A DNA stretch of 35,897 nucleotides from an archaeon. Lineage in GTDB: Archaea; Nanobdellota; Nanobdellia; Pacearchaeales; GW2011-AR1. A model generated the notes under the pieces. The model was not told the origin of the DNA and ran no database searches. It worked only from the letters and a program-made list of their open reading frames with translations. Below are positions 1 through 35,897 of the stretch, piece by piece; within the stretch, counting starts at the first letter, position 1; the number at the start of each line of letters is the position of its first letter. A program made the position numbers and the translations under genes. The stretch covers positions 1 to 35,897 of the forward strand of contig DAOWDJ010000006.1 of NCBI GenBank assembly GCA_030639065.1. The letters are read 5' to 3'.

Positions 1-26
1 AATTAGAATCTTGATTATTTAAAACC

Positions 27-105
27 TTATAAAATCTATAAACCATTAAATTGGCGATTACATATTGTTGTTTATATAGAACTAACTTTTTTACAGGAGA
101 GAATT
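27..105 (+). promoter_or_regulatory. promoter/leader module copy 1: TATA-like ttataaaa 27-34, conserved 17-mer 38-54, SD ACAGGAGA 93-100
   Basis: The 17-mer ATAAACCATTAAATTGG is identical to 1367-1383 and sits at the same offset from a TATA-like box. The downstream TATAG..AACT..T-run..ACAGGAGA..ATG layout is shared with copy 2. Confidence 0.5.
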
Positions 106-1311
106 ATGAAGAAATTAATTATGATTATATTTTCTTTGATTATCCTAACTGGCTGCAATCAATGTGACCCCGGCACTGAATATCCACCAGGAACACCCAG
201 TGGATTAAATATTATAACCTCAGGAGACGAAAGAATCCTTACATGGAACAACGTAACAGAAGAAGAAGGATTTATTATCCGATTGGAAAAATCTGGAAGT
301 GAAATTAAGAAAGAATATATTTCAGTAAATAAGACATCTTTTTCACTCGGAATTTTGGAAACTGGTAATTACGAAGCTTTTGTTTGTGCCTATAATATAT
401 ACGGAACTTCAGAATGGGCTTCCATAGAATTTAGTGTTTCGGAAGTGGAAGAGATAAAAGAACTTACTACGAACGAAAGTGGAATAGTTACTTTTACAGA
501 TAATCAAACCATGGAAGAGGTTAATGTTTACATAGAAAATAAAACCCAAGATAAACTTTCTGAAATTAATGTCACATTCTGGGATGGGGAAGGCTATGAA
601 ATGTTCATCGTAAATGATCCTGCTGGACAATATTTTTCTGCTTTCGAAATTTATGAGCACAATAGTGATCATATAATAACTATGTATATAGTAGGAGACC
701 CCTTATCAGACACTATAGAGAATATTGAAATTGGATCCTCAAAAGAACAAGCAATAGAGAAATTTATAGAAAAAAATAAAGATAAAAGCATATATATGGG
801 AAAACTTACTCCAGAAGAAATCGACAAAGTAACTACGACTAAACTAAATATTATGACACCACTAGTAGGTGGATGTTATAAAAAATTTGCATCATTCTTA
901 TCTGACTTTGCCGACATAGTAAAAGAGATTTTCGTAATTAACGAACCAGAATTTTATGATGTTTATATACTAATACCAGGAGGAATCACTTCCACCATAA
1001 GGTGGCTTGAACCAATAGAGGAAGTAACCACAATTCCAAATGCTCCCTCTGATTTTATCGCAATGCCAATAGACCCATATAGTGCCCAAGTTGAGTGGCA
1101 AGATAATTCCGATAACGAAGATGGATTTAGACTTGAAGTATGGGGACCAATATCAGATGAATGGAAATGGATTGGAATTAATGTTACGTGGACTTCAGGA
1201 TATTGGAATTTTCCTATAGGTGGGCAAGAATGGCAATTACGAGTTTGCTCATTCAATGAAATGGGGCGCAGTGACTGGATAAACACTACGGTAATATGCC
1301 CAACGTTTTAA
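106..1311 (+). CDS. secreted lipoprotein with FN3-like domains at both ends
   Basis: The signal peptide ends in the lipobox L-T-G-C (MKKLIMIIFSLIILTGC). FN3-like segments are PSGLNIITSGDERILTWNNV...YEAFVCAYNIYGTSEW and PNAPSDFIAMPIDPYSAQVEWQDNSDNEDGFRLEVW...LRVCSFNEMGRSDW. An SD lies 5 nt upstream of the ATG. Confidence 0.6.
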   Translation: MKKLIMIIFSLIILTGCNQCDPGTEYPPGTPSGLNIITSGDERILTWNNVTEEEGFIIRLEKSGSEIKKEYISVNKTSFSLGILETGNYEAFVCAYNIYGTSEWASIEFSVSEVEEIKELTTNESGIVTFTDNQTMEEVNVYIENKTQDKLSEINVTFWDGEGYEMFIVNDPAGQYFSAFEIYEHNSDHIITMYIVGDPLSDTIENIEIGSSKEQAIEKFIEKNKDKSIYMGKLTPEEIDKVTTTKLNIMTPLVGGCYKKFASFLSDFADIVKEIFVINEPEFYDVYILIPGGITSTIRWLEPIEEVTTIPNAPSDFIAMPIDPYSAQVEWQDNSDNEDGFRLEVWGPISDEWKWIGINVTWTSGYWNFPIGGQEWQLRVCSFNEMGRSDWINTTVICPTF

Positions 1312-1329
1312 TAAAAATAATCTCAACAT

Positions 1330-1359
1330 AACGCCACATCCTACGTGGCGTTTCTTTTT
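1330..1359 (+). terminator. hairpin plus T-run terminator after the lipoprotein gene
   Basis: AACGCCAC (1330-1337) pairs perfectly with GTGGCGTT (1345-1352) around a 7-nt loop, followed by TCTTTTT. Confidence 0.6.
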
Positions 1360-1439
1360 AAAATCAATAAACCATTAAATTGGTAATCAAATATCAAGTT
1401 CTCTGTATAGGGAACTTATTTTTAATACAGGAGAAAAAT
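1355..1439 (+). promoter_or_regulatory. promoter/leader module copy 2: TATA-like tttttaaaa 1355-1363, 17-mer 1367-1383, SD ACAGGAGA 1427-1434
   Basis: Same 17-mer and same SD context as 27-105. Confidence 0.5.
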
Positions 1440-1721
1440 ATGTTTACTACTAATTACGATATCCAGAAAATTCTGGATGAGGCAAGGGCATATCTAAAGG
1501 CTGCAATAGCTTTAAAAGAAGATGGCAAACCCGAAAGATCAATCAAATGCATTACTTCCAGAGTATACAAAAAAATAGATGAACTACTGGAATCGGTCCC
1601 ATACCTCAAAGAAACCCAAATTGAAGATGCCCCAGAAAGAGAGAAATTTGAGAATCGTATTGAATTTGATATTGAATATCTCTCTAAGTATATCGAGGCC
1701 ATAGAAAAAGATCTTAGATAA
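1440..1721 (+). CDS. hypothetical small helical protein (start moved to MFTTNYD)
   Basis: The ATG at 1440 is preceded by ACAGGAGA. The longer ORF start at 1380 would read through the conserved leader. No recognisable motif. Confidence 0.5.
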   Translation: MFTTNYDIQKILDEARAYLKAAIALKEDGKPERSIKCITSRVYKKIDELLESVPYLKETQIEDAPEREKFENRIEFDIEYLSKYIEAIEKDLR

Positions 1722-1731
1722 GGAGAATAAG

Positions 1732-1992
1732 ATGAAAGAAAAACAAGAAAGGGCATTCGAGTGCATCAAGGAAATTTTAACCGGCAAAGAACATTCAAAG
1801 ATATTCGGTATCGATCCGTTTAAAGTAAAACCAGAATCAAAATTACGCCAAGATTTGGGACTGGATAGTTTAGACACCTACGAACTTGTCTTCTATACGG
1901 AAGGAGGACTTAAAGTAAAAATTCCGGATGAAATAATAAACGGATTCGAAACTATCCAGAATATAATGGATTTTGCAGCTGGGCAAATGTAA
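1732..1992 (+). CDS. acyl/peptidyl carrier protein-like (ACP fold, phosphopantetheine-Ser motif)
   Basis: LRQDLGLDSLDTYELVFYTEGGLKVKIPDE matches the ACP consensus LGxDSLDxVELV...IPDE. The size is 86 aa. The SD AAGGAG lies upstream, and the gene starts 10 nt after the previous stop. Confidence 0.7.
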   Translation: MKEKQERAFECIKEILTGKEHSKIFGIDPFKVKPESKLRQDLGLDSLDTYELVFYTEGGLKVKIPDEIINGFETIQNIMDFAAGQM

Positions 1993-2022
1993 TCCCAAAA
2001 GCATTTTCTTAATTGAAGGTGC

Positions 2023-2037
2023 TTTTTTATTTCTTAA
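2023..2037 (+). terminator. T-rich terminator motif TTTTTTATTTCTTAA after the ACP-like gene (second exact copy at 2084-2098)
   Basis: The same 15-mer directly follows the ppsA stop at 4593-4607. Related TTTTTATT(T)CT follows the stops at 5809 and 12540 on the minus strand. Confidence 0.45.
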
Positions 2038-2142
2038 AACCTATATACTCTAACATACCATATTACACTATATAACTGAAACATTTTTTATTTCTTAAAA
2101 TTCACTATCCTCGTCATATACCTACAATTCTCAACACAAATC

Positions 2143-2150
2143 TTTATATA
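2143..2150 (+). promoter_or_regulatory. TATA box tttatata, centre about 25 nt upstream of the ppsA ATG (leaderless mRNA inferred)
   Basis: The consensus cTTTATATAa recurs at the same distance upstream of the ATGs at 4675, 15481, 28650 and 31530. Confidence 0.6.
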
Positions 2151-2171
2151 ATCTTTTCTCCAAAAACTTCT

Positions 2172-4592
2172 ATGGGTGATAAATATATTGCATGGCTCTC
2201 AGACCTTTCTAAAAAGAATTTAAATCTCGCAGGCGGAAAAGGTGCAAACCTCGGCGAAATGTTCAACTCAAAATTCCCAGTTCCACAAGCATTCGTCGTA
2301 ACGACCGATTCGTTTTTTTATTTCTTAAAACAAGCAAAACTAGAAGACAAAATAAAAACAATCATAAACACAATAGACGTTGACAAGACGGACGACTTAA
2401 CAAAGAAAGCCAAAGAAATACGAAATCTAATAATCAATGCAGAAATGCCAAAAAATTTAGAAGAAGAAATCTTAGAAGCATACGATCATTTCAATATCGA
2501 TCTAGACTCAATGAAGGGATCACCAGACGCCTTAGCAATTTTGAAATCCGCAAGAGAACCAATTTTTGTCTCAGTCCGTTCATCAGCAACAGCAGAAGAT
2601 TTAGCCGATGCATCCTTCGCAGGACAACAATCATCTTTCATAAACATCAAAGGAAACCCAGAATTAATACAAAAAGTCAAGGAATGTTTCGCCTCAATTT
2701 TCACCGCACGTTCAATTTTCTACCGAAAGAAAAAAGGCTTCGAGGGAATCGTTGGCATCGCCGCAATCGTCCAAAAAATGATCAACTCAGATAAATCAGG
2801 TGTAATCTTTTCGAACAACCCAATAAAAAATAACAACGAAATTTTAATCGAAGCTGTATTCGGACAAGGCGAAGGAATAGTCTCTGGAAAAATAAAACCA
2901 GACCAACATACTTTGACAAGGGAAATGGAAATAATTGATGAAAAAATTTCAAATAAAAAATTAGCAATCGTTAGAACTGCAGGTGGAGAGACAAAAACAA
3001 TTCAACTAACACCAGAAAAATCAAGTAGCCGAGTTCTGAAAACTTACGAGTTAAAACAACTAGCAGAATATGCAATCAAACTTGAAAAGCACTACGACAA
3101 ACCACAAGATATAGAATTCGCAATTGAAAACGAAGATATCTACATATTACAGACAAGACCAATTACAACATTAAAAAAACAATCTAACGGAAAAGAAGCC
3201 GACCTCGACGGACAAGTTCTAACTGAAGGGATGGCTGCATCACCAGGAATAGCATCAGGAGTTGTAAAAATAATAAATTCTATGGACGACTTAGGAAAAA
3301 TAAAACAAGGAGACATCTTAGTAACCACAATGACAAACCCAGATATGGTTGTAACAATGCAAAAAGCCGCCGCAATCTTAACTTCAGAGGGAGGAATAAC
3401 CGCACACGCAGCAATCGTATCGAGAGAAATGGGAATCCCTGCAGTAGTCGGAGCACAAAATGCACTCGAAGTTTTAAAAGACGGAGATGAAATTACCGTA
3501 GATGGATTCCATGGAAAAATATTTGCAGGAAAAGCAGAAAATAAATCAGTAGAGATTTTACCAATAGTTGAAACAAAAATTAAAATTAAAGTCATGGTTG
3601 ATCTCCCACAATTTGCAGAACGAGCAGCAAAAACAAAGGCTGATGGAATTGGATTGATTAGACTAGAAGGACTAATAGCGACAGCAGGAAAACATCCCGT
3701 TGCATACGAAAAAGAAAATAAATTAGAAGAATACCAAGCAATGTTAAAAGAAGGTTTAGGAAAAATAGCAGAAACCTTTGTCGGAAAACCAATCTGGATA
3801 AGATCCTCAGATATTAGAAGCGATGAATATGCAAACCTAGAAGGAGCACCAAAAAAGATAGAAAAAAATCCAATGCTTGGAGATCACGGAATAAGATTCT
3901 CACTAAAACACCCAGGAATTTTCAAAGCTGAACTTTTAGCGGTTAAAGAACTAGCAGACAAGGGTCACAAGTTCGGAATCATGTTCCCACAAATTATATC
4001 GGTCGAAGAAGTAAAACAGGCACGAAAAATCTTCAATGAGCTAAAAATAGACAATGTTCAATTTGGTGTTATGATAGAAACTCCGGCCGCAGCAATTTTA
4101 ATCAAAGACATCTGCAGAGAAGGAATCGACTTCATCTCATTCGGAACAAACGATCTAACACAATATACTCTAGCAATCGACAGAGGTAACGAAGAAGTCC
4201 AAGACATCTATAACGAAATGAATTGGGCAATCTTAAAACAAATCTCAAGAGTAATTAGAGAATGTAAAGCACAGGGAATTGAAACTTCAATATGTGGGCA
4301 AGCAGGTTCTAAAAAGGAAATGGTAAAATTCCTAGTCCAACAAGGCATAGATTCAATTTCTGTAAATGCTGACGTAGCAAAAGAAATATCCGAATATGTA
4401 CACCAATTAGAAACCGGAACTGTAGAACCTATTGACAATAAAGAATCTATCAAAGAAGAAATACAGGAAAGAAAACAGCCCATAGAAGAACCCAAAAAAG
4501 AAAACCCAGAACCAGTTGTCACCACAGAAGCTACTAAAAAAGAATCAAACCCAGAAACAAAACAGCCCAAAAAAGAAGATATTTTTAACTAA
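2172..4592 (+). CDS. ppsA: phosphoenolpyruvate synthase (pyruvate, water dikinase)
   Basis: N-terminal GGKGANLGEM. Phosphohistidine swivel motif GGITAHAAIVSREMGIPAVVG. PEP-utilising C-terminal motif SFGTNDLTQYTLAIDR. Carries a ~60-aa K/E/P-rich C-terminal tail. Confidence 0.93.
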   Translation: MGDKYIAWLSDLSKKNLNLAGGKGANLGEMFNSKFPVPQAFVVTTDSFFYFLKQAKLEDKIKTIINTIDVDKTDDLTKKAKEIRNLIINAEMPKNLEEEILEAYDHFNIDLDSMKGSPDALAILKSAREPIFVSVRSSATAEDLADASFAGQQSSFINIKGNPELIQKVKECFASIFTARSIFYRKKKGFEGIVGIAAIVQKMINSDKSGVIFSNNPIKNNNEILIEAVFGQGEGIVSGKIKPDQHTLTREMEIIDEKISNKKLAIVRTAGGETKTIQLTPEKSSSRVLKTYELKQLAEYAIKLEKHYDKPQDIEFAIENEDIYILQTRPITTLKKQSNGKEADLDGQVLTEGMAASPGIASGVVKIINSMDDLGKIKQGDILVTTMTNPDMVVTMQKAAAILTSEGGITAHAAIVSREMGIPAVVGAQNALEVLKDGDEITVDGFHGKIFAGKAENKSVEILPIVETKIKIKVMVDLPQFAERAAKTKADGIGLIRLEGLIATAGKHPVAYEKENKLEEYQAMLKEGLGKIAETFVGKPIWIRSSDIRSDEYANLEGAPKKIEKNPMLGDHGIRFSLKHPGIFKAELLAVKELADKGHKFGIMFPQIISVEEVKQARKIFNELKIDNVQFGVMIETPAAAILIKDICREGIDFISFGTNDLTQYTLAIDRGNEEVQDIYNEMNWAILKQISRVIRECKAQGIETSICGQAGSKKEMVKFLVQQGIDSISVNADVAKEISEYVHQLETGTVEPIDNKESIKEEIQERKQPIEEPKKENPEPVVTTEATKKESNPETKQPKKEDIFN

Positions 4593-4607
4593 TTTTTTAT
4601 TTCTTAA
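4593..4607 (+). terminator. T-rich terminator motif TTTTTTATTTCTTAA immediately after the ppsA stop
   Basis: Exact 15-mer shared with 2023, 2084 and 2314. Confidence 0.5.
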
Positions 4608-4645
4608 TTTGTGTTACCCCTTCTAAGATACAACACACAGAAAGA

Positions 4646-4654
4646 CTTATATAC
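4646..4654 (+). promoter_or_regulatory. TATA-like cttatatac about 25 nt upstream of the ATG at 4675
   Basis: Position and sequence match the window promoter consensus. Confidence 0.5.
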
Positions 4655-4674
4655 TCCAAACAATTATATTTTAT

Positions 4675-5268
4675 ATGACAGAGGAAAGAAAACACAGACC
4701 AACACCAATAGAGTATGCAGTAAATTTTAACAGAGGCGCAGTTTATGCTAAACATACTGGCGCTCTAATCGAAGGCATGGAGCTTGTTTATAATGGGAAT
4801 GGAATGGAACGTGCACCAATTATACAAGAAATAGTGGCAGGCGCTAAATCATATATAGACGCACATAATGAATATTCTAAAAAAATGGAAGAATGGAAAG
4901 TCTCAGAAGATAAAACAGAAGAGAATAAACCCAAACCAAATCAAAATCCAGATCTTGCACTAGCAGAAGTTAACTACGGACAACTTGCCAGAGCAATGGA
5001 TACTAGAACCAAAATCTTCGATGACAACTGGGAACAACTAAGCCTAAAACAGGCAATAGGAATAAGCCAATATAGAAATATGCCAAAAGATATATCCAAA
5101 ACAGTTATGGGACTAATAAACAATAATGATGGTATAATTAAAGATATTAAAAATAAGAAAGCAAAAGGTATTGCCGATGCCTTTAAACAATATTATACAC
5201 AAGGTGAAACCGCAAAAGATATCGAAAAAATGTATTTAGAAAAATCCCTAGAAACTCTTGCAACTTAA
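4675..5268 (+). CDS. hypothetical protein
   Basis: Long ORF with its own TATA box. No motif recognised. Confidence 0.55.
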   Translation: MTEERKHRPTPIEYAVNFNRGAVYAKHTGALIEGMELVYNGNGMERAPIIQEIVAGAKSYIDAHNEYSKKMEEWKVSEDKTEENKPKPNQNPDLALAEVNYGQLARAMDTRTKIFDDNWEQLSLKQAIGISQYRNMPKDISKTVMGLINNNDGIIKDIKNKKAKGIADAFKQYYTQGETAKDIEKMYLEKSLETLAT

Positions 5269-5276
5269 ACATCAAT

Positions 5277-5654
5277 CTATCTCTTCCCCAAATTCTCAAT
5301 ATCAATTAGATACTTCCCTTCTTGCAACTTAAATACAATAGGCTGACGATTCATCAGAGAAACAATATCTATCTCAAATTTCCCCGGCTTCAAAACTCTG
5401 ATACTCTCTAAGTCTAAAATCACTGGCTTAGACTCATCTTCAATTTTCAAAATACTCCTCACATCCTCCTCAACCTTCTTCTTATCAACACTATCAAATT
5501 CCGGAATAGGTGTCTCCTTTGACTCTTTTATCTTCGCTACTTGCTCATCTCGAATATAGAAAAAAAACTTCCCACCACAGCTATTACACCCCTCTAATAT
5601 CTCTTTACTCCCGACATCGATTATCTTCGAACAGTGAACGCATTGGTGTGGCAT
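5277..5654 (-). CDS. Zn-ribbon protein (CxxC...CxxC at the N-terminus)
   Basis: MPHQCVHCSKIIDVGSKEILEGCNSCGG. It lies downstream of the GTPase and a small conserved protein. I recall this archaeal triad as the DUF2072/DUF2073 neighbourhood, which needs verification. Confidence 0.6.
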   Translation of the reverse strand: MPHQCVHCSKIIDVGSKEILEGCNSCGGKFFFYIRDEQVAKIKESKETPIPEFDSVDKKKVEEDVRSILKIEDESKPVILDLESIRVLKPGKFEIDIVSLMNRQPIVFKLQEGKYLIDIENLGKR

Positions 5655-5706
5655 AAAAGAACTAAGAACTCGAACTTTAAAAAACTACTGAAAAAAACCT
5701 CCAACA

Positions 5707-5811
5707 TAATTTTTATTTCTAGCAGAATTAGACGAGACGTGAGGTTGCGTGGCGTATTAACATACACGAACGGTTATCCAACGAAGTATAAATCACTAGA
5801 AATAAAAATTA
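5707..5811. repeat. element A: 73-bp GC-rich core bounded by perfect 16-bp inverted repeats TAATTTTTATTTCTAG / CTAGAAATAAAAATTA
   Basis: The inverted repeats are at 5707-5722 and 5796-5811. The core is paralogous to 12461-12530. The right repeat contains the stop codon of the 5809-6240 gene. Confidence 0.6.
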
Positions 5812-6240
5812 TTTTCTTTGGAGAAGCAACTCAACCTTCTTCGGATTTTTAGTCATTTCCTTAACGACAGAAGCCGGTCCGATAATCGTAATAGCATCCT
5901 GCTCCCCAACTAAAATCTTTGCAATATTACGCCTAATATTTTCAAACAAGCCTCTATTTTCATTCTCTGCCGAAATAGCAGCAATCTCAATTCCCTGAAA
6001 ATTCTTAATATTATCAATTAACACCATAGAATTCTCAATCAAACGCACCTCCTCATCAGGACTTAAACGACCCTGCAAAATAATAATTTTCTGAGCAAGA
6101 ATCAGTCCCATAATCTTCTTAATTCTCCCAACAGTATCCTCATGCACAATTTCTGAATACGGCATAAAATGAATGGTCAAATCCTTACCTACTTTAGGCA
6201 CCTTTCTAACTTTCTTCACACTCTTTTTCTTTTTTGCCAT
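5809..6240 (-). CDS. conserved small protein between the GTPase and the Zn-ribbon gene (DUF2073-like, from memory)
   Basis: 143-aa ORF with a K-rich N-terminus, packed 37 nt downstream of the GTPase gene. The family name is not verifiable here. Confidence 0.5.
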   Translation of the reverse strand: MAKKKKSVKKVRKVPKVGKDLTIHFMPYSEIVHEDTVGRIKKIMGLILAQKIIILQGRLSPDEEVRLIENSMVLIDNIKNFQGIEIAAISAENENRGLFENIRRNIAKILVGEQDAITIIGPASVVKEMTKNPKKVELLLQRK

Positions 6241-6277
6241 TATTTTATTTTATATCTGGTACTCTTCGAGAGCCATA

Positions 6278-6916
6278 TTAAATTTTCTTTACCAACTTGA
6301 AGAGTGCTTCATAAAACTCTTCCATATTATCTCCGTTTTTAGCCGAAATCCCAACAACCTCATATTCTGGGAAAGCACCTTGTATCTTCTTAATATCAGA
6401 CTTTTTTAAATCTATCTTATTCGCAACAACTAATACAGGAATATTTCTAGCAACCAAATTTCCAATAATCGTAATATTCACCTGCGAATACGGATTCATC
6501 GTCGAGTCAATCAGGATAATAACTGCATCCATATCATCCAACCATTTAATAGATTCAATAATTCCTTGCGTTGCTTCCTTGGCTCTATCTTGTGCCGCCT
6601 TTCTTTTTAATCCAAATTTCATAAAATCTTCAAAATCAATCTTCGTCGCAATCCCAGGAGTATCAATTAACTTAAATTCAATCTTTTTTCCATCCCTATC
6701 TAGAACAACTTTTTCCTTAACTTGAATTGTTCTAGTCTCATGTGGCATCTTACTTACCGAGCCTAAATCCTCACCCAACCAATCCTGACAAATCCTATTC
6801 GCCAAACTAGTTTTCCCAGCATTTGGCGAACCATAGAAACCTAGTTTAATTTCTCCCTTCTTCTTAAATACACCAGAGAAAATCCTACGAGCAAAATTCC
6901 TAATTATCTTTATCAT
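6278..6916 (-). CDS. small GTP-binding protein
   Basis: G1 GSPNAGKT, G3 DTPG, G4 NKID and G5 SAK are all present in order. Confidence 0.85.
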   Translation of the reverse strand: MIKIIRNFARRIFSGVFKKKGEIKLGFYGSPNAGKTSLANRICQDWLGEDLGSVSKMPHETRTIQVKEKVVLDRDGKKIEFKLIDTPGIATKIDFEDFMKFGLKRKAAQDRAKEATQGIIESIKWLDDMDAVIILIDSTMNPYSQVNITIIGNLVARNIPVLVVANKIDLKKSDIKKIQGAFPEYEVVGISAKNGDNMEEFYEALFKLVKKI

Positions 6917-7088
6917 AGAAAAAAATCTCCAGATTTTTTTCTCGCAAGGACTTTGTCATTGCATAATACAAATACCTTTTGTTTCAAAATTCTATCTACC
7001 ATAGAAAAAAATCTCCAGATTTTTTTCTCGCAAGGACTTTGTCATTGCATAATACAAATACCTTTTGTTTCAAAATATTACCTATCAT
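6914..7088 (-). repeat. tandem 86-bp promoter-leader repeat, two units
   Basis: Unit starts (cat in the plus-strand text) are at 6914, 7000 and 7086. The units are near identical. The same family occurs at 21782-21978. Confidence 0.9.
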
Positions 7089-9829
7089 TATACTCTTCTT
7101 TGAAATCTAGATTTATTAATCTTTCTCCGCATTTGTTGTCTATTCTTAGTAATAATATTTTTATTATACGCGCCAACAGGCAACGGACCTTTGGCTACAA
7201 CTTTTGCAGCCTGCACATTTCTTGCCTTTCTATTTCTCGAAAATGCTGCAATTTTCTCAATCGGAATAATTTCAACTAAGCCCGTTCTCCTCCCTCTTGA
7301 CTTTCTAATAATATAATTAACTCGCTCACTGGACCAACCCCTCTTCCTCAATATTACGGCAATCCTCGAATCTTTCTTTCCTTGCGCTCTAGCATTCGTT
7401 ACATACATCAGAAGATTATACATTTGCCGACCATCCTTAAATAAATACTTCTCATACTTATGCTTATACCAAACCTGCAAAATAGTATAGATAATCAAAA
7501 CAAATACCAATGCTAGAAATACATAAATAACTGCTTCTGTTACTGGCTTACAATCGCTTCTGCAATTAATTGAATTTTCTCCATACTCCTCTTCACAAAC
7601 TAAATTATAATTACAACTTGTATCTATCGCACTCTCAAGAAGTATAGAACCTAATTTTGGAGAAATAAAAAATGATATTGCTTCCTCATTTTCATAATAA
7701 AATTCAAACGAAACATCCTCTTCGCTGCCCAAGACAATAACTGTTGCATCTCCCGCTTCTTTAGCTCCAACATCATTCTTAAAAAATAACTCACTAAGTG
7801 GCATATTAATTATAAAATAACTCTCCTCATTACTCCTAGAACTAATGTCAAAACTATATGTATTGAAAACTCCATTACTATCTCCATTCCATAAAGAAAT
7901 CAAAAATTCTTTTTTATCAAAACTTACATCAATATTTTCATTCTGCCAAACCAAAATAGGTTCTCTATAATATGTGCTATCTACCTCGCTTTCATCCCCT
8001 CCAGCTATGACAACGGCCTCAACATTAACGTCCTCAGCTTCAGTTATTAGATAAGAGCTATGATAGTCCTCAATATTAATTCTAGTTGGAATGTTTAACG
8101 TATAAAGATACTTAGCTATATCAACAAAATTCTGATCACTAGCAGCACTTTCTTTTGCTTCATCCAATCTATCTAGCTCATCATAAAAGAAAGTAGCATT
8201 GACGATATTTAATAATGCATCTTTATACCAAAAAGTAAAATTACTAAAACTAGAATTAATCTTATTTAAAGCATTTCTCTTAGATACTAGGTTTATATCC
8301 ACAGCCGCCCTAGGGCTAATAGCCTCAATTTCAAAACTTCTTTTAGATGTTAGACCTAGTCCGGCCCCAACTTCAAGATTCAATGTATAGTTACCTAAAT
8401 TTGCATAACTATGCGAAATACTAGGCTCACTTGTCGTGACAACCTTACCATCTCCGAAATCCCATTTATAACTTAATGAACTATTGTCATTAAAATTAAC
8501 TTTAGCATAAAATTGAATAGGCACACCCGCAGGAGGATTTAATGGAGAAACCGAAAAAATCTCTGGCACTAATAAAATTTCCATCACTTTACCAAAAAGT
8601 TCTTCCCCTCCAAGCTTAACAATATAATCCATACTTTTGGAAACACTAAACCCAAGCATCTCTAAATCGAGAACACCATCAAAATTAATCATAACCGAGC
8701 TAACATTTAATTCATAAATACGATCTTCGTCATCACCAAGCTCTCCCCCCTCTTTGTACGCCAAAGCTATGTCAGAAATACTAACATTTTGAGAAACCCC
8801 CGAAAAAACTAAAGGCAAAACACAACCTTCCGAACAATCTTTATCATATCTTTCTTCAATAATTTCATTGGCCATATCAAGCAATTCCTCATTCAAATCA
8901 CCATTATTAAATTCATTCCATTCAAGCCAACTAGAATCAGCATACTTTAAAGATTGAACAAAAATTCCATAATCTTTTACACTTTCTGTCTGACTTGACG
9001 GACCTACAAAGCCACAGTTTTCACCAACACTCTCCTCATAGATATAATAATCTGTATCCCCTGCTGCACTAATACAAACATAATAATCACCAACAGAAGA
9101 ATCTTCATTTATAAAACAACCCTCCTCTCCTAAGCTCGGGTTAAAATCACATGTCCCAAAAGTCCCACCAACGCTATTTTCAGAATAAACACTCATTGTT
9201 AAATCACTCGTTTCATCATTTGATATAGATACATCAGCCCCTACTCTCAATCCCCCACTATTTGGAATATTAATAAGCTCACAATAAAGCGAATCTCCAA
9301 TACGACGATCACCAGTTGTTCTACTAACCTTATCATAACATCCCCAATCTTTAGGTAAAAATGTAGTTGAAAATTCATTGAATTTCCAAAGCTCTTCCTC
9401 AAAAAATTTAATAATCAAAGGCATCCTATAACTTTCGTCAAAATCACTTTCTATACTAAAGCTCAAACCAGTTAAAACAACACTATCTCCATATAGGACA
9501 AATCCAATAGTCTTTTCCCCAGAAGAAGGAACACTAAAAGTCTCACCAGCAATATTTCCCAAAGGTTCATATCCATTCATACAACCAGAAGGGGAACACC
9601 CAAAATCTGCAGAGTTGAATTCCAAAAAATCTATAAGTCCAATCTCATCGTCATTATTAGATTCTATCTTAGCATCATAATCCGCCTCACTAATTGTTAG
9701 GTTAATTTCCCCTTTAATTATCTCAGACGGAAGAGAAATATTGCTAACATTTACATCGTGCACTGTAACCGCGCCCAAAGCAAATTCGCCAAACATACAA
9801 AGTAAAACTAATAACAACCACTTTTTCAT
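7088..9829 (-). CDS. large surface protein: signal peptide, PKD domain, C-terminal TM helix and 125-aa basic cytoplasmic tail
   Basis: Signal peptide MKKWLLLVLLCMFGEFALGA. PKD motif YKWDFGDGKVV...NYTLNLEV. TM helix AVIYVFLALVFVLIIYTILQVWY. SD GGTGAT upstream. Confidence 0.8.
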   Translation of the reverse strand: MKKWLLLVLLCMFGEFALGAVTVHDVNVSNISLPSEIIKGEINLTISEADYDAKIESNNDDEIGLIDFLEFNSADFGCSPSGCMNGYEPLGNIAGETFSVPSSGEKTIGFVLYGDSVVLTGLSFSIESDFDESYRMPLIIKFFEEELWKFNEFSTTFLPKDWGCYDKVSRTTGDRRIGDSLYCELINIPNSGGLRVGADVSISNDETSDLTMSVYSENSVGGTFGTCDFNPSLGEEGCFINEDSSVGDYYVCISAAGDTDYYIYEESVGENCGFVGPSSQTESVKDYGIFVQSLKYADSSWLEWNEFNNGDLNEELLDMANEIIEERYDKDCSEGCVLPLVFSGVSQNVSISDIALAYKEGGELGDDEDRIYELNVSSVMINFDGVLDLEMLGFSVSKSMDYIVKLGGEELFGKVMEILLVPEIFSVSPLNPPAGVPIQFYAKVNFNDNSSLSYKWDFGDGKVVTTSEPSISHSYANLGNYTLNLEVGAGLGLTSKRSFEIEAISPRAAVDINLVSKRNALNKINSSFSNFTFWYKDALLNIVNATFFYDELDRLDEAKESAASDQNFVDIAKYLYTLNIPTRINIEDYHSSYLITEAEDVNVEAVVIAGGDESEVDSTYYREPILVWQNENIDVSFDKKEFLISLWNGDSNGVFNTYSFDISSRSNEESYFIINMPLSELFFKNDVGAKEAGDATVIVLGSEEDVSFEFYYENEEAISFFISPKLGSILLESAIDTSCNYNLVCEEEYGENSINCRSDCKPVTEAVIYVFLALVFVLIIYTILQVWYKHKYEKYLFKDGRQMYNLLMYVTNARAQGKKDSRIAVILRKRGWSSERVNYIIRKSRGRRTGLVEIIPIEKIAAFSRNRKARNVQAAKVVAKGPLPVGAYNKNIITKNRQQMRRKINKSRFQRRV

Positions 9830-9994
9830 TTTTTAATCACCATCTTAACAAAATGAAACATGAAACTTCTTCGAAGTTACTTTTTCATAGAATAAAATAA
9901 CAACTATACTTTATAAATTTTCTGCAGAAAATTTATTCATGAAACATTTTTAATGTTACTTTATAAAACTTTCAAATTACTTTCTTTTAATATC

Positions 9995-10933
9995 TTAGTT
10001 GTTTCTAAAGAAATAATGCATTCCAATAACTAATAAAGAAATAAAAAATGCAAACAAACTAAATCCAGACAACTTAATTGTCGGCTCTCCACAAAATCTT
10101 TCATCCTCCCCACCATTACATTCAAACACCTCTAAACACTCTTCAGGAATAATATCACTAGTAAATCCCGCTATCGCAGTACTATCCGAGAACCATCTTA
10201 CATCTTGTTTCCCATCTATACACTCACCAAGTTCATAGATATTTGAGCACGAGAAAATACTTTGTATAGTAGAATTATCATAACCCGCTTCCACCGCAGA
10301 ATAGGTAATTCTACATTCTTTACCAGGAATAGAACCATTGTACCATTTACACTCATATCTCTCAACCGGAATTGACCAAACTCTGCCTGCACATTCTATA
10401 TAAGTCCCACTAAGCTCCGTCCCAATTCCAATTTGACCAAAATTAAATTCATCTGTTCCACATAACAATTCAGTATTATAATAATCACACCCATAATTTG
10501 TAAGATCATCCACACACTTTCCACTCTCTAGTAATTCTAACCACGTACAACCCCCTTCAGCACATTCGCCTGAGTTCACATAATCCACACAAGGTTCGGT
10601 CCTAGCTATACACCGAAACTCTCCCCCCCCAACATCTTCACAAGCCATATCACGAGGACAACAATAAGGTTCTCCTTCAGTATAATCATCTCTCCCTCTA
10701 GAGCACCCTAGTCCAACTTCCCTAGTTATCCACCCATCCTTATCTTCATCACAATAAAATTCCCCAAACGAATCCCCAATGGAACACTCACCAGGTGCAA
10801 CACCAACATTTTCACCTTCAAAATCAAAAATACATCCCCCAATATTAAAATCTGTAACAGTTGAAGATTGCCCACTAACACTAGAAAAACTAACCAAAAA
10901 AATCCCCAACAAAATTAATACCTTCAACCTCAT
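9995..10933 (-). CDS. Cys-rich secreted protein with C-terminal membrane anchor (start moved to MRLKVLILLG)
   Basis: Signal peptide, many Cys residues spread through the ectodomain, and a C-terminal hydrophobic segment LFAFFISLLVIGMHYFF. Confidence 0.65.
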   Translation of the reverse strand: MRLKVLILLGIFLVSFSSVSGQSSTVTDFNIGGCIFDFEGENVGVAPGECSIGDSFGEFYCDEDKDGWITREVGLGCSRGRDDYTEGEPYCCPRDMACEDVGGGEFRCIARTEPCVDYVNSGECAEGGCTWLELLESGKCVDDLTNYGCDYYNTELLCGTDEFNFGQIGIGTELSGTYIECAGRVWSIPVERYECKWYNGSIPGKECRITYSAVEAGYDNSTIQSIFSCSNIYELGECIDGKQDVRWFSDSTAIAGFTSDIIPEECLEVFECNGGEDERFCGEPTIKLSGFSLFAFFISLLVIGMHYFFRNN

Positions 10934-11021
10934 AAGTATTATACAAACCACCTCTTTATAAATATTATCAAAATTCACTCAGCAAAATCGTTTAAAAAAT
11001 AAGTCCTAGATGAATACAAAC

Positions 11022-12398
11022 CTAATCTATTTCTACCCTCAATGTAGCTGAATTTTTTCCAAAAACAGGGAATGCCCACCAAAACTTATAAGCCCGTTCC
11101 TCATCTGTTCCAAGATATACTTTCTCTACGCCCTCATCACCCGGATTAAATTCCCAATACCAGCTAAATAAATTCTGACCAGGAATAAGTAATTTTAAAT
11201 CCCCACTACTATCAATCTTTATACCTCGAGTAGTAGAGGCATCAAACCAAACATCACTATCATCGATATTACTATAATCTTTAGGCTCCAAAATACATGC
11301 CGCAGTATAATTTTTATTAGAAGTATAGGTACCGTCCACATCTCTATCTAAAATCATAATATTAGAAATTGCTCTAGCTTCATCCCCTCTGCTATTCTCA
11401 ACACTAACAACAATCTGAAAATCTCCGGCACTATCAAATTCTTCGTCAAGAATAATTCCTCCGTTACTAAAATTTATATTCTCGCCATTAACACTAATCA
11501 TTCCAAAAATCTCATTATCTGCATCATCTGCATCTACCTCAATTTTAAGTATAGTACTTTTGTTAAAATAATCTCCACATTCCGGCGATAAAATTGCAAC
11601 ACTCATCGGATCGTCATCTCTCTTAACATTAACTTTTAGCATATCACTTCTCTTATCATTAATCTCAAAATAAAACCCCTCAAAACCTTCAAGTAAAGGA
11701 AAATTTGACGCTTCATCTAAATCTGCCTGAGTTATCTCCCATTTCCCAATAACTCTATTTTCAACTACCTCACCAGAAATTCCTGCACTTTCAACCCTAA
11801 TTTCATCACGACCAAGCATGCCATCATCATCAAAAATTTCAAAAGTACTTTCAGATGTTCCCGTCACAACCATCTTAACAACATCTCCTAAATTCGCCTC
11901 CACAATCTCATTCCCATCCATATCTCCCCAATAAATAGTTGGCATAGCTATACAACAAACTTTTATAGGATAATCCATATTTAATGCATCCGAGATATGT
12001 GCATTAGAATAATCAGACATCCTCACCACAACCTGCCCACCATTCTCACAGCCATTATCTTCACTTCCAAGTTCATATTCACACTCCATCCCCCCATAAC
12101 AAACATCATTAGCATAAACCAAATCACTTTCATTTGATGCATGTGCATTCGTCACAGAAGACAAACTTAAAATTCTATTGTCTTCATCACAATCATGCAA
12201 TCTCTCTCCATTATATCTAGAATCAAAAATATCATTATAACAAATATCGTAAGTATAAAAACTATCATTCCATAAAGCACCATGAGAATTATCAGAACTA
12301 TATAATTTCATTATTGTCTGGTCGGGTTCACAACTTCCAGCACTAGCAACTCCAATAAACAAAATCAAAATGAATACTGTTACCAACCCCTTTTTCAT
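11022..12398 (-). CDS. secreted protein with a Cys-rich N-terminal half
   Basis: Signal peptide MKKGLVTVFILILFIGVASAGSC. TATA-like TTTAAATAG about 30 nt upstream. Confidence 0.65.
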   Translation of the reverse strand: MKKGLVTVFILILFIGVASAGSCEPDQTIMKLYSSDNSHGALWNDSFYTYDICYNDIFDSRYNGERLHDCDEDNRILSLSSVTNAHASNESDLVYANDVCYGGMECEYELGSEDNGCENGGQVVVRMSDYSNAHISDALNMDYPIKVCCIAMPTIYWGDMDGNEIVEANLGDVVKMVVTGTSESTFEIFDDDGMLGRDEIRVESAGISGEVVENRVIGKWEITQADLDEASNFPLLEGFEGFYFEINDKRSDMLKVNVKRDDDPMSVAILSPECGDYFNKSTILKIEVDADDADNEIFGMISVNGENINFSNGGIILDEEFDSAGDFQIVVSVENSRGDEARAISNIMILDRDVDGTYTSNKNYTAACILEPKDYSNIDDSDVWFDASTTRGIKIDSSGDLKLLIPGQNLFSWYWEFNPGDEGVEKVYLGTDEERAYKFWWAFPVFGKNSATLRVEID

Positions 12399-12434
12399 AA
12401 TCTACAAAGAATAATATACTATTTAAATCTTATC

Positions 12435-12542
12435 TAATAATTTTAATTCTTACTAAGCTTAGACGAGGCGGACGAACTCGTAGTGTGTATCAACACATGA
12501 GAATTCGTTCAACAAAGTATGAATCAGAAAGAATAAAAATTA
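12435..12542. repeat. element B: paralogue of element A, with imperfect inverted T-rich ends
   Basis: Shares TTAGACGAG, TAT[TC]AACA and CAAC[GA]AAGTAT[AG]AATCA blocks with element A. Its right end contains the rtcB stop codon. The central hairpin is CGAACTC..GTGTG-TATCAA-CACAT..GAGAATTCG. Confidence 0.55.
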
Positions 12543-13937
12543 TCCAATAATAACAATCACTGGCTTTAATCTTGCAACCTTTTTCCCAAGTCCCGCCTCA
12601 TCCGAAATACGAATAACTTCATCAATATCTTTATAAGAAAAAGGAGATTCCTCAACCATCCCCTTCTGTCCTCCAAACTCAACGAAAACACCTCGTTCAG
12701 CCATATCTATTTTTGCATCCTCAAAACTCATCATCTTATGAGCCTCACTTCGACTCCGAGCCCGACCAGCCCCATGTGCCGTAGAACCCCAAGAAATTTC
12801 TTCCGCTTTTTTTGTCCCACATAAAACGTAACTCGCCGTCCCCATCGATCCAGGAATCAAAACGGGCTGACCAACCTTCCGATAAATCTTAGGAACCTCA
12901 ACTCGCCCAGGACCAAAACTTCTAGTCGCCCCCTTTCTCATAACTAAAACTTCTTTATTCCCAAACTTTTCAAATTTCGCAATATTATGACAAACATCAT
13001 AAACTACATCTGCCTTGAAATCCGGAAAATAATGTTTCATATCCTCACGAATAAAATGCGTGATTATCTGTTTATTCGCAAACGCAAAATTTGCTGCACA
13101 TGCCATCGCGCCCAAATAATCCTGTCCAAGTTTAGATTTAATCGGTACATTTGCCAACTCCCTACTAAAACTCGGATAACCATATTTATCCCCTATCAAT
13201 TTGATATAATCTGATGCAACCTGATGTCCGAATCCACGAGAACCACAATGAATTAAAATAACGACCTGTCCAGTCTCCAATCCAAAAACCTCAGCAACGT
13301 TTTTATCGAAGATTTCATCGACAACTAAAATATCCAAAAAATGATTTCCGGCACCAAGAGTTCCTAATTGATGCATCCCCCGCCCCTTAGCTCTCTGTGA
13401 CACCACCAAAGGATTCGCCCCCATCATTTTTCCTTCCTCCTCGGTATACAACCAATCTGCTTTCTCTCCATAACCCTTTTCAACAGCCCATTGTGCTCCA
13501 CCTGTTAAAACCTCATCCAATTCTTTATTATTCAATGATAATTTACCCTTCCCGCCAACTCCAGACGGAATCGCACGAAACAAAGAATGCGCAATTTCTT
13601 TTTCTTTCCCAGCTAAATCTTCCGCCTTCAAATTCGTTTTCAATAACCGTACCGAACAATTTATATCATAACCAATACCCCCTGGTGAAATCACACCCTC
13701 ATCAGCATCAAAAGCTGCAACGCCACCAATTGGAAATCCATATCCCAAATGCATATCTGGCATAGCATAACTTGCCTTCAAAATCCCAGGTAATTTCGCA
13801 ACATTTTTCACCTGCTCTAAACACTTACTATCAAAATCTTTAGCAAAACTTTCACTAGCGAAAATTCGTCCCGGAACATTCATCTCACCCTCGATAGGAA
13901 TCTCCCACTCCATATCATTTATTTTCTTAAGTTTCAT
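12540..13937 (-). CDS. rtcB: RNA 3'-phosphate ligase RtcB (tRNA-splicing ligase)
   Basis: Motifs GYDINCSVR, HCGSRGFGHQVA and HGAGR. Typical length of 465 aa. Confidence 0.95.
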   Translation of the reverse strand: MKLKKINDMEWEIPIEGEMNVPGRIFASESFAKDFDSKCLEQVKNVAKLPGILKASYAMPDMHLGYGFPIGGVAAFDADEGVISPGGIGYDINCSVRLLKTNLKAEDLAGKEKEIAHSLFRAIPSGVGGKGKLSLNNKELDEVLTGGAQWAVEKGYGEKADWLYTEEEGKMMGANPLVVSQRAKGRGMHQLGTLGAGNHFLDILVVDEIFDKNVAEVFGLETGQVVILIHCGSRGFGHQVASDYIKLIGDKYGYPSFSRELANVPIKSKLGQDYLGAMACAANFAFANKQIITHFIREDMKHYFPDFKADVVYDVCHNIAKFEKFGNKEVLVMRKGATRSFGPGRVEVPKIYRKVGQPVLIPGSMGTASYVLCGTKKAEEISWGSTAHGAGRARSRSEAHKMMSFEDAKIDMAERGVFVEFGGQKGMVEESPFSYKDIDEVIRISDEAGLGKKVARLKPVIVIIG

Positions 13938-13971
13938 AACAAAGAAACAATTATTAAATTAATAAAGCTCT

Positions 13972-14802
13972 CTATTGCTTAAATAACGCTCTCGCCCCAG
14001 TCGTAATCAACAAAGTCACTACGAGTAAAATAAAAGAATGTTTAAACCCATGCTTAATACTCCCCTCTGAAATTTTTCCAATTACAAGCCCGGCAAAAAA
14101 AGACTGGATTAAAATCATAACAAATAATGGAGTAGAAAGCGTATCAGAATCTACAGAACTAGTAGTCATAGACATCCCTTCCCCCGACCCACCTAAGTCT
14201 GATACCAATGGCAAAATCTTAAATTCTAAGACCAACATAATAATGATGAAAATAAAAAAAATTAAATAACCCTGTGTAACTAAATTCGAAACTGCCGCCT
14301 TCTTCTCCTTCCTAAGTTGTTCGATCTGATTAACCGAACGAGAAACCGAAGATAAAATTGTATCTATCTTTCCCCCCGCCCTCTCTGCCTCACTAATTAA
14401 ATCAACCGCCCTCGAAATAATTTTGCTCTTTGTATCCTTAGCAAAAGTTGAAAACGCATCTGATAAAGTAATGCCAATTGATAGCTGATTAGCCAATTTA
14501 CTTACATGCTTAGTTAAAGCTCCATAATTCCTTCCACTCAAATTCATAATAGCTTTAGTAATTGGTGTACCAGACTTAACATTCTCAACTAAATCTCTCG
14601 TAAATTCCAAAAACTTTTCCTCTTTTTCCTTGTATCTACTTTGCTTAGAAAGAAGACCAAGCATAAATGGTAACGAACCTACAAAAAAAGAAATAACTAA
14701 TAAAAAATACATTAAATTACTTCCAACAAACATAACTACCGAACCTATCGCCAACAAAACCCCTGCGCCAACTCCAAGCCAATGCATCTTTTCTAATTTC
14801 AT
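13972..14802 (-). CDS. single-domain T2SSF (TadB/TadC/FlaJ-type) platform membrane protein
   Basis: Two N-terminal TM helices, a cytoplasmic helical domain (FLEFTRDLVENVKSGTPITKAI...AFSTFAKD...LISEAERAGGKID), then TM helices. Confidence 0.7.
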   Translation of the reverse strand: MKLEKMHWLGVGAGVLLAIGSVVMFVGSNLMYFLLVISFFVGSLPFMLGLLSKQSRYKEKEEKFLEFTRDLVENVKSGTPITKAIMNLSGRNYGALTKHVSKLANQLSIGITLSDAFSTFAKDTKSKIISRAVDLISEAERAGGKIDTILSSVSRSVNQIEQLRKEKKAAVSNLVTQGYLIFFIFIIIMLVLEFKILPLVSDLGGSGEGMSMTTSSVDSDTLSTPLFVMILIQSFFAGLVIGKISEGSIKHGFKHSFILLVVTLLITTGARALFKQ

Positions 14803-14866
14803 CTAATAAAATACACCATCTTGAAACAATAAAGAAACTCTCATTTATTAACCTTATCAAACTAAT

Positions 14867-15064
14867 TTATTTCCGAGGTATAATTATCCAAGCAAGCAAA
14901 TAAGCAAGGATACCAAATCCGAATCCAAACACAAAAAGAACCCATAATAATCTAACCAATACGGGATCAATCTCAAAATAATCAGCAATCCCGGCACAAA
15001 CACCAGCAATTATAGAATCTTCTCGAGACGCACGATACAATCTTTTTACTTTCTTTTTAACCAT
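14867..15064 (-). CDS. PspC-domain membrane protein
   Basis: LYRASREDSIIAGVCAGIADYFEIDPVLVRLLWVLF is a typical PspC domain, followed by a TM helix. Confidence 0.8.
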   Translation of the reverse strand: MVKKKVKRLYRASREDSIIAGVCAGIADYFEIDPVLVRLLWVLFVFGFGFGILAYLLAWIIIPRK

Positions 15065-15133
15065 AACATAACATAGAAAATTAATTTATAAAATTATGCA
15101 TCACCCGTTTTCCCACTTTGATATATCTCTAAC

Positions 15134-15424
15134 TTACTTATAATTCTTTGAACCAGATGTTTTCCGTCGAGCAATCAAAATAAAAACACTAATAGAAAGT
15201 AAAAATACAACTAAAAACTTACTGACCTCTCCAAACGAAACACGCATAATATCAAAATAATTTGCCGCAAAAATATTTACCCCAATTAACAAAAGTAAAG
15301 CAACCCATCCCTTCCAGTTAACCGGAATGAAATCCCAATCAGAATCACGTATTTTTCTACGCTTTTTAAACCACACATCCTTACCTTCTCCTTTTTTCAC
15401 CACTTTTTTCTCTTTTTCCACCAT
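15134..15424 (-). CDS. small membrane protein, hypothetical
   Basis: K-rich N-terminus and two hydrophobic helices. Confidence 0.5.
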   Translation of the reverse strand: MVEKEKKVVKKGEGKDVWFKKRRKIRDSDWDFIPVNWKGWVALLLLIGVNIFAANYFDIMRVSFGEVSKFLVVFLLSISVFILIARRKTSGSKNYK

Positions 15425-15452
15425 TATCTACCGATTAATCAAGCTAATAAGC

Positions 15453-15460
15453 TTTATATA
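15453..15460 (+). promoter_or_regulatory. TATA box tttatata about 25 nt upstream of the ATG at 15481
   Basis: Consensus gcTTTATATAat in a 56-bp divergent spacer. Confidence 0.6.
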
Positions 15461-15480
15461 ATTTACCAATAACTAATTAT

Positions 15481-16308
15481 ATGAAAAAAATCCCTCAAGA
15501 TATCATCGGAAATATAGCAATTCTAAAATTCCCAAAACGAACCCTCTTTATAATTAAAAAATTAAAGGCAAGAAAATTTCTAAAAGATCATAAAACAGTT
15601 ACCACCGTCGTGGAAAAAACTAAAGGATTTTCTGGAAAGCTTAGAACTATGGAAACAAAACATCTCGCTGGAATAAAAACAAAGCAAACAACTTACAAAG
15701 AAAATGGATGCACTTTTAAATTTAATATAGATAACTCCTATTTTTCTCCAAGACTTTCAAACGAAAGAAAAATAATCTCCGACGAAATAGTTAACCTCGT
15801 CAAAAAAAAGAATATGAAAATTGGGTCTGCCCCAACCAAGGATAATAATAAATCTGTGAGGGTGCTCGTTATGTTCGCAGGTATTTCTCCCTATCCGATT
15901 GTTATTGCAAAAAAATTAAAACAAATAAATAAAAAGGCAAAAATAATTTCTAACGAGTTAAACAAAACCGCAAACAAAGAGTCTTCAAAAAACATATCAT
16001 TAAACAAAGTCCAAGATTATATAACTCTAGTAGATGGAGATGCAAAAAAATTGCCCAATAAATTAAAAGACAAGTTTGATATTATTTTAATGCCGAGACC
16101 TAATTTGAAAGATACATTTTTGAAAACTGCTTTAAAACTTTCCAAATCTGGAACAACAATTTTCTACCACGGATTCGGAACCAAGGAAGAAGTAATAAAT
16201 GAGATTAAAAGAGGTACTGATAATAAGATTGGAAAAATAAAAATCAGAAAAGCCGGCGATATTGGAGCATATAAATTTCGTTGGCAGGCGCAATTTAAAG
16301 TTAAATAA
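15481..16308 (+). CDS. Trm5/Taw2-type (Met-10+ like) tRNA methyltransferase
   Basis: GNIAILKFP, FKFNIDNSYFSPRLSNER and the SAM-site-like VLVMFAGISPYPI. Confidence 0.7.
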   Translation: MKKIPQDIIGNIAILKFPKRTLFIIKKLKARKFLKDHKTVTTVVEKTKGFSGKLRTMETKHLAGIKTKQTTYKENGCTFKFNIDNSYFSPRLSNERKIISDEIVNLVKKKNMKIGSAPTKDNNKSVRVLVMFAGISPYPIVIAKKLKQINKKAKIISNELNKTANKESSKNISLNKVQDYITLVDGDAKKLPNKLKDKFDIILMPRPNLKDTFLKTALKLSKSGTTIFYHGFGTKEEVINEIKRGTDNKIGKIKIRKAGDIGAYKFRWQAQFKVK

Positions 16309-16310
16309 AA

Positions 16311-17621
16311 TTATTCTTCGGATTCTTTAACTAACCTTTCAATATCCTCAACCGCTTTTTCTAATTCTTTAACAAATGCAATTGTAAATTCCATATTTAG
16401 CTCAGCTTTATCACCAAGTGCATTATAAAACATTTCAGCAACTTTTTCCTCTGTAAAATAATTCTCTACTATCTCATCATTGGGATTCTTTTTATCAAAA
16501 AATCCAATGATAGAATTAATCCAAGAATCTTCAATAAATAAACTCTCCCAATCAGGATCATCAATCAACACACCAATTCTCTCGAACAATGGAACAGCAT
16601 TGTCTAAATAATACTTGCCCATTTCATTTCCAACTTCAGACTCTCCAAAACGATAACTAGATTCTTCTAAAAACGAATCAACTATTAAAACGGTAATATC
16701 TTTAAGATATGTATTCTTTCTCATTAATCGAACAACTGGAATCCCCCACGACCTATATCCCTCTAATGCTTCCTGAGAAAAATACTCTCTAGAATACTCA
16801 ACATCACGGGCATATATCTCATCACTCATGAATCCTGTATTATGTAATTCTGTACAAACAACAGTGTCATCATCGCTTTGACATTCAAATCCGACACAAT
16901 AGCCATCGTCACATTCAAAATCAAAAACACAACCGGTAGAAGCACAATAACCACCAACACATATCCCCCCATTCACACAAACTTCCCCAGCTGTATATTG
17001 ATAGTAAGATGTACTATAACAAGAATCCTCAGAACATCCGGTAGTATAACATATTCTATATCTTCTAAACCAACAATCTTTATATTCATAATAACCACTC
17101 CAAGCAGTGCAAGGAATATAACAATCCTTCTTTATTTCTTCTCTTTCCTCACAAGAATTATACCAATATTCATCATTATCATAACATAAGAAATAATCAT
17201 GAGGATAACAAAAAACACCACTAATAGACCCTGAATTAATAATCTCCTGCAGATTCTCCCCAGAACTGAATATTACATCCGTAGCCAAATGACCTCCAAT
17301 AGGAGTAACTTCAGAATATGTCAAGCTACTTCCAATAATGCTTATTTCATTCACCAAGGCATACAACAAAGTCATTTCTCCACTCCCTGTAGAAATCCAA
17401 ATATCTTCAACGGAATGCCCAAGATTTATAGCAAAGCTTGAAGCCACATATGCACGACTTCCTATTAACAATCCCCCATCGAAAGCGTCTTGTAGGTTTA
17501 ACTCTAATTCATCCACTTCAATCCAAAACTCACTTGCAGGATGTGAATTATTAGCAACGCAAAAATTAGAAAACATCAATATTAACATAACTCCTAAAAA
17601 AACATTCACCTTCAATCTCAT
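16311..17621 (-). CDS. secreted protein with a central Cys-rich region
   Basis: Signal peptide MRLKVNVFLGVMLILMFSNFCVA. Dense Cys block (CYPHDYFLCYDND...CVGFECQSDDDTVVC). Acidic, Cys-free C-terminal domain. Confidence 0.65.
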   Translation of the reverse strand: MRLKVNVFLGVMLILMFSNFCVANNSHPASEFWIEVDELELNLQDAFDGGLLIGSRAYVASSFAINLGHSVEDIWISTGSGEMTLLYALVNEISIIGSSLTYSEVTPIGGHLATDVIFSSGENLQEIINSGSISGVFCYPHDYFLCYDNDEYWYNSCEEREEIKKDCYIPCTAWSGYYEYKDCWFRRYRICYTTGCSEDSCYSTSYYQYTAGEVCVNGGICVGGYCASTGCVFDFECDDGYCVGFECQSDDDTVVCTELHNTGFMSDEIYARDVEYSREYFSQEALEGYRSWGIPVVRLMRKNTYLKDITVLIVDSFLEESSYRFGESEVGNEMGKYYLDNAVPLFERIGVLIDDPDWESLFIEDSWINSIIGFFDKKNPNDEIVENYFTEEKVAEMFYNALGDKAELNMEFTIAFVKELEKAVEDIERLVKESEE

Positions 17622-17657
17622 ACAAGATATAAATAAATATAATATATAAATCTTGTC

Positions 17658-18974
17658 TTATAACCCTTCGTCAACCTTCCTAATCGCAGTTGGTGCCTCT
17701 CCGCCATGCCAGGTAAATCTCGGTCTAACTCTCATTGGATAAATTCTTTCTGAATTATCATCTAAAATAATTGCCGAACCTTTTAGTCGAGGTAATCCAT
17801 TCAACTTCGAAGAAATACTTGAATGCATATAACTTTGAGTAATGTCATTTAAGGCATCGACATCTAGCTTTGCCGTAACCCTGTGTAAAATAACTATATC
17901 TGACTGAGTCATAGCATCCGTATGAATTTTCCCAGGCTGTTGAGTTGCCATAACCATTGAAACACCTGGCTGTCGCCCCTCTCTCAGTAACTGCACCAAT
18001 GCATCTGTAGATGGAGTTTTCCCAACAGATTCATGAGGCAAAAATTCGTGAGCCTCATCTATAAATATCCAGACCAACGGCATTTCCCTCTTAACTCGAT
18101 ATCTCGCATAATCCGCTCCATGTTGCACAGCCTGAATTTCTTCGTCTTTCCTCGACGCCATTCTCTCATTAAAAATCTTTTTCGAAACTAACCCAATAAT
18201 TAAAGCCCTGACATTAAAAGCTCCAAGTGAAGCATACATAGATAAATCAATCACGGTAGTCTGACCGGCAGAAATCAACTCACGAACCAAGGTTCCTTTT
18301 TCCTCATCAAAAACTTTCCACGTTCTAGCCGCATCAAATAAAGCCGTAGCAGAATTTTTAACTTCTTGTTCAACATTTTCAACACGATTAATTAAACTAT
18401 AAATATCATCGAAACTAAAACCATTCTTAGTCTCCCTCAACTCACTAATCACAGACTCCATTATAACCGCTATCGGATCAGTAAATTTCAACTCAAAAAG
18501 TGTAACCCAATCCGACGGCTCCAACTCCGAAATCTTAATCGCAAATTCCGCATCAATATCTATCCCCTTATCCTTATACTCTTGATAATAACCAAACGGA
18601 GCAAAAACTTTCATCGGAACATTTTTTGCTTTTAGTTCCCATTCATCCAATAAGTCTTCATCTTTAACATTTTTATATTTCATAGTCCAATAAATTCCCA
18701 TCGTATCAAAAATTACCGACGCTATATTCCCCGACTCTTCAAGTCCCAAATCGGACAACGCTTCCGCCATAGTTCCCATTGTATAACTTTTTCCGCTCCC
18801 CCTCTTTCCAGATATCAAAACAACATGACTCCTAGCAACATCCATATAAATCGGATTAGATAAAGAAGTATAATTTCCCATTGTCACAAAACTCTTCCCA
18901 ATAAAAGCCAATCCTCTATTCCCAAACGTTTTCTTATCGCTATCATTCCTCCCAATAATCACATCAAATGGCAT
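17658..18974 (-). CDS. HerA/FtsK-superfamily (DUF87-type) ATPase (start moved to MPFDVIIG)
   Basis: Barrel-like N-terminus (VIIGRNDSD...GLAFIGK). Walker A SGKRGSGKSYTMG. Walker B WIFIDEAHEFLP. Confidence 0.8.
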   Translation of the reverse strand: MPFDVIIGRNDSDKKTFGNRGLAFIGKSFVTMGNYTSLSNPIYMDVARSHVVLISGKRGSGKSYTMGTMAEALSDLGLEESGNIASVIFDTMGIYWTMKYKNVKDEDLLDEWELKAKNVPMKVFAPFGYYQEYKDKGIDIDAEFAIKISELEPSDWVTLFELKFTDPIAVIMESVISELRETKNGFSFDDIYSLINRVENVEQEVKNSATALFDAARTWKVFDEEKGTLVRELISAGQTTVIDLSMYASLGAFNVRALIIGLVSKKIFNERMASRKDEEIQAVQHGADYARYRVKREMPLVWIFIDEAHEFLPHESVGKTPSTDALVQLLREGRQPGVSMVMATQQPGKIHTDAMTQSDIVILHRVTAKLDVDALNDITQSYMHSSISSKLNGLPRLKGSAIILDDNSERIYPMRVRPRFTWHGGEAPTAIRKVDEGL

Positions 18975-19032
18975 AAAATAAAAACAAAACACAAACTAAT
19001 AAACCTTACGTAATTCAAAACTTCCTAGAAGT

Positions 19033-19252
19033 TACCTCCAAGCTCGCGAATTTGATTTTAGAATTATCGCTAATTAAGAGGATGTATAACAAAGGAGGAT
19101 AGGAGAAGTCCGAAACGAGCTCGTGTAGGTTGTCCAGCCCGAAGGGAAAGGACAGCACGATAAAGCGAAATTTTGCGTAGCGCCAGACGAGCACGAAGTT
19201 GAATGTGAAACATTCAGAATATGGTTTTCTACTTTGCCTCAGCAGAGGTACA
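19033..19252 (+). ncRNA. GC-rich structured ncRNA, best guess a miniaturised RNase P RNA (boundaries uncertain)
   Basis: CR-I-like AGGAGAAGUCCG is at 19101-19112. CR-V-like CAGAAUAUGGUUUUC is at 19215-19229. GAAGUCC (19105-19111) can pair with GGUUUUC (19223-19229) as a P4-like helix. Nested helices are GCUCGU 19119-19124 / ACGAGC 19187-19192 and GUCC..CCC-GAA-GGG..GGAC 19132-19153, plus the hairpin GAAUGU-GAA-ACAUUC 19201-19215. Confidence 0.4.
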
Positions 19253-19296
19253 CCATTTGGGTGGAAGAGAAATTTCTTTTTTCAAAAGAAAGAAAT

Positions 19297-20040
19297 CTAC
19301 CAAATTTTGAAACTAAATCTCTCATTAATAAAAGTTCCATCATTTTTCAAAACTCCAAATACATAACTTTCAACCATAATATCCACTGAACTCGGAATAC
19401 CTAGCTCTGGCTCCATATTAACTTCAGGTGAAGTTTCAGTTACAATCGCAAAATCAAAAATCGGAGGAATTTTTAATTCATTTTTTAAACTATCATAATT
19501 GCTATAATACTCTCCACTCATCTCTTCCAAAGCACTATAAGAAACAACTTGTCTCTCAATAACACTTCCTAATTCACAATTCTCCCTCTCAATATCTTCA
19601 CAACCTTCATCATCAATATCTTCATCACTAAACTCGGGAGAAAATGCAATCCTAAAAGCAGTCTCGCCCTCATGGTCTATATTCAATTTCCAACCACCCG
19701 ACCCAGTTTGCATAAGTCCACAATCAATATCATCCCCTCCTAGTTTCGTTACATGACTTTTGCCTTCAATTATCCTATAACTAAAAATTTCTTCCAATAT
19801 CTTTATAGAAAAACAATCCGCACCCCCAGAACTATCAACTTTCAAAAACATATTAGACAAATTAGTATAAGTTCTCTTTTCAAAAGAATCATGAAGCCCC
19901 GTAAGCACCGAACTAGATAAGGTTGACGAATCAGTAGGTTTCAAAGTACTAAAAAGAAAAAATACAAATCCAGTAAAAAATACAAATGCAATTATCATTT
20001 CAAGATGTGCCGCACCCTTTTTATCCATCAATCCTCTCAT
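19297..20040 (-). CDS. pilin-like protein with a class III signal (KKG/AAHLE)
   Basis: MDKKGAAHLEMIIAFVFFTGFVFFLF has a basic stretch, Gly, Glu at +5 and a hydrophobic helix. TATA TTATATAAAT lies upstream. Confidence 0.5.
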   Translation of the reverse strand: MRGLMDKKGAAHLEMIIAFVFFTGFVFFLFSTLKPTDSSTLSSSVLTGLHDSFEKRTYTNLSNMFLKVDSSGGADCFSIKILEEIFSYRIIEGKSHVTKLGGDDIDCGLMQTGSGGWKLNIDHEGETAFRIAFSPEFSDEDIDDEGCEDIERENCELGSVIERQVVSYSALEEMSGEYYSNYDSLKNELKIPPIFDFAIVTETSPEVNMEPELGIPSSVDIMVESYVFGVLKNDGTFINERFSFKIW

Positions 20041-20128
20041 TCATGGAAAACACATTCTTTATTTATATAATTATCTCTCAGTCTCAGCTCCCCTTCAGTA
20101 CTTAGCTCTCAGGTCTCAGATCTCGACC

Positions 20129-21499
20129 CTACACTTTCGGTTGTTTCATATTTAAGACTACAATAAAGATAATATTCACAATAGCTATTCCAACAATACT
20201 CAAAGCTAATAGCGTCGTAATAGTTAACCCCCCCATTCCCAGACCTGCAACATTCATAACTATAAACATCATCATTAGAACTAGAGGCGCTGCAATTAAA
20301 ATAGAAATATAAACATCCATGAAAGTGCCTGCCAAATCTATATACTGCTGTCGTTCTAATCTATAATCTACTAGAAAATTTTCCGCCTTCTTTTCAAGAT
20401 AACTTTTTAATTCGCCACCACTTGAAATATTTGTAGCCAATCCTGAAAATAATTCTGCCAATTTTCTATTTGAAATTCGTACTGCTACATTCTTCAGAGA
20501 AGTCACTAAATCATAACCATAGATATCAACCTGTGCAATTATTTTCCGAATTTCTTTACCAACATTTGGGTACTCATTAGACGCTGCGATAATCTTGAAA
20601 ATTTTTGTAGGTTCAATATTAGAACCTGCAATCGCAGCCATGTAAATTGTTGCGAAAGGTAACTCTTGAGAAATTCTCTTCTGAACAGACTTGGATTCGC
20701 TAGAAGGATACAAATAAAAAAAAGCCATAACCAAACCAGAAAGACCTAAGGGTAAAACAAAATACACCCAATTATTTAGACTAAAAGCCAATAATACTAA
20801 AAAAATTAAAAGTCCAAAAATAAAAGCAACTACCATAGAAGCAATTGCCATAGATAGATAGCTAGATAACAAAAATCGGATATTTGCTTTCTTTAATTCT
20901 TTTGCCAAATTACCAAACTGAGGCACTAACTTATCAGAATATTTCCTAAAAAATTTGTTAGACAATCTTACAAAAGAATTCGGCTTAATACTAGTTGCAT
21001 CAGGAGTTTTCTTTTTTATTTTATTAATCTTACCAATAGCCTCTTTGGACAATTTTAATTTTTTTAAAAACTCTTTTTTATCTTCCTCGTTAACTGTAAC
21101 ATAACTTTTTTCTTTTGTATTGGGTGAAACATAATTCACTCTAGCTGTTGACTTCACAGCTTTATTAGTAGTCTGATTAGGTAATTTTTCCGAACCTGTA
21201 GTTTTACTAGGAGAATTCACTTTCTTCTTATCTGCACTAATTGGCATCTTTTTCAATACGGGTAATTTTTTAGAAGACACACTATCCACAACCTTGTTAG
21301 TCCCAACAGTCGACGGCTTCATTTCTAATAATTTAGGTACACTATCATTCAATAACATCAATTGTTTTTCTAAAGCTTTTAAATTCGAATAGTAAAATCT
21401 TTGATTACGCATATCACCCTGCATCGCTAATTGAACCGATCTCATATTAACAAGAATTTTTTTTTCTTGCTCAAGATTTTTTTTCAGATCTTCAAACAT
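20129..21499 (-). CDS. T2SSF/FlaJ-type platform protein with a ~230-aa K-rich N-terminal extension (start moved to MFEDLKK)
   Basis: C-terminal half: LPFATIYMAAIAGSNIEP...LKNVAVRISNRKLAELFSGLATNISSGGELKSYL, flanked by TM helices. SD GGAGG lies upstream of the ATG at 21499. Confidence 0.72.
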   Translation of the reverse strand: MFEDLKKNLEQEKKILVNMRSVQLAMQGDMRNQRFYYSNLKALEKQLMLLNDSVPKLLEMKPSTVGTNKVVDSVSSKKLPVLKKMPISADKKKVNSPSKTTGSEKLPNQTTNKAVKSTARVNYVSPNTKEKSYVTVNEEDKKEFLKKLKLSKEAIGKINKIKKKTPDATSIKPNSFVRLSNKFFRKYSDKLVPQFGNLAKELKKANIRFLLSSYLSMAIASMVVAFIFGLLIFLVLLAFSLNNWVYFVLPLGLSGLVMAFFYLYPSSESKSVQKRISQELPFATIYMAAIAGSNIEPTKIFKIIAASNEYPNVGKEIRKIIAQVDIYGYDLVTSLKNVAVRISNRKLAELFSGLATNISSGGELKSYLEKKAENFLVDYRLERQQYIDLAGTFMDVYISILIAAPLVLMMMFIVMNVAGLGMGGLTITTLLALSIVGIAIVNIIFIVVLNMKQPKV

Positions 21500-21625
21500 T
21501 TTTCGACCTCCAGATAGAATAAATGTTTCCATGAAACGTGTCATGCGTTACTTCAAACATTTTCCAGCCTCCAAGATGGACAAATGTTTCTATGAAATAT
21601 CTCGCATATTACTTCAAACATTTTG
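21490..21625 (-). repeat. 61-bp tandem duplication of the SD/start region of the platform gene
   Basis: CTTCAAACATTTT occurs at 21490, 21551 and 21612. Each unit carries GGAGG and ATGTTTGAAG in gene sense. Confidence 0.85.
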
Positions 21626-21784
21626 TTCCCCAATATCTTTGCCAATTTGATTATGTAAATCAAAAATGAAAGTCCTCAATTTATTAATTTTATCTGTTTC
21701 TTTGTTTGCAACAACTTTTTCCAATTGCAATACTGCATCACTCATAGAATCCACCAACTGTCCAACAAGTTCAATATCTACCAT
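21614..21784 (-). CDS. small helical protein, 56 aa (start moved to MVDIELVG)
   Basis: The ORF-track N-terminus (21785-21838) reads through the 85-bp repeat. The ATG at 21784 has the repeat-borne SD upstream. Confidence 0.45.
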   Translation of the reverse strand: MVDIELVGQLVDSMSDAVLQLEKVVANKETDKINKLRTFIFDLHNQIGKDIGEQNV

Positions 21785-21978
21785 AGACAAAAATCTCCGA
21801 TTTTTTTCTCGCAAGGACTTTGTCATTGCATAATACAAATAGCTTTTGTTTCAAAATTTTATATACCATAGACAAAAATCTCCGATTTTTTTCTCGCAAG
21901 GACTTCAATCACCAGATTACCTACTGGGTTGTCATTGCATAATACAAATACCTTTTGTTTCAAAATTCTATCTACCAT
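21782..21978 (-). repeat. tandem 85-bp promoter-leader repeat, two units, the distal one with a 24-nt insertion
   Basis: Unit starts are at 21782, 21867 and 21976. The insertion caatcaccagattacctactgggt at about 21906-21929 sits in the loop of the unit hairpin. Confidence 0.9.
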
Positions 21979-22071
21979 CTTTAGATAATAAAAGAAAATA
22001 TCTTTATTAATGTTATCAACACTTAGGTCCACAATTTTTTATTCCCAATTCTAGATTATGCACTCTTAATT

Positions 22072-23604
22072 TTATCTCGTTACTCCATACTTCTTTAAAA
22101 TCCCAGCAGGATTTTTTGAATAGTCATTTATGACCCTCTGAACATCCTCATAACTCAAAACTTTATTTTGAAATAACGCATATAATAGTCTTGCTCGAAT
22201 TTCAAATTCTTTTTCTATATTGTCTTTCGAAATACCTACTTTTTCAGCAATCTTATCAAAAATCTTACTATTCTTCGCGTGATAGAATTTATCATCTGCG
22301 GGATTCCATTTAAATGGAGTATTTGTCAAAGTCGTCCCATCCGCTTCAACACTTATAACTTCGACAATCTCCCGTAGTTTTCGCGTCTCCTTGCCATTCA
22401 CAATAGCATGAGTCATAATCATCATTGCATCCAATCCATTAACTAACATCGGACTCAAACTAATTGGTGGTGTTTCTAGCCTACGAACAATTGAGTCAAC
22501 AGAGTCACCATGCATTGTTGAAATCGAAGCATGCCCCGAAGCCATACCCTGAAATAAAACAGATGCTTCTTTACCCCTAACCTCTCCAACAATCACATAA
22601 TCTGGGTTCTGTCTAAATGAACTTTTAAGTAAAGAATCCATATTAATCTCTCCGGCACCCTCACTAGAAATTCCAGTTCGAACAACCGACGGTAACCAAT
22701 TTTCCCTAGGTAAATTTAATTCCCTAGTATCCTCAATCGAAACAACCCTATTCTCTTGAGGAATGAAAAATGCCATAGCATTCAATAAAGTTGTCTTACC
22801 AGAAGCCGTCCCACCAACAATCATAATATTAGATTGATACTGCAACAAAATCCAAAAATAAGCTAACATCTCAGGACTCAGCGTATGGAAACCGATTAAT
22901 TGTGTTGGAGTCCAAGGTGTTTTAGTAAACTTACGAATAGTAAACGTAGGTCCTTTCGAACTAATATCCTGAGTATATGTTGCATTAACCATAGACCCAT
23001 CAGGCAAACCTCCATCCAGAATTGGAGAAGCATAAGAAATATAACGCCCTGTTTTTTGTGCAAGTTTTTCAACGAAACTAGATAACTTATTCATATCATT
23101 AAACTTTACAGTTGTTTTAATGTTTCGAAAAACCCGATGCACAATATAGATATATTCCCCCATTCCATTACACTCGATATCCTCAATAAAATAATCCTTC
23201 ATCATTGCTTCTATCTCATTTAGCCCAACAAAATTTCTGTATAAATAATAAAACATTTTTTTATAACTCTCTTTTTCAATAGTCAAACCTAATTCCGAAA
23301 TAATCAGCTTAGCTGTTTTATCGATATAATCCAATAAATTTTCTTTAGTATTTTTTATACCAACCATTTTCACATTTACAACTTCCCTAATTGTCTGCTC
23401 AATTTTAGCCAAATTTCCTTTTTCCTCTTCAGAAAGTATCGGCTCTTCAATATCATAAATAACTTCACCAGATTTTTCATCATAATAAATATGGATAGAA
23501 ACATATGGAACAATAACCATATATCTAACATCTATCTTTATCTTATCATCAAACTTAGGAATCATTGGGGCTTTCGGATTAGAATTTATATTTATATCAC
23601 CCAT
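22072..23604 (-). CDS. type IV filament assembly ATPase (FlaI/PilB/VirB11 family)
   Basis: Walker A GGTASGKTTLLNA, then VVSIEDTRELNL and PDYVIVGEVRGKEA. Confidence 0.92.
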   Translation of the reverse strand: MGDININSNPKAPMIPKFDDKIKIDVRYMVIVPYVSIHIYYDEKSGEVIYDIEEPILSEEEKGNLAKIEQTIREVVNVKMVGIKNTKENLLDYIDKTAKLIISELGLTIEKESYKKMFYYLYRNFVGLNEIEAMMKDYFIEDIECNGMGEYIYIVHRVFRNIKTTVKFNDMNKLSSFVEKLAQKTGRYISYASPILDGGLPDGSMVNATYTQDISSKGPTFTIRKFTKTPWTPTQLIGFHTLSPEMLAYFWILLQYQSNIMIVGGTASGKTTLLNAMAFFIPQENRVVSIEDTRELNLPRENWLPSVVRTGISSEGAGEINMDSLLKSSFRQNPDYVIVGEVRGKEASVLFQGMASGHASISTMHGDSVDSIVRRLETPPISLSPMLVNGLDAMMIMTHAIVNGKETRKLREIVEVISVEADGTTLTNTPFKWNPADDKFYHAKNSKIFDKIAEKVGISKDNIEKEFEIRARLLYALFQNKVLSYEDVQRVINDYSKNPAGILKKYGVTR

Positions 23605-23664
23605 CTCTCTCCAACATAACTAGGTTATATAAAACTATTTCTTTGACTTCCTTTTCCACTACTA

Positions 23665-24192
23665 TTAAATACCACTAAAATCAATCACAATATTACCATC
23701 CGCATTTCTCCCCGTATTTTCAACTGCTAATTTATATGGAGTCGGAGCAACATCTAACTGTTTTATTCCAGAAGTTTCATTATTATATCTGATATCCAAG
23801 TCATATTTTAACTCTAACTTAATCATCCAAGGTTTTCCTTTCGTTGTAGTTACATTTATTCTCCCTACCGAAATCGACATATCTTCTTCACTATACATGA
23901 AACTCGAATCCAAAATCCACAAAACGGTGTCTTCTTCCACGTCAATAACTAATGCCCCTTTCCTAATATCTAAATCTATAATACGCCTATTTCCTGCTGC
24001 CCTTAAAACCTCATAAACCTTATTATCAATATTACCTAAAGCTTCAATAGACTGCTCAATCATCGCTTCATCTTTTTTTTCATTTATCTTAGGTAAAGCA
24101 GCTGCTAAAACCAAACCAATAATAGCCAAACCAATCAAGGTATAAATTACAGTCTCAACCCAAATCTGCCCCTTTTTCCTAATCATCCTCAT
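23665..24192 (-). CDS. pilin-like protein, KG/Q...E5 class (start moved to MRMIRKKGQ)
   Basis: RKKGQIWVETVIYTLIGLAIIGLVLAAAL. Confidence 0.62.
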   Translation of the reverse strand: MRMIRKKGQIWVETVIYTLIGLAIIGLVLAAALPKINEKKDEAMIEQSIEALGNIDNKVYEVLRAAGNRRIIDLDIRKGALVIDVEEDTVLWILDSSFMYSEEDMSISVGRINVTTTKGKPWMIKLELKYDLDIRYNNETSGIKQLDVAPTPYKLAVENTGRNADGNIVIDFSGI

Positions 24193-24273
24193 AACTATAA
24201 AATAGAGATTATGTTTATATACTTTCCGAAGAAAATATAGAAGGGTCACAAGACCCAATTTAAAAATAATTAA

Positions 24274-24795
24274 TTAACATTCCTTAAGAACCATGCTTGA
24301 AGAAGATTCACAGGTTTTCTCTGTATTGCCTACAACAACAATAGGAGCGATAGTAATTCCATCTATATCTGCACCATCAACCACGGAACTAGTGTCCAAT
24401 ATAAAGACTCGCTTTTCGTTAGCATTAGGTAACTTATCTACAGTCATAGGATCTGGATAAAGCGTTGTCGCATCAACCAGATTAAACGACTCTGTGCTTC
24501 CAGCAACAGAAATTAAAATCTGAACATCTATCAAATCAAAAGACTTAGATCCACGTTTTATCTGAAAAGAAACATTGTCTCCATTTGCACCAACACAATT
24601 ATACCCCTCGTCAGCCAACTGAAGTTGGGTTACTGCATCCAAACAAATCGTTCCAGATTCAAGTTGGTCACCAACCATAGGAATAATAGCGACCCAAACA
24701 ATTGTAACGGCAGCGACGGTAATTAAAATTATTAAAACCGTAGCAACTATAGCACTTATACCCTTTTTCCCCAAATTTACTTTTTTATTATTCAT
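24274..24795 (-). CDS. archaeal type IV pilin (Pilin_N/DUF1628-type N-terminus)
   Basis: GKKGISAIVATVLIILITVAAVTIVWV. SD GGGGGG upstream. Confidence 0.8.
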   Translation of the reverse strand: MNNKKVNLGKKGISAIVATVLIILITVAAVTIVWVAIIPMVGDQLESGTICLDAVTQLQLADEGYNCVGANGDNVSFQIKRGSKSFDLIDVQILISVAGSTESFNLVDATTLYPDPMTVDKLPNANEKRVFILDTSSVVDGADIDGITIAPIVVVGNTEKTCESSSSMVLKEC

Positions 24796-24804
24796 TTTAC
24801 CCCC

Positions 24805-24926
24805 CTTTCAATATTTTCTAAATATTGCCATGATAGTTCTCTGAACTTTCTTTCAAATTTTTTATTGTAAAAAATTTGTATGATACTTTCCTAAAGTTTC
24901 TTTCAATATTTTCTAAATATTGCCAT
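24805..24926. promoter_or_regulatory. two exact 27-nt repeats, each containing the 19-bp palindrome CAATATTT-TCT-AAATATTG
   Basis: The exact copies are 24805-24831 and 24900-24926, with palindromes at 24809-24827 and 24904-24922 (spacing 95 bp). The proximal copy abuts the SD of the pilin gene. Confidence 0.6.
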
Positions 24927-24950
24927 AAACTTTTCCAAAAGTACTTTCAA

Positions 24951-25412
24951 TCAAAGCGTAACTCCTGCATCCATACAAGTGAAAACTTTATTTATACTTT
25001 TACCTTTAACTTTGCCAATTAACGCAGGATAAACGATTATTTTATCCGGTACCGAACCATCTGTCATTTCAAAATTGATATATCCGGTAACACTTCCTCC
25101 TGCATCAACCTGAATATCAAATTTCCTTATCTCTGAATTACCAACAGAATCGAACAACTTAATCTCTAAATGACGAATATCAACATTCCCCCTATTAATA
25201 ATTTCCACTTCTTCATCCTCATATACACTAGCCTCAAAATTAATTGATGAGCAAGACTCTTCAATAGAAATTCCAAATTTCTCGACATGCTCACTAACAA
25301 AACCCCTAGCCCATAAAAAAATCATAGTCGCTAAAACCAAAACCAACAAAATCATTAAAACACTAGCAATCACAGGAGAAAGTCCACGCTCATTTTTAAT
25401 ACTCTTTTTCAT
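24951..25412 (-). CDS. archaeal type IV pilin (Pilin_N/DUF1628-type N-terminus)
   Basis: NERGLSPVIASVLMILLVLVLATMIFLW. Confidence 0.85.
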   Translation of the reverse strand: MKKSIKNERGLSPVIASVLMILLVLVLATMIFLWARGFVSEHVEKFGISIEESCSSINFEASVYEDEEVEIINRGNVDIRHLEIKLFDSVGNSEIRKFDIQVDAGGSVTGYINFEMTDGSVPDKIIVYPALIGKVKGKSINKVFTCMDAGVTL

Positions 25413-25445
25413 ATTATTATAGATTCTTCCAATTTATAAACATAA

Positions 25446-25934
25446 TTATCCGCATGTTACCTTTTGAGAGACATAAGCCTTACAGCTTATCTGACTTTTT
25501 TCCATCATAAATGGCTGAACTTCAACTAATGTAATAACATCTAATGTCTTGCCATCAAAATCATAATCGTCAAAATAATAAATTGCTTCATATTCATCCC
25601 CAGGTTTAATCTCTATTCCTACATCATCAAAAGTATAAAACCCAAAATCTGCATCCTCTCTATCATGAACTCGCAACATATATCCATCTACTGTGAACAA
25701 ACCTTTATTCTTCAAAGTCACTGTTAAATTGCCACCTACCCCACTAAAACACTCGTAGTTTTTTATAATAATATTAACATTATCCGAACATTCCTCGACG
25801 CTAGACTCGCTAACATAAAAACGCAACCATCCAAAGACCAGAACTGATAAAGAAAGAGTAATTGAAATTAACAAAACATAACCAATAACATTACTCAGCG
25901 CCCTCTTCCTATCCAACCGCAATATAGACCTCAT
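25446..25934 (-). CDS. archaeal pilin-like protein (DUF1628-type N-terminus, start uncertain)
   Basis: RKRALSNVIGYVLLISITLSLSVLVFGW. Confidence 0.65.
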   Translation of the reverse strand: MRSILRLDRKRALSNVIGYVLLISITLSLSVLVFGWLRFYVSESSVEECSDNVNIIIKNYECFSGVGGNLTVTLKNKGLFTVDGYMLRVHDREDADFGFYTFDDVGIEIKPGDEYEAIYYFDDYDFDGKTLDVITLVEVQPFMMEKSQISCKAYVSQKVTCG

Positions 25935-26466
25935 CTTCCACATCCTTTTGTATTATAAAAATAATTTGATAATATTCCGTAATAGAAAAACTAAGGCTTT
26001 CACCCCCAATCTCAACAACAATCTCACTAACTCCAATCAAATCCTCAACACTTAAAATTGTCGTATCAATCTCGTCATCCTCAAGAGCAACGAAAGATCC
26101 TCCATAAGATATAGTACTCGTAGAAACATCATCATCCCATTCACCTGTTATTGTAATCCCAGTAGTAGTACTCCCATATATAATAACAAAGTTAGCATCC
26201 GGCTCTTTATTTCTAACATTTTCAGTAAGTGTTATAATAAACTCCTCCAAATCAATCTCACTACCACCCTCATCATCCTCAACGGTATAAATTTCATAAT
26301 CCAATGCTGCACTCGACTCCCTCTTCACCTCATAACTAAATTCGTAAAACTCCTCAGGCTCACTAGTTACAATAGCTCTATTTATAGTAACCCCTAAACT
26401 AAGCACTACCATAGAAATTATAACAGCCGCCAATAAAAAAAGTTGCCCCCGCTTATTCATCACCAT
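25909..26466 (-). CDS. pilin-like protein, KG/Q class
   Basis: MNKRGQLFLLAAVIISMVVLSLGV. TATA TTTTATAAAC about 30 nt upstream. Confidence 0.55.
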   Translation of the reverse strand: MVMNKRGQLFLLAAVIISMVVLSLGVTINRAIVTSEPEEFYEFSYEVKRESSAALDYEIYTVEDDEGGSEIDLEEFIITLTENVRNKEPDANFVIIYGSTTTGITITGEWDDDVSTSTISYGGSFVALEDDEIDTTILSVEDLIGVSEIVVEIGGESLSFSITEYYQIIFIIQKDVEDEVYIAVG

Positions 26467-26499
26467 GACATTTTAACAACTCAATAGTTTATAAAATTA

Positions 26500-26762
26500 G
26501 TGTAGGTCCAACAAGTTGCTCAAATCCACAACCGGGAGGTTACCAATAATCCTCAGTTCTGCGACCCTTTAAGCATCCAAACCTTAACTTAGAGCTGCTT
26601 CGTTCCCGACCTGACTCGATTCATCAAGGCAAGATCAAAAAGGACAAAACCTCAACGTCAAATCAATAACATCGACAGCTTCATCTCACGCCTTGCCTTG
26701 CAGTCCGCCATAAAGCCCATTTGCGAATAGCGAGGGGCTAGCTCGCCGACCTGACCTACTAA
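26500..26762 (-). ncRNA. signal recognition particle RNA (archaeal 7S RNA)
   Basis: The minus strand reads GUCAGGUCGGGAACGAAGCAGC (plus coordinates 26594-26615). This is the conserved helix-8 motif with a GGAA tetraloop. The 5' GUAGGUC (26753-26759) pairs with the 3' GGACCUAC (26502-26509). It is a GC-rich island in AT-rich DNA and ends in a U-rich tract. Confidence 0.85.
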
Positions 26763-26780
26763 AAACAGACACTAAAAACC

Positions 26781-26788
26781 TTTAAAAG
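26781..26788. promoter_or_regulatory. single TATA element tttaaaag between divergent SRP RNA and tRNA-Ser genes
   Basis: The centre is about 25 nt from the inferred SRP RNA 5' end and about 27 nt from tRNA position 1. Confidence 0.5.
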
Positions 26789-26811
26789 ACTTATTGTTTT
26801 ACAAAATTCAA

Positions 26812-26892
26812 GCTCACATCGCATAATGGTATTGCACCGCTCTGCTAAGGCGGACCCTTCGGGGTACCCCGGTTCGATTCCGGGTGTGAGCG
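26812..26892 (+). tRNA. tRNA-Ser(GCU): tRNA-Ser, anticodon GCU, no encoded CCA
   Basis: Acceptor GCTCACA/TGTGAGC. Anticodon stem CCGCT/GGCGG with loop CTGCTAA. Long variable arm CCC-TTCG-GGG. T arm CCCGG-TTCGATT-CCGGG. Discriminator G. Confidence 0.9.
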
Positions 26893-27046
26893 TTCAATCG
26901 AAGCGGGGTAATACCCCGGCGAAAATCTTTGCTCGAATTTTGCACAAAAAATATATCATGCAAAATTTTAAAGTGAAGTTTGAGTAGATTCTGGGTGTGA
27001 GCGTTTATCTAGAATCAAACCCTCAAAAAGATACTATCATTTTAAA

Positions 27047-28327
27047 CTAATAATCTCTAGTATTTTTATCTAAAAAACCCACAAGTGCAATCCCTTCTTT
27101 GTCGCCTGCCACCTTAAAACACTCTCTTGCACCATATTTTCTTTGCCAGCTATTATCACTTCGTAGAGCCATATTTCCCATTCTTTTCGCATCATCCTTC
27201 ATCCCCGCGAAAACATAATAATTAGCAGCTTCATCATATCCCTCTTTTTCCTCTGCTATACTAGCCGCCCTCAAAGCCTTATCAGCTGGGATTCGGGTTT
27301 TTATCATCTCGTAAAGCTTTCCAAATTGTGAGACATTGGATCCAACTTTCGCAAAATCTTTTTCTTCAAGTAAATTATTCGCATATTGCGCTATTCTCTT
27401 TTTTGCTTCTTTTACACTATGCTGTGATAAATAATCGAATGCTATTTTAACTGATGACATTATACTCCCAGGAGAATATGAATCTCTTGCGCTTTCAATC
27501 TTTGTCGATTCAGATAATATTTGCCCCCCCTTTGCTCTATATTCCTTTGCACGAATCATTTTACCAGCTCTTTTATATAAACCTAAAGCTTTGTAATACT
27601 CCCCCTGCTCAAAAAATTCATCTCCAAACTCTCTAAAATCTCGAGGAACAAAAGAATGTTTTGTATCATCCATATATTTTACCACTTTATCAAATAACCA
27701 ATCATTTTTTCTTCCATTTATGATACTCTTTGCCTTATCCATTGGCATCATTAAATCTTGACCTTCATAAAAGTTAAAAGCATCTTCAAATCTTCCTTTA
27801 TCCAATGCAATTCCAGAATATTTCTCCCTATCTTCGTCAGATAACTTCTTCCCAGCAACAGCTAAAAATAAAGTCCCCTCTTCGCTCATGCCTTCATTCA
27901 ATAGTTGGTATGCCATCTCCTCTGCTCTAATTACTGCCCCACCTGCATTTAAAGCTCTGGCAGCCCCCCAATAGTCAGAATGTTCTTCAGAGATCATATC
28001 CTCTGCAAGCTCAATAGCTATATGCTTAGGCAATTTATCATGAGCTGTTAATATCCTCAAAAAATCCTTCCCCACTTCCTTCTCCTCATTAGAATCACCA
28101 TGAAAATAAGAAACTCCAAACTCAAGAATCTTATCCCAGTTTTGTCCAAAAAATAAATAATGAGCAGCCGATTTAAAATCTCCCCTGAGAAATGTTTCCT
28201 CACCAGCCTTAAGATAAATCTCTGAAATTTGATCTGCAGGAAACATTGACATATCAATAGAATTCTTCCGCTCAAATTCTTTCGATCTTTCAACCAAAAC
28301 ATTTACGATTCCTTCTAAGTTTCCCAT
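27047..28327 (-). CDS. helical-repeat (TPR/Sel1-like) protein, hypothetical (start moved to MGNLEGI)
   Basis: Recurrent G-x-[FY]-x-x-A-x-x-[FY]-[YLF] motifs: GDFKSAAHYLFFG, GRFEDAFNFYEG, GEYYKALGLYKRAG, GYDEAANYYVFAG. Confidence 0.55.
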   Translation of the reverse strand: MGNLEGIVNVLVERSKEFERKNSIDMSMFPADQISEIYLKAGEETFLRGDFKSAAHYLFFGQNWDKILEFGVSYFHGDSNEEKEVGKDFLRILTAHDKLPKHIAIELAEDMISEEHSDYWGAARALNAGGAVIRAEEMAYQLLNEGMSEEGTLFLAVAGKKLSDEDREKYSGIALDKGRFEDAFNFYEGQDLMMPMDKAKSIINGRKNDWLFDKVVKYMDDTKHSFVPRDFREFGDEFFEQGEYYKALGLYKRAGKMIRAKEYRAKGGQILSESTKIESARDSYSPGSIMSSVKIAFDYLSQHSVKEAKKRIAQYANNLLEEKDFAKVGSNVSQFGKLYEMIKTRIPADKALRAASIAEEKEGYDEAANYYVFAGMKDDAKRMGNMALRSDNSWQRKYGARECFKVAGDKEGIALVGFLDKNTRDY

Positions 28328-28458
28328 AATAAAAAACAAACATAATCTCAATTTATAATAAAATGTATTCTCTATTATATATATTATAAATAATCACTTT
28401 TGTAACCCCTAGAACATGAATCCAAAAACTTTATAACCTTCAAATACCACTATTATTT

Positions 28459-28545
28459 GTTCAACTTCGGTTGAATATGCTTGGCTTCGGTTAAGTATTG
28501 GGAAGTTAAACAGCTTCGGTTTTTTAGCTTCCCTCTTTTTATTTT
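28459..28545 (+). ncRNA. candidate small RNA built of three consecutive cUUCGg-capped hairpins
   Basis: TATA ctttataac 28429-28437 lies about 25 nt upstream. H1 28460-28475 is TTCAAC-TTCG-GTTGAA. H2 28477-28498 has a 9-bp stem with G.U pairs. H3 28500-28533 is GGGAAG...AGC-TTCG-G...CTTCCC. The T-rich tail is TCTTTTTATTTTTTAT. Confidence 0.5.
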
Positions 28546-28620
28546 TTATCTCTGTAATTAAACAAATAAAAACATGAAACTTTTCCAAAATTTCTTTTTT
28601 TATTTTAAATTACCCAAATC

Positions 28621-28628
28621 CTTATAAA
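28621..28628 (+). promoter_or_regulatory. TATA box cttataaa about 25 nt upstream of the ATG at 28650
   Basis: Consensus position and sequence. Confidence 0.55.
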
Positions 28629-28649
28629 CGATAATAGTTAATTTGACCC

Positions 28650-28964
28650 ATGGAAAAAGAAATCGGAAAAATTCAGAAAGGGGAATACCAGGGAACTATA
28701 ACAGAAATAGTTATAGGAATTAAAGAATACAATGGGAAAACAGGAATAGATATCAGAGAGTTCACCCAGAGTGAAGCCTACACTGGACCTACAAAAAAAG
28801 GATTAAGAATTCCTGCCGACAAATTTGAAGAATTTAAGACAATGATTAATTCTATTGACAATGCAGACTTGATTTCTGAACGGCCAGAACAAACTGCATT
28901 AAAAACAGAACCATCTGAAACCGAAAACGACGATGCAGGAATTAATGAAGAAGGATTAATGTAG
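28650..28964 (+). CDS. PC4/YdbC-like ssDNA-binding fold protein with an acidic tail (tentative)
   Basis: The pattern GKTGIDIREF....GPTKKGLRIPADKFEEFKTMINSI resembles PC4/YdbC-family proteins. Recognised by eye only. Confidence 0.5.
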   Translation: MEKEIGKIQKGEYQGTITEIVIGIKEYNGKTGIDIREFTQSEAYTGPTKKGLRIPADKFEEFKTMINSIDNADLISERPEQTALKTEPSETENDDAGINEEGLM

Positions 28965-29008
28965 CAATTAATACAACGTTTTATATATTCTAAAAAAGTT
29001 ATCAACCA

Positions 29009-30310
29009 ATGGGTGACGTAGATATATTTTTCAATGCAAAAACTTTCGCAGTCATAGGTGCATCCAGAGATGATAAAAAAGTTGGACACGTAGTTTTTAA
29101 AAATCTTTTACATTCAGATAAAAAAGTATTTCCAGTAAATCCAAAAGCAGAAAAAATTCTTGAAAACCACTCATACAAAGATATGTTCGAAATACCCTAT
29201 CAAATAGATTGTGTAGTAATAGCTATCCCAGCAAAATTTGTACCACTAGCCTTAAGAGATGCACAAAAATTAAAAGTAAAATCTGCTATTGTTCTCTCAG
29301 CTGGATTTTCAGAAATCGGAGAAACAGAACTTAGCCACCGAATAATTAAAATTGCAGATGAAGCAGATATAAAACTACTCGGACCAAATTCCTATGGTTT
29401 TATCGACCCGTCACAAAAACTCAACACAACCTATTTTGAAGGTATACCAAAGCCGGGAAATATAGCATTTATTTCACAATCTGGGGCAATAGGTTCAGCC
29501 ATTCTAGACACAGCAACAAAATTATCTGGCTTTGTTTCAATCGGCAATTCTGCACAGCTAGATTTCTCCGACTTTATAGAATATTATTCCAGAGATAAAA
29601 ATACGAAGGTAATTACAATCTATCTTGAATCACTAAAAAAAGGACGTGGAAGACAATTTATTGAAACCTGTAAAAAGTGTAGAAAACCTATAGTAGTTTT
29701 AAAATCTGGAAAATCTCAGACTGGACAGAAAGCGGCACAATCTCACACTGCAGCCCTAGCTTCCGAAGCCAGAGTTTACGATGGAATTTTAAAACAAGCA
29801 GAAACAATCCAGGTGAACTCAATTAAACAATTACTCGCTGTAGCAAAAATCTTAGAGAAATTCCCTAAACTAGGAAACAAGGCTGCAATAATAACAAATG
29901 CTGGGGGATTAGGAGTCCTAGCAACCGACGCATGTGAATCAAATAATATTAAGATTCCTTCATTATCAAAATCTCTAATTGCAAAATTAAATACATTCTT
30001 ACCAGAAAATTGGAGCCACAATAATCCAATAGATTTAGTTGGTAATGCTCTAGCAGAAGACTACAAAAAAACTATTTCACTAATAGAAAAAGAAAATTTC
30101 GATTTTTCAATTATACTTTTAACACCACAGAAAATGACAGAAGGACTACTAACTGCTAAAGCTCTAATGGAAATGAAAAAACCCGTATTTGCTTGCTTCT
30201 TAGGGGGGTCTCAAGTTAGAGAAGCAAAAAAATTTATGGCAAGATTCGGAATAATTAATTTCGTGGACCCAAAAGAAATGTGTGATACTTTAGGGAAAAT
30301 TACGAAGTAA
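29009..30310 (+). CDS. acdA: acetyl-CoA synthetase (ADP-forming), alpha subunit
   Basis: CoA-binding FAVIGASRDDKKVGHVVF, then LLGPNSYGFI, AFISQSGAIGSAILD and the catalytic-His region SHTAALAS. Confidence 0.85.
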   Translation: MGDVDIFFNAKTFAVIGASRDDKKVGHVVFKNLLHSDKKVFPVNPKAEKILENHSYKDMFEIPYQIDCVVIAIPAKFVPLALRDAQKLKVKSAIVLSAGFSEIGETELSHRIIKIADEADIKLLGPNSYGFIDPSQKLNTTYFEGIPKPGNIAFISQSGAIGSAILDTATKLSGFVSIGNSAQLDFSDFIEYYSRDKNTKVITIYLESLKKGRGRQFIETCKKCRKPIVVLKSGKSQTGQKAAQSHTAALASEARVYDGILKQAETIQVNSIKQLLAVAKILEKFPKLGNKAAIITNAGGLGVLATDACESNNIKIPSLSKSLIAKLNTFLPENWSHNNPIDLVGNALAEDYKKTISLIEKENFDFSIILLTPQKMTEGLLTAKALMEMKKPVFACFLGGSQVREAKKFMARFGIINFVDPKEMCDTLGKITK

Positions 30311-30391
30311 CTTTTTCCTAGAAAATCTCTGATTTTTGTGTCCGAATGTCTTCTATGGCACGACAGTTAGAAGAATAATTAGTTAGAAATA

Positions 30392-30844
30392 TTATTCGTC
30401 TTTATCTAAGCATCCCACTTCTTTTTTAAATTCTGTCTCAAAAAAATCCTTAGCCCTTCTCATAAATTCATATGTTTTTTTAAAATCCTCTTCGGGTGTA
30501 TAAATTTTTCCATCTCCTTTGATCCCTTTATCTCCTCTTAAACCATGAAGATTTTTTACTATATGAGAATATCTATCCATGATAAATCCTACCTGCGATT
30601 CATCTAAATCTCCCTTTTCATTTACATCTATTAGTAATTTTGCAAGACCCTCTGTCTTTGGAACATTCTCAAAATTAATCTCGCCAGATCTAATCTTCTT
30701 TAATACCTTAACCTCATTACTAAAATAAATCTCCACATTCTCAATATAGTCTTTAGCGATAGGACTGACTTCTATCCTCTTATCATGAAAATAATCACAA
30801 AGACGTTTTGAACAATGTGCAACAGCGTGAAAATATGACCCCAT
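30392..30844 (-). CDS. hypothetical protein
   Basis: 150-aa ORF between acdA and acdB. No motif recognised. Confidence 0.5.
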   Translation of the reverse strand: MGSYFHAVAHCSKRLCDYFHDKRIEVSPIAKDYIENVEIYFSNEVKVLKKIRSGEINFENVPKTEGLAKLLIDVNEKGDLDESQVGFIMDRYSHIVKNLHGLRGDKGIKGDGKIYTPEEDFKKTYEFMRRAKDFFETEFKKEVGCLDKDE

Positions 30845-30894
30845 AACAATCTCAAAAAAAATACCTATTTAAACACTATTGCAATAAAATATAA

Positions 30895-31479
30895 CTATTC
30901 CAATTCAACCCGAGCATCAATAACCAAACTCCTTTTTTCCCCAACAATTACTGGATTCAAATCTAATTCTTTAATATCAAGTCTCGCTCCTAAGCGTACA
31001 ACCTCTTCAATCAATATAACAAATTTTCCCAAATCATAACTTTTCCCTCGAACCCTAAAAACATCTTTACCTTCCAAATCTAATATCATCCCTTTAATCT
31101 CGGCTTCGCTAACAGGCAACGATCTAAAAGTCACATCCTTTTTCACTTCAGCAAAAATCCCACCAAACCCAACAACTAACAATTTTCCAAAAACTTCATC
31201 ACTTTTAATCCCTACAATCATCTCAACGCCCTCAAAAGTCTCCTGTGCAATAATCTTATTTTTAGGAAATTTCTTATGTAGCTCTCTTAATTTCTTTTCA
31301 GCATCATCTAAATTATCACACCGGATAACCGCTCCTAAATCAGTTTTATGTCCACTAACATCTGCCTTCAGAAAATATGGAAATTCAAACATCTTCAAAT
31401 CTTCATGTCTAGTTACAACTTTCCATCTAGCCATTGGCAAATCTTTTACAATATTAAAACTATCAATCACTCCCTTCAT
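30895..31479 (-). CDS. acdB: acetyl-CoA synthetase (ADP-forming), beta subunit (ATP-grasp); start moved to MKGVIDS
   Basis: FPYFLKADVSGHKTDLGAV and GVEMIVGIKSDEVFGKLLVVGFGGIFAEVKKDVTFRSLP. The ATG at 31479 lies about 25 nt from the palindromic TATA at 31501-31508. The alternative start is 31521. Confidence 0.78.
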   Translation of the reverse strand: MKGVIDSFNIVKDLPMARWKVVTRHEDLKMFEFPYFLKADVSGHKTDLGAVIRCDNLDDAEKKLRELHKKFPKNKIIAQETFEGVEMIVGIKSDEVFGKLLVVGFGGIFAEVKKDVTFRSLPVSEAEIKGMILDLEGKDVFRVRGKSYDLGKFVILIEEVVRLGARLDIKELDLNPVIVGEKRSLVIDARVELE

Positions 31480-31500
31480 AAAATAAATCACAAACAAAAC

Positions 31501-31508
31501 TTTATATA
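31501..31508. promoter_or_regulatory. TATA box tttatata (core TTATATAA is palindromic), equidistant from the divergent acdB and oxidoreductase start codons
   Basis: The centre is about 25 nt from the ATG at 31530 (+) and about 25 nt from the ATG at 31479 (-). Confidence 0.6.
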
Positions 31509-31529
31509 ACTTCCCTCCCATAATTCATC

Positions 31530-33053
31530 ATGAGGTTGAATATTATTATAGGTGGCAAAGCAGGTCAGGGCATAAATAAGGTTTCTGAAATCGTAGCAAA
31601 TACCCTAAACAAATACGGCTACTTTACATTTAACTATCGCGACTATCAATCTCTAATACGAGGTGGACATAATTTCAACACCCTCTCAATTTCAGACACA
31701 CAAATAGAAAGCCACGAAGCCAGAGCCGATATCTTAGTTGCTCTAGATGAATGGACAATAAAAGTCCACAAACAAGCTTTAAAGAAAAATGGAATTATAA
31801 TCACAGCAGAACAATTTAAGGACGAAAAACAAAACTTAAATGTCACCCTCGCTGGAGCTTTAATAAAAATTCTCGGTATCCCATTAAAAGAACTAGAACA
31901 GGAAATCAAATCACAATTTAAAAAATATGAAGATGCACTTACCTCAACTAAAAAAGGATTTAAATCACAAAAAAGAATTCATCAACTGAAAAAACTCGAT
32001 AATAATCCATCAACTCTGTCTGGAAGTCAAGCAATTGCAATCGGTGCAAAAAATTCTGGACTTGATTTATACATAGCATATCCCATGACCCCAGCTACAA
32101 ACGTAATGAACGAACTTGCAGAAAATCAAGTTAAAGATAAACTAATGGTATTCCAAGCAGAAAACGAAATAGCAGCAGCAAACATGGCGCTTGGTGCATC
32201 CTTTGCAGGAACAAAAACAATGACAGGAACATCTGGCGGAGGATTCGACTTAATGGGAGAAGCACTTTCTCTCCAAGGCATTTCCGAAATTCCACTAACA
32301 GTTTATCTCGCTTCACGACCAGGACCAGGGACGGGAGTTCCAACTTATACCGCACAATCAGATTTAGATATTGCACTCCGAGCAGGACATGGAGAATTCC
32401 CAAGAATTGTTATAGCACCGGGCAATTCAGTTGAAGCAATTGAAAAAACATCTGAAGCATTATTTCTAGCAGAAAAATTTAGAACACTGTCTGTAATCCT
32501 CGGTGATAAACATCTAGCAGAATCTGAATTCTCCTCTATTGAAACATCCTCTAAAACTCCAAAATCTAAAATCATAAGAAAAATCCCGGGCAAAAATTTG
32601 GTAAAAAACTCATCATACGAAATTGACAAATTTGGAAATTCCACCGAATCATATACCCTAACTAAAAAAAATGTAGAGAAACGATTGGCAAAATATGGAA
32701 CTTCGAAAAAATTTATTGAGAAAAAATTTGAAATGATAAAAATTCACGGCAATAAAGATTCAAAAACTTTAATTATAGGATGGGGCTCAACCTCTGGTGC
32801 AATTAAAGATGCAATTAAAGACCTCGACGCTAAATTTCTCCAAATCCTTTACATGAAGCCATTATCAAATCAAATCAAAGAAGAGATGGAAAAAGCTGAT
32901 AAAATAATTCTTGTTGAATGTAATGTTACTGGACAACTTGGTCGATTACTCCGAGAAAAAACAGGAATCAAAATAGAAAACCGACTCTTAAAATACAACG
33001 GGAGACCTTTTCATTCAGACGAACTAAAAAATTCAATTGAGAAGATATTATGA
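31530..33053 (+). CDS. 2-oxoacid:ferredoxin oxidoreductase, fused gamma-alpha subunit
   Basis: Gamma-type N-terminus MRLNIIIGGKAGQGINKVSEI, followed by alpha-type SGSQAIAIGAKNSGLDLYIAYPMTPAT. Confidence 0.88.
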   Translation: MRLNIIIGGKAGQGINKVSEIVANTLNKYGYFTFNYRDYQSLIRGGHNFNTLSISDTQIESHEARADILVALDEWTIKVHKQALKKNGIIITAEQFKDEKQNLNVTLAGALIKILGIPLKELEQEIKSQFKKYEDALTSTKKGFKSQKRIHQLKKLDNNPSTLSGSQAIAIGAKNSGLDLYIAYPMTPATNVMNELAENQVKDKLMVFQAENEIAAANMALGASFAGTKTMTGTSGGGFDLMGEALSLQGISEIPLTVYLASRPGPGTGVPTYTAQSDLDIALRAGHGEFPRIVIAPGNSVEAIEKTSEALFLAEKFRTLSVILGDKHLAESEFSSIETSSKTPKSKIIRKIPGKNLVKNSSYEIDKFGNSTESYTLTKKNVEKRLAKYGTSKKFIEKKFEMIKIHGNKDSKTLIIGWGSTSGAIKDAIKDLDAKFLQILYMKPLSNQIKEEMEKADKIILVECNVTGQLGRLLREKTGIKIENRLLKYNGRPFHSDELKNSIEKIL

Positions 33054-33880
33054 AACCAAATCTAACAACACAATCAGAAAACACATGGTGTCCCGGCTGT
33101 CCAAATTTTATGATATTAGAATCCATAAAACAAACTCTAACAAAACTAATTGAATCAGGAGAACAAAAACAAACAGATTTCGCAATCACAACAGACATAG
33201 GATGTCACGCAAAAATATTTGATTACCTAAACCTATCGGGAATTTATTGTCTTCATGGGCGTGCATTGCCAACCGCAATCGGAATGAAACTCGGAAACCC
33301 AAACTTAAAAGTTTTAACATTCGCTGGCGACGGAGCGGTTTATGCAGAAGGAATCTCACACTTCATCCACGCATTCAAATATAACGCAGATATGACACTA
33401 ATCCTCCACGACAACCAATCCTTCTCGCTAACAACCGGACAACCAACACCAACATCTCAGCAAGGATATACATCAAAATCACAATCTCTTGGAGTATTTG
33501 ACAAACCAATGAATCCAATTAAATTAGCTCTCGCATCAAATGCAACCTTTATAGCTAGAACAAATGCAAGAGACATCCCGCACATGGTTGAAATATTTAC
33601 AAAAGCAATTGCACATAAGGGCTTTTCATTTGTAGAAGTAATTCAAGACTGTCTAATCTTTAACCTCGACGCCAATAACAAAGATAAACAAATGTATAAA
33701 ATAAAAGATAATACAAACAAACAAAATGCAGAAAAACTAGCTGATGAATTCGACTACAATTCAAAATCGGGAAAAATCCCACTCGGCATAATCTACCAAT
33801 CAAAAGAACCAACTCTCGAAGAAAAATGGCCACAACTCAAAGAACTTCTTAATAAAAAAACTCTATGGAAAGAAAAATAA
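33050..33880 (+). CDS. 2-oxoacid:ferredoxin oxidoreductase, beta (TPP-binding) subunit
   Basis: WCPGCPNFMI and the TPP motif GDGAVYAEG...HDNQSFSLTTGQ. A 4-nt ATGA overlap links it to the alpha gene. Confidence 0.9.
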   Translation: MKPNLTTQSENTWCPGCPNFMILESIKQTLTKLIESGEQKQTDFAITTDIGCHAKIFDYLNLSGIYCLHGRALPTAIGMKLGNPNLKVLTFAGDGAVYAEGISHFIHAFKYNADMTLILHDNQSFSLTTGQPTPTSQQGYTSKSQSLGVFDKPMNPIKLALASNATFIARTNARDIPHMVEIFTKAIAHKGFSFVEVIQDCLIFNLDANNKDKQMYKIKDNTNKQNAEKLADEFDYNSKSGKIPLGIIYQSKEPTLEEKWPQLKELLNKKTLWKEK

Positions 33881-34719
33881 ATAATAAAAATAACATTCCA
33901 AAAATAGAAGAGCTTCTCAAAAAAGAAAAATGCGTGGCACTTGTCGCACCATCATTTGTAACAGATTTTTCATATCCCTCAATTGTATTGCAACTAAAAA
34001 AACTTGGCTTCGACAAAGTTGTCGAATTAACTTTTGGAGCAAAAATGATCAATAGAGATTACCACAACCTCTTAAAAAAATCCAAAGGACTTATCATTTC
34101 ATCACCATGCCCAGGAATAGTTTCAACAGTAAATAATAGATTCCCAAAATTAAAAAACAAAATTGCAAAAATAGACAGCCCCGTAGTAGCAATGGCTAAA
34201 ATATACAAAAAACATTTCCCACAACACAAAACTATTTTTTTATCACCTTGCGATCTTAAAAAACCAGAGGCAGAATCATGTAAGTATATTGATGGAATAA
34301 TAGATTATACTCAACTAAAAGAACTCTTCTATAAATATAAAATAAAAAAACATAACATCGGAAAAAGGACACAATTCGACAACTTTTACAACGACTACAC
34401 AAAAATATATCCACTATCGGGAGGCTTAGCGAAAACCGCACAAATAAAAAAAATAATTGATGATAAACAAATAAAAATAATTGATGGGATCAACGATGTG
34501 ATAAAATTTCTTGAAAACCCAGATCCAAAAATCAAATTTCTCGACTGCCTATTTTGCACCGGAGGATGTATAGGCGGACCACATACAAATCAAAAACTAA
34601 CTATCAAACAAAAACATAATAAGGTTATACAATACCTCAAAAAAGCAAAAAAAGAAAATATACCCGAAGACAGAAAAGGATTAATAGACAAAGCGAAAGG
34701 TTTGAAATTCAATTCATAA
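33865..34719 (+). CDS. minimal [FeFe]-hydrogenase-like protein (H-cluster domain only, 284 aa)
   Basis: The three H-cluster motifs occur in order: SSPCPG (Cys82), LSPCDLKKPE (Cys129, Lys132, Glu135) and FCTGGCIGGP (Cys231, Cys235). Also SPVVAMAKIYKK and SGGLAKT. It overlaps the beta-subunit gene by 16 nt. Confidence 0.72.
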   Translation: MERKINNKNNIPKIEELLKKEKCVALVAPSFVTDFSYPSIVLQLKKLGFDKVVELTFGAKMINRDYHNLLKKSKGLIISSPCPGIVSTVNNRFPKLKNKIAKIDSPVVAMAKIYKKHFPQHKTIFLSPCDLKKPEAESCKYIDGIIDYTQLKELFYKYKIKKHNIGKRTQFDNFYNDYTKIYPLSGGLAKTAQIKKIIDDKQIKIIDGINDVIKFLENPDPKIKFLDCLFCTGGCIGGPHTNQKLTIKQKHNKVIQYLKKAKKENIPEDRKGLIDKAKGLKFNS

Positions 34720-35514
34720 TCTAAATAACTTAACAGCATTATCAAAAATCTGTTCTACAACTTCCCCTTTGCTTAATCCCTTTATCTTAGCAATCTCTTT
34801 TATCGTAACAGCAACATTCGCTGATTCGTTCCTTTCCCCCACAACCGGAGACAAATAAGGTGCATCAGTTTCTGTTAATAATTGTTCAGGCGGAACCATT
34901 TCAACAAGCATCTTAAAATGTTCAAGTCGAGTAATTACAGGAGGAATAGAAAAACTCCATCCCAATTCAACACATCTTTTAATTAAAGATTTCTTTCCAT
35001 TAAAACAATGCATCAAAACCCTCTTGCATCCAGCCTCCTCCATCATACCAATCGCATCCGACTCTGCCTTCCTAGAATGGATAATCAATGGTTTATCAAT
35101 TTTCTTCGCTAATTCAATCACTTTAAAAAAAACTTTTTTCTGCTCTTCATTATATCCCTCCACAACTTTATAATCCAAACCACATTCTCCAATTGCAACA
35201 CATAAATCTTTGTTCTCTTCAATCCACCTCAACTCATCATCCACATCAAATGTCTCAACATGCCGAAGCATTCCTTCCTCGCCAGAATCCCCAATCTTTT
35301 CCATAATAGCGTCAATGGGATAAATCCCAAACGAAACTTTCACAACATCAGAATATTTTTTAGCAATCTCTAAAGATTTACGATTCGTCGACGGATTGAC
35401 TCCACTAGTAATAATAAACTTCCCACTTGCCTCCTTAAACCTAGAAATTACTTCATCCAAATCTTTCTCAAATCTCTCACTTTCTAAATGTGCATGAACA
35501 TCAATTAACTTCAT
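34714..35514 (-). CDS. tatD: TatD-family metal-dependent hydrolase
   Basis: DVHAHLE, GECGLDY, IHSR, HCF and ETDAPYL. Confidence 0.92.
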   Translation of the reverse strand: MKLIDVHAHLESERFEKDLDEVISRFKEASGKFIITSGVNPSTNRKSLEIAKKYSDVVKVSFGIYPIDAIMEKIGDSGEEGMLRHVETFDVDDELRWIEENKDLCVAIGECGLDYKVVEGYNEEQKKVFFKVIELAKKIDKPLIIHSRKAESDAIGMMEEAGCKRVLMHCFNGKKSLIKRCVELGWSFSIPPVITRLEHFKMLVEMVPPEQLLTETDAPYLSPVVGERNESANVAVTIKEIAKIKGLSKGEVVEQIFDNAVKLFRL

Positions 35515-35897
35515 CGCTTTATTTCCTTTCCATCGACAATCAATGTTGAAGGTCTACCATCCAATTTTCCAACCCCGATAACAATTTCAGCTGTATCTAA
35601 AATTTTAGAATTAATATCGCTAATATTAACAGCAAAAGGTTCTCCAGCAAAATTAACAGAGGTTGTAATAAAAGGAACCCCTGCCTGCTCAACTAATTTA
35701 GTAAATTCACAATCAGGAATTCTTACTCCCAACGAATCATTAAATGAAACTTCACTCAAAAAATCAGTATTTTTCTTTTTCAAAATTAGTGTATATGGTC
35801 CAGGTAAATATTTATCTATCAATTCATCATCAACTATACAATGCTCTTTAATCCATTCTCTAGAAGGTGCAATTACACTCATAGGTTTATCAACATC
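35511..35897 (-). CDS. Sua5/YrdC/YwlC-family threonylcarbamoyl-AMP synthase, N-terminus beyond the window edge
   Basis: LPGPYTLILKK, GVRIPD, PFITTSVNFAGEP and STLIV. The frame stays open to the last base (..DVDKPMSVI), and the expected N-terminal part of the domain is missing. Confidence 0.85.
   Translation of the reverse strand, partial: DVDKPMSVIAPSREWIKEHCIVDDELIDKYLPGPYTLILKKKNTDFLSEVSFNDSLGVRIPDCEFTKLVEQAGVPFITTSVNFAGEPFAVNISDINSKILDTAEIVIGVGKLDGRPSTLIVDGKEIKR

Follow-up and report, generated by a model that had tools for sequence, protein, structure and literature searches.

Results

Tandem Units Upstream of the GTPase Gene

The window is the whole stretch of DNA analysed here, 35,897 nucleotides from a Pacearchaeales archaeon. 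On its minus strand, between the stop codon of a PKD-protein gene and the start codon of an OapA-like GTPase gene (locus 1), two 86-nt units lie head-to-tail (7088-6917), with 163 nt at 100% identity. The features of this locus are as follows.

7109-7120, minus strand: host TATA box ATTAATAAATCT, in the 3' end of the PKD gene, 20 nt upstream of the distal unit ATG; kept in unit-free relatives
7003-7088, minus strand: distal (promoter-proximal) 86-nt unit; starts with ATGATA, a copy of the first 6 nt of the GTPase gene
6917-7002, minus strand: proximal 86-nt unit; the same as the distal unit from unit position 13 on
7030-7048, minus strand: hairpin 1 (GCAATGAC-AAA-GTCCTTGC) of the distal unit
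6944-6962, minus strand: hairpin 1 (GCAATGAC-AAA-GTCCTTGC) of the proximal unit
7003-7028, minus strand: hairpin 2 of the distal unit (A-run/U-run, loop GGAG, T7 tract)
6917-6942, minus strand: hairpin 2 of the proximal unit; GGAG at 6927-6930, 10 nt upstream of the GTPase ATG
6996-7088, minus strand: distal mini-ORF, 30 codons, from the 5' ATG to the TAG in ATGGTAG of the next unit
6913-7002, minus strand: proximal mini-ORF, 29 codons; its TGA lies in ATGA and overlaps the GTPase start
6914-6916, minus strand: ATG of the OapA-like GTPase (gene 6278-6916), within the repeat period and the duplicated ATGATA

An 86-bp tandem repeat had been claimed here in an earlier note, and Tandem Repeats Finder recovered it (6914-7076, period 86, 1.9 copies, 100% matches, score 326); the 171-nt spacer from the PKD gene stop to the GTPase start, also described there, is filled completely by the two units. 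The only difference between them is in the first 12 nt, ATGATAGGTAAT versus ATGGTAGATAGA, and the hexamer between the units is ATGGTA, versus ATGATA in the host gene. The smaller elements named in that note are likewise in place: the hairpin with the AAA loop is present in both units (7048-7030 and 6962-6944), the GGAG SD stands at 7016-7013 and 6930-6927 with the next ATG 10 nt downstream, and the mini-ORFs occupy 6913-7002 (29 aa) and 6996-7088 (30 aa), the proximal one stopping in the ATGA that overlaps the GTPase ATG and the distal one starting in a TAATG that overlaps the TAA of the PKD gene. Hairpin 1 consists of 7 pairs and one U.C mismatch (-4.4 kcal/mol). It was also possible to see a stronger hairpin that the note had not mentioned, hairpin 2 (AGAAAAAAATCT-GG-AGATTTTTTTCT, 7028-7003 and 6942-6917, -8.3 kcal/mol), which has the GGAG in its loop and the 3' end one base short of the ATG.

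The Second Locus

A second unit pair was found at 21978-21785 (locus 2), where ATGGTAGATA, 194 nt, and ATGGTAGATATT follow one another in the same pattern as at locus 1.

21999-22011, minus strand: host TATA box ATTAATAAAGATA, 20 nt upstream of the distal unit ATG; kept in empty-site relatives
21870-21978, minus strand: distal unit, 109 nt (85 plus a 24-nt nested insert in the hairpin 1 loop); starts with ATGGTAGATA, copied from the first 10 nt of the downstream gene
21905-21928, minus strand: nested 24-nt insert CCCAGTAGGTAATCTGGTGATTGA in the hairpin 1 loop
21785-21869, minus strand: proximal unit, 85-nt variant (TC-GGAG)
21614-21784, minus strand: gene of 56 aa (MVDIELVGQL...) downstream of the units, between a FlaI/PilB-type ATPase gene and a T2SSF platform gene

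Empty Sites in Relatives

Three relatives of locus 1 (L024, L028, and L030, with GTPases 88-93% identical) carry ATTAATAAATCT, about 21 nt, and then ATGAT(A/T)AAG, with no units. In the window the same TATA box is followed by ATGATA, 172 inserted nt, and ATGATAAAG, whereas in the relatives the TATA box stands about 21 nt before ATGATAAAG. The situation at locus 2 is equivalent: L032, L033, and L035 have ATTAATAAAGATA, 20 nt, and ATGGTAGAT(G/A)TTGAA without units, and the window has ATGGTAGATA, 194 nt, and ATGGTAGATATTG. A covariance model of the units detected no copy in about 110 kb of locus 1 and locus 2 relatives. In one cold-seep run an empty-site allele was present alongside the filled one (loose end at 7103).

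The cassette is flanked by direct duplications of 6 nt at the GTPase gene (ATGATA) and of 10 nt at the pilus-locus gene (ATGGTAGATA). Both loci thus display the presence/absence pattern and the target-site duplication of a MITE, with three empty-site relatives each, although the length of the duplication across the family is not fixed (3-10 nt), which is atypical for a MITE. Regarding target preference, ATGRTA occurs at 2 of the 35 gene starts of the window, and both bear a cassette. The beginning of the unit and that of the gene are alike over 6-10 nt in 6 of 10 host genes (the two window loci, L003, L005, L009, and L017a).

By comparison with the relatives, the locus 1 units are not a native regulatory region, and it is very probable that they belong to an inserted, dispersed repeat family. 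Among the three options offered in the earlier note, the small mobile regulatory cassette is the one best supported by the empty orthologous sites and the dispersed copies before unrelated genes. The duplicated promoter is not supported as it was stated, since the promoter conserved in relatives, ATTAATAAATCT, lies upstream of the units, at the usual distance of this genome from the 5' ATG; the TATA-like box of the unit itself may be a promoter element. Simple local slippage was considered as the origin of the tandem and discarded, the 9 nt at the unit junction (GTAGATAGA) being unlike a slippage product of the distal unit. The first 50 nt of the locus 1 proximal unit are those of the locus 2 distal unit, which indicates that the copies are mosaics.

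The Family of Copies

Copies confined to the two loci, with no conservation elsewhere, would have told against the earlier note. This is not the case, and 9 copies or loci were found beyond the window in other DPANN assemblies, giving 13 distinct copies in total, each adjoining a gene ATG in gene sense. The host genes include those of aIF5A, PCNA (twice), SerRS, NAC, an L30-like protein, a DedA-like protein, and a PRC-barrel protein. As in a MITE, the elements are short, non-coding, and dispersed (85-86 nt, 4 units at the 2 window loci). Core words were found in salt-lake, cold-seep, vent, marine, and groundwater metagenomes; an exact 20-base core pattern gave ten true copies (five distinct loci) among 14 metagenome hits, and in the source metagenomes the depth of the repeat was 5-15x that of the flanks, with additional flanks present. 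Around known copies the copy number is seemingly low, 1-2 per stretch of about 20-30 kb, so that the near-identity of the core across lineages could reflect a host-level function and not recent mobility. Further contigs from element-bearing genomes contained no copies beyond the known ones, a scan of viral contigs gave 0 matches, and none of the RNA runs contained the region.

The 3' 48 nt of the unit are almost invariant and comprise hairpin 1, the A-run/U-run hairpin 2 with its GGAG loop, and TCT-ATG, while the 5' 40 nt are variable yet open in frame from the 5' ATG. Between hosts with 81% identical PCNA genes, identity amounts to 91% in the core and to 55% in the 5' half. The GGAG is missing in two copies, L005 (TCTATAGA) and L017b (TCTAAAGA), the latter a decayed copy whose mini-ORF stops at codon 11; neither feature is therefore indispensable.

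Terminal inverted repeats of the kind that MITEs have were not found: the pairing of the 5' and 3' ends averaged -4.5 kcal/mol, versus -4.15 kcal/mol for native gene starts with the same tail, and a long-range helix or inverted termini between the 5' end of the unit and its U-rich 3' end were discarded, the pairing being no better than that of native gene starts. An IS200/IS605-derived or REP/RAYT element is not indicated either: no matching left-end hairpin was seen, a duplication is present, and the units are always in gene sense at start codons. The imperfect hairpin with a conserved mismatch, one of the traits looked for in the IS200/IS605 comparison, does occur. No transposase or integrase gene is encoded within the window. 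Over the window Rfam gave no match that reached the gathering score, over 6850-7150 its matches were all at chance level (E of at least 1), and a literature search yielded nothing relevant to the element. It is a previously undescribed cassette family of tiny DPANN archaea (Pacearchaeota/Woesearchaeota-type).

Leaderless Context and the Mini-ORF

In 17 of 32 window genes a TATA 8-mer (at least 7/8 match) ends 17-27 nt upstream of the start, with the mode at 21 nt (11 genes). Most genes of this genome have their TATA box some 21 nt upstream of the ATG, which is the layout of leaderless mRNAs. All copies with enough upstream sequence, L017b excepted, have a TATA-like box at a distance of about 19-24 nt from the ATG of the unit. 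The cassette lies, in gene sense, between a promoter of the leaderless type and the coding sequence.

All 11 of the 11 canonical 5' halves have an open frame 0, and frames 1 and 2 are mostly closed. An open frame has a chance of 0.2-0.3 per copy, and the joint value is about 6e-5 for the 7 most diverged copies. The stops lie 1-11 nt beyond the real ATG. Thus the sequence features of a translationally coupled upstream ORF are present, that is, a 5' ATG at leaderless distance from a TATA box, an open frame, and an adjacent stop. The translationally coupled leader peptides proposed in the earlier note are supported, in a weaker form, by this open frame and by a stop at or just past the real ATG; the peptide as such is not conserved. 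The frame of the mini-ORF relative to the gene differs between 86-nt and 85-nt variants, and L015, like the 85-nt variants, has a shifted mini-ORF frame. Fusion of the mini-ORF with the gene by a -1 frameshift on A-AAA-AAA fits the 86-nt units and was rejected because the 85-nt variants set the gene in another frame.

Variation and Structure of the RNA

Sequence variation is concentrated in the hairpin loops. L017b retains hairpin 1 by two compensatory A-U to G-C changes, with the U.C mismatch kept; these two covarying pairs come from one diverged sequence, and 5 of 500 shuffles reach as many. The fold of the unit is not significantly more stable than that of shuffled sequence (z = -1.4). The readings of hairpin 1 as a K-turn, a C/D box, or a hammerhead were discarded, because the key positions are Watson-Crick paired, also in the diverged copy, and Rfam has no match. 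An intron of the bulge-helix-bulge type, whose removal would give back a leaderless mRNA, was likewise abandoned, there being no consistent helix between the junctions. Origin-recognition boxes, considered in view of the neighbouring oapABC genes, and a Xer/dif site were discarded as well; the unit precedes unrelated genes elsewhere, and the arm/spacer geometry is wrong.

Discussion

Proposed Mechanism

Taking into account all these features, we propose, with a probability of about 0.6, that the units are a MITE-like cassette which targets start codons and makes leaderless genes leadered and translationally relayed. Each unit would be one copy of a small insertion cassette of 85-86 nt, non-coding and non-autonomous, that probably integrates through ATGRTA homology between its own 5' end and the target. 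The host promoter would now transcribe AUGRUA-[cassette]n-AUG-gene, with the T5-T7 tract read through, and the orphaned 5'-terminal AUG would still serve leaderless initiation. Ribosomes would traverse the stop-free mini-ORF through hairpins 1 and 2, terminate at a UGA or UAG that overlaps the next AUG or lies shortly after it, and re-initiate at that AUG, aided by the GGAG in the hairpin 2 loop 10 nt upstream. In a tandem pair termination and re-initiation would happen twice, in the manner of a relay. For such a translational relay we see somewhat less than even odds. A leaderless gene would in this way become leadered and translationally coupled without being silenced, and a cassette that does not silence its gene would explain the tolerance of insertions before PCNA, aIF5A, and SerRS. 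Spread, restart, or both may depend on the near-invariant 3' 48 nt (hairpins 1 and 2 and TCT).

More tentatively, the cassette may represent a new class of mobile element for leaderless genes, combining recognition of the ATGRTA next to the transcription start, integration there by homology with its own 5' end, target regeneration, and a built-in relay. The regeneration of its own target would then lead to head-to-tail arrays, and the built-in relay (stop-free mini-ORF, stop/start overlap, and SD displayed in a loop) would make insertion into essential genes harmless.

Alternative Explanations

The main alternative is that the unit is a cis-regulatory leader RNA of the host, in which hairpins 1 and 2 bind a protein or ligand, or the T-run of hairpin 2 is a conditional terminator, and which would co-regulate housekeeping genes and be copied as something useful, not selfish. 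The 48-nt core, nearly invariant (91%) across lineages with 81% identical PCNA genes while the 5' half falls to 55%, favours it, as do the compensatory changes of hairpin 1 (from the single diverged sequence) with the U.C mismatch retained, a set of hosts made up mostly of replication or translation genes, and the seemingly low copy number in the stretches searched. T5-T7 tracts are a known archaeal termination signal, which those of the unit match. Against this, the element is missing at orthologous loci of close relatives that have the same promoter, its host genes differ from genome to genome, Rfam has no match even at E up to 10, and the fold stability (z = -1.4) is not significant; start-codon duplications and a stop-free 5' half are left unexplained. 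We consider this leader RNA unlikely, though it deserves more weight than any other alternative. Less likely still is a portable promoter with an SD leader, with the internal AT-rich box at unit positions 31-38 (TTTGTATT in family A, TTTAAATT or TTTAGATA in family B) as its TATA box, transcription starting about 21 nt further on, near unit position 60 (about 7029 and 6943), a 26-nt leader with hairpin 2, GGAG, and AUG, and hairpin 1 as operator. This box is the "TATA-like box" of the earlier note. It is found at the same place in all copies, and its distance to position 60 equals the modal TATA-to-start spacing of the genome, 21 nt. Its agreement with the TATA consensus is limited to 6-7 of 8 positions, however, a stronger host TATA box, conserved in relatives, lies upstream at the canonical distance from the 5' ATG of the unit, and an internal start gives no reason for the stop-free 5' half. 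Moreover, two differing versions of hairpin 1 coexist in one genome (L017a and L017b), which argues for base-pairing and against a single repressor site.

A stand-alone small RNA gene, with the upstream TATA box and its own T-run terminator and acting in trans, would account for the TATA box before the unit, the structured hairpins, and the terminal T5-T7 tract. It is nevertheless very unlikely: the unit always ends exactly one base-triplet from the gene ATG and in gene sense, its 5' half is not conserved, and it occupies what in relatives is the promoter-to-ATG junction, where termination would silence essential genes. That the mini-ORF encodes a functional leader peptide (...LCNDKVLARKKSGDF...) is hardly credible, even with the ORF open in 12 of 13 copies; no synonymous-site pattern of variation is seen, the hairpin loop shows non-conservative changes (K to G, G to I), the 85-nt variants and L015 have a shifted frame, the mini-ORF of L017b stops early, and the words of the peptide (45-aa ORF query) are shared with no called protein among 5.8 billion. 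The probability of an assembly or chance artefact is negligible. The window does belong to a metagenome-assembled genome, and de Bruijn unitigs are interrupted at the repeat; on the other hand, unitigs cross the unit-unit junction (6973-7029 or 6961-7029) at flank depth in three cold-seep runs, one of which may be the window's own assembly sample. The core recurs in assemblies made independently in other studies, and for the hairpin 2 20-mer with at most 3 mismatches 0.02 hits were expected versus 4 found (two sites, each on both strands).

Comparison with Known Systems

Bacterial MITE-type elements such as Correia/NEMIS (Neisseria), ERIC, BOX, and RUP are co-transcribed with their neighbours. 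Like the proposed cassette, they are short, non-coding, dispersed, and structured, lie in 5' regions, and form part of the mRNA; they can supply expression signals and, as the cassette does, show presence/absence polymorphism between close relatives. They differ in having terminal inverted repeats, fixed short target duplications (e.g., TA), insertion in both orientations, and no start-codon targeting, whereas the cassette showed no inverted termini, always lies in gene sense, has the ATG-proximal hexamer of a leaderless gene as its target, and comes with a duplication of 3-10 nt by which the start codon is rebuilt. Rickettsia palindromic elements (RPE) are also small palindromic repeats tolerated in expressed or essential genes by means of an open frame, but they are in-frame within coding sequences and become part of the protein, while the cassette stands before the gene, out of phase, and ends at the gene start. 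The elements that archaeal and bacterial integrases insert in tRNA genes resemble it in that a direct repeat restores the gene end and the target is chosen by shared sequence; they measure kilobases, carry their own integrase, and use gene 3' ends, in contrast to 86 nt, no gene, a 5' end, and a variable repeat. The archaeal MITEs of Sulfolobus (SM1-SM4) are, like the cassette, non-autonomous short repeats, but they derive from known IS elements with matching inverted termini, and the cassette has no known partner IS and another site specificity.

On the translational side, termination-reinitiation at AUGA overlaps is established. Messengers with a 5'-uAUG or a coupled uORF share with the cassette an AUG at the extreme 5' end and a short ORF whose stop overlaps the main start; in the cassette this arrangement is non-native, delivered ready-made by insertion, and tandem-repeated. 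5'-Terminal uAUGs on leadered mRNAs have been the subject of a study in E. coli (PMC4965119).

Significance

In bacteria, small repeats carried along on mRNAs are a familiar phenomenon. To our knowledge, none has been described for DPANN archaea, and we know of no small repeat that lands precisely on leaderless start codons and rebuilds them. The 48-nt core can be used as a simple sequence marker for metagenome searches. If the relay is true, it would show how a selfish insertion is rendered harmless before PCNA, aIF5A, and SerRS, document a mechanism that turns leaderless genes leadered, and allow leaderless initiation, re-initiation, and SD use in uncultured archaea to be tested in one compact natural system. 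If the cassette is indeed a mobile element class of its own, it would constitute a natural route from leaderless to leadered, SD-dependent genes.

Tandem units at the GTPase gene and at a second locus

The 86-bp tandem repeat proposed in the earlier note was recovered by Tandem Repeats Finder (6914-7076, period 86, 1.9 copies, 100% identity, score 326), and the minus-strand spacer from the PKD stop to the GTPase start, which had been described as made wholly of the repeat, is exactly two 86-nt units. This site is called locus 1; a second pair of units forms locus 2. The distal unit is the one on the promoter side.

Features of the window
7090-7088, minus: TAA of the 913-aa PKD-domain gene
7088-7003, minus: distal unit, locus 1
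7002-6917, minus: proximal unit, locus 1
6916-6914, minus: ATG of the 212-aa GTPase gene
21978-21785, minus: second unit pair (locus 2), between a FlaI/PilB-type ATPase gene and a 56-aa gene
26503-26758, minus: SRP RNA (bacterial large SRP model of the SRP clan, 61.5 bits)
26812-26892, plus: tRNA gene

The two units of locus 1 differ only within their first 12 nt. The hairpin, the GGAG, both mini-ORFs (frame 0 from the unit's 5′ ATG) and the TAATG and ATGA overlaps reported previously were all found in the sequence, together with a second, overlooked hairpin, AGAAAAAAATCT-GG-AGATTTTTTTCT (-8.3 kcal/mol), whose loop contains the GGAG and which stops one base short of the ATG. It is unlikely that the pair is an artefact: its junction is spanned at flank depth by unitigs of three cold-seep runs, one of which may be the sample behind the window assembly, so that misassembly was ruled out as the source of the tandem.

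The window belongs to an archaeal MAG, AT-rich (34.5% G+C), from cold-seep sediment. Its strand asymmetry is strong throughout (plus strand G 12.3%, C 22.2%), which fits a gene set that lies mostly on the minus strand and has purine-rich coding strands. The GTPase gene is followed by OapB and then OapC homologues, and the closest homologues of the GTPase are labelled Pacearchaeota, Nanoarchaeota or "archaeon". No transposase or integrase gene is encoded in the window.

At locus 2 the 56-aa gene precedes a T2SSF platform gene, and the distal unit carries a 24-nt insert within the loop of hairpin 1. This insert, CCCAGTAGGTAATCTGGTGATTGA (21905-21928, minus), is a recurring mini-motif with two GGTGAT(C) SD-like words and a CCAG/CUGG stem; CCCAGTAGGTGATCTGGTGATCTAAG turns up again in two other DPANN assemblies, in intergenic regions that are unrelated (contigs L003, 5350-5380, and L009, 3670-3700, both minus), and in L009 it is enclosed by a longer hairpin, GTAAGAAAC...GTTTCTTAC. 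The motif could be another inserted element, smaller still, or an RNA motif. A 61-nt tandem repeat (21490-21624, 2.2 copies, 78% identity) runs from the end of the 56-aa gene to the start of the platform gene. The HerA/DUF87 ATPase of the pilus-type cluster has 444 aa in the window (17658-18992, minus) and 808-872 aa in syntenic relatives (L033 6662-9280, L035 13929-16355), whose longer versions contain, according to precomputed Pfam hits, an intein with a LAGLIDADG endonuclease. The difference looks like a presence/absence polymorphism of the intein.

Empty sites in relatives

The unit is absent from both sites in close relatives. At locus 1 the comparison was made with contigs sharing the order RtcB ... 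PKD protein, GTPase, OapB, OapC, with GTPases 88-93% identical.

Occupied and empty sites
Locus 1, relatives (L024, L028, L030), without unit: ATTAATAAATCT + ~21 nt + ATGAT(A/T)AAGATAAT; spacer 9-56 nt
Locus 1, window: same TATA box (7120-7109) + 20 nt + ATGATA + 172 nt + ATGATAAAGATAATT
Locus 2, relatives (L032, L033, L035), without unit: ATTAATAAAGATA + 20 nt + ATGGTAGAT(G/A)TTGAA
Locus 2, window: ATGGTAGATA + 194 nt + ATGGTAGATATTGAA

The relatives keep promoter and gene start without a unit, so both predate the units at both loci. The gene start is duplicated on either side of the insertion: the inserted DNA is bordered by a direct repeat of the first 6 nt (locus 1) or 10 nt (locus 2) of the gene. 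Starts of the form ATGRTA are found in 2 of 35 window genes, exactly the two with units (chance of coincidence about 1 in 595). The family covariance model detected no copy in ~110 kb from the empty-site relatives. The insertion at locus 1 is polymorphic between populations of a single cold-seep sample, because in run X1 the loose end at 7103 belongs to a co-occurring relative with the empty site, ...ATTAATAAATCTAGATT-ACACGAAAGTAATA-ATGATAAAAGTAATTA.

The family in other assemblies

Core patterns were scanned against species-representative genomes and JGI metagenomes, and a model search was added. The core was present in further archaeal assemblies; in all there are 13 distinct copies.

Copies in other assemblies, by contig
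L003: aIF5A gene
L005 and L009: PCNA gene
L010: DedA-like membrane protein gene
L012: L30-like protein gene
L015: at contig end
L017a: SerRS gene
L017b: NAC gene; diverged, 53 bits
L018: PRC-barrel protein gene

All 13 copies lie in gene sense, and wherever the 3′ end is present it adjoins the gene ATG as ...TTTTKTCT|ATG (...TTTTTCTT|ATG in L017b). A TATA-like box stands ~19-24 nt ahead of the unit's 5′ ATG in every copy that has upstream sequence, apart from the decayed L017b, which, unlike the others, has no canonical box at the usual distance; this copy (L017 712-799, minus, the same as L039 11396-11483) exactly fills the 86-nt spacer from the Sec61-beta stop to the NAC start. For 6 of 10 host genes (both window loci, L003, L005, L009 and L017a) unit and gene agree in their first 6-10 nt; in SerRS ATGATAGATA opens both, and its start MIDIKLIRENPE looks like the gene's own N-terminus. 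Core words were seen in salt-lake, cold-seep, vent, marine, sediment and groundwater metagenomes. In the source metagenomes repeat depth is 5-15 times flank depth and more flanks appear, e.g., ...CCGGAGGTTTTTGTCTATGGACTTTGTTGA. Copy density is low in the stretches fetched around known copies, at 1-2 per ~20-30 kb.

Constraint on the unit

The 3′ core is under strong constraint. Across 10 aligned units the final 48 nt, TGCAATGAC-nnn-GTCCTTGCGAGAAAAAAATC(T)GGAGATTTTTKTCTATG, vary only at both hairpin loops, at U72 (loop-closing, and deleted in 85-nt variants), at the hairpin 2 mismatch and at one hairpin 2 arm base (L010). The first 40 nt form two sub-families; between the PCNA copies they are ~55% identical, the cores 91% and the PCNA genes 81%. 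Both hairpins are predicted by RNAalifold. In the covariance check suggested earlier, a single sequence bears on hairpin 1: L017b has GCGAUGGC-GCA-GCCCUCGC versus the usual GCAAUGAC-AAA-GUCCUUGC, with two compensatory A-U to G-C changes and the U.C mismatch kept. This compensation, matched by 5 of 500 shuffles, supports base pairing, as RNA or single-stranded DNA. Taken whole, the fold is of unremarkable stability (z = -1.4), and no Rfam family matches.

The 5′ half is held open in frame. In 11 of 11 canonical copies no stop interrupts frame 0 within the variable half (chance 0.2-0.3 per copy, jointly ~6e-5 for the seven most diverged); most copies have frames 1 and 2 closed. In complete canonical copies the mini-ORF stops 1-11 nt past the real ATG, at the TGA of ATGA, the TAG of ATGGTAG or some codons further (85-nt variants). 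GGAG is absent from L005 and L017b.

Discussion

The units form a family of insertion cassettes, small non-autonomous repeats that are strict in where they sit, at the starts of genes of the leaderless type, and in their orientation. In 17 of 32 window genes a TATA 8-mer (at least 7 of 8 positions) has its end 17-27 nt ahead of the start codon, with a sharp mode at 21 nt (11 genes); a few internal genes show a GGTGAT or GGAGG motif in its place. Judged by this spacing, the genome is largely leaderless.

A rival reading is a regulatory leader or attenuator of the host, with which the conserved core, the T-runs and the hairpin 1 covariation of L017b agree; however, orthologous sites are empty in relatives and the set of host genes shifts. 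The unit might also carry an internal promoter, as its AT-rich box precedes position 60 by 21 nt, the modal spacing of the genome. A stand-alone sRNA is unlikely. That the mini-ORF encodes a functional peptide is likewise improbable, since conservation does not lie in the peptide: an indel of 1 nt in the loop of hairpin 2 changes the frame, as does a 5′ half 1 nt shorter in L015, substitutions in the hairpin loops are non-conservative, and L017b stops at codon 11.

The duplications vary in length, ATGRTA(GATA) is shared, and no inverted termini were found in the unit. For integration of the cassette these features point to recombination, homology-guided or site-specific, more than to a transposase of the classical cut-and-paste kind. 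The nearest analogues are bacterial MITEs transcribed together with neighbouring genes (Correia, ERIC, BOX), Rickettsia palindromic elements, and integrative elements whose insertion duplicates the target gene's end; to our knowledge none of them shares the start-codon target, the obligatory orientation or the relay architecture proposed below. Our literature search returned nothing relevant on an element of this sort.

Transcription would be driven by the host promoter and the RNA would begin at the unit's 5′ AUG, on which leaderless initiation could take place. Ribosomes would then translate across both hairpins, terminate at or just past the genuine AUG and re-initiate with the help of GGAG; two units would form a relay of termination and re-initiation. 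Arrays could arise as every insertion remakes the target, TATA + ~20 nt + ATGRTA. Those found here are mosaics, the hexamer between the locus 1 units being ATGGTA, not ATGATA, and the proximal locus 1 unit matching the locus 2 distal unit over its first 50 nt. Such a relay would account both for the tolerance of the cassette before essential genes and for its head-to-tail arrays.

Follow-up and report, generated by a model that had tools for sequence, protein, structure and literature searches.

Do the genes of a nearly unidirectional stretch of 19 kb (7088..26466) on an archaeal contig encode one dedicated apparatus, or are they only neighbors? The window, i.e., the whole 35,897-nt stretch of DNA analysed here, comes from a tiny-genome, Woese-/Pacearchaeota-type archaeon. 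A preliminary description had combined its type IV filament genes, a HerA-type ATPase, and several surface proteins into a candidate cell–cell contact or uptake machine. Window proteins were searched with Pfam and NCBIfam profiles, and the comparisons drew on 29 genome loci, 78 metagenome loci anchored on the C-terminal half of the pilus platform, 160 scan-fetched loci, and 80 genome loci of the HerA-like gene. All genes named beforehand proved to be intact open reading frames with correct coordinates. The sole gene on the plus strand is Trm5; features below are on the minus strand unless stated otherwise. We consider it likely that the stretch consists of four separately conserved, co-directionally arrayed gene blocks, which were brought together in this lineage and then shuffled. 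These blocks would be a type IV pilus operon of the Epd/Tad-like kind; the HerA-like ATPase, with its own promoter, and the convergent Trm5; RtcB; and a surface-protein array ending in a 458-aa multi-Ig protein and a 913-aa PKD protein and continuing into arvA-arvB-arvC. The HerA-like ATPase, the housekeeping genes, and the big surface proteins around the pilus operon probably came to stand side by side through rearrangement and are not demonstrable parts of one machine.

Homology and synteny show that the pilus operon, which recurs in about 100 related loci, comprises five pilins, a hexameric ATPase of the FlaI/GspE2 type, a small conserved protein, a two-gene platform, and the pilin-like p247; independent gene calls and Pfam labels gave the same gene order. 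The six class III-like N-termini described at 19297..20040 and 23665..26466 all carry the motif [KR][KR][GA] followed by a hydrophobic stretch, and two of these six small proteins pass the NCBIfam cut-off for archaellin/pilin N-termini. The first gene of the operon (25909..26466) encodes a pilin-like protein of 185 aa with the class III-like N-terminus NKRG/QLFLLAAVIIS, and its family takes the same position in relatives. Three type IV pilins follow. The one of 165 aa (25446..25943; RKRA/LSNVIGYVLLISITL) is conserved in position and scores 24.4 bits with arch_flag_Nterm (cut-off 20) and 2e-7 with UpsA. The one of 153 aa (24951..25412; ERG/LSPVIASVLMILLV) reaches 31.5 bits against the same cut-off, 9e-8 with UpsA, and 1.5e-4 with Pfam Pilin_N. 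The third, of 173 aa (24274..24795; KKG/ISAIVATVLIILITV), remains under the cut-off at 16.8 bits; it carries the N-terminal motif and is conserved in relatives. The next protein (23665..24258) is pilin-like with Glu at +5 (KKG/QIWVE), and its N-terminus is nearly invariant in 15 relatives. As called, its open reading frame starts with TTG; the true start is probably an ATG near 24192.

The assembly ATPase (22072..23604, 510 aa), which is 63–86% identical to its relatives, is of the FlaI/GspE2/PilB type, in line with the FlaI/PilB type described before (T2SSE 7e-30; FlaI model 381 bits). Its closest solved structure is GspE2 of A. fulgidus (2OAP; 2e-101 over the full length), and further matches are FlaI (5e-79) and CpaF (5e-44). 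Between the ATPase and the platform lies a small conserved soluble protein (21614..21838; about 56 aa from an ATG near 21784), which found no family match in the profile search and recurs at this place in 19 genome loci and in roughly half of the metagenome loci anchored on the pilus. The best NCBIfam match of the ATPase is the FlaI model (8e-114), and for the platform halves ArlJ models are the best matches, which would fit an archaellum serving motility instead of an adhesive pilus. However, both scores stay under the equivalog cut-offs of 550 bits (95 bits for the platform), the best structural relative of the ATPase is the non-archaellar GspE2, and a platform in two pieces is characteristic of Epd/Tad pili. 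Moreover, FlaH, FlaF/G, FlaC/D/E, and FlaX were found neither in the window by profile search nor among the Pfam labels of the relatives. We therefore regard an archaellum as extremely improbable. Likewise, no archaellum accessory protein and no A24 prepilin peptidase appeared among the window ORFs scanned with Pfam and NCBIfam, in agreement with the preliminary description.

The two T2SSF platform proteins had been counted as separate. Each is indeed a single-domain protein, but together they make up one platform. The N-terminal, TadC-like half (20129..21544; T2SSF 1.8e-13), which carries a Lys-rich cytoplasmic extension of about 220 aa, corresponds to positions 10–249 of the ArlJ profile (555 positions), and the C-terminal, TadB-like half (13972..14802; T2SSF 3e-18) corresponds to positions 265–546. 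This complementary coverage and the adjacency in relatives identify them as halves of one platform. They are two ORFs in all 29 genome loci and adjacent in 28 of these as well as in 45 of 48 metagenome loci; only in the window and in locus L020 has the C half moved away from its partner, by about 5 kb. The displaced half is intact and presumably still pairs with the N half. According to PMC6668835, Epd-like and Tad systems are marked by two single-domain platform genes, and the pilus locus of the window is built likewise.

The last pilus-operon gene retained in the window encodes p247 (19297..20040), a pilin-like protein with a conserved N-terminus and Glu at +5 (KKG/AAHLE); 45 of 53 pilus-anchored loci have its gene 3′ of the platform. 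In relatives, p247 is followed by a further pilin-like gene, "c4," which is missing from the window; among the metagenome loci with the C half as anchor, 36 of 42 have c4 and 31 of 37 have the ATPase upstream. Some c4 proteins of relatives are fusions with Cys-rich or LamG-like domains, so this lineage does not keep pilus and adhesin functions completely apart. By analogy with known type IV pilus families, the class III signal peptides would be cut by a prepilin peptidase encoded elsewhere, and the ATPase would turn the two-piece platform, whereby the pilins would be extruded into a surface filament used for attachment to a host cell or surface.

Two conserved elements lie between p247 and the HerA-like gene. 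The first is a structured element of about 90 nt (19100..19200; fold z-score −2.4), the core of which is 81–84% identical to L010 and L017, while the sequence of its closing helix is replaced by a different, still pairing one. It had no Rfam match at E ≤ 1 and is possibly a small RNA. The second is the promoter-like leader of the HerA-like gene (18975..19013), which shares 83–97% DNA identity with eight relatives and has a TATA-like box about 26–33 nt before the ATG. The TATA-like motif is most frequent at −30..−25, where 56 of 75 loci have it, compared with 14 and 8 for control windows, and the distance of the box is fixed irrespective of linkage to the pilus genes.

The gene behind this leader (17658..18974) encodes a HerA-clade P-loop ATPase of 438 aa (DUF87/HerA 1.8e-12), which is soluble, as had been noted, and has no HAS-barrel and no transmembrane segment. 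Its profile matches solved HerA structures at 5e-13 to 3.5e-8 and FtsK at 1e-3; the predicted structure has a pLDDT of 42. Homologues occur in 80 genomes at 60–90% identity, the family comprises 237 clusters at E ≤ 1e-30, and in relatives the P-loop carries inteins at two sites. Together with the pilus genes and the surface and Cys-rich proteins, this ATPase could form one dedicated contact or uptake machine, in which a HerA-like hexamer would act as DNA or substrate translocase, the analogue being Ups pili with Ced ATPases. Such a role would agree with the gene order in the window's clade, where, in about 29 of 30 loci, the last pilin gene and the HerA-like gene immediately behind it share a strand and are 30–100 nt apart, and with the secreted protein often found 3′ of it in the closest relatives. 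HerA and FtsK relatives also act as DNA pumps, and the best NCBIfam name of the protein is the DNA-import ATPase CedD (2e-11). The latter match, however, reaches 43 bits against a cut-off of 600, and the profile search of the window found no CedA/CedB, ComEC-like, or other channel protein. Of 29 pilus-anchored loci, 8 show the linkage, all in the sub-clade of the window; it is missing in the other 21 and in the whole sister clade. There, the HerA-like gene (60–63% identity) neighbors the RFC small and large subunits, FEN1, PolB, and Trm5, with no pilus genes within 10 kb, even by iterated HMM. The family is also present beside Tmk and Hef in Aenigmarchaeota and beside Snf7 and CDC48 in Heimdallarchaeota (Asgard), again without pilus genes nearby. 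These unrelated contexts and the conserved TATA box of its own speak against the ATPase as a part of the apparatus, and the Cys-rich proteins of the proposed machine are not conserved. Hence, we judge the single machine to be rather improbable. The HerA-like ATPase is probably a neighbor, namely a DNA-handling housekeeping motor of an archaea-wide family, and not a pilus component, although a clade-specific functional link or read-through co-expression with the pilus genes may exist.

An anti-phage defence motor of the Sir2-HerA, DUF4297-HerA, or MADS type was also considered, as anti-phage HerA proteins are the best solved-structure matches and PADLOC returned mad8 at 7e-20 and HerA models down to 4e-19. 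These scores are superfamily-level only, and none of the four neighboring proteins scanned with PADLOC matches a defence family. In the 80 genome loci, the gene is 60–90% identical and present as one copy per locus in stable synteny with Trm5. Defence genes usually have a patchy distribution, and the contrary pattern seen here leaves a defence role very improbable.

The HerA-like gene is convergent with the gene for a Trm5/TYW2 tRNA methyltransferase (15481..16308, plus strand; Pfam 1e-26), and 47 of 80 loci retain this pair, also in the clade that lacks the pilus linkage. Further genes of the array encode two small membrane proteins (14867..15424), i.e., a 96-aa two-TM protein, whose family was found in eight relatives, and a 65-aa PspC-domain protein (PspC 5e-25), as well as the housekeeping RNA ligase RtcB (12540..13937; Pfam 5e-161). 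More distant relatives have archease and RtcB directly 3′ of the pilus operon, and in 17 loci the start of archease is no more than a few bases away from the last pilin gene. Since housekeeping genes are packed equally tightly in the array, tight spacing here is no proof of shared function, and the earlier caution against a single operon, drawn from the interspersed housekeeping genes, was correct.

Three secreted proteins had been called Cys-rich, which applies to two of them. The protein at 9995..10978 has 23 Cys (7.0%) and a C-terminal TM anchor, and its homologues are confined to 3 of the 160 scan-fetched loci (L004, L005, and L021), at the same position. The protein at 16311..17621 (436 aa, 18 Cys, 4.1%) has a signal peptide and no family match in the profile search; a single homologue was found among the 160 loci, at another position. 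Both are lineage-variable, fast-turnover surface genes, which tells against them as apparatus parts. The third protein (11022..12398, 458 aa) has just 10 Cys (2.2%) and is a secreted multi-domain surface protein. Its AlphaFold model (pLDDT 89) consists of an N-domain with three internal repeats and three Ig/Fn3-like beta-sandwiches, and in the fold search it resembles multi-Ig surface proteins. It has 53 homologues at 31–53% identity, and its gene precedes the PKD gene in at least 11 loci as a conserved pair (spacing in relatives −32 to +79 nt).

The 913-aa PKD protein (7088..9829) is a type I membrane protein and was rightly described as a surface protein. It has an N-terminal signal peptide, an ectodomain of about 740 aa with one PKD domain (4e-13), a TM helix (aa 760–778), and a cytoplasmic tail of about 135 aa. 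Full-length homologues form about 100 clusters, mostly of 870–920 aa, at 25–67% identity. The tail, with 15 invariant residues in aa 781–856, ranks with the best-conserved parts of the protein and gave no match in a domain search. Immediately downstream, outside the region described before, lies an arvA-arvB-arvC-type operon (5277..6916; gene order as defined in PMC10927574) of a small GTPase (MMR_HSR1 3e-15), OapB (2.7e-14), and OapC (1.5e-26). Two tandem 86-nt repeats (6897..7068, unstranded), 93% identical and each with a perfect 26-nt palindrome, separate the PKD and GTPase genes. The GTPase is a putative ArvA from its gene context, no curated ArvA model existing. Of 11 informative relatives, 10 have GTPase and OapB 3′ of the PKD gene, the most distant of them at 29% identity, with gaps as small as 1 nt. 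The vesiculating-GTPase operon is the steadiest partner of the PKD protein, which is bound to it more tightly than to the pilus.

Host contact might also be a joint task of the pilus operon and the surface block (the 458-aa Ig-like protein, the 913-aa PKD receptor, and ArvABC), with no part for the HerA-like ATPase. The pilus would attach, the surface proteins would bind the partner, and the tail of the PKD receptor would recruit the ArvA GTPase, so that the membrane would be remodelled at the contact site into a vesicle or bridge. Of the 21 pilus-anchored loci with 6 kb or more of downstream sequence, 10 contain the 458-aa and 913-aa families on the downstream side of the pilus operon. Moreover, the pair abuts the operon with no housekeeping gene between them in L145, L150, and L158, as does the 913-aa gene alone in L103, and this direct abutment could reflect a real functional tie. 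The steady PKD-to-arvA adjacency and the strong conservation of the tail are in line with such cooperation, as is the finding that ArvA drives vesicle formation in Haloferax and has homologues in Nanoarchaeota (PMC10927574). On the other hand, the 10 kb upstream of the PKD gene are free of pilus genes in three distant loci anchored on it (L169, L170, and L172), the tail is without a domain match, and the ArvA assignment comes from gene context only. In most loci, archease and RtcB, with clearly unrelated functions, stand between both blocks; hence, synteny in these genomes carries unrelated genes along. We therefore see this cooperation as possible but unlikely. What stands of the single apparatus is a conserved non-archaellum type IV filament gene set with the 458-aa and 913-aa families recurring downstream.

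In the preferred reading, an array of four blocks, the pilus operon is normal for the lineage. The most interesting lead is the link between the PKD protein and arvABC, through which, speculatively, the conserved cytoplasmic tail of a surface protein may be connected to an ArvA-type membrane-remodelling GTPase.

The window (35.9 kb) is AT-rich, with about 34% G+C, and is transcribed from the minus strand almost throughout between 5.3 and 28.4 kb. Archaeal markers are encoded in it, namely RtcB, OapB/OapC, a PC4-like protein and SRP RNA, and the closest relatives of its proteins lie on contigs labelled Woesearchaeota, Pacearchaeota or Nanoarchaeota. The preliminary description had read 7088–26466 as a candidate single apparatus for cell contact or uptake. 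Its gene list is sound, as every gene named is an intact ORF with the stated family match, and the conserved pilus operon within it is real. The idea of one machine has partial support only, and the HerA-like ATPase should not be counted among its components. Four blocks make up the region: the pilus operon, the HerA-like/Trm5 block, RtcB, and the surface proteins running into arvABC.

The SRP RNA at 26503–26758 (−) scored 61.5 bits on the bacterial large-SRP model, barely over the threshold of 60, and displaced a lower-scoring match of the same SRP clan. The gene at 33865–34719 (+) adjoins pyruvate:ferredoxin oxidoreductase genes, and its product may be one of the recently described minimal archaeal [FeFe] hydrogenases.

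For the comparison with relatives (loci designated L), we used two sets of 80 loci each, genome loci around homologues of the HerA-like ATPase and metagenome loci around homologues of the C-terminal platform half. A recurrent order on one strand was found: five pilin genes, the ATPase, a gene of about 56 codons, the N half and the C half of the platform, the pilin-like p247 (19297–20040, −) and a further pilin-like gene, which we named c4. The same order emerged when genes were called independently and read by their precomputed Pfam labels. In the C-half-anchored metagenome loci, the N half is adjacent in 45/48 and the ATPase lies upstream in 31/37; p247 follows downstream of the C half in 45/53 and c4 in 36/42. 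The C half is displaced only in the window and its close relative L020, where it adjoins RtcB.

The two T2SSF proteins had been described as separate platform proteins. Both contain the domain (PF00482) above the cut-off (66.4 and 51 bits vs 25.2). The protein at 20129–21544 (−) covers positions 10–249 of the 555-position ArlJ/FlaJ profile (NCBIfam) and the one at 13972–14802 (−) positions 265–546, so that together they span 10–546. As these parts are complementary, the proteins are the N-terminal and the C-terminal half of a single platform and not two platforms. The halves are always separate ORFs, frequently with overlapping stop and start codons; both ORFs are present in all 29 genome loci and are neighbours in all except L020.

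The 510-residue pilus ATPase (22072–23604, −) contains T2SSE (PF00437) with 104 bits vs a cut-off of 24.9. It is closest to A. fulgidus GspE2 (PDB 2OAP; 2e-101) and to FlaI, as in the Sulfolobus structures 4II7/4IHQ (5e-79); the similarity extends over the full length, with the same N-terminal domain and RecA-like motor. It differs from them in scoring below the FlaI equivalog cut-off and in the lack of archaellum accessory genes. All six pilin-like proteins of the window carry [KR][KR][GA] followed by a hydrophobic segment. This feature is kept in relatives and points to putative class III signal peptides; two of the six also pass the NCBIfam arch_flag_Nterm cut-off.

An archaellum was considered and rejected. 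The ATPase reaches 381 bits vs the FlaI cut-off of 550, the platform halves reach 95 and 85 vs 550 and 400, and no FlaH, FlaF, FlaG, FlaC/D/E or FlaX match was found in the window or in the Pfam-labelled relative L161. The preliminary description had likewise noted neither archaellum accessory genes nor a prepilin peptidase, and none is detectable in any window ORF; an A24 prepilin peptidase (PibD/FlaK/EppA) was absent from the ORFs of the 35.9-kb window and from L161. The window appears to span its entire contig, the longest one found to carry its HerA-like protein. The pilus assignment is secure: the filament genes are a lineage-typical, non-archaellar type IV pilus. Its role is likely adhesion, as inferred from the family.

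Two tandem single-domain platform genes are a hallmark of Epd-like archaeal and bacterial Tad pili and have been explained by gene fission (PMC6668835). The EppA-dependent (Epd) pili of Methanococcus maripaludis have been grouped with the bacterial Tad/Flp pili (Denise et al. 2019, PMC6668835). Like these systems, the operon combines in a single locus a FlaI/TadA-type ATPase, a platform of two genes with one T2SSF domain each (N half TadC-like, C half TadB-like) and several small pilins with class III signal peptides, and an adhesion role is presumed for both. It differs in lacking EppA or another prepilin peptidase, a TadZ-like protein and a secretin; no ParA/MinD-like gene was found in the window. 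Further differences are the pilin arrangement (five upstream, and downstream one or two pilin-like genes whose products have Glu at +5), the conserved 56-aa protein between ATPase and platform, and an extra cytoplasmic extension of about 220 residues in the N half. Moreover, the platform genes are adjacent in relatives but not in the window genome. Judged by gene organisation, the operon is classed as putatively Epd/Tad-like. Literature searches returned no description of such a pilus locus type in Woese-/Pacearchaeota.

The gene c4 is absent from the window. A remnant was sought in the gap between p247 and the HerA-like gene and not found; weak tblastn matches occurred only elsewhere in the window. 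In some relatives, c4 is fused to Cys-rich repeats (L089, 9675–11636; L019, 201–1106) or to a LamG/concanavalin-like region (L098, 9636–10703), and a Cys-rich ORF related to the c4 extensions sits upstream of the HerA-like gene in L007 (6729–7757). Such large C-terminal extensions suggest that c4 can carry an adhesin domain. The Cys-rich extension of the L089 pilin showed no similarity to the Cys-rich proteins of the window.

The same 322-nt gap (18975–19296) holds an element of about 90 nt at ~19100–19200 (−) that is conserved and structured, with the core GCTGTCCTTTCCCTTCGGGCTGGACAACCT. It recurs in L010/L161, where its place before the HerA-like gene is the same, whereas in L017 it comes after that gene. 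Its closing helix differs in sequence between loci with the pairing kept. Rfam at E ≤ 1 gave no match anywhere in the gap, this element included. It may be the ncRNA mentioned in the preliminary description.

The HerA-like ATPase (17658–18974, −) was expected to stay syntenic with the filament genes if both belonged to one machine. From the pilus side, the gene follows the operon in only 8 of 29 loci anchored on the pilus genes, all eight of them closer relatives, and in more distant relatives archease and RtcB or the surface-protein pair take its place. In the sister clade, where the HerA-like protein is 60–63% identical, its gene has those for the RFC small and large subunits, a thioredoxin-like protein, Trm5, FEN1 and PolB around it, and iterated profile searches found no pilus gene within 10 kb. 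The most persistent neighbour is a convergent Trm5 gene, present in 47/80 loci. In the pilus-unlinked clade (L077-type loci, L041–L076), the neighbourhood consists of replication genes, with RFC small and large subunit genes consistently upstream of the HerA-like gene (e.g., L061, 10001–11311) and FEN1 and PolB within 10 kb.

The gene also appears to have its own promoter. A TATA-like box precedes the start codon at a fixed distance, with motif starts peaking at −30 to −25, in 56 of 75 loci compared with 14 and 8 in control windows; this position-resolved count was made for the HerA-like gene only. The pattern is the same in pilus-linked and unlinked loci, and the 36 nt preceding the ATG are 83–97% identical to those of eight relatives. 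A scan with a sigma-70 promoter/terminator model, which is not applicable to archaea, gave counts that did not differ from those of shuffled sequences.

The protein is a soluble DUF87 protein (PF01935, 48.3 bits vs 23.2). Its Walker A (GKRGSGKS) and Walker B (IDEAHEF) motifs are invariant in 26 sequences, and it is 60–90% identical across 80 genomes. It belongs to a separate archaeal family of about 237 clusters (E ≤ 1e-30), whose profile matches HerA proteins best (5e-13 to 3.5e-8) and FtsK weakly. The alignment with HerA of Sulfolobus (4D2I) and with the anti-phage HerA proteins (8WIV/8XAU) covers Walker A/B and the C-terminal half of the motor domain. In contrast to HerA, the P-loop comes early, at about residue 56 and with only about 45 residues before it in the alignment, and the best solved-structure match is about 110 residues longer at the N-terminus; with so few residues before the P-loop, the protein has no HAS-barrel. 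The scores of 29–30 bits are far below the HerA equivalog cut-offs of 800–970, and the window lacks a NurA, Mre11, Rad50 or Sir2 partner nearby. Nor did NurA, Mre11 or Rad50 occur among those conserved neighbour clusters of the 80 genome loci that could be identified by sequence. The AlphaFold model was unusable (pLDDT 42; alignment of 16 sequences, 79–91% identical).

Several orthologues carry inteins inside the Walker A loop (L020, 8750–11191; L031, 8825–11248; L058, 1745–3469; L089, 11666–14302) at two insertion points, GKRG|C...HN|SGKS and GKRGSGK|C...HN|SYT. Both large forms of homing-endonuclease size and a mini-intein occur; the copy in the window is intein-free. Many representatives of the family in the 50% library have 580–1300 aa and match in two or three stretches. 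A distant member from Aenigmarchaeota (L163, 672–1970) adjoins thymidylate kinase and a Hef-type helicase-nuclease. In Heimdallarchaeota (L165, 8001–10646), the member is an 881-aa protein with added N- and C-terminal regions; an ESCRT-III (Snf7) gene lies two genes downstream of it, and a CDC48 gene is nearby. Other members are fused to DUF835.

Two roles known for related ATPases were weighed. An anti-phage HerA/MADS role, with an effector such as Sir2, DUF4297 or other mad genes next to the ATPase, is hinted at by moderate PADLOC matches (mad8, 69.8 bits); none of the four scanned neighbours matches a defence gene and the HerA-like gene is stably syntenic, so that defence is unlikely. DNA transfer as in the Ups/Ced systems of Sulfolobales (CedA, A1, A2, B, D; PMC11823120) would likewise pair a type IV pilus with a HerA/FtsK-superfamily ATPase in one organism. 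Two window pilins weakly match UpsA (1e-7; 32 bits vs 130), and the HerA-like ATPase weakly matches CedD (2e-11; 43 bits vs 600). However, CedB scores only 19 bits vs 700, no CedA-type membrane proteins were detected in the window, and CedD of Sulfolobales is membrane-bound whereas the ATPase here is soluble. The Ced genes lie outside the ups operon in Sulfolobales, too. A HerA-like ATPase in archaeal pilus loci was not described in the literature searched.

Because the linkage is confined to a minority of loci, the sister clade has other neighbours, Trm5 is the steadier partner, the gene has its own promoter and the family is archaea-wide, we place the HerA-like ATPase outside the pilus machine. 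It is a neighbour of the pilus operon and not a demonstrable component, most likely a housekeeping DNA-handling motor put after the operon by rearrangement in one sub-clade. Since the adjacency is tight within this sub-clade, we keep a functional link derived there in mind, though we rate it as quite improbable.

The surface proteins fared unequally as parts of the proposed machine. The two proteins richest in Cys show poor conservation, with homologues of the one at 9995–10978 (−) in 3 of 160 loci compared and of the one at 16311–17621 (−) in one of 160. The genes of the 458-aa protein (11022–12398, −) and the 913-aa PKD protein (7088–9829, −) form a tight pair in relatives (spacing −32 to +79 nt); among the 21 loci having enough sequence, 10 carry the pair on the downstream side of the pilus operon. 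The pair directly abuts the operon in L145, L150 and L158, and in L103 the 913-aa gene alone comes straight after c4. In most loci, archease and RtcB are placed between operon and pair with equally tight spacing, and three distant PKD-anchored loci showed no pilus genes within 10 kb. Therefore, adjacency in these compact, co-oriented genomes is weak evidence for a shared function.

The 458-aa protein represents a fast-evolving family (53 homologues at 31–53% identity). Its model is confident (pLDDT 89) and comprises an N-terminal domain with three internal repeats and, after it, three Ig/Fn3-like sandwiches. The fold search matched it, at low TM-scores, to nothing more specific than generic multi-Ig surface proteins, so no specific function can be assigned. 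The PKD family is length-stable (about 100 clusters), and the cytoplasmic tail after the transmembrane helix (aa ~781–856) ranks with the regions of highest conservation in the protein; a domain search found no known domain in this tail.

Directly downstream of the PKD gene on the same strand, and outside the 7088–26466 stretch, lie a small GTPase gene (6278–6916, −; MMR_HSR1, PF01926, 56.7 bits), OapB (5809–6240, −; 53.4 bits) and OapC (5277–5654, −; 93.6 bits), all above their cut-offs. The vesiculating GTPase operon arvABC, which drives the formation of extracellular vesicles in Haloferax and is reported to be present in Nanoarchaeota, is recognised by a small PF01926 GTPase with ArvB (OapB) and ArvC (OapC) directly after it (PMC10927574). 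The trio shares with ArvABC of Haloferax volcanii this order, a single-domain PF01926 GTPase and then OapB and OapC family proteins, and thus corresponds by gene order to arvA-arvB-arvC; no curated ArvA model exists. In the lineage of the window, unlike in Haloferax, a conserved 913-aa PKD membrane protein precedes the operon, and a vesiculation role here is proposed by analogy. The main text of PMC10927574 analysed only genes downstream of arvA.

Of 11 informative relatives, 10 have the GTPase and OapB genes after the PKD gene; PKD identity among them goes as low as 29%, and the PKD-to-GTPase gap can be as short as 1 nt. The PKD gene directly upstream of arvA-arvB(-arvC) is seen in the window (5277–9829) and in L005, L103, L158, L167–L171 and L173. 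That the receptor-like PKD protein interacts directly with the membrane-remodelling GTPase is speculation. The spacer between the two genes is filled in the window by two tandem 86-nt repeats (6897–7068; 93% identical), each with the perfect palindrome AGAAAAAAATCTCCAGATTTTTTTCT; in relatives the spacer has only 1–164 nt. It may represent a duplicated terminator or promoter, or else an origin-related repeat.

Attachment to other cells is the way of life of DPANN archaea. For those of the Woese-/Pacearchaeota type, pilus operon, 458-aa/913-aa pair and arvABC might together form an apparatus for host contact and exchange. The pilus and the Ig/PKD proteins would dock the partner cell, the PKD tail would bring in ArvA so that vesicles bud or a bridge opens, and the HerA-like motor would have been recruited in the sub-clade of the window to move nucleic acid. 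We consider this scheme as a whole unlikely. Two leads merit follow-up, the linkage of the PKD gene to arvABC and the HerA-like family, which is uncharacterised.

The comparison provides a lineage-wide DPANN pilus gene set of seven pilin families, an ATPase, a small partner protein and a two-piece platform, which can serve annotation as well as cryo-ET or expression work. It also removes the attractive but unsupported idea of the HerA-like ATPase as a pilus member and marks this protein out as an uncharacterised archaeal motor of its own, highly conserved and a host of inteins. Among the new leads, the most useful is the large PKD membrane protein with a conserved tail, encoded almost always directly upstream of arvABC. 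This pairing offers a testable link from a surface receptor to membrane remodelling in DPANN symbionts.

Follow-up and report, generated by a model that had tools for sequence, protein, structure and literature searches.

What are the two repeat units of 85 and 109 nt that lie head to tail (21785-21978) directly in front of a small gene in a Pacearchaeota (DPANN) archaeon from cold-seep sediment? They match a second pair at 6914-7088 of the window, i.e. the whole 35,897-nucleotide stretch of DNA analysed here, and they could be read as regulatory RNAs, peptide genes, promoters, local duplications or insertions. In this work we compared the units with related copies and with the orthologous sites of relatives, whose sequences carry L numbers below. 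It appears probable to us that the feature consists of tandem copies of a non-coding start-codon leader cassette of about 86 nt with three hairpins, mobile or duplicative in nature and analogous to the MIRUs of mycobacteria.

Arrangement of the units in the window

The genes in this region lie on the minus strand. The gene targeted by the units encodes 56 amino acids and has no Pfam family; its upstream neighbour encodes a T2SSE ATPase of 510 aa and its downstream neighbour a T2SSF platform protein of 457 aa. At the sister locus, the gene of a PKD surface protein is followed by that of an Era-like GTPase. The coordinates of all features are collected in Table 1.

Tandem Repeats Finder reported an array of period 85 at 21779-21952 and a perfect array of period 86 at 6914-7076. 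The core TCTCGCAAGGACTT occurs exactly four times in the window, at 6940, 7026, 21807 and 21892 (0.18 matches in shuffled sequences), and so does the core GTCATTGCATAATACAAATA, at 6955, 7041, 21822 and 21931 (0.01 in shuffled sequences), all on the plus strand. The preliminary description of a second tandem pair in the same orientation as the 6914 locus is borne out by the period-85 array and by these one-strand matches, and the 1-nt difference that it reported between the two loci (tctccgat versus tctccagat) is real. Searches of the window with nhmmer and a covariance model, filters off, gave no copies beyond these four.

In the sense of the genes each unit opens with ATG-RTR and an A/T-rich stretch (TATAAAAT in the family consensus) and continues through three hairpins to the next ATG. 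The first, hp0, has the sequence UUUUG-AAA-CAAAA; the second, hp1, is GCAAUGAC-AAA-GUCCUUGC, with 8 bp and a conserved U.C mismatch; the third, hp2, is AGAAAAAAAUC-GGA-GAUUUUUGUCU and holds a GGAG motif within its loop. As had been proposed, it is the proximal unit that gives the 56-aa gene its SD and ATG context. Upstream of the pair lies a TATA-like box, identical in sequence and spacing to the promoter of the 56-aa gene in relatives with an empty site.

Table 1. Positions of the repeat units, their parts and related features (window coordinates unless an L number is given)
Feature	Position	Strand	Remarks
Native TATA-like box TTAATAAA, promoter of the 56-aa gene	22003..22010	-	24 nt before first ATG
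Distal unit, 109 nt including the 24-nt insert	21870..21978	-	covariance model 66.6 bits
ATG1, opens distal unit	21976-21978	-	part of left ATGGTAGAT copy (21970-21978)
hp0, distal unit (UUUUG-AAA-CAAAA)	21953..21965	-	
hp1, distal unit	21896..21938	-	arms 21896-21903 and 21931-21938; loop enlarged by insert
24-nt nested insert, tip of distal-unit hp1	21906..21929	-	core of second dispersed repeat
hp2, distal unit	21870..21894	-	A-run/U-run hairpin; GGAG 21880-21883 in loop
Proximal unit, 85 nt	21785..21869	-	opens with ATG2 (21867-21869); covariance model 94.1 bits
hp0, proximal unit (UUUUG-AAA-CAAAA)	21844..21856	-	
hp1, proximal unit	21811..21829	-	GCAAUGAC-AAA-GUCCUUGC
hp2, proximal unit	21785..21809	-	loop GGAG 21795-21798, 10 nt before gene ATG
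Right ATGGTAGAT copy, true start of the 56-aa gene	21776..21784	-	ATG3 at 21782-21784
56-aa gene, target of insertion	21614..21784	-	directly upstream of T2SSF platform gene, conserved in relatives
Sister locus, two units at GTPase start codon	6914..7088	-	direct repeat ATGATA
Second repeat, copy in L001	5358-5384		
Second repeat, copy in L004	101-190		
Second repeat, copies in L033	1223-1300, 2290-2370, 4248-4420		
Second repeat, copy in window	21906-21929		the nested insert

Copies at the start codons of unrelated genes

Species-representative genomes and metagenome contigs were searched for the two hp1 arms separated by a gap of 0-30 nt, which resulted in 19 loci; nhmmer and the covariance model added diverged and short copies. 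The family thus comprises about 30 copies on about 20 contigs, all of them in sense orientation and each ending directly on a start codon. The genes that follow are unrelated to one another and encode aIF5A (four times), a PCNA-like protein, an S2P protease (twice), L40e, P0, membrane and pilin-like proteins, a GTPase and the 56-aa protein. Tandem arrays are also found in L003 (two copies), L007 and L010 (three copies). No copy was detected in approximately 190 kb from eight other relatives, nor in viral contigs, and the family is patchily distributed among Pacearchaeota. Reads cover the repeat core 9 to 30 times as deeply as the flanks, and assembled contigs end there, as expected for a multicopy element.

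The orthologous sites of relatives show what the units have been added to. Orthologues of the 56-aa gene carry zero, one or two units. There is none in L022, L023, L024 and L025, where ATTAATAAAGATATTTTCTTTTGTTATTTAAAG directly adjoins ATGGTAGATATTGAA, i.e. a TATA box is followed by 24 nt and the ATG of ATGGTAGAT. In L020 and L021 a single unit stands between ATGGTA and ATGGTAGAT, and in the window two units follow the same promoter as in the empty relatives, with ATGGTAGAT on both sides as a direct repeat. The site of the GTPase gene reads TAATGATAAAG in L035 and L037 (93% identical), which are empty, and in the window 172 nt flanked by ATGATA are present there. For aIF5A, L001 is filled and L033/L034 are empty, with 95% identity of the protein. 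Both states were also seen for the S2P protease gene and for the aIF5A-L40e and L1-P0 junctions, so that empty and filled sites are known for six genes (56-aa, GTPase, aIF5A, S2P, L40e and P0).

The orthologous sites of relatives lack the units, and in the window the first 9 nt of the gene are found duplicated on either side of the pair; judging from these alignments, the units have been inserted right at the start codon of a gene without a leader. Among 111 genes of relatives, TATA-like hexamers show a sharp maximum at positions -30..-27 relative to the ATG, as is typical of leaderless transcripts, and the cassette therefore lands between transcription start and coding sequence. Through recombination between the flanking repeats, loss could yield empty sites as readily as gain.

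Given the insertion at start codons, we prefer a cassette over an RNA gene or switch with a dedicated function. The latter would be a cis-acting leader RNA, i.e. a 5' UTR that binds a protein or senses temperature or a ligand, common to a translation, replication and surface regulon, in which hp2 gates the SD sequence and the start codon. We regard it as unlikely, although the three hairpins covary on the sense strand, the sequence of hp1 is near-invariant across genomes, and the targets include aIF5A, L40e, P0, PCNA and a ribosome-binding GTPase. The same genes lack the unit in relatives as close as those with 95% identity in aIF5A or 93% in the GTPase, the copy number per site ranges from 0 to 3, one array is placed at an ATG within a gene, with 11 codons left to the stop, and the targets are heterogeneous in function, with pilin-like, membrane and protease genes among them. 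Copies of the AAUUAAAAAC subfamily allow an alternative pairing between the 5' arm of hp2 and UUUUUAGAUU, which lies upstream of hp1, so that two folds exclude each other, but this pairing is absent from the subfamily of the window. Rfam holds no family matching the units at gathering score or at E values up to 10, matches in the region being noise; its only gathering-score matches in the window are the SRP RNA and a tRNA. Readings of the hairpins or of the insert as C/D box, K-turn or BHB intron were dropped, the consensus boxes being missing on inspection by eye.

The array at an internal ATG is located in L010 (1287-1599, minus strand) and consists of three identical 112-nt units placed 11 codons before the stop of a gene for a membrane protein of 293 aa. 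Each of these units carries a 31-nt duplication that rebuilds the C-terminus MEVYFTPLLF*, and the cassette is therefore tolerable at the 3' end of a gene. Short forms of 63 nt were found in L004 (2557-2619 and 7275-7337), where ATGATATATAAAA is followed directly by hp1 and hp2, without hp0. They carry GGGAG or GGAGG and lie inside operons, at the aIF5A-L40e and L1-P0 junctions, where in relatives the stop and start codons overlap.

Tandem arrays with flanking repeats, as in L010, L003 and the window, would also arise if the pair were a purely local slippage duplication of the 5' region of the gene, without dispersal, and a separate 61-nt tandem duplication of the start of the next gene lies only 160 nt away. 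Such an origin is most improbable, since the unit is also found 14.9 kb away, before the unrelated GTPase gene, and before at least 13 more unrelated genes in other genomes, and since the unit body has no counterpart in the empty sites. Dispersal to unrelated genes refutes local duplication as the full explanation; slippage may still have led from one copy to two.

The junctions bear on how the cassette is joined to its targets. The flanking direct repeats always begin at the A of ATG and measure 3, 6, 7, 8, 9 or 31 nt, among them ATGGTAGAT at the 56-aa locus, ATGATA at the GTPase locus, ATGGTGAT in L013, ATGGAT in L005 and the 31 nt of L010; such variable lengths fit no classical transposase. 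The internal junction of the GTPase locus, ATGGTAGATAGA, is identical to the start of the first unit at the 56-aa locus. As this sequence derives from the start of the 56-aa gene, a unit has been copied between the loci together with its donor flank. The copies of the window are far more alike among themselves than a window copy is to the orthologous copy in L020, which indicates recent copying or homogenisation inside the genome. Of 15 targets, 8 start with ATGRTR, compared with 13.7% of the genes in the background (p = 3e-4), and of 10 targets, 7 have a stop codon at +4..+6, which is the case for 10.6% of the background (p = 1e-5). This target bias would follow from microhomology with the ATGRTR ends of the cassette or from selection favouring sites where the relay ORF described below soon meets a stop.

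Hairpins, mini-ORF and nested repeat

In 22 distinct copies, 89% of the cells in the three helices pair, compared with 38-50% when the partners are slid, and compensatory changes occur in 12 pairs, values reached by none of 500 shuffles; this covariation reflects few independent, subfamily-level events among related copies. The sense strand has 14 G.U cells and no A.C cells, and it folds better than its complement in 20 of the 22 copies. In the diverged aIF5A copy at L015:862-949, hp1 is kept as GUAAUAGC-UAU-GCUAUUAC, and in another diverged copy an A-U pair is replaced by G-C. The hairpin that the preliminary description had recognised in the unit is thus a real, selected structure, and the restriction of wobble pairs to the sense strand, together with the better fold of that strand, means that it is selected as RNA or as single-stranded DNA. 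Across genomes hp1 is near-invariant (its arms were fixed by the search pattern in most copies), and TATATAAAAT is conserved close to the 5' end; so much conservation exceeds the needs of a neutral passenger and may point to a function, e.g. in protein binding, as a promoter or in mobility, which lies outside the cassette account.

One such function would be that of a portable or 'mobile' promoter. In that case ATGATATATAAAAT would be a TATA box with a transcription start about 24 nt downstream, just before hp1, hp1 would be a stabilising hairpin at the 5' terminus, hp2 a ribosome-binding module, and units in tandem would amount to promoters in tandem. Mobile promoters are a published concept (PMC3575422), and TATATAAA matches the TATA consensus of the lineage and lies 31-33 nt before the conserved ATG of UUAUGCAAUGA, close to the native geometry of -27..-30. 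The short forms would provide a promoter within the operons aIF5A-L40e and L1-P0, yet their predicted start falls inside hp1, which is conserved there nevertheless. Moreover, the box is degenerate in three of the four units of the window (GATAGAAT, GGTAATAT), all filled monocistronic sites retain the native promoter, correctly spaced from ATG1, and hp0 covaries although it would fall in the untranscribed spacer between box and start. We therefore think it improbable that the units serve as promoters.

The units also have coding capacity. In about 16 of 26 distinct copies, a mini-ORF of 29-39 codons runs from the 5' ATG to a stop located at +1..+11 of the following ATG. The mini-ORF is shifted in frame and stops inside hp2 in five copies and has an early stop in three, so that 8-10 of the 26 are broken overall. 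The frame is open in most copies and is kept by the 24-nt insert of the window and by an insert in L018 (PVG[ND]LVI), as would be expected if the units encoded a functional small peptide of about 30 aa, such as a uORF peptide. Nevertheless, the frame relative to hp1 differs between subfamilies (FRLCNDKVLA... versus LDYAMTKSLRN*), the mini-ORF ends after 10-11 codons in three copies, the first third of the peptide changes along with the covarying hairpins, and the two loci of the window end in different C-termini. The preliminary description had already noted that the C-termini weaken a peptide reading, and we agree: a conserved peptide product is rejected, being largely refuted by the frame differences among copies, and a peptide function has hardly any likelihood left. 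A peptide that is not conserved, in a frame that is mostly open, fits the role of a translational relay rather than that of a product, and this relay is not universal.

The distal unit differs from the others by 24 extra bases, caatcaccagattacctactgggt, between the hp1 arms (gcaaggac and gtcattgc on the plus strand), exactly as first described, and the mini-ORF does remain open across them (LCND-NPVGNLVIE-VLARKK). Contig pieces of two other public runs cover this part without differences (21877-21958 and 21884-21958), which indicates that the insert is no assembly artefact; both runs belong to the same cold-seep study, which makes their independence weak. The fold CCAG...CTGG suggested for the insert is possible, but the fold that is backed by related copies is another one, a mini-hairpin of the sense strand, AAUC-UGGU-GAUU.

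These related copies belong to a second dispersed repeat with the pattern (...AAAACCAGGGUUUU-)ACCCAGUAGGU-stem-UGGU-stem', which is intergenic in L001, L004 and L033/L034. In its full length of about 70 nt it reads GGGTTTTTAA...TTAAAAACCAGGGTTTTYACCCAGTAGGT-stem-TGGT-stem'-TAA and occurs in either orientation relative to genes; in L033/L034 tandem copies precede the promoter of aIF5A. The mini-hairpin of the repeat shows covariation (GAUC/GAUC, GGUC/GACC and CUC/GAG, with AAUC/GAUU as the form of the window). Sequence comparison identifies the 24-nt insert as the core of this repeat (ACCCAGTAGGT with stem-TGGT-stem), nested in the distal unit. Matches to the second repeat on two viral contigs were dismissed as chance, both being located within coding sequence.

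The same piece of the second repeat is also present in the L018 copy of the cassette, between hp1 and hp2 and not in a loop, and it shares one mini-ORF frame with the window insert, the source of the common reading given above. That the relay frame survives the 24-nt insertion is happenstance. An insertion confined to the loop had been taken as a sign of a functional stem. None of the other copies has an insert in the hp1 loop. The loop insertion is a single event, which says little on what the stem tolerates, and the L018 piece lies between hairpins. Both insertions are outside the stems and in that respect fit the original idea, two events carrying little weight.

A proposed mechanism and comparison with known repeats

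The steps by which such a cassette might establish itself can be put together as follows. It would be copied in at the start codon of a leaderless gene, between the TATA box with its transcription start and the coding sequence, and at the 56-aa gene the insertion would have duplicated the first 9 nt (ATGGTAGAT). The native promoter would still start transcription, giving an RNA that begins with the ATG of the cassette. Ribosomes loading on this 5'-terminal AUG would translate the relay mini-ORF of 29-39 codons through the hairpins, stop 1-11 nt beyond the next AUG and use that AUG to initiate again. In the subfamily of the window they may be aided in this by GGAG, which the hp2 loop exposes 10 nt before the AUG. 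Relay and re-initiation together would explain why the insertion is tolerated. Spread may occur by template switching or recombination anchored on ATGRTR microhomology at both ends of the cassette, or by an enzyme recognising the conserved hp1; tandem pairs could then result from re-insertion, or from slippage between the flanking repeats.

The closest published analogue appears to be the mycobacterial MIRUs, the likeness being one of function and not of sequence homology; MIRUs are bacterial and the cassette is archaeal, and no sequence relationship is expected. According to the summary in PMC12548453 of the description by Supply et al. 1997, MIRUs insert at start codons and carry an ORF that is translationally coupled to the displaced gene by overlapping stop and start codons. 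As far as that summary goes, MIRUs and the cassette are both short dispersed repeats (40-100 bp), often in tandem and variable in copy number, and both have the orientation of the flanking genes, which for the cassette holds in about 30 of about 30 copies. The cassette, too, lies exactly at the start codon, as shown by the six genes with empty and filled sites, and varies in tandem copy number, with 0, 1 or 2 copies at the 56-aa gene, 3 in L010 and 2 in L003. The ORF that would be coupled is open to +1..+11 in about 16 of 26 copies and broken in about a third. The differences are that the targets of the cassette seem to be mostly leaderless, so that its ATG would take over the 5' end of the transcript, that the cassette is defined by three covarying hairpins, and that its stop codon is usually at +4 (ATGGTAG), compared with a spacing of -4 for MIRUs. 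Our literature searches found no archaeal description of such start-codon cassettes.

Other small repeats are more distant. MITEs such as Correia/NEMIS, ERIC and BOX/RUP are co-transcribed with neighbouring genes (PMC10969869). Like the cassette, they are small, non-autonomous, structured, multicopy and gene-adjacent, may carry signals that act in RNA processing or are promoter-like, and are able to nest within each other (PMC10969869). However, the cassette lacks terminal inverted repeats, its ends ATGRTATATAAAAT... and ...GATTTTTNTCT not being reverse complements in alignment A1, it makes no target duplication of fixed length, and it is strict in orientation and in its position at the start codon, whereas MITEs insert in either orientation. 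The Rickettsia palindromic elements (RPEs) resemble it as palindromic selfish repeats that survive through compatibility with the translation of host genes (PMC10969869), but they occupy coding regions in frame and are translated into the protein, whereas the cassette precedes the start codon, except in L010. Mobile promoters (PMC3575422) share with it near-identical upstream sequences before non-homologous genes, within and between genomes; with the cassette, by contrast, the native promoter is retained upstream and the repeat is predicted to be a transcribed, structured leader at the ATG.

REP/BIME/REPIN elements and IS200/IS605-derived palindromes resemble the cassette in their hairpin, which is imperfect and has a conserved mismatch, in selection that acts on one strand and in clustering in tandem. 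The cassette differs from REP and REPIN sequences in having no conserved 5' tetranucleotide of the GTAG type and in its head-to-tail copies, which are never inverted and form no paired inverted doublets; from REP and IS200/IS605-derived sequences it differs in lacking two similar end hairpins and in its variable flanking duplications. These last two traits do not fit a single-stranded DNA mechanism of the IS200/IS605 or integron attC kind; a one-strand hairpin with a mismatch does, and such a mechanism may be involved.

A wider reading is possible, which we put forward tentatively and consider somewhat doubtful: the cassette may be one family of an undescribed class of archaeal mobile elements that home to start codons in one orientation, with hp1 as a single-strand recognition handle, the ATG-proximal bases as joining homology, and a relay ORF and SD sequence that let leaderless genes survive. 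If so, such elements would be a main route by which leaderless genes of DPANN archaea gain structured, SD-bearing leaders and by which small repeats nest into one another.

The cassette reading in itself, if true, would mean that a leaderless archaeal gene can become a leadered, SD-assisted one in a single insertion step, which bears on evolutionary change of initiation modes. The cassette would be a natural 'bicistronic design' part, allowing termination-reinitiation to be tested in archaea, and could serve as a copy-number strain marker, like mycobacterial MIRU-VNTRs. For annotation and assembly it matters that these repeats break contigs, create spurious ORFs of 30-70 aa and cause mis-called start codons. 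Even sub-megabase DPANN genomes contain several interacting families of small insertion repeats.

Some further repeats near gene starts were observed in the window. Between the stop of the 56-aa gene and the T2SSF start (21502-21624, minus strand) lie two tandem units of 61 nt, each opening with ATGTTTGAAG, the T2SSF gene's own start, and closing with GGAGG and a spacer. This site is empty in L022, L023, L025 and L026, where stop and start overlap (ATGTTTGA), and L020/L021 have both units; they seem to form another family of start-codon insertions, unrelated to the first. By the start of a pilin-like gene, a 27-nt sequence, CTTTCAATATTTTCTAAATATTGCCAT, is repeated perfectly and in direct orientation at 24805-24831 and 24900-24926, 95 nt apart; it ends in CAT, i.e. 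ATG on the gene strand, and may be another gene-start duplication. Finally, two 68-nt stretches upstream of genes (9818-9885 and 28532-28599) are 71% alike and both contain ...AAACATGAAACTT....

Follow-up and report, generated by a model that had tools for sequence, protein, structure and literature searches.

In bacteria, the sponge RNAs CsrB/CsrC and RsmX/Y/Z present GGA motifs in single-stranded loops, where they are bound by CsrA or RsmA. Also in bacteria, OLE RNA, a molecule of ~600 nt with complex junctions, is encoded beside oapA, an adjacency comparable with that of tmRNA and smpB. In type III toxin-antitoxin systems, the ToxI RNA is made of direct sequence repeats with pseudoknots, is transcribed from the toxin's promoter and is cut by the toxin ToxN. 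Among archaea, the Hgc RNAs of Methanocaldococcus and Pyrococcus are small, stable and promoter-driven, and most of them proved to be H/ACA or C/D guides; the archaeal H/ACA sRNAs can carry one to three consecutive hairpins in a small transcript.

The locus described here resembles each of these systems in part. It lies in a 35,897-nt stretch of archaeal DNA (hereafter the window; contig DAOWDJ010000006.1 of assembly GCA_030639065.1) with a G+C content of ~34%, whose sequence is present in cold-seep and marine-sediment metagenomes; among the close homologues of the neighboring proteins are some labelled Nanoarchaeota or Candidatus Pacearchaeota. Comparison with related loci shows that it is an independent gene on the plus strand, with a two-part promoter and an oligo-T terminator, for a predicted non-coding RNA of ~80 nt. 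Moreover, this predicted RNA belongs to a family of modular RNAs, found in Pacearchaeota-type DPANN archaea, with no counterpart in Rfam 15.

Three UUCG-capped hairpins in a 322-nt spacer

The spacer holding the RNA extends over 322 nt, from a minus-strand orphan gene (27047-28327) to a plus-strand PC4-like gene (28650-28964). In this spacer, a TATA box (ctttataac, 28429-28437) precedes three plus-strand hairpins joined by linkers of a single T each (28476 and 28499). Hairpin 1, TTCAAC-TTCG-GTTGAA (28460-28475), has 6 bp and can lengthen to 8 bp (28458-28477). Hairpin 2, ATGCTTGGC-TTCG-GTTAAGTAT (28477-28498), has 9 bp including three G.U pairs, whereas hairpin 3 (28500-28533) comprises 15 positions with one C.U mismatch, a purine-rich 5' arm, a G+C-rich base and a tip formed by the conserved AGC-UUCG-GUU. 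An oligo-T termination tract, tctttttattttttat, follows at 28534-28549. Each loop is a UUCG closed by a C-G pair, with CUUCGGUU common to the three hairpins, and the 8-mer CTTCGGTT is found four times in the window, where 0.72 occurrences are expected; three of the four lie within the array. The initial annotation had described the TATA box, the three capped stems with single-nucleotide gaps, the shared 8-mer and the T-rich tract, and all of these are present, its coordinates being off by 1 nt.

Folding of the plus-strand RNA gives -31.3 kcal/mol (z = -6.3), with none of 200 shuffled sequences equally stable, whereas the minus strand of the same region stops at -13 kcal/mol (z = -2.0). Elsewhere in the window there is no further cluster of adjacent UUCG-capped hairpins. 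An isolated 9-bp cUUCGg hairpin, TATATTTTC-TTCG-GAAAGTATA, is found on the minus strand at 24218-24239, at the 5' end of a pilin-like ORF (23665-24258).

Promoter and ends of the predicted transcript

The region upstream of the array shows two conserved elements at fixed positions. The TATA box is preceded by a purine-rich BRE-like stretch (aAGAAAG), the two together forming aaaaaCTTTATAAc (28424-28437; consensus in relatives, aAGAAAGCTTTATAA). Farther upstream, an element with the sequence TGTAACCCC (28401-28409, plus strand) was recognized by aligning ~19 relatives at a fixed offset from their TATA boxes, which gives the consensus TGTAAYYCC. This element begins 28 nt ahead of the C of CTTTATAA, at roughly -55 from the predicted RNA start, and it may be the binding site of a regulator. 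A single match to the composite pattern TGTAAYYMC-N16-20-YTTTATAA is present in the window, where none is expected, and the combination of box and TATA has 11 exact matches among the related loci, every one of them at the promoter of a hairpin-array RNA.

The distance between promoter and hairpins is nearly invariant. Eighteen stand-alone copies have a recognizable TATA box, and in 17 of them 21 nt separate the start of TTTATAA from the start of the covariance model described below, which corresponds to 24 nt to the first stem base; in the other copy the spacing is 22 nt. Because of this fixed distance, and considering the usual archaeal spacing between TATA box and start site, transcription is predicted to begin at 28458-28460, which would place the RNA 5' end at hairpin 1 or 1-2 nt before it, ~25-27 nt past the center of the TATA box. 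At the other end, a run of four or more T starts a few nucleotides past hairpin 3 in most relatives. The T-run is absent after hairpin 3 in several relatives with a longer fused form, so read-through would be possible there. For the window copy, the predicted length of the RNA is about 80 nt (78-90 nt).

Covariation and conservation among relatives

Relatives of the locus were collected through the neighboring PC4-like protein, which retrieved 80 metagenomic loci, 73 of them with at least 200 nt of DNA upstream of the gene. The same RNA lies directly upstream of the PC4-like gene, on the same strand, in 41 of these 73 loci and in 28 of the 33 where the PC4-like protein is at least 70% identical to that of the window. 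Many loci show two to nine TTCGG loops within 330 nt 5' of the gene and essentially no CCGAA. The RNA family is also found in the NCBI assembly GCA_030605415.1, and helices and tip are kept while the PC4-like protein diverges down to ~60% identity.

A MAFFT alignment of 19 copies, folded by RNAalifold, returns the same three hairpins, with compensatory double changes in 16 of 26 pairs. The covariance model derived from this alignment (R1) found 34 distinct copies with E < 2e-5. In the window it has a single plus-strand match, a full one at 28456-28538 (96.3 bits, E ~1e-17), a score that is circular because the model was built partly from that sequence; the covariation in the remaining 33 copies is free of this circularity. 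Over the 34 copies, 97.8% of the stem cells pair, against 83% in shuffled alignments and at most 64% with slid partners; these pairing statistics rest on a model-fitted alignment, and the independent MAFFT alignment and the strain variants agree with them. Compensatory double changes are present in 21 of the 26 pairs, distributed among the modelled pairs as 6/6 in hairpin 1, 5/7 in hairpin 2 and 10/13 in hairpin 3. The cells with double changes number 134 against 33 expected, a value that none of 500 shuffles reached.

The stems contain 148 G.U cells against 4 A.C cells, which indicates that the plus strand is the folded RNA, as had been proposed from the G.U pairs of the window copy. Also, nine stem variants occur in co-occurring strains of the source metagenomes, and pairing is kept in all nine. 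For example, T28478C together with A28497G converts a U-A pair of hairpin 2 into C-G, and hairpin 3 shows A28504G with T28529C and changes at 28526, 28527 and 28531. No reading frame is open across the homologues, which range from 61 to 87 nt. Thus, the fixed-distance promoter, the T-run, the covariation, the G.U bias and the lack of a conserved ORF strongly support the earlier proposal of a self-contained plus-strand RNA gene, and the comparison suggested with it, a search of relatives for homologous and covarying spacers, gave a positive answer. The pattern of change points to selection on the helices and the hairpin tips, not on the stem sequence.

The related loci add up to 328 kb, and the 37 clusters of adjacent UUCG- or UNCG-capped hairpins found in them are all on the strand of the PC4-like gene and members of the hairpin-array family, which is far above chance. 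DNA-level searches gave no further members: among the matches listed for the three-loop pattern across genome contigs there are only tandem coding repeats of unrelated bacteria, which is uninformative on distribution, and the hairpin-3 tip pattern in viral contigs recovered two coding repeats and no RNA.

A modular family with a variable number of hairpins

The three-hairpin architecture proposed initially holds for the window but not as a trait of the family, since the transcripts of relatives carry 2, 3, about 6 or 9 hairpins. The two-hairpin forms, scored by a direct hairpin scan of the 328 kb, correspond to hairpins 2 and 3. Locus L200 has two such copies 2.1 kb apart, the second of which does not precede a PC4-like gene, and the two-hairpin copies of L175 and L199 are also away from it. 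At the other extreme, in L136 (2185-2448) three tandem three-hairpin units, with nine UUCG hairpins in total, stand behind a single TATA box and are joined by UCUUCAUACUC linkers without T-runs. This nine-hairpin array is a natural valency variant.

In a sister module, unit A, the first hairpin is extended, the second is the same and the third has GGAGAG/CUCUCC arms, which enclose a nearly invariant loop of ~22 nt (GGAGAG-AGGUGACGUAAAAAAUCUGUA-CUCUCC) carrying an SD-like AGGUGA. Unit A is found in L126 (807-915), L138 (1417-1525) and eight other loci. The sequence UUUYAUACUCAAG joins it to the 5' side of the three-hairpin unit, or else, in L138, it stands alone before the PC4-like gene. The window has no copy of unit A.

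Stem sequences drift within the family, whereas the loops and the tip of hairpin 3 are largely kept. UUCG loops are present in 26 of 28 scored copies of hairpin 1 and in 33 of 34 copies of both hairpin 2 and hairpin 3. Of 34 copies, 24 retain the hairpin 3 tip AGC-UUCG-GUU and 31 have a G.U pair beside its closing C-G, and the repeated tip motif can be written as R-R-C-UUCG-G-U-Y. The identical context of the three loops, from which a multivalent protein-binding RNA had been proposed, is confirmed in the window but is not invariant in the family, where one lineage (L131/L140, 2412-2493) carries the loops UUAG, CUCG and CUCG. The variable arm of the tRNA-Ser of these organisms bears a UUCG cap too; in L131/L140 this cap is UCCG instead of UUCG, and two of the RNA loops show the same U-to-C change. 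The window copy combines the features that recur in the family, namely its own TATA box at a fixed distance, at least two adjacent covarying cUUCGg hairpins, a purine-rich 5' arm in the last hairpin and an oligo-U end.

Comparison with described RNA classes

Searches of the window with Rfam 15 at the gathering thresholds gave no match on the hairpin-array RNA, and at E ≤ 10 only unrelated eukaryotic models with E > 2 were recovered, in line with the early impression that no standard RNA has this architecture. There was likewise no match on the hairpin-array RNA of six related loci at E ≤ 0.1, and none for positions 18950-19350 of the window at E ≤ 1. We found no description of such an RNA in the literature, and nothing similar is reported in the RNA-seq study of N. 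equitans (PMC3491384).

Individual RNA classes were also considered on their defining features. For 5S rRNA, the RF00001 model gives no match, no helix closes the 5' and 3' ends, there is no loop C or loop E sequence, and the fold consists of three independent hairpins whose number varies. Of 208 complete Nanobdellota genomes, just three to five have no ordinary 5S gene recognized by Rfam (bioRxiv 10.64898/2026.05.13.725050). An H/ACA sRNA was rejected because there is no pocket, k-turn or ACA box, the stems are continuous except for one mismatch and the tail is UCUUUUUAUUUU; a C/D box sRNA, because neither the C box RUGAUGA nor the D box CUGA occurs in 28456-28549. A sponge of the CsrB/Rsm type would expose GGA motifs in loops, and the loops here are almost all UUCG. 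The antitoxin RNA of a type III system is incompatible with the downstream gene, which is of the PC4 family with its own TATA box and not a ToxN/AbiEii-type endoribonuclease. The defining features of RNase P, of a k-turn and of a triple helix between the U-tail and the purine arm are missing. Finally, the arms of hairpin 3 resemble SD and anti-SD sequences, a likeness that was discarded because the arm sequence varies (GGGAAG, GGAAGG, GAGAGA and others), and possible pairing between the U-tail and the A-rich beginning of the PC4 mRNA was put down to low-complexity coincidence.

Genomic neighborhood and the PC4-like gene

The gene downstream of the RNA (28650-28964, plus strand) encodes a 104-residue protein of the PC4/Sub1 family of single-stranded-DNA-binding proteins (Pfam PF02229, E = 1e-9; E = 5e-5 against PC4 chains of the PDB). 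Over 700 close homologues exist, part of them under the name Nanoarchaeota or Pacearchaeota, and 45 columns are invariant among 30 sequences with 69-86% identity to the window protein. This protein may be the SSB-like protein of the lineage. Its C-terminus is a conserved acidic tail, DDAGI(D/N)E(E/Q)GLM, recalling the partner-recruiting C-terminal tips of bacterial SSB. The gene has its own TATA box (TTATAAA, 28622-28628) 22 nt ahead of the ATG, which implies a leaderless mRNA, and a TATA box 22-29 nt before the ATG is kept in all related loci, including those without the RNA.

On the upstream side, tRNA-Ser(GCU) (26812-26892, plus strand) is the immediate neighbor of the RNA in many relatives, and the SRP RNA gene detected by Rfam (26503-26758, minus strand) is part of the same conserved cluster of RNA genes. 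The comparison indicates that the ancestral order is SRP RNA (minus strand), tRNA-Ser(GCU), hairpin-array RNA and PC4-like gene (the last three on the plus strand). The 426-residue orphan gene inserted between tRNA-Ser and the RNA in the window is found in the window genome only, and its product has no Pfam, NCBIfam or PHROG match; several relatives have little or no coding DNA at this place. In other loci the tRNA-Ser is at 70 to 1500 nt, inverted or absent, and different protein genes occupy the flank in L206 and in GCA_030605415.1. Despite these changing upstream flanks, the distance from the RNA to the PC4 start codon stays between 40 and 120 nt across loci. This linkage, like the variable number of hairpins, was missed in the initial annotation.

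Strains of the source metagenomes were observed that do not have a 61-nt A+T-rich stretch (28536-28596; joints 28535 to 28597) between the T-run and the PC4 promoter, which means that the spacer of the window (111 nt) is longer than the usual 42-60 nt. Also, in the close relatives L152, L154 and L158 the tRNA-Ser lies directly before the PC4-like gene and there is no hairpin-array RNA at this place, suggesting that the RNA is dispensable at that site or is encoded elsewhere.

Possible function and alternative explanations

Nearly all the nucleotides of the predicted RNA would be paired, leaving no single-stranded seed for antisense targeting, and its ends would be locked in helices, for which resistance to exonucleases is expected. 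The repeated tip motif and the variable number of units would allow several copies of one tip-recognizing protein to be held, and the stand-alone copies away from the PC4-like gene (L175, L199 and the second copy in L200) would fit a role in trans. From the repeated tip, the variable unit count, the full pairing and the locked ends, we infer a multivalent protein platform, the conserved tip together with the variable unit number being what favors protein binding. Under this reading, to which we would give somewhat less than an even chance, the RNA would be long-lived and act in trans, as a multivalent platform or sponge whose protein partner recognizes capped helix tips. However, cUUCGg loops are usually structural caps and not sites of protein recognition. 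The same cap in the variable arm of tRNA-Ser raises the possibility that UUCG is just the helix cap preferred by the lineage, in which case the loops may be conserved only because helices have to be stable in an A+T-rich genome. Likewise, the UUAG and CUCG loops of one lineage and the absence of the RNA at the PC4 site in L152, L154 and L158 argue against the platform.

Because adjacency to the PC4-like gene is the most stable feature of the locus, its product is the first candidate for the partner protein. The narrower proposal that the RNA is the dedicated partner of the adjacent PC4-like protein, which is nested within the platform model, seems distinctly unlikely at present. If it were true, several PC4 dimers would sit on the repeated tips, and an SSB-like protein could be stored, titrated or delivered in this way; the RNA would thereby regulate a protein of genome maintenance, and the number of hairpin units would set the capacity of the RNA.

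The alternative that survives best, although rather unlikely in our opinion, is that the array is a cis module of the PC4-like gene. Here, a strong distal promoter would make a hairpin-array leader that mostly stops at the T-run, with the small RNA as a by-product or in dual use. Read-through would yield a PC4 mRNA with a very stable 5' end, or else termination near the PC4 TATA box would tune that promoter through attenuation, mRNA stabilization or promoter hand-off. The constant strand and the distance of 40-120 nt to the ATG in 41 loci are what this model would expect, and L122, L125, L157, L166 and L178 have no run of four or more T between the RNA and the PC4 TATA box. Moreover, insertions and rearrangements occur upstream of the RNA and hardly ever between it and the PC4-like gene; nonetheless, this spacer is a short and constrained target, so the absence of insertions there is weak evidence. 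Against the cis module, the PC4-like gene has its own TATA box in all loci, even those without the RNA, a strong T-run ends most copies, and copies without a PC4-like gene behind them exist in L175, in L199, whose following ORF lies on the opposite strand, and in L200 (the second copy).

An RNA product without function is improbable. The array would in this case be a terminator or insulator between strongly transcribed RNA genes and the PC4-like gene, or a neutrally expanding hairpin repeat, and indeed hairpin 3 with its U-run resembles an intrinsic terminator, the number of units grows and shrinks (as in L136) and the element is lost in some relatives. However, archaeal termination requires only oligo-T, and a dedicated two-part promoter at a fixed distance would be needless for an insulator. 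Strong purifying selection on three separate helices and on the tip sequence also speaks against this reading, as does the fact that the element is not dispersed, the window having a single copy.

Two further explanations are nearly excluded. A reduced or rearranged universal RNA (5S rRNA whose helix I is capped, RNase P RNA, a guide of the H/ACA or C/D type, or a piece of rRNA) would agree with the position in a housekeeping cluster with SRP RNA and tRNA-Ser, and three helices with 1-nt linkers could in principle form a three-way junction; nevertheless, the failure of Rfam to place the RNA at E ≤ 10, the lack of a helix closing its ends and a hairpin number that varies from 2 to 9 make this very improbable. 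Even less credible is a DNA element whose single-stranded or cruciform hairpins would be recognized by the adjacent ssDNA-binding PC4-like protein, since the 148 G.U against 4 A.C stem cells show that only one strand pairs, and promoter and terminator frame the folded part exactly.

Whatever its partner, DPANN archaea have some of the smallest cellular genomes, and nonetheless many DPANN lineages keep this promoter-driven structured RNA, some of them in several copies. Such retention implies an unrecognized function in organisms that cannot yet be grown. The family adds a well-supported archaeal member to a catalogue of structured RNAs dominated by bacteria, and the covariance model finds it easily.

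Relation to known systems

The hairpin-array RNA is similar to the multi-hairpin archaeal H/ACA sRNAs in having consecutive hairpins within one small transcript. However, each of those hairpins has a k-turn or k-loop and opens into a large internal pocket, with an ACA on its 3' side, whereas here there are near-perfect helices with tetraloops and no ACA. The Hgc RNAs resemble it as small and stable promoter-driven archaeal RNAs that were recognized by their structure in A+T-rich genomes, although the hairpin-array RNA has none of the boxes or pockets of the guides that most of them proved to be. With the ToxI/ToxN systems, the locus shares repeated RNA units, a terminator and a small protein gene on one strand. 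Nonetheless, its units lack the direct sequence repeats and pseudoknots of ToxI, and the PC4-like protein, unlike ToxN, is no endoribonuclease but a highly conserved ssDNA binder of housekeeping type, whose gene has a promoter of its own. The adjacency to the PC4-like gene is comparable with that of OLE RNA and oapA or of tmRNA and smpB, pairs in which a structured RNA and a protein gene on the same strand stay together through rearrangements; the RNA is much shorter than OLE RNA with its complex junctions, and its partnership with PC4 is hypothetical. Finally, CsrB/CsrC and RsmX/Y/Z differ from this archaeal RNA in the single-stranded GGA loops that CsrA/RsmA bind, replaced here by closed UUCG tetraloops, but they are alike in being stand-alone small RNA genes with their own promoter and terminator, in which a variable number of hairpins with freely covarying stems presents one repeated tip motif.

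What the first reader, a model, noticed from the sequence alone, without database searches (positions are those of the whole stretch)
33865..34719. 284-aa [FeFe]-hydrogenase-like gene overlapping the oxidoreductase beta gene, with the proton-relay Cys position replaced
The protein carries the three H-cluster signature motifs in order and with the right spacing: Cys82, Cys129-x2-Lys-x2-Glu, and Cys231-x3-Cys235. It has no ferredoxin-like F-cluster domain and is much shorter than the algal minimal enzymes. In motif 1 (canonical TSCCP) it reads SSPCP. The first Cys, which established work assigns to proton transfer to the bridging amine, is therefore Pro. Minimal [FeFe] hydrogenases have been reported from DPANN-type archaea, so the family itself is probably not new. 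The motif-1 substitution and the 16-nt overlap with the oxidoreductase operon deserve attention. No hydE/F/G maturase genes are in the window.
Basis: partly seen in the sequence, partly recalled or inferred. Interest (0 to 1): 0.7.

Follow-up and report, generated by a model that had tools for sequence, protein, structure and literature searches.

The report
Ultraminimal archaeal [FeFe] hydrogenase gene
This is an intact gene for a very small, single-domain hydrogen-producing enzyme of a kind already described in tiny DPANN archaea, and its "missing" proton-relay cysteine and its position next to a 2-oxoacid oxidoreductase are normal for that family.

Summary
ORF 33865-34719 (+) encodes 284 aa and overlaps the 2-oxoacid:ferredoxin oxidoreductase (OFOR) beta gene by 16 nt. 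It is a bare H-cluster domain (Pfam PF02906, E=2e-33). All four H-cluster cysteines are present (C82, C129, C231, C235), along with K132 and the APS and SP motifs. Pro81 occupies the CpI Cys299 position.

None of this is peculiar to this gene. About 230 GTDB species of Pace-/Woesearchaeota encode 275-310 aa orthologues. At that position they carry V, P, A, T or S, never Cys. They also replace M353, M497 and most of the group A proton pathway, as the bacterial sensory (group C/D) hydrogenases do.

Greening et al. 2024 defined this family as group E. It averages 286 aa and occurs in DPANN archaea. They reported different proton-transfer residues, OFOR genes often adjacent and maturases mostly absent. 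One member was shown to bind the H-cluster and to favour H2 production.

The window places the gene in a fermentation island with the two ADP-forming acetyl-CoA synthetase subunits and a two-subunit OFOR. No HydEFG or ferredoxin gene is in the window.

Verdict: a new member of a known kind, of low to moderate interest.

The parts
33865..34719 (+). hydA: 284-aa H-cluster-domain-only (group E type) [FeFe] hydrogenase
   Evidence: ORF. Pfam PF02906 E=2e-33. The AF2 model matches CpI, TmHydA and TkHydA H-domains at E~1e-12 with TMq 0.60-0.65. 874 homologues were found.
33946..33954 (+). A28-P29-S30, equivalent to CpI A230-P231-S232, which contacts a CN ligand of the [2Fe] subsite
   Evidence: Near-invariant in 120 homologues (A 119, P 120, S 119) and conserved in long relatives. 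The role of the CpI residues is established knowledge.
34099..34116 (+). Motif P1, S-S-P81-C82-P-G. C82 is a [4Fe-4S]H ligand (CpI C300). P81 occupies the proton-relay Cys299 position.
   Evidence: phmmer alignment to CpI. Column counts are P78/A21/T18/V2/S1, with C82 invariant.
34243..34269 (+). Motif P2, S127-P-C129-D-L-K132-K-P-E135. C129 is CpI C355, K132 is K358 and S127 replaces M353.
34543..34581 (+). Motif P3, D227-C-L229-F-C231-T-G-G-C235-I-G-G-P. C231 is CpI C499, C235 is C503 (the bridging Cys), L229 replaces M497 and D227 corresponds to CpI E495 and TamHydS E289.
   Evidence: The TamHydS residue equivalences come from PMC11803613 and PMC10407848.
33865..33880 (+). 16-nt overlap between the 3' end of OFOR beta and the 5' end of hydA, implying translational coupling
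   Evidence: The genes overlap by 1-55 nt in 13 of 18 related species where they are adjacent.
33050..33880 (+). OFOR beta subunit, with the TPP site and a single [4Fe-4S] cluster (candidate ligand cysteines C14, C17, C52 and C201; C67 is a fifth cysteine)
   Evidence: Pfam TPP_enzyme_C and PFO_beta_C. Best PDB match is 5B48_B, a 2-oxoacid:ferredoxin oxidoreductase beta subunit, E=1e-47. Cysteine positions.
31530..33053 (+). OFOR alpha subunit (gamma+alpha fusion). There is no delta or ferredoxin-like subunit.
   Evidence: Pfam POR and POR_N. Best PDB match is 5B48_A, E=4e-70.
30895..31521 (-). ADP-forming acetyl-CoA synthetase beta subunit (ATP-grasp), divergent from the OFOR operon
   Evidence: Pfam ATP-grasp_5. 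Conserved next to OFOR-hyd in L006, L010 and L019.
29009..30310 (+). ADP-forming acetyl-CoA synthetase alpha subunit
   Evidence: Pfam CoA_binding_2, Succ_CoA_lig and Ligase_CoA_2.

Best explanation
The gene encodes an ultraminimal, single-domain [FeFe] hydrogenase of the DPANN group E type. It is made from the same transcript as a two-subunit 2-oxoacid:ferredoxin oxidoreductase and is translationally coupled to its beta gene.

Inferred pathway: OFOR oxidises pyruvate or another 2-oxoacid to acyl-CoA. The neighbouring ADP-forming acetyl-CoA synthetase turns the acyl-CoA into acid plus ATP. The low-potential electrons leave via a small ferredoxin encoded elsewhere in the genome and reach the surface-exposed [4Fe-4S]H-[2Fe] H-cluster, where they are released as H2.

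Protons do not travel by the group A route C299-E279-S319-E282-R286, which here reads P81-D65-A101-N68-K72. They most likely reach the bridging amine through water in a shallow pocket lined by small residues (P81, S127, L229), possibly via the conserved D227.

Shown: the ORF, the fold, the ligand set, the pocket substitutions, the synteny and the family distribution. Taken from the literature: a group E member binds the H-cluster and evolves H2. Inferred: the ferredoxin link, the proton route, and maturation in vivo without HydEFG.
For: Domain and ligands. The residues that hold the [2Fe] subsite ligands in CpI are invariant or nearly so (A28-P29-S30, S105-P106, K132, C235), which argues that the diiron site is retained.

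Fold: AF2 pLDDT 78.7. All top PDB matches are hydrogenase H-domains.

Family: 874 homologues, the top 120 of them 269-309 aa and from Pace-/Woesearchaeota. 227 GTDB species loci encode a relative. Minimal forms cluster together in an NJ tree, 25 short plus one Fer4-fused.

Context: OFOR beta lies directly upstream in 18 of 80 species and within four genes in 36 of 80, overlapping in 13 of the 18. ACD alpha and beta flank the operon here and in L006, L010 and L019. A 60-aa single-cluster ferredoxin gene lies near hyd in 12 of 80 loci, and 10-16 nt downstream in L034, L058 and L072.

Literature (PMC11216029): group E averages 286 aa and occurs in DPANN archaea. The Fm enzyme holds one [4Fe-4S] cluster, binds [2Fe]adt and is biased to H+ reduction. 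OFOR genes are frequently adjacent in Nanoarchaeota.
Against: No HydE/F/G gene is in the 36-kb window, and the literature says most such genomes lack them, so how or whether the [2Fe] subsite is made in vivo is unknown. No ferredoxin gene is in the window.

The active-site pocket is the one found in low-turnover sensory hydrogenases: C299 to a small residue, M353 to S/G, M497 to L. The group D substitute relay E252 is Leu188 here, so no proton-relay side chain is identified.

I could not align this protein with the published Fm or Na sequences because the supplement is not held. In more than half of the species the gene is not next to OFOR. It follows RNase Z in 22 of 80.
Confidence: 0.75

Rival explanations
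1. OFOR alpha-beta and the hydrogenase form a direct, ferredoxin-independent complex, a minimal 2-oxoacid:proton oxidoreductase. The single [4Fe-4S] cluster of the beta subunit would pass electrons straight to the exposed H-cluster. This is a variant of the best explanation, not an exclusive alternative.
For: Overlap between OFOR beta and hyd is conserved (13 of 18 adjacent pairs). The OFOR is the two-subunit type without a delta ferredoxin subunit. The hydrogenase has no F-clusters. No ferredoxin gene is in the window.
Against: The gene is unlinked to OFOR in about half of the species. No OFOR-beta-hydrogenase fusion appears among the 150 best representative clusters. Small ferredoxin genes sit right next to hyd in several species. 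The published model uses ferredoxin.
Confidence: 0.12
2. In vivo the protein carries only the [4Fe-4S] cubane, because HydEFG are absent. It would then act as an Fe-S electron carrier or partner of OFOR, like Nar1 or an apo-HydA, rather than as a hydrogenase.
For: No maturase genes are in the window. Maturases are absent from most archaeal genomes that encode [FeFe] hydrogenases. The gene is tightly linked to OFOR.
Against: Residues that serve only the [2Fe] subsite are invariant or nearly so across a very large family, which is hard to explain for a cubane-only protein: APS, SP, K132 and the bridging C235 geometry. A group E member readily forms a defined H-cluster and is active. The protein has no N-terminal Cys cluster, unlike Nar1 (my own knowledge of Nar1, not tested against Nar1 sequences).
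Confidence: 0.08
3. It is a low-turnover H2-sensing or regulatory module like the group C/D HydS proteins, whose pocket it shares.
For: Its closest long relatives are Fer4 + H-domain + FeS + PAS proteins and fusions to sigma54 activators or histidine kinases, at 31-38% identity. It has the same C299, M353 and M497 replacements as TamHydS.
Against: It has no output, PAS or C-terminal Fe-S domain. It is co-transcribed with catabolic OFOR and is not next to regulators. Fm is biased to H+ reduction, unlike TmHydS.
Confidence: 0.05

Closest known systems
Group E ultraminimal [FeFe] hydrogenases of DPANN archaea (Greening et al., Cell 2024, PMC11216029; representatives Fm from Ca. Forterrea multitransposorum and Na from CABMGN01 sp902385635)
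   Same: H-domain only and 284 aa against a mean of 286 aa. Found in Nanoarchaeota-type MAGs. Has the four H-cluster cysteines and non-canonical proton-transfer residues. OFOR genes are adjacent and maturases are lacking locally. The nearest characterised relatives are group C/D.
   Different: Nothing established. Direct identity to Fm and Na could not be measured. This copy has Tyr114 where 115 of 120 close homologues have Cys.
Sensory group C/D [FeFe] hydrogenases (TmHydS, TamHydS)
   Same: The same H-domain core and pocket: C299 to a small residue (A131 or A137 there, P81 here), M353 to S, M497 to L, R286 to K. The set of conserved core positions is essentially identical.
   Different: It has no N-terminal 2x[4Fe-4S] domain, no C-terminal Fe-S domain and no PAS domain. 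The group D relay E252 is Leu188 here. The genomic context is catabolic, not regulatory.
Group A minimal (M1) hydrogenases, e.g. Chlamydomonas HydA1, and CpI
   Same: H-cluster ligands, K358, and the APS and SP motifs. Ferredoxin-linked fermentative H2 evolution is the presumed role.
   Different: About 170 residues shorter than HydA1 (457 aa including its transit peptide). Only 20-22% identical to CpI in structural alignments. Lacks C299, S319, E282, R286, M353 and M497.
Nar1/NARF (eukaryotic CIA Fe-S proteins)
   Same: Pfam PF02906 fold and four C-terminal cysteines.
   Different: This protein is archaeal and has no N-terminal cluster-binding cysteines. It retains the [2Fe]-site residues. 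Its relatives are prokaryotic hydrogenases.

Membership tests
[FeFe] hydrogenase catalytic (H-cluster) domain | Significant match to Fe_hyd_lg_C over the full domain | tested here: met
   E=2.2e-33, covering positions 2-245 of the 245-position model. Foldseek hits to CpI and HydABC H-domains at E~1e-12.
[FeFe] hydrogenase catalytic (H-cluster) domain | Four Cys ligands (CpI C300, C355, C499, C503) | tested here: met
   C82, C129, C231 and C235 by alignment. All are invariant in 120 homologues.
[FeFe] hydrogenase catalytic (H-cluster) domain | Residues contacting the CN/CO ligands of the [2Fe] subsite (CpI P231/S232, P324, K358) | tested here: met
   P29, S30, P106 and K132 are invariant or nearly so.
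[FeFe] hydrogenase catalytic (H-cluster) domain | H2/H+ catalysis with a bound H-cluster | not testable with these tools
   Demonstrated only for the group E relative Fm.
Group A (prototypical) [FeFe] hydrogenase | TSCCP motif with the relay Cys299, the E279-S319-E282-R286 pathway, and M353 and M497 | tested here: not met
   The equivalents are P81, D65, A101, N68, K72, S127 and L229. The NCBIfam group A and B models score far below their cutoffs.
Group E ultraminimal [FeFe] hydrogenase | H-domain only, about 286 aa, no accessory Fe-S clusters | tested here: met
   284 aa with a single Pfam domain and no ferredoxin motif.
Group E ultraminimal [FeFe] hydrogenase | Encoded by DPANN archaea (Nanoarchaeota, Iainarchaeota) | tested here: met
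   Orthologues at 51-78% identity in 80 GTDB loci. Most are titled Pace-/Woesearchaeota, Nanoarchaeota or unclassified archaeon; four titles say bacterium or Fusobacteriaceae.
Group E ultraminimal [FeFe] hydrogenase | Separate clade, sister to groups B-D; closest characterised relative is group C at about 28% identity | tested here: inconclusive
   The NJ tree puts the query in a clade of 25 short forms plus one Fer4 fusion. Long relatives are PAS, sigma54 or His-kinase sensory types at 28-38% identity.
Group D sensory hydrogenase | Conserved alternative relay Glu (TamHydS E252) after the S-G-G motif | tested here: not met
   Leu188, invariant in the family. No Glu occurs at this column in 150 representatives.
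Group C sensory hydrogenase | N-terminal Fer4, C-terminal Fe-S and PAS domains | tested here: not met
   Only PF02906 was detected.
Nar1/NARF | Eukaryotic, with an N-terminal four-Cys cluster and loss of [2Fe]-site residues | tested here: not met
   The only N-terminal cysteine is the non-conserved C23. The [2Fe]-site residues are retained. No comparison with Nar1 sequences was run.

The most novel reading that the evidence does not exclude
The conserved translational coupling of a delta-less, single-cluster OFOR with an F-cluster-less hydrogenase reflects a physical three-protein complex. That complex would oxidise 2-oxoacids and release H2 without any soluble ferredoxin, making it the shortest known electron path from a C-C bond cleavage to H2. 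The Pro, Val, Ala or Thr at the relay position would show that a solvent-exposed H-cluster needs no protein proton wire.
Probability: 0.1. Interest if true: 0.65.

Novelty: new member of a known kind. Interest (0 to 1): 0.25.

Why it matters
The gene adds one more example, in a clear fermentation island, of the smallest known hydrogenases. These are of biotechnological interest as stripped-down H2 catalysts.

The survey made here adds some detail to the published picture:
- The relay position is V, P, A, T or S and never Cys across about 80 species.
- Overlap with OFOR beta is recurrent.
- A 60-aa ferredoxin gene is sometimes adjacent.
- The group D substitute relay is absent.

The two open questions remain open and are not made newly testable by this window alone: how protons reach the H-cluster, and how the cluster is matured without HydEFG.

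Tried and rejected
- Obtaining the Fm and Na reference sequences. The paper's supplements are not held. A literature search for Forterrea gave no sequence. Cluster look-ups of 10 minimal representatives returned no organism names. Placement in group E therefore rests on criteria, not on a joint tree.
- Looking for a hydrogenase-specific partner in loci that lack OFOR. The conserved upstream genes there are RNase Z, an Sm-like protein, a small basic, ribosomal-protein-like ORF and TFIIB, identified by reading their sequences. These are housekeeping genes and uninformative.
- Looking for OFOR-hydrogenase fusion proteins among the 150 best representative clusters. None was found; long hits all start the H-domain near residue 60, after a Fer4 domain.
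- Looking for clade-specific conserved residues that might form a new proton relay. The conserved core is the same in the minimal and sensory forms.
- Checking a 2026 preprint on a histidine proton pendulum. It concerns C-terminal histidines of group A and is not applicable.
- Considering an AF2 run of a beta-linker-hydrogenase fusion. I dropped it because the tool returns no coordinates or PAE, so an interface could not be judged.
- Minus-strand ORFs inside the gene (33849-34052 and 34256-34441) are short, low-complexity and lack support.

Full report
**Observation**

The ORF list shows an ATG-initiated ORF at 33865..34719 (+) encoding 284 aa. The preceding ORF, 33050..33880 (+), ends 16 nt inside it in another frame. 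Homologues conserve residues K8 and N9, and no other start codon lies between the ATG and codon 8. The annotated start, and therefore the overlap, is real.

The cysteines are at 23, 82, 129, 139, 228, 231 and 235.

**What the protein is**

- Pfam Fe_hyd_lg_C matches residues 22-239 over the whole model (E=2.2e-33, 116 bits against a cutoff of 22).
- NCBIfam models for group A and B hydrogenases match only the H-domain and fall far below their cutoffs.
- phmmer against PDB finds only [FeFe] hydrogenases. Its alignment to CpI gives the following residue equivalences.

| Role in CpI | CpI residue | This protein |
|---|---|---|
| H-cluster ligand | C300 | C82 |
| H-cluster ligand | C355 | C129 |
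| H-cluster ligand | C499 | C231 |
| H-cluster ligand (bridging) | C503 | C235 |
| CN ligand contact | K358 | K132 |
| Proton relay | C299 | P81 |
| Proton pathway | E279 | D65 |
| Proton pathway | E282 | N68 |
| Proton pathway | R286 | K72 |
| Proton pathway | S319 | A101 |
| Pocket | M353 | S127 |
| Pocket | M497 | L229 |

- An AlphaFold2 model (pLDDT 78.7, pTM 0.71) retrieves the H-domains of CpI, T. maritima HydA and T. kivui HydA as top PDB matches (E~1e-12, TMq 0.60-0.65).
- The residues that hold the diatomic ligands of the [2Fe] subsite in CpI are retained and invariant or nearly so in the family: the APS motif, the SP motif and the Lys.

**Family**

The word-indexed search found 874 homologues. 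The best 120 are 269-309 aa and 58-89% identical, and where named they come from Pacearchaeota, Woesearchaeota or "archaeon" MAGs. A scan of one genome per GTDB species found 227 loci encoding a relative. The 80 retained loci come almost entirely from Nanoarchaeota-type MAGs.

An exhaustive phmmer search of 1.84 billion cluster representatives gave 1852 hits. About 30 clusters of 250-330 aa minimal forms come first. They are followed by 480-880 aa proteins whose H-domain starts near residue 60. Pfam shows these long proteins to be Fer4 + H-domain + PF04060 Fe-S + PAS, or fusions to sigma54 activators or histidine kinases. That is the sensory group C type. In an NJ tree the query lies in a clade of 25 short forms plus one Fer4-fused protein.

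**The motif-1 substitution is a family trait**

| Sample | Residue at the C299-equivalent position |
|---|---|
| 120 close homologues | P78, A21, T18, V2, S1 |
| 80 GTDB species loci (motif not found in 3) | V28, P19, A15, T14, S1 |
| 150 representatives | A, P, S, T, V or N in nearly all, including many long sensory forms; Cys in only about ten long proteins |

M353 is G or S and M497 is L almost throughout. TamHydS (group D) has the same pocket: A137, S191, L291 and K126 (PMC11803613). C299 is likewise Ala in the group C enzyme TmHydS (PMC10407848).

The Glu proposed as a replacement relay in group D (E252) follows the S-G-G motif and corresponds to a Val in group A. Here it is Leu188, which is invariant in the family. 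No Glu occurs at that column in any of the 150 representatives. The equivalents of TamHydS E289 and S249 are D227 and S185.

No side-chain relay can therefore be named. A water-mediated route into a shallow, solvent-exposed pocket, perhaps via D227, is my inference.

**Comparison with the literature**

Greening et al. 2024 (PMC11216029) defined group E [FeFe] hydrogenases and reported the following:
- They are monomeric and H-domain only, with a mean length of 286 residues.
- They are encoded by DPANN phyla including Nanoarchaeota.
- The H-cluster is solvent-exposed and the loops are condensed.
- The Fm enzyme contains 4.2 Fe per protein, forms an H-cluster with [2Fe]adt, is bidirectional with a bias to H+ reduction, and has group C TmHydS (28% identity) as its closest characterised homologue.
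- Only 5 of 130 archaeal genomes had a full HydEFG set.

Every feature flagged in the finding is therefore already described for the family. I could not obtain the Fm or Na sequences. Membership rests on meeting the published criteria, not on a joint phylogeny.

**Context and mechanism**

The upstream genes are the alpha (gamma+alpha fusion) and beta subunits of a two-subunit OFOR. Their best solved matches are 5B48_A (E=4e-70) and 5B48_B (E=1e-47), deposited as 2-oxoacid:ferredoxin oxidoreductase subunits. From my own knowledge these entries are the Sulfolobus tokodaii enzyme. This type has a single [4Fe-4S] cluster and no delta subunit. The beta subunit carries five cysteines, of which C14, C17, C52 and C201 are the candidate cluster ligands.

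Divergent from this operon are the beta and alpha subunits of ADP-forming acetyl-CoA synthetase. A PEP synthase or PPDK-type gene lies at 2172-4592.

The arrangement ACD - OFOR alpha-beta - hyd - TatD recurs in L006, L010 and L019. Across the 80 species:

| Neighbourhood of hyd | Species (of 80) |
|---|---|
| OFOR beta immediately upstream | 18 |
| OFOR beta within four genes | 36 |
| Adjacent OFOR beta and hyd genes overlapping by 1-55 nt | 13 of the 18 |
| RNase Z and other housekeeping genes upstream | 22 |
| 60-aa single-cluster ferredoxin gene within the locus | 12 |

In L034, L058 and L072 the ferredoxin gene lies 10-16 nt downstream of hyd, in convergent orientation. My reading of its sequence is that it resembles the Pyrococcus type of ferredoxin. 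The window itself has neither a ferredoxin nor HydE/F/G.

The best-supported model is the conventional one: 2-oxoacid, OFOR, ferredoxin, group E hydrogenase, H2, with ATP made by ACD. A direct OFOR-hydrogenase complex is not excluded, but it lacks positive evidence beyond the coupling.

**Verdict**

The item is an unremarkable member of a family described in 2024. Interest is low to moderate (0.25). Novelty: a new member of a known kind.

Noticed in passing
window 34204-34206 (codon 114 of the hydrogenase): This copy has Tyr114 (TAC) where 115 of 120 close homologues have Cys; the rest have S3 and A1. It is one base from TGC. The column is hydrophobic or variable in more distant minimal and sensory forms, so the Cys is a subfamily feature of unknown role. 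The change could be a real substitution or an assembly error.
   Followed up: partly
window 6897-7068, next to 5277-6916 (-): Two tandem 86-nt repeats (93% identical), each containing the palindrome AGAAAAAAATCTCCAGATTTTTTTCT. They lie immediately beside genes for OapC (5277-5654), OapB (5809-6240) and a small GTPase (6278-6916). This is a candidate replication origin region.
   Followed up: partly
L034 8837-9019, L058 8856-9038, L072 8838-9020 (and nine other loci): A roughly 60-aa single-cluster ferredoxin gene (MVKVSVDKKKCIGCGxC...CP). It lies convergent and 10-16 nt downstream of the minimal hydrogenase gene in several Pace-/Woesearchaeota species. It is the likely redox partner and is absent from this window.
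   Followed up: partly
window 13972-25412 (-): A cluster with two T2SSF-like membrane proteins, a T2SSE/PilB-type ATPase, a HerA/DUF87 ATPase and an archaeal type IV pilin N-terminal domain protein. It looks like a type IV pilus or archaellum-like surface apparatus, which could relate to host attachment in a DPANN archaeon.
   Followed up: no
window 30392-30844 (-), 27047-28351 (-), 9995-12398 (-), 16311-17621 (-): Several sizeable ORFs of 150-458 aa have no Pfam match. One of them (30392-30844) sits between the two ACD subunit genes.
   Followed up: no
representative P0137 (352 aa): One member of the minimal clade carries an N-terminal 2x[4Fe-4S] ferredoxin domain fused to the short H-domain. 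It may be an intermediate between the ultraminimal forms and the F-cluster-bearing forms.
   Followed up: no
window 34714-34719: The hydrogenase gene and the convergent TatD-family gene (34714-35514, -) overlap by 6 nt at their 3' ends, which leaves no room for an intergenic terminator.
   Followed up: no
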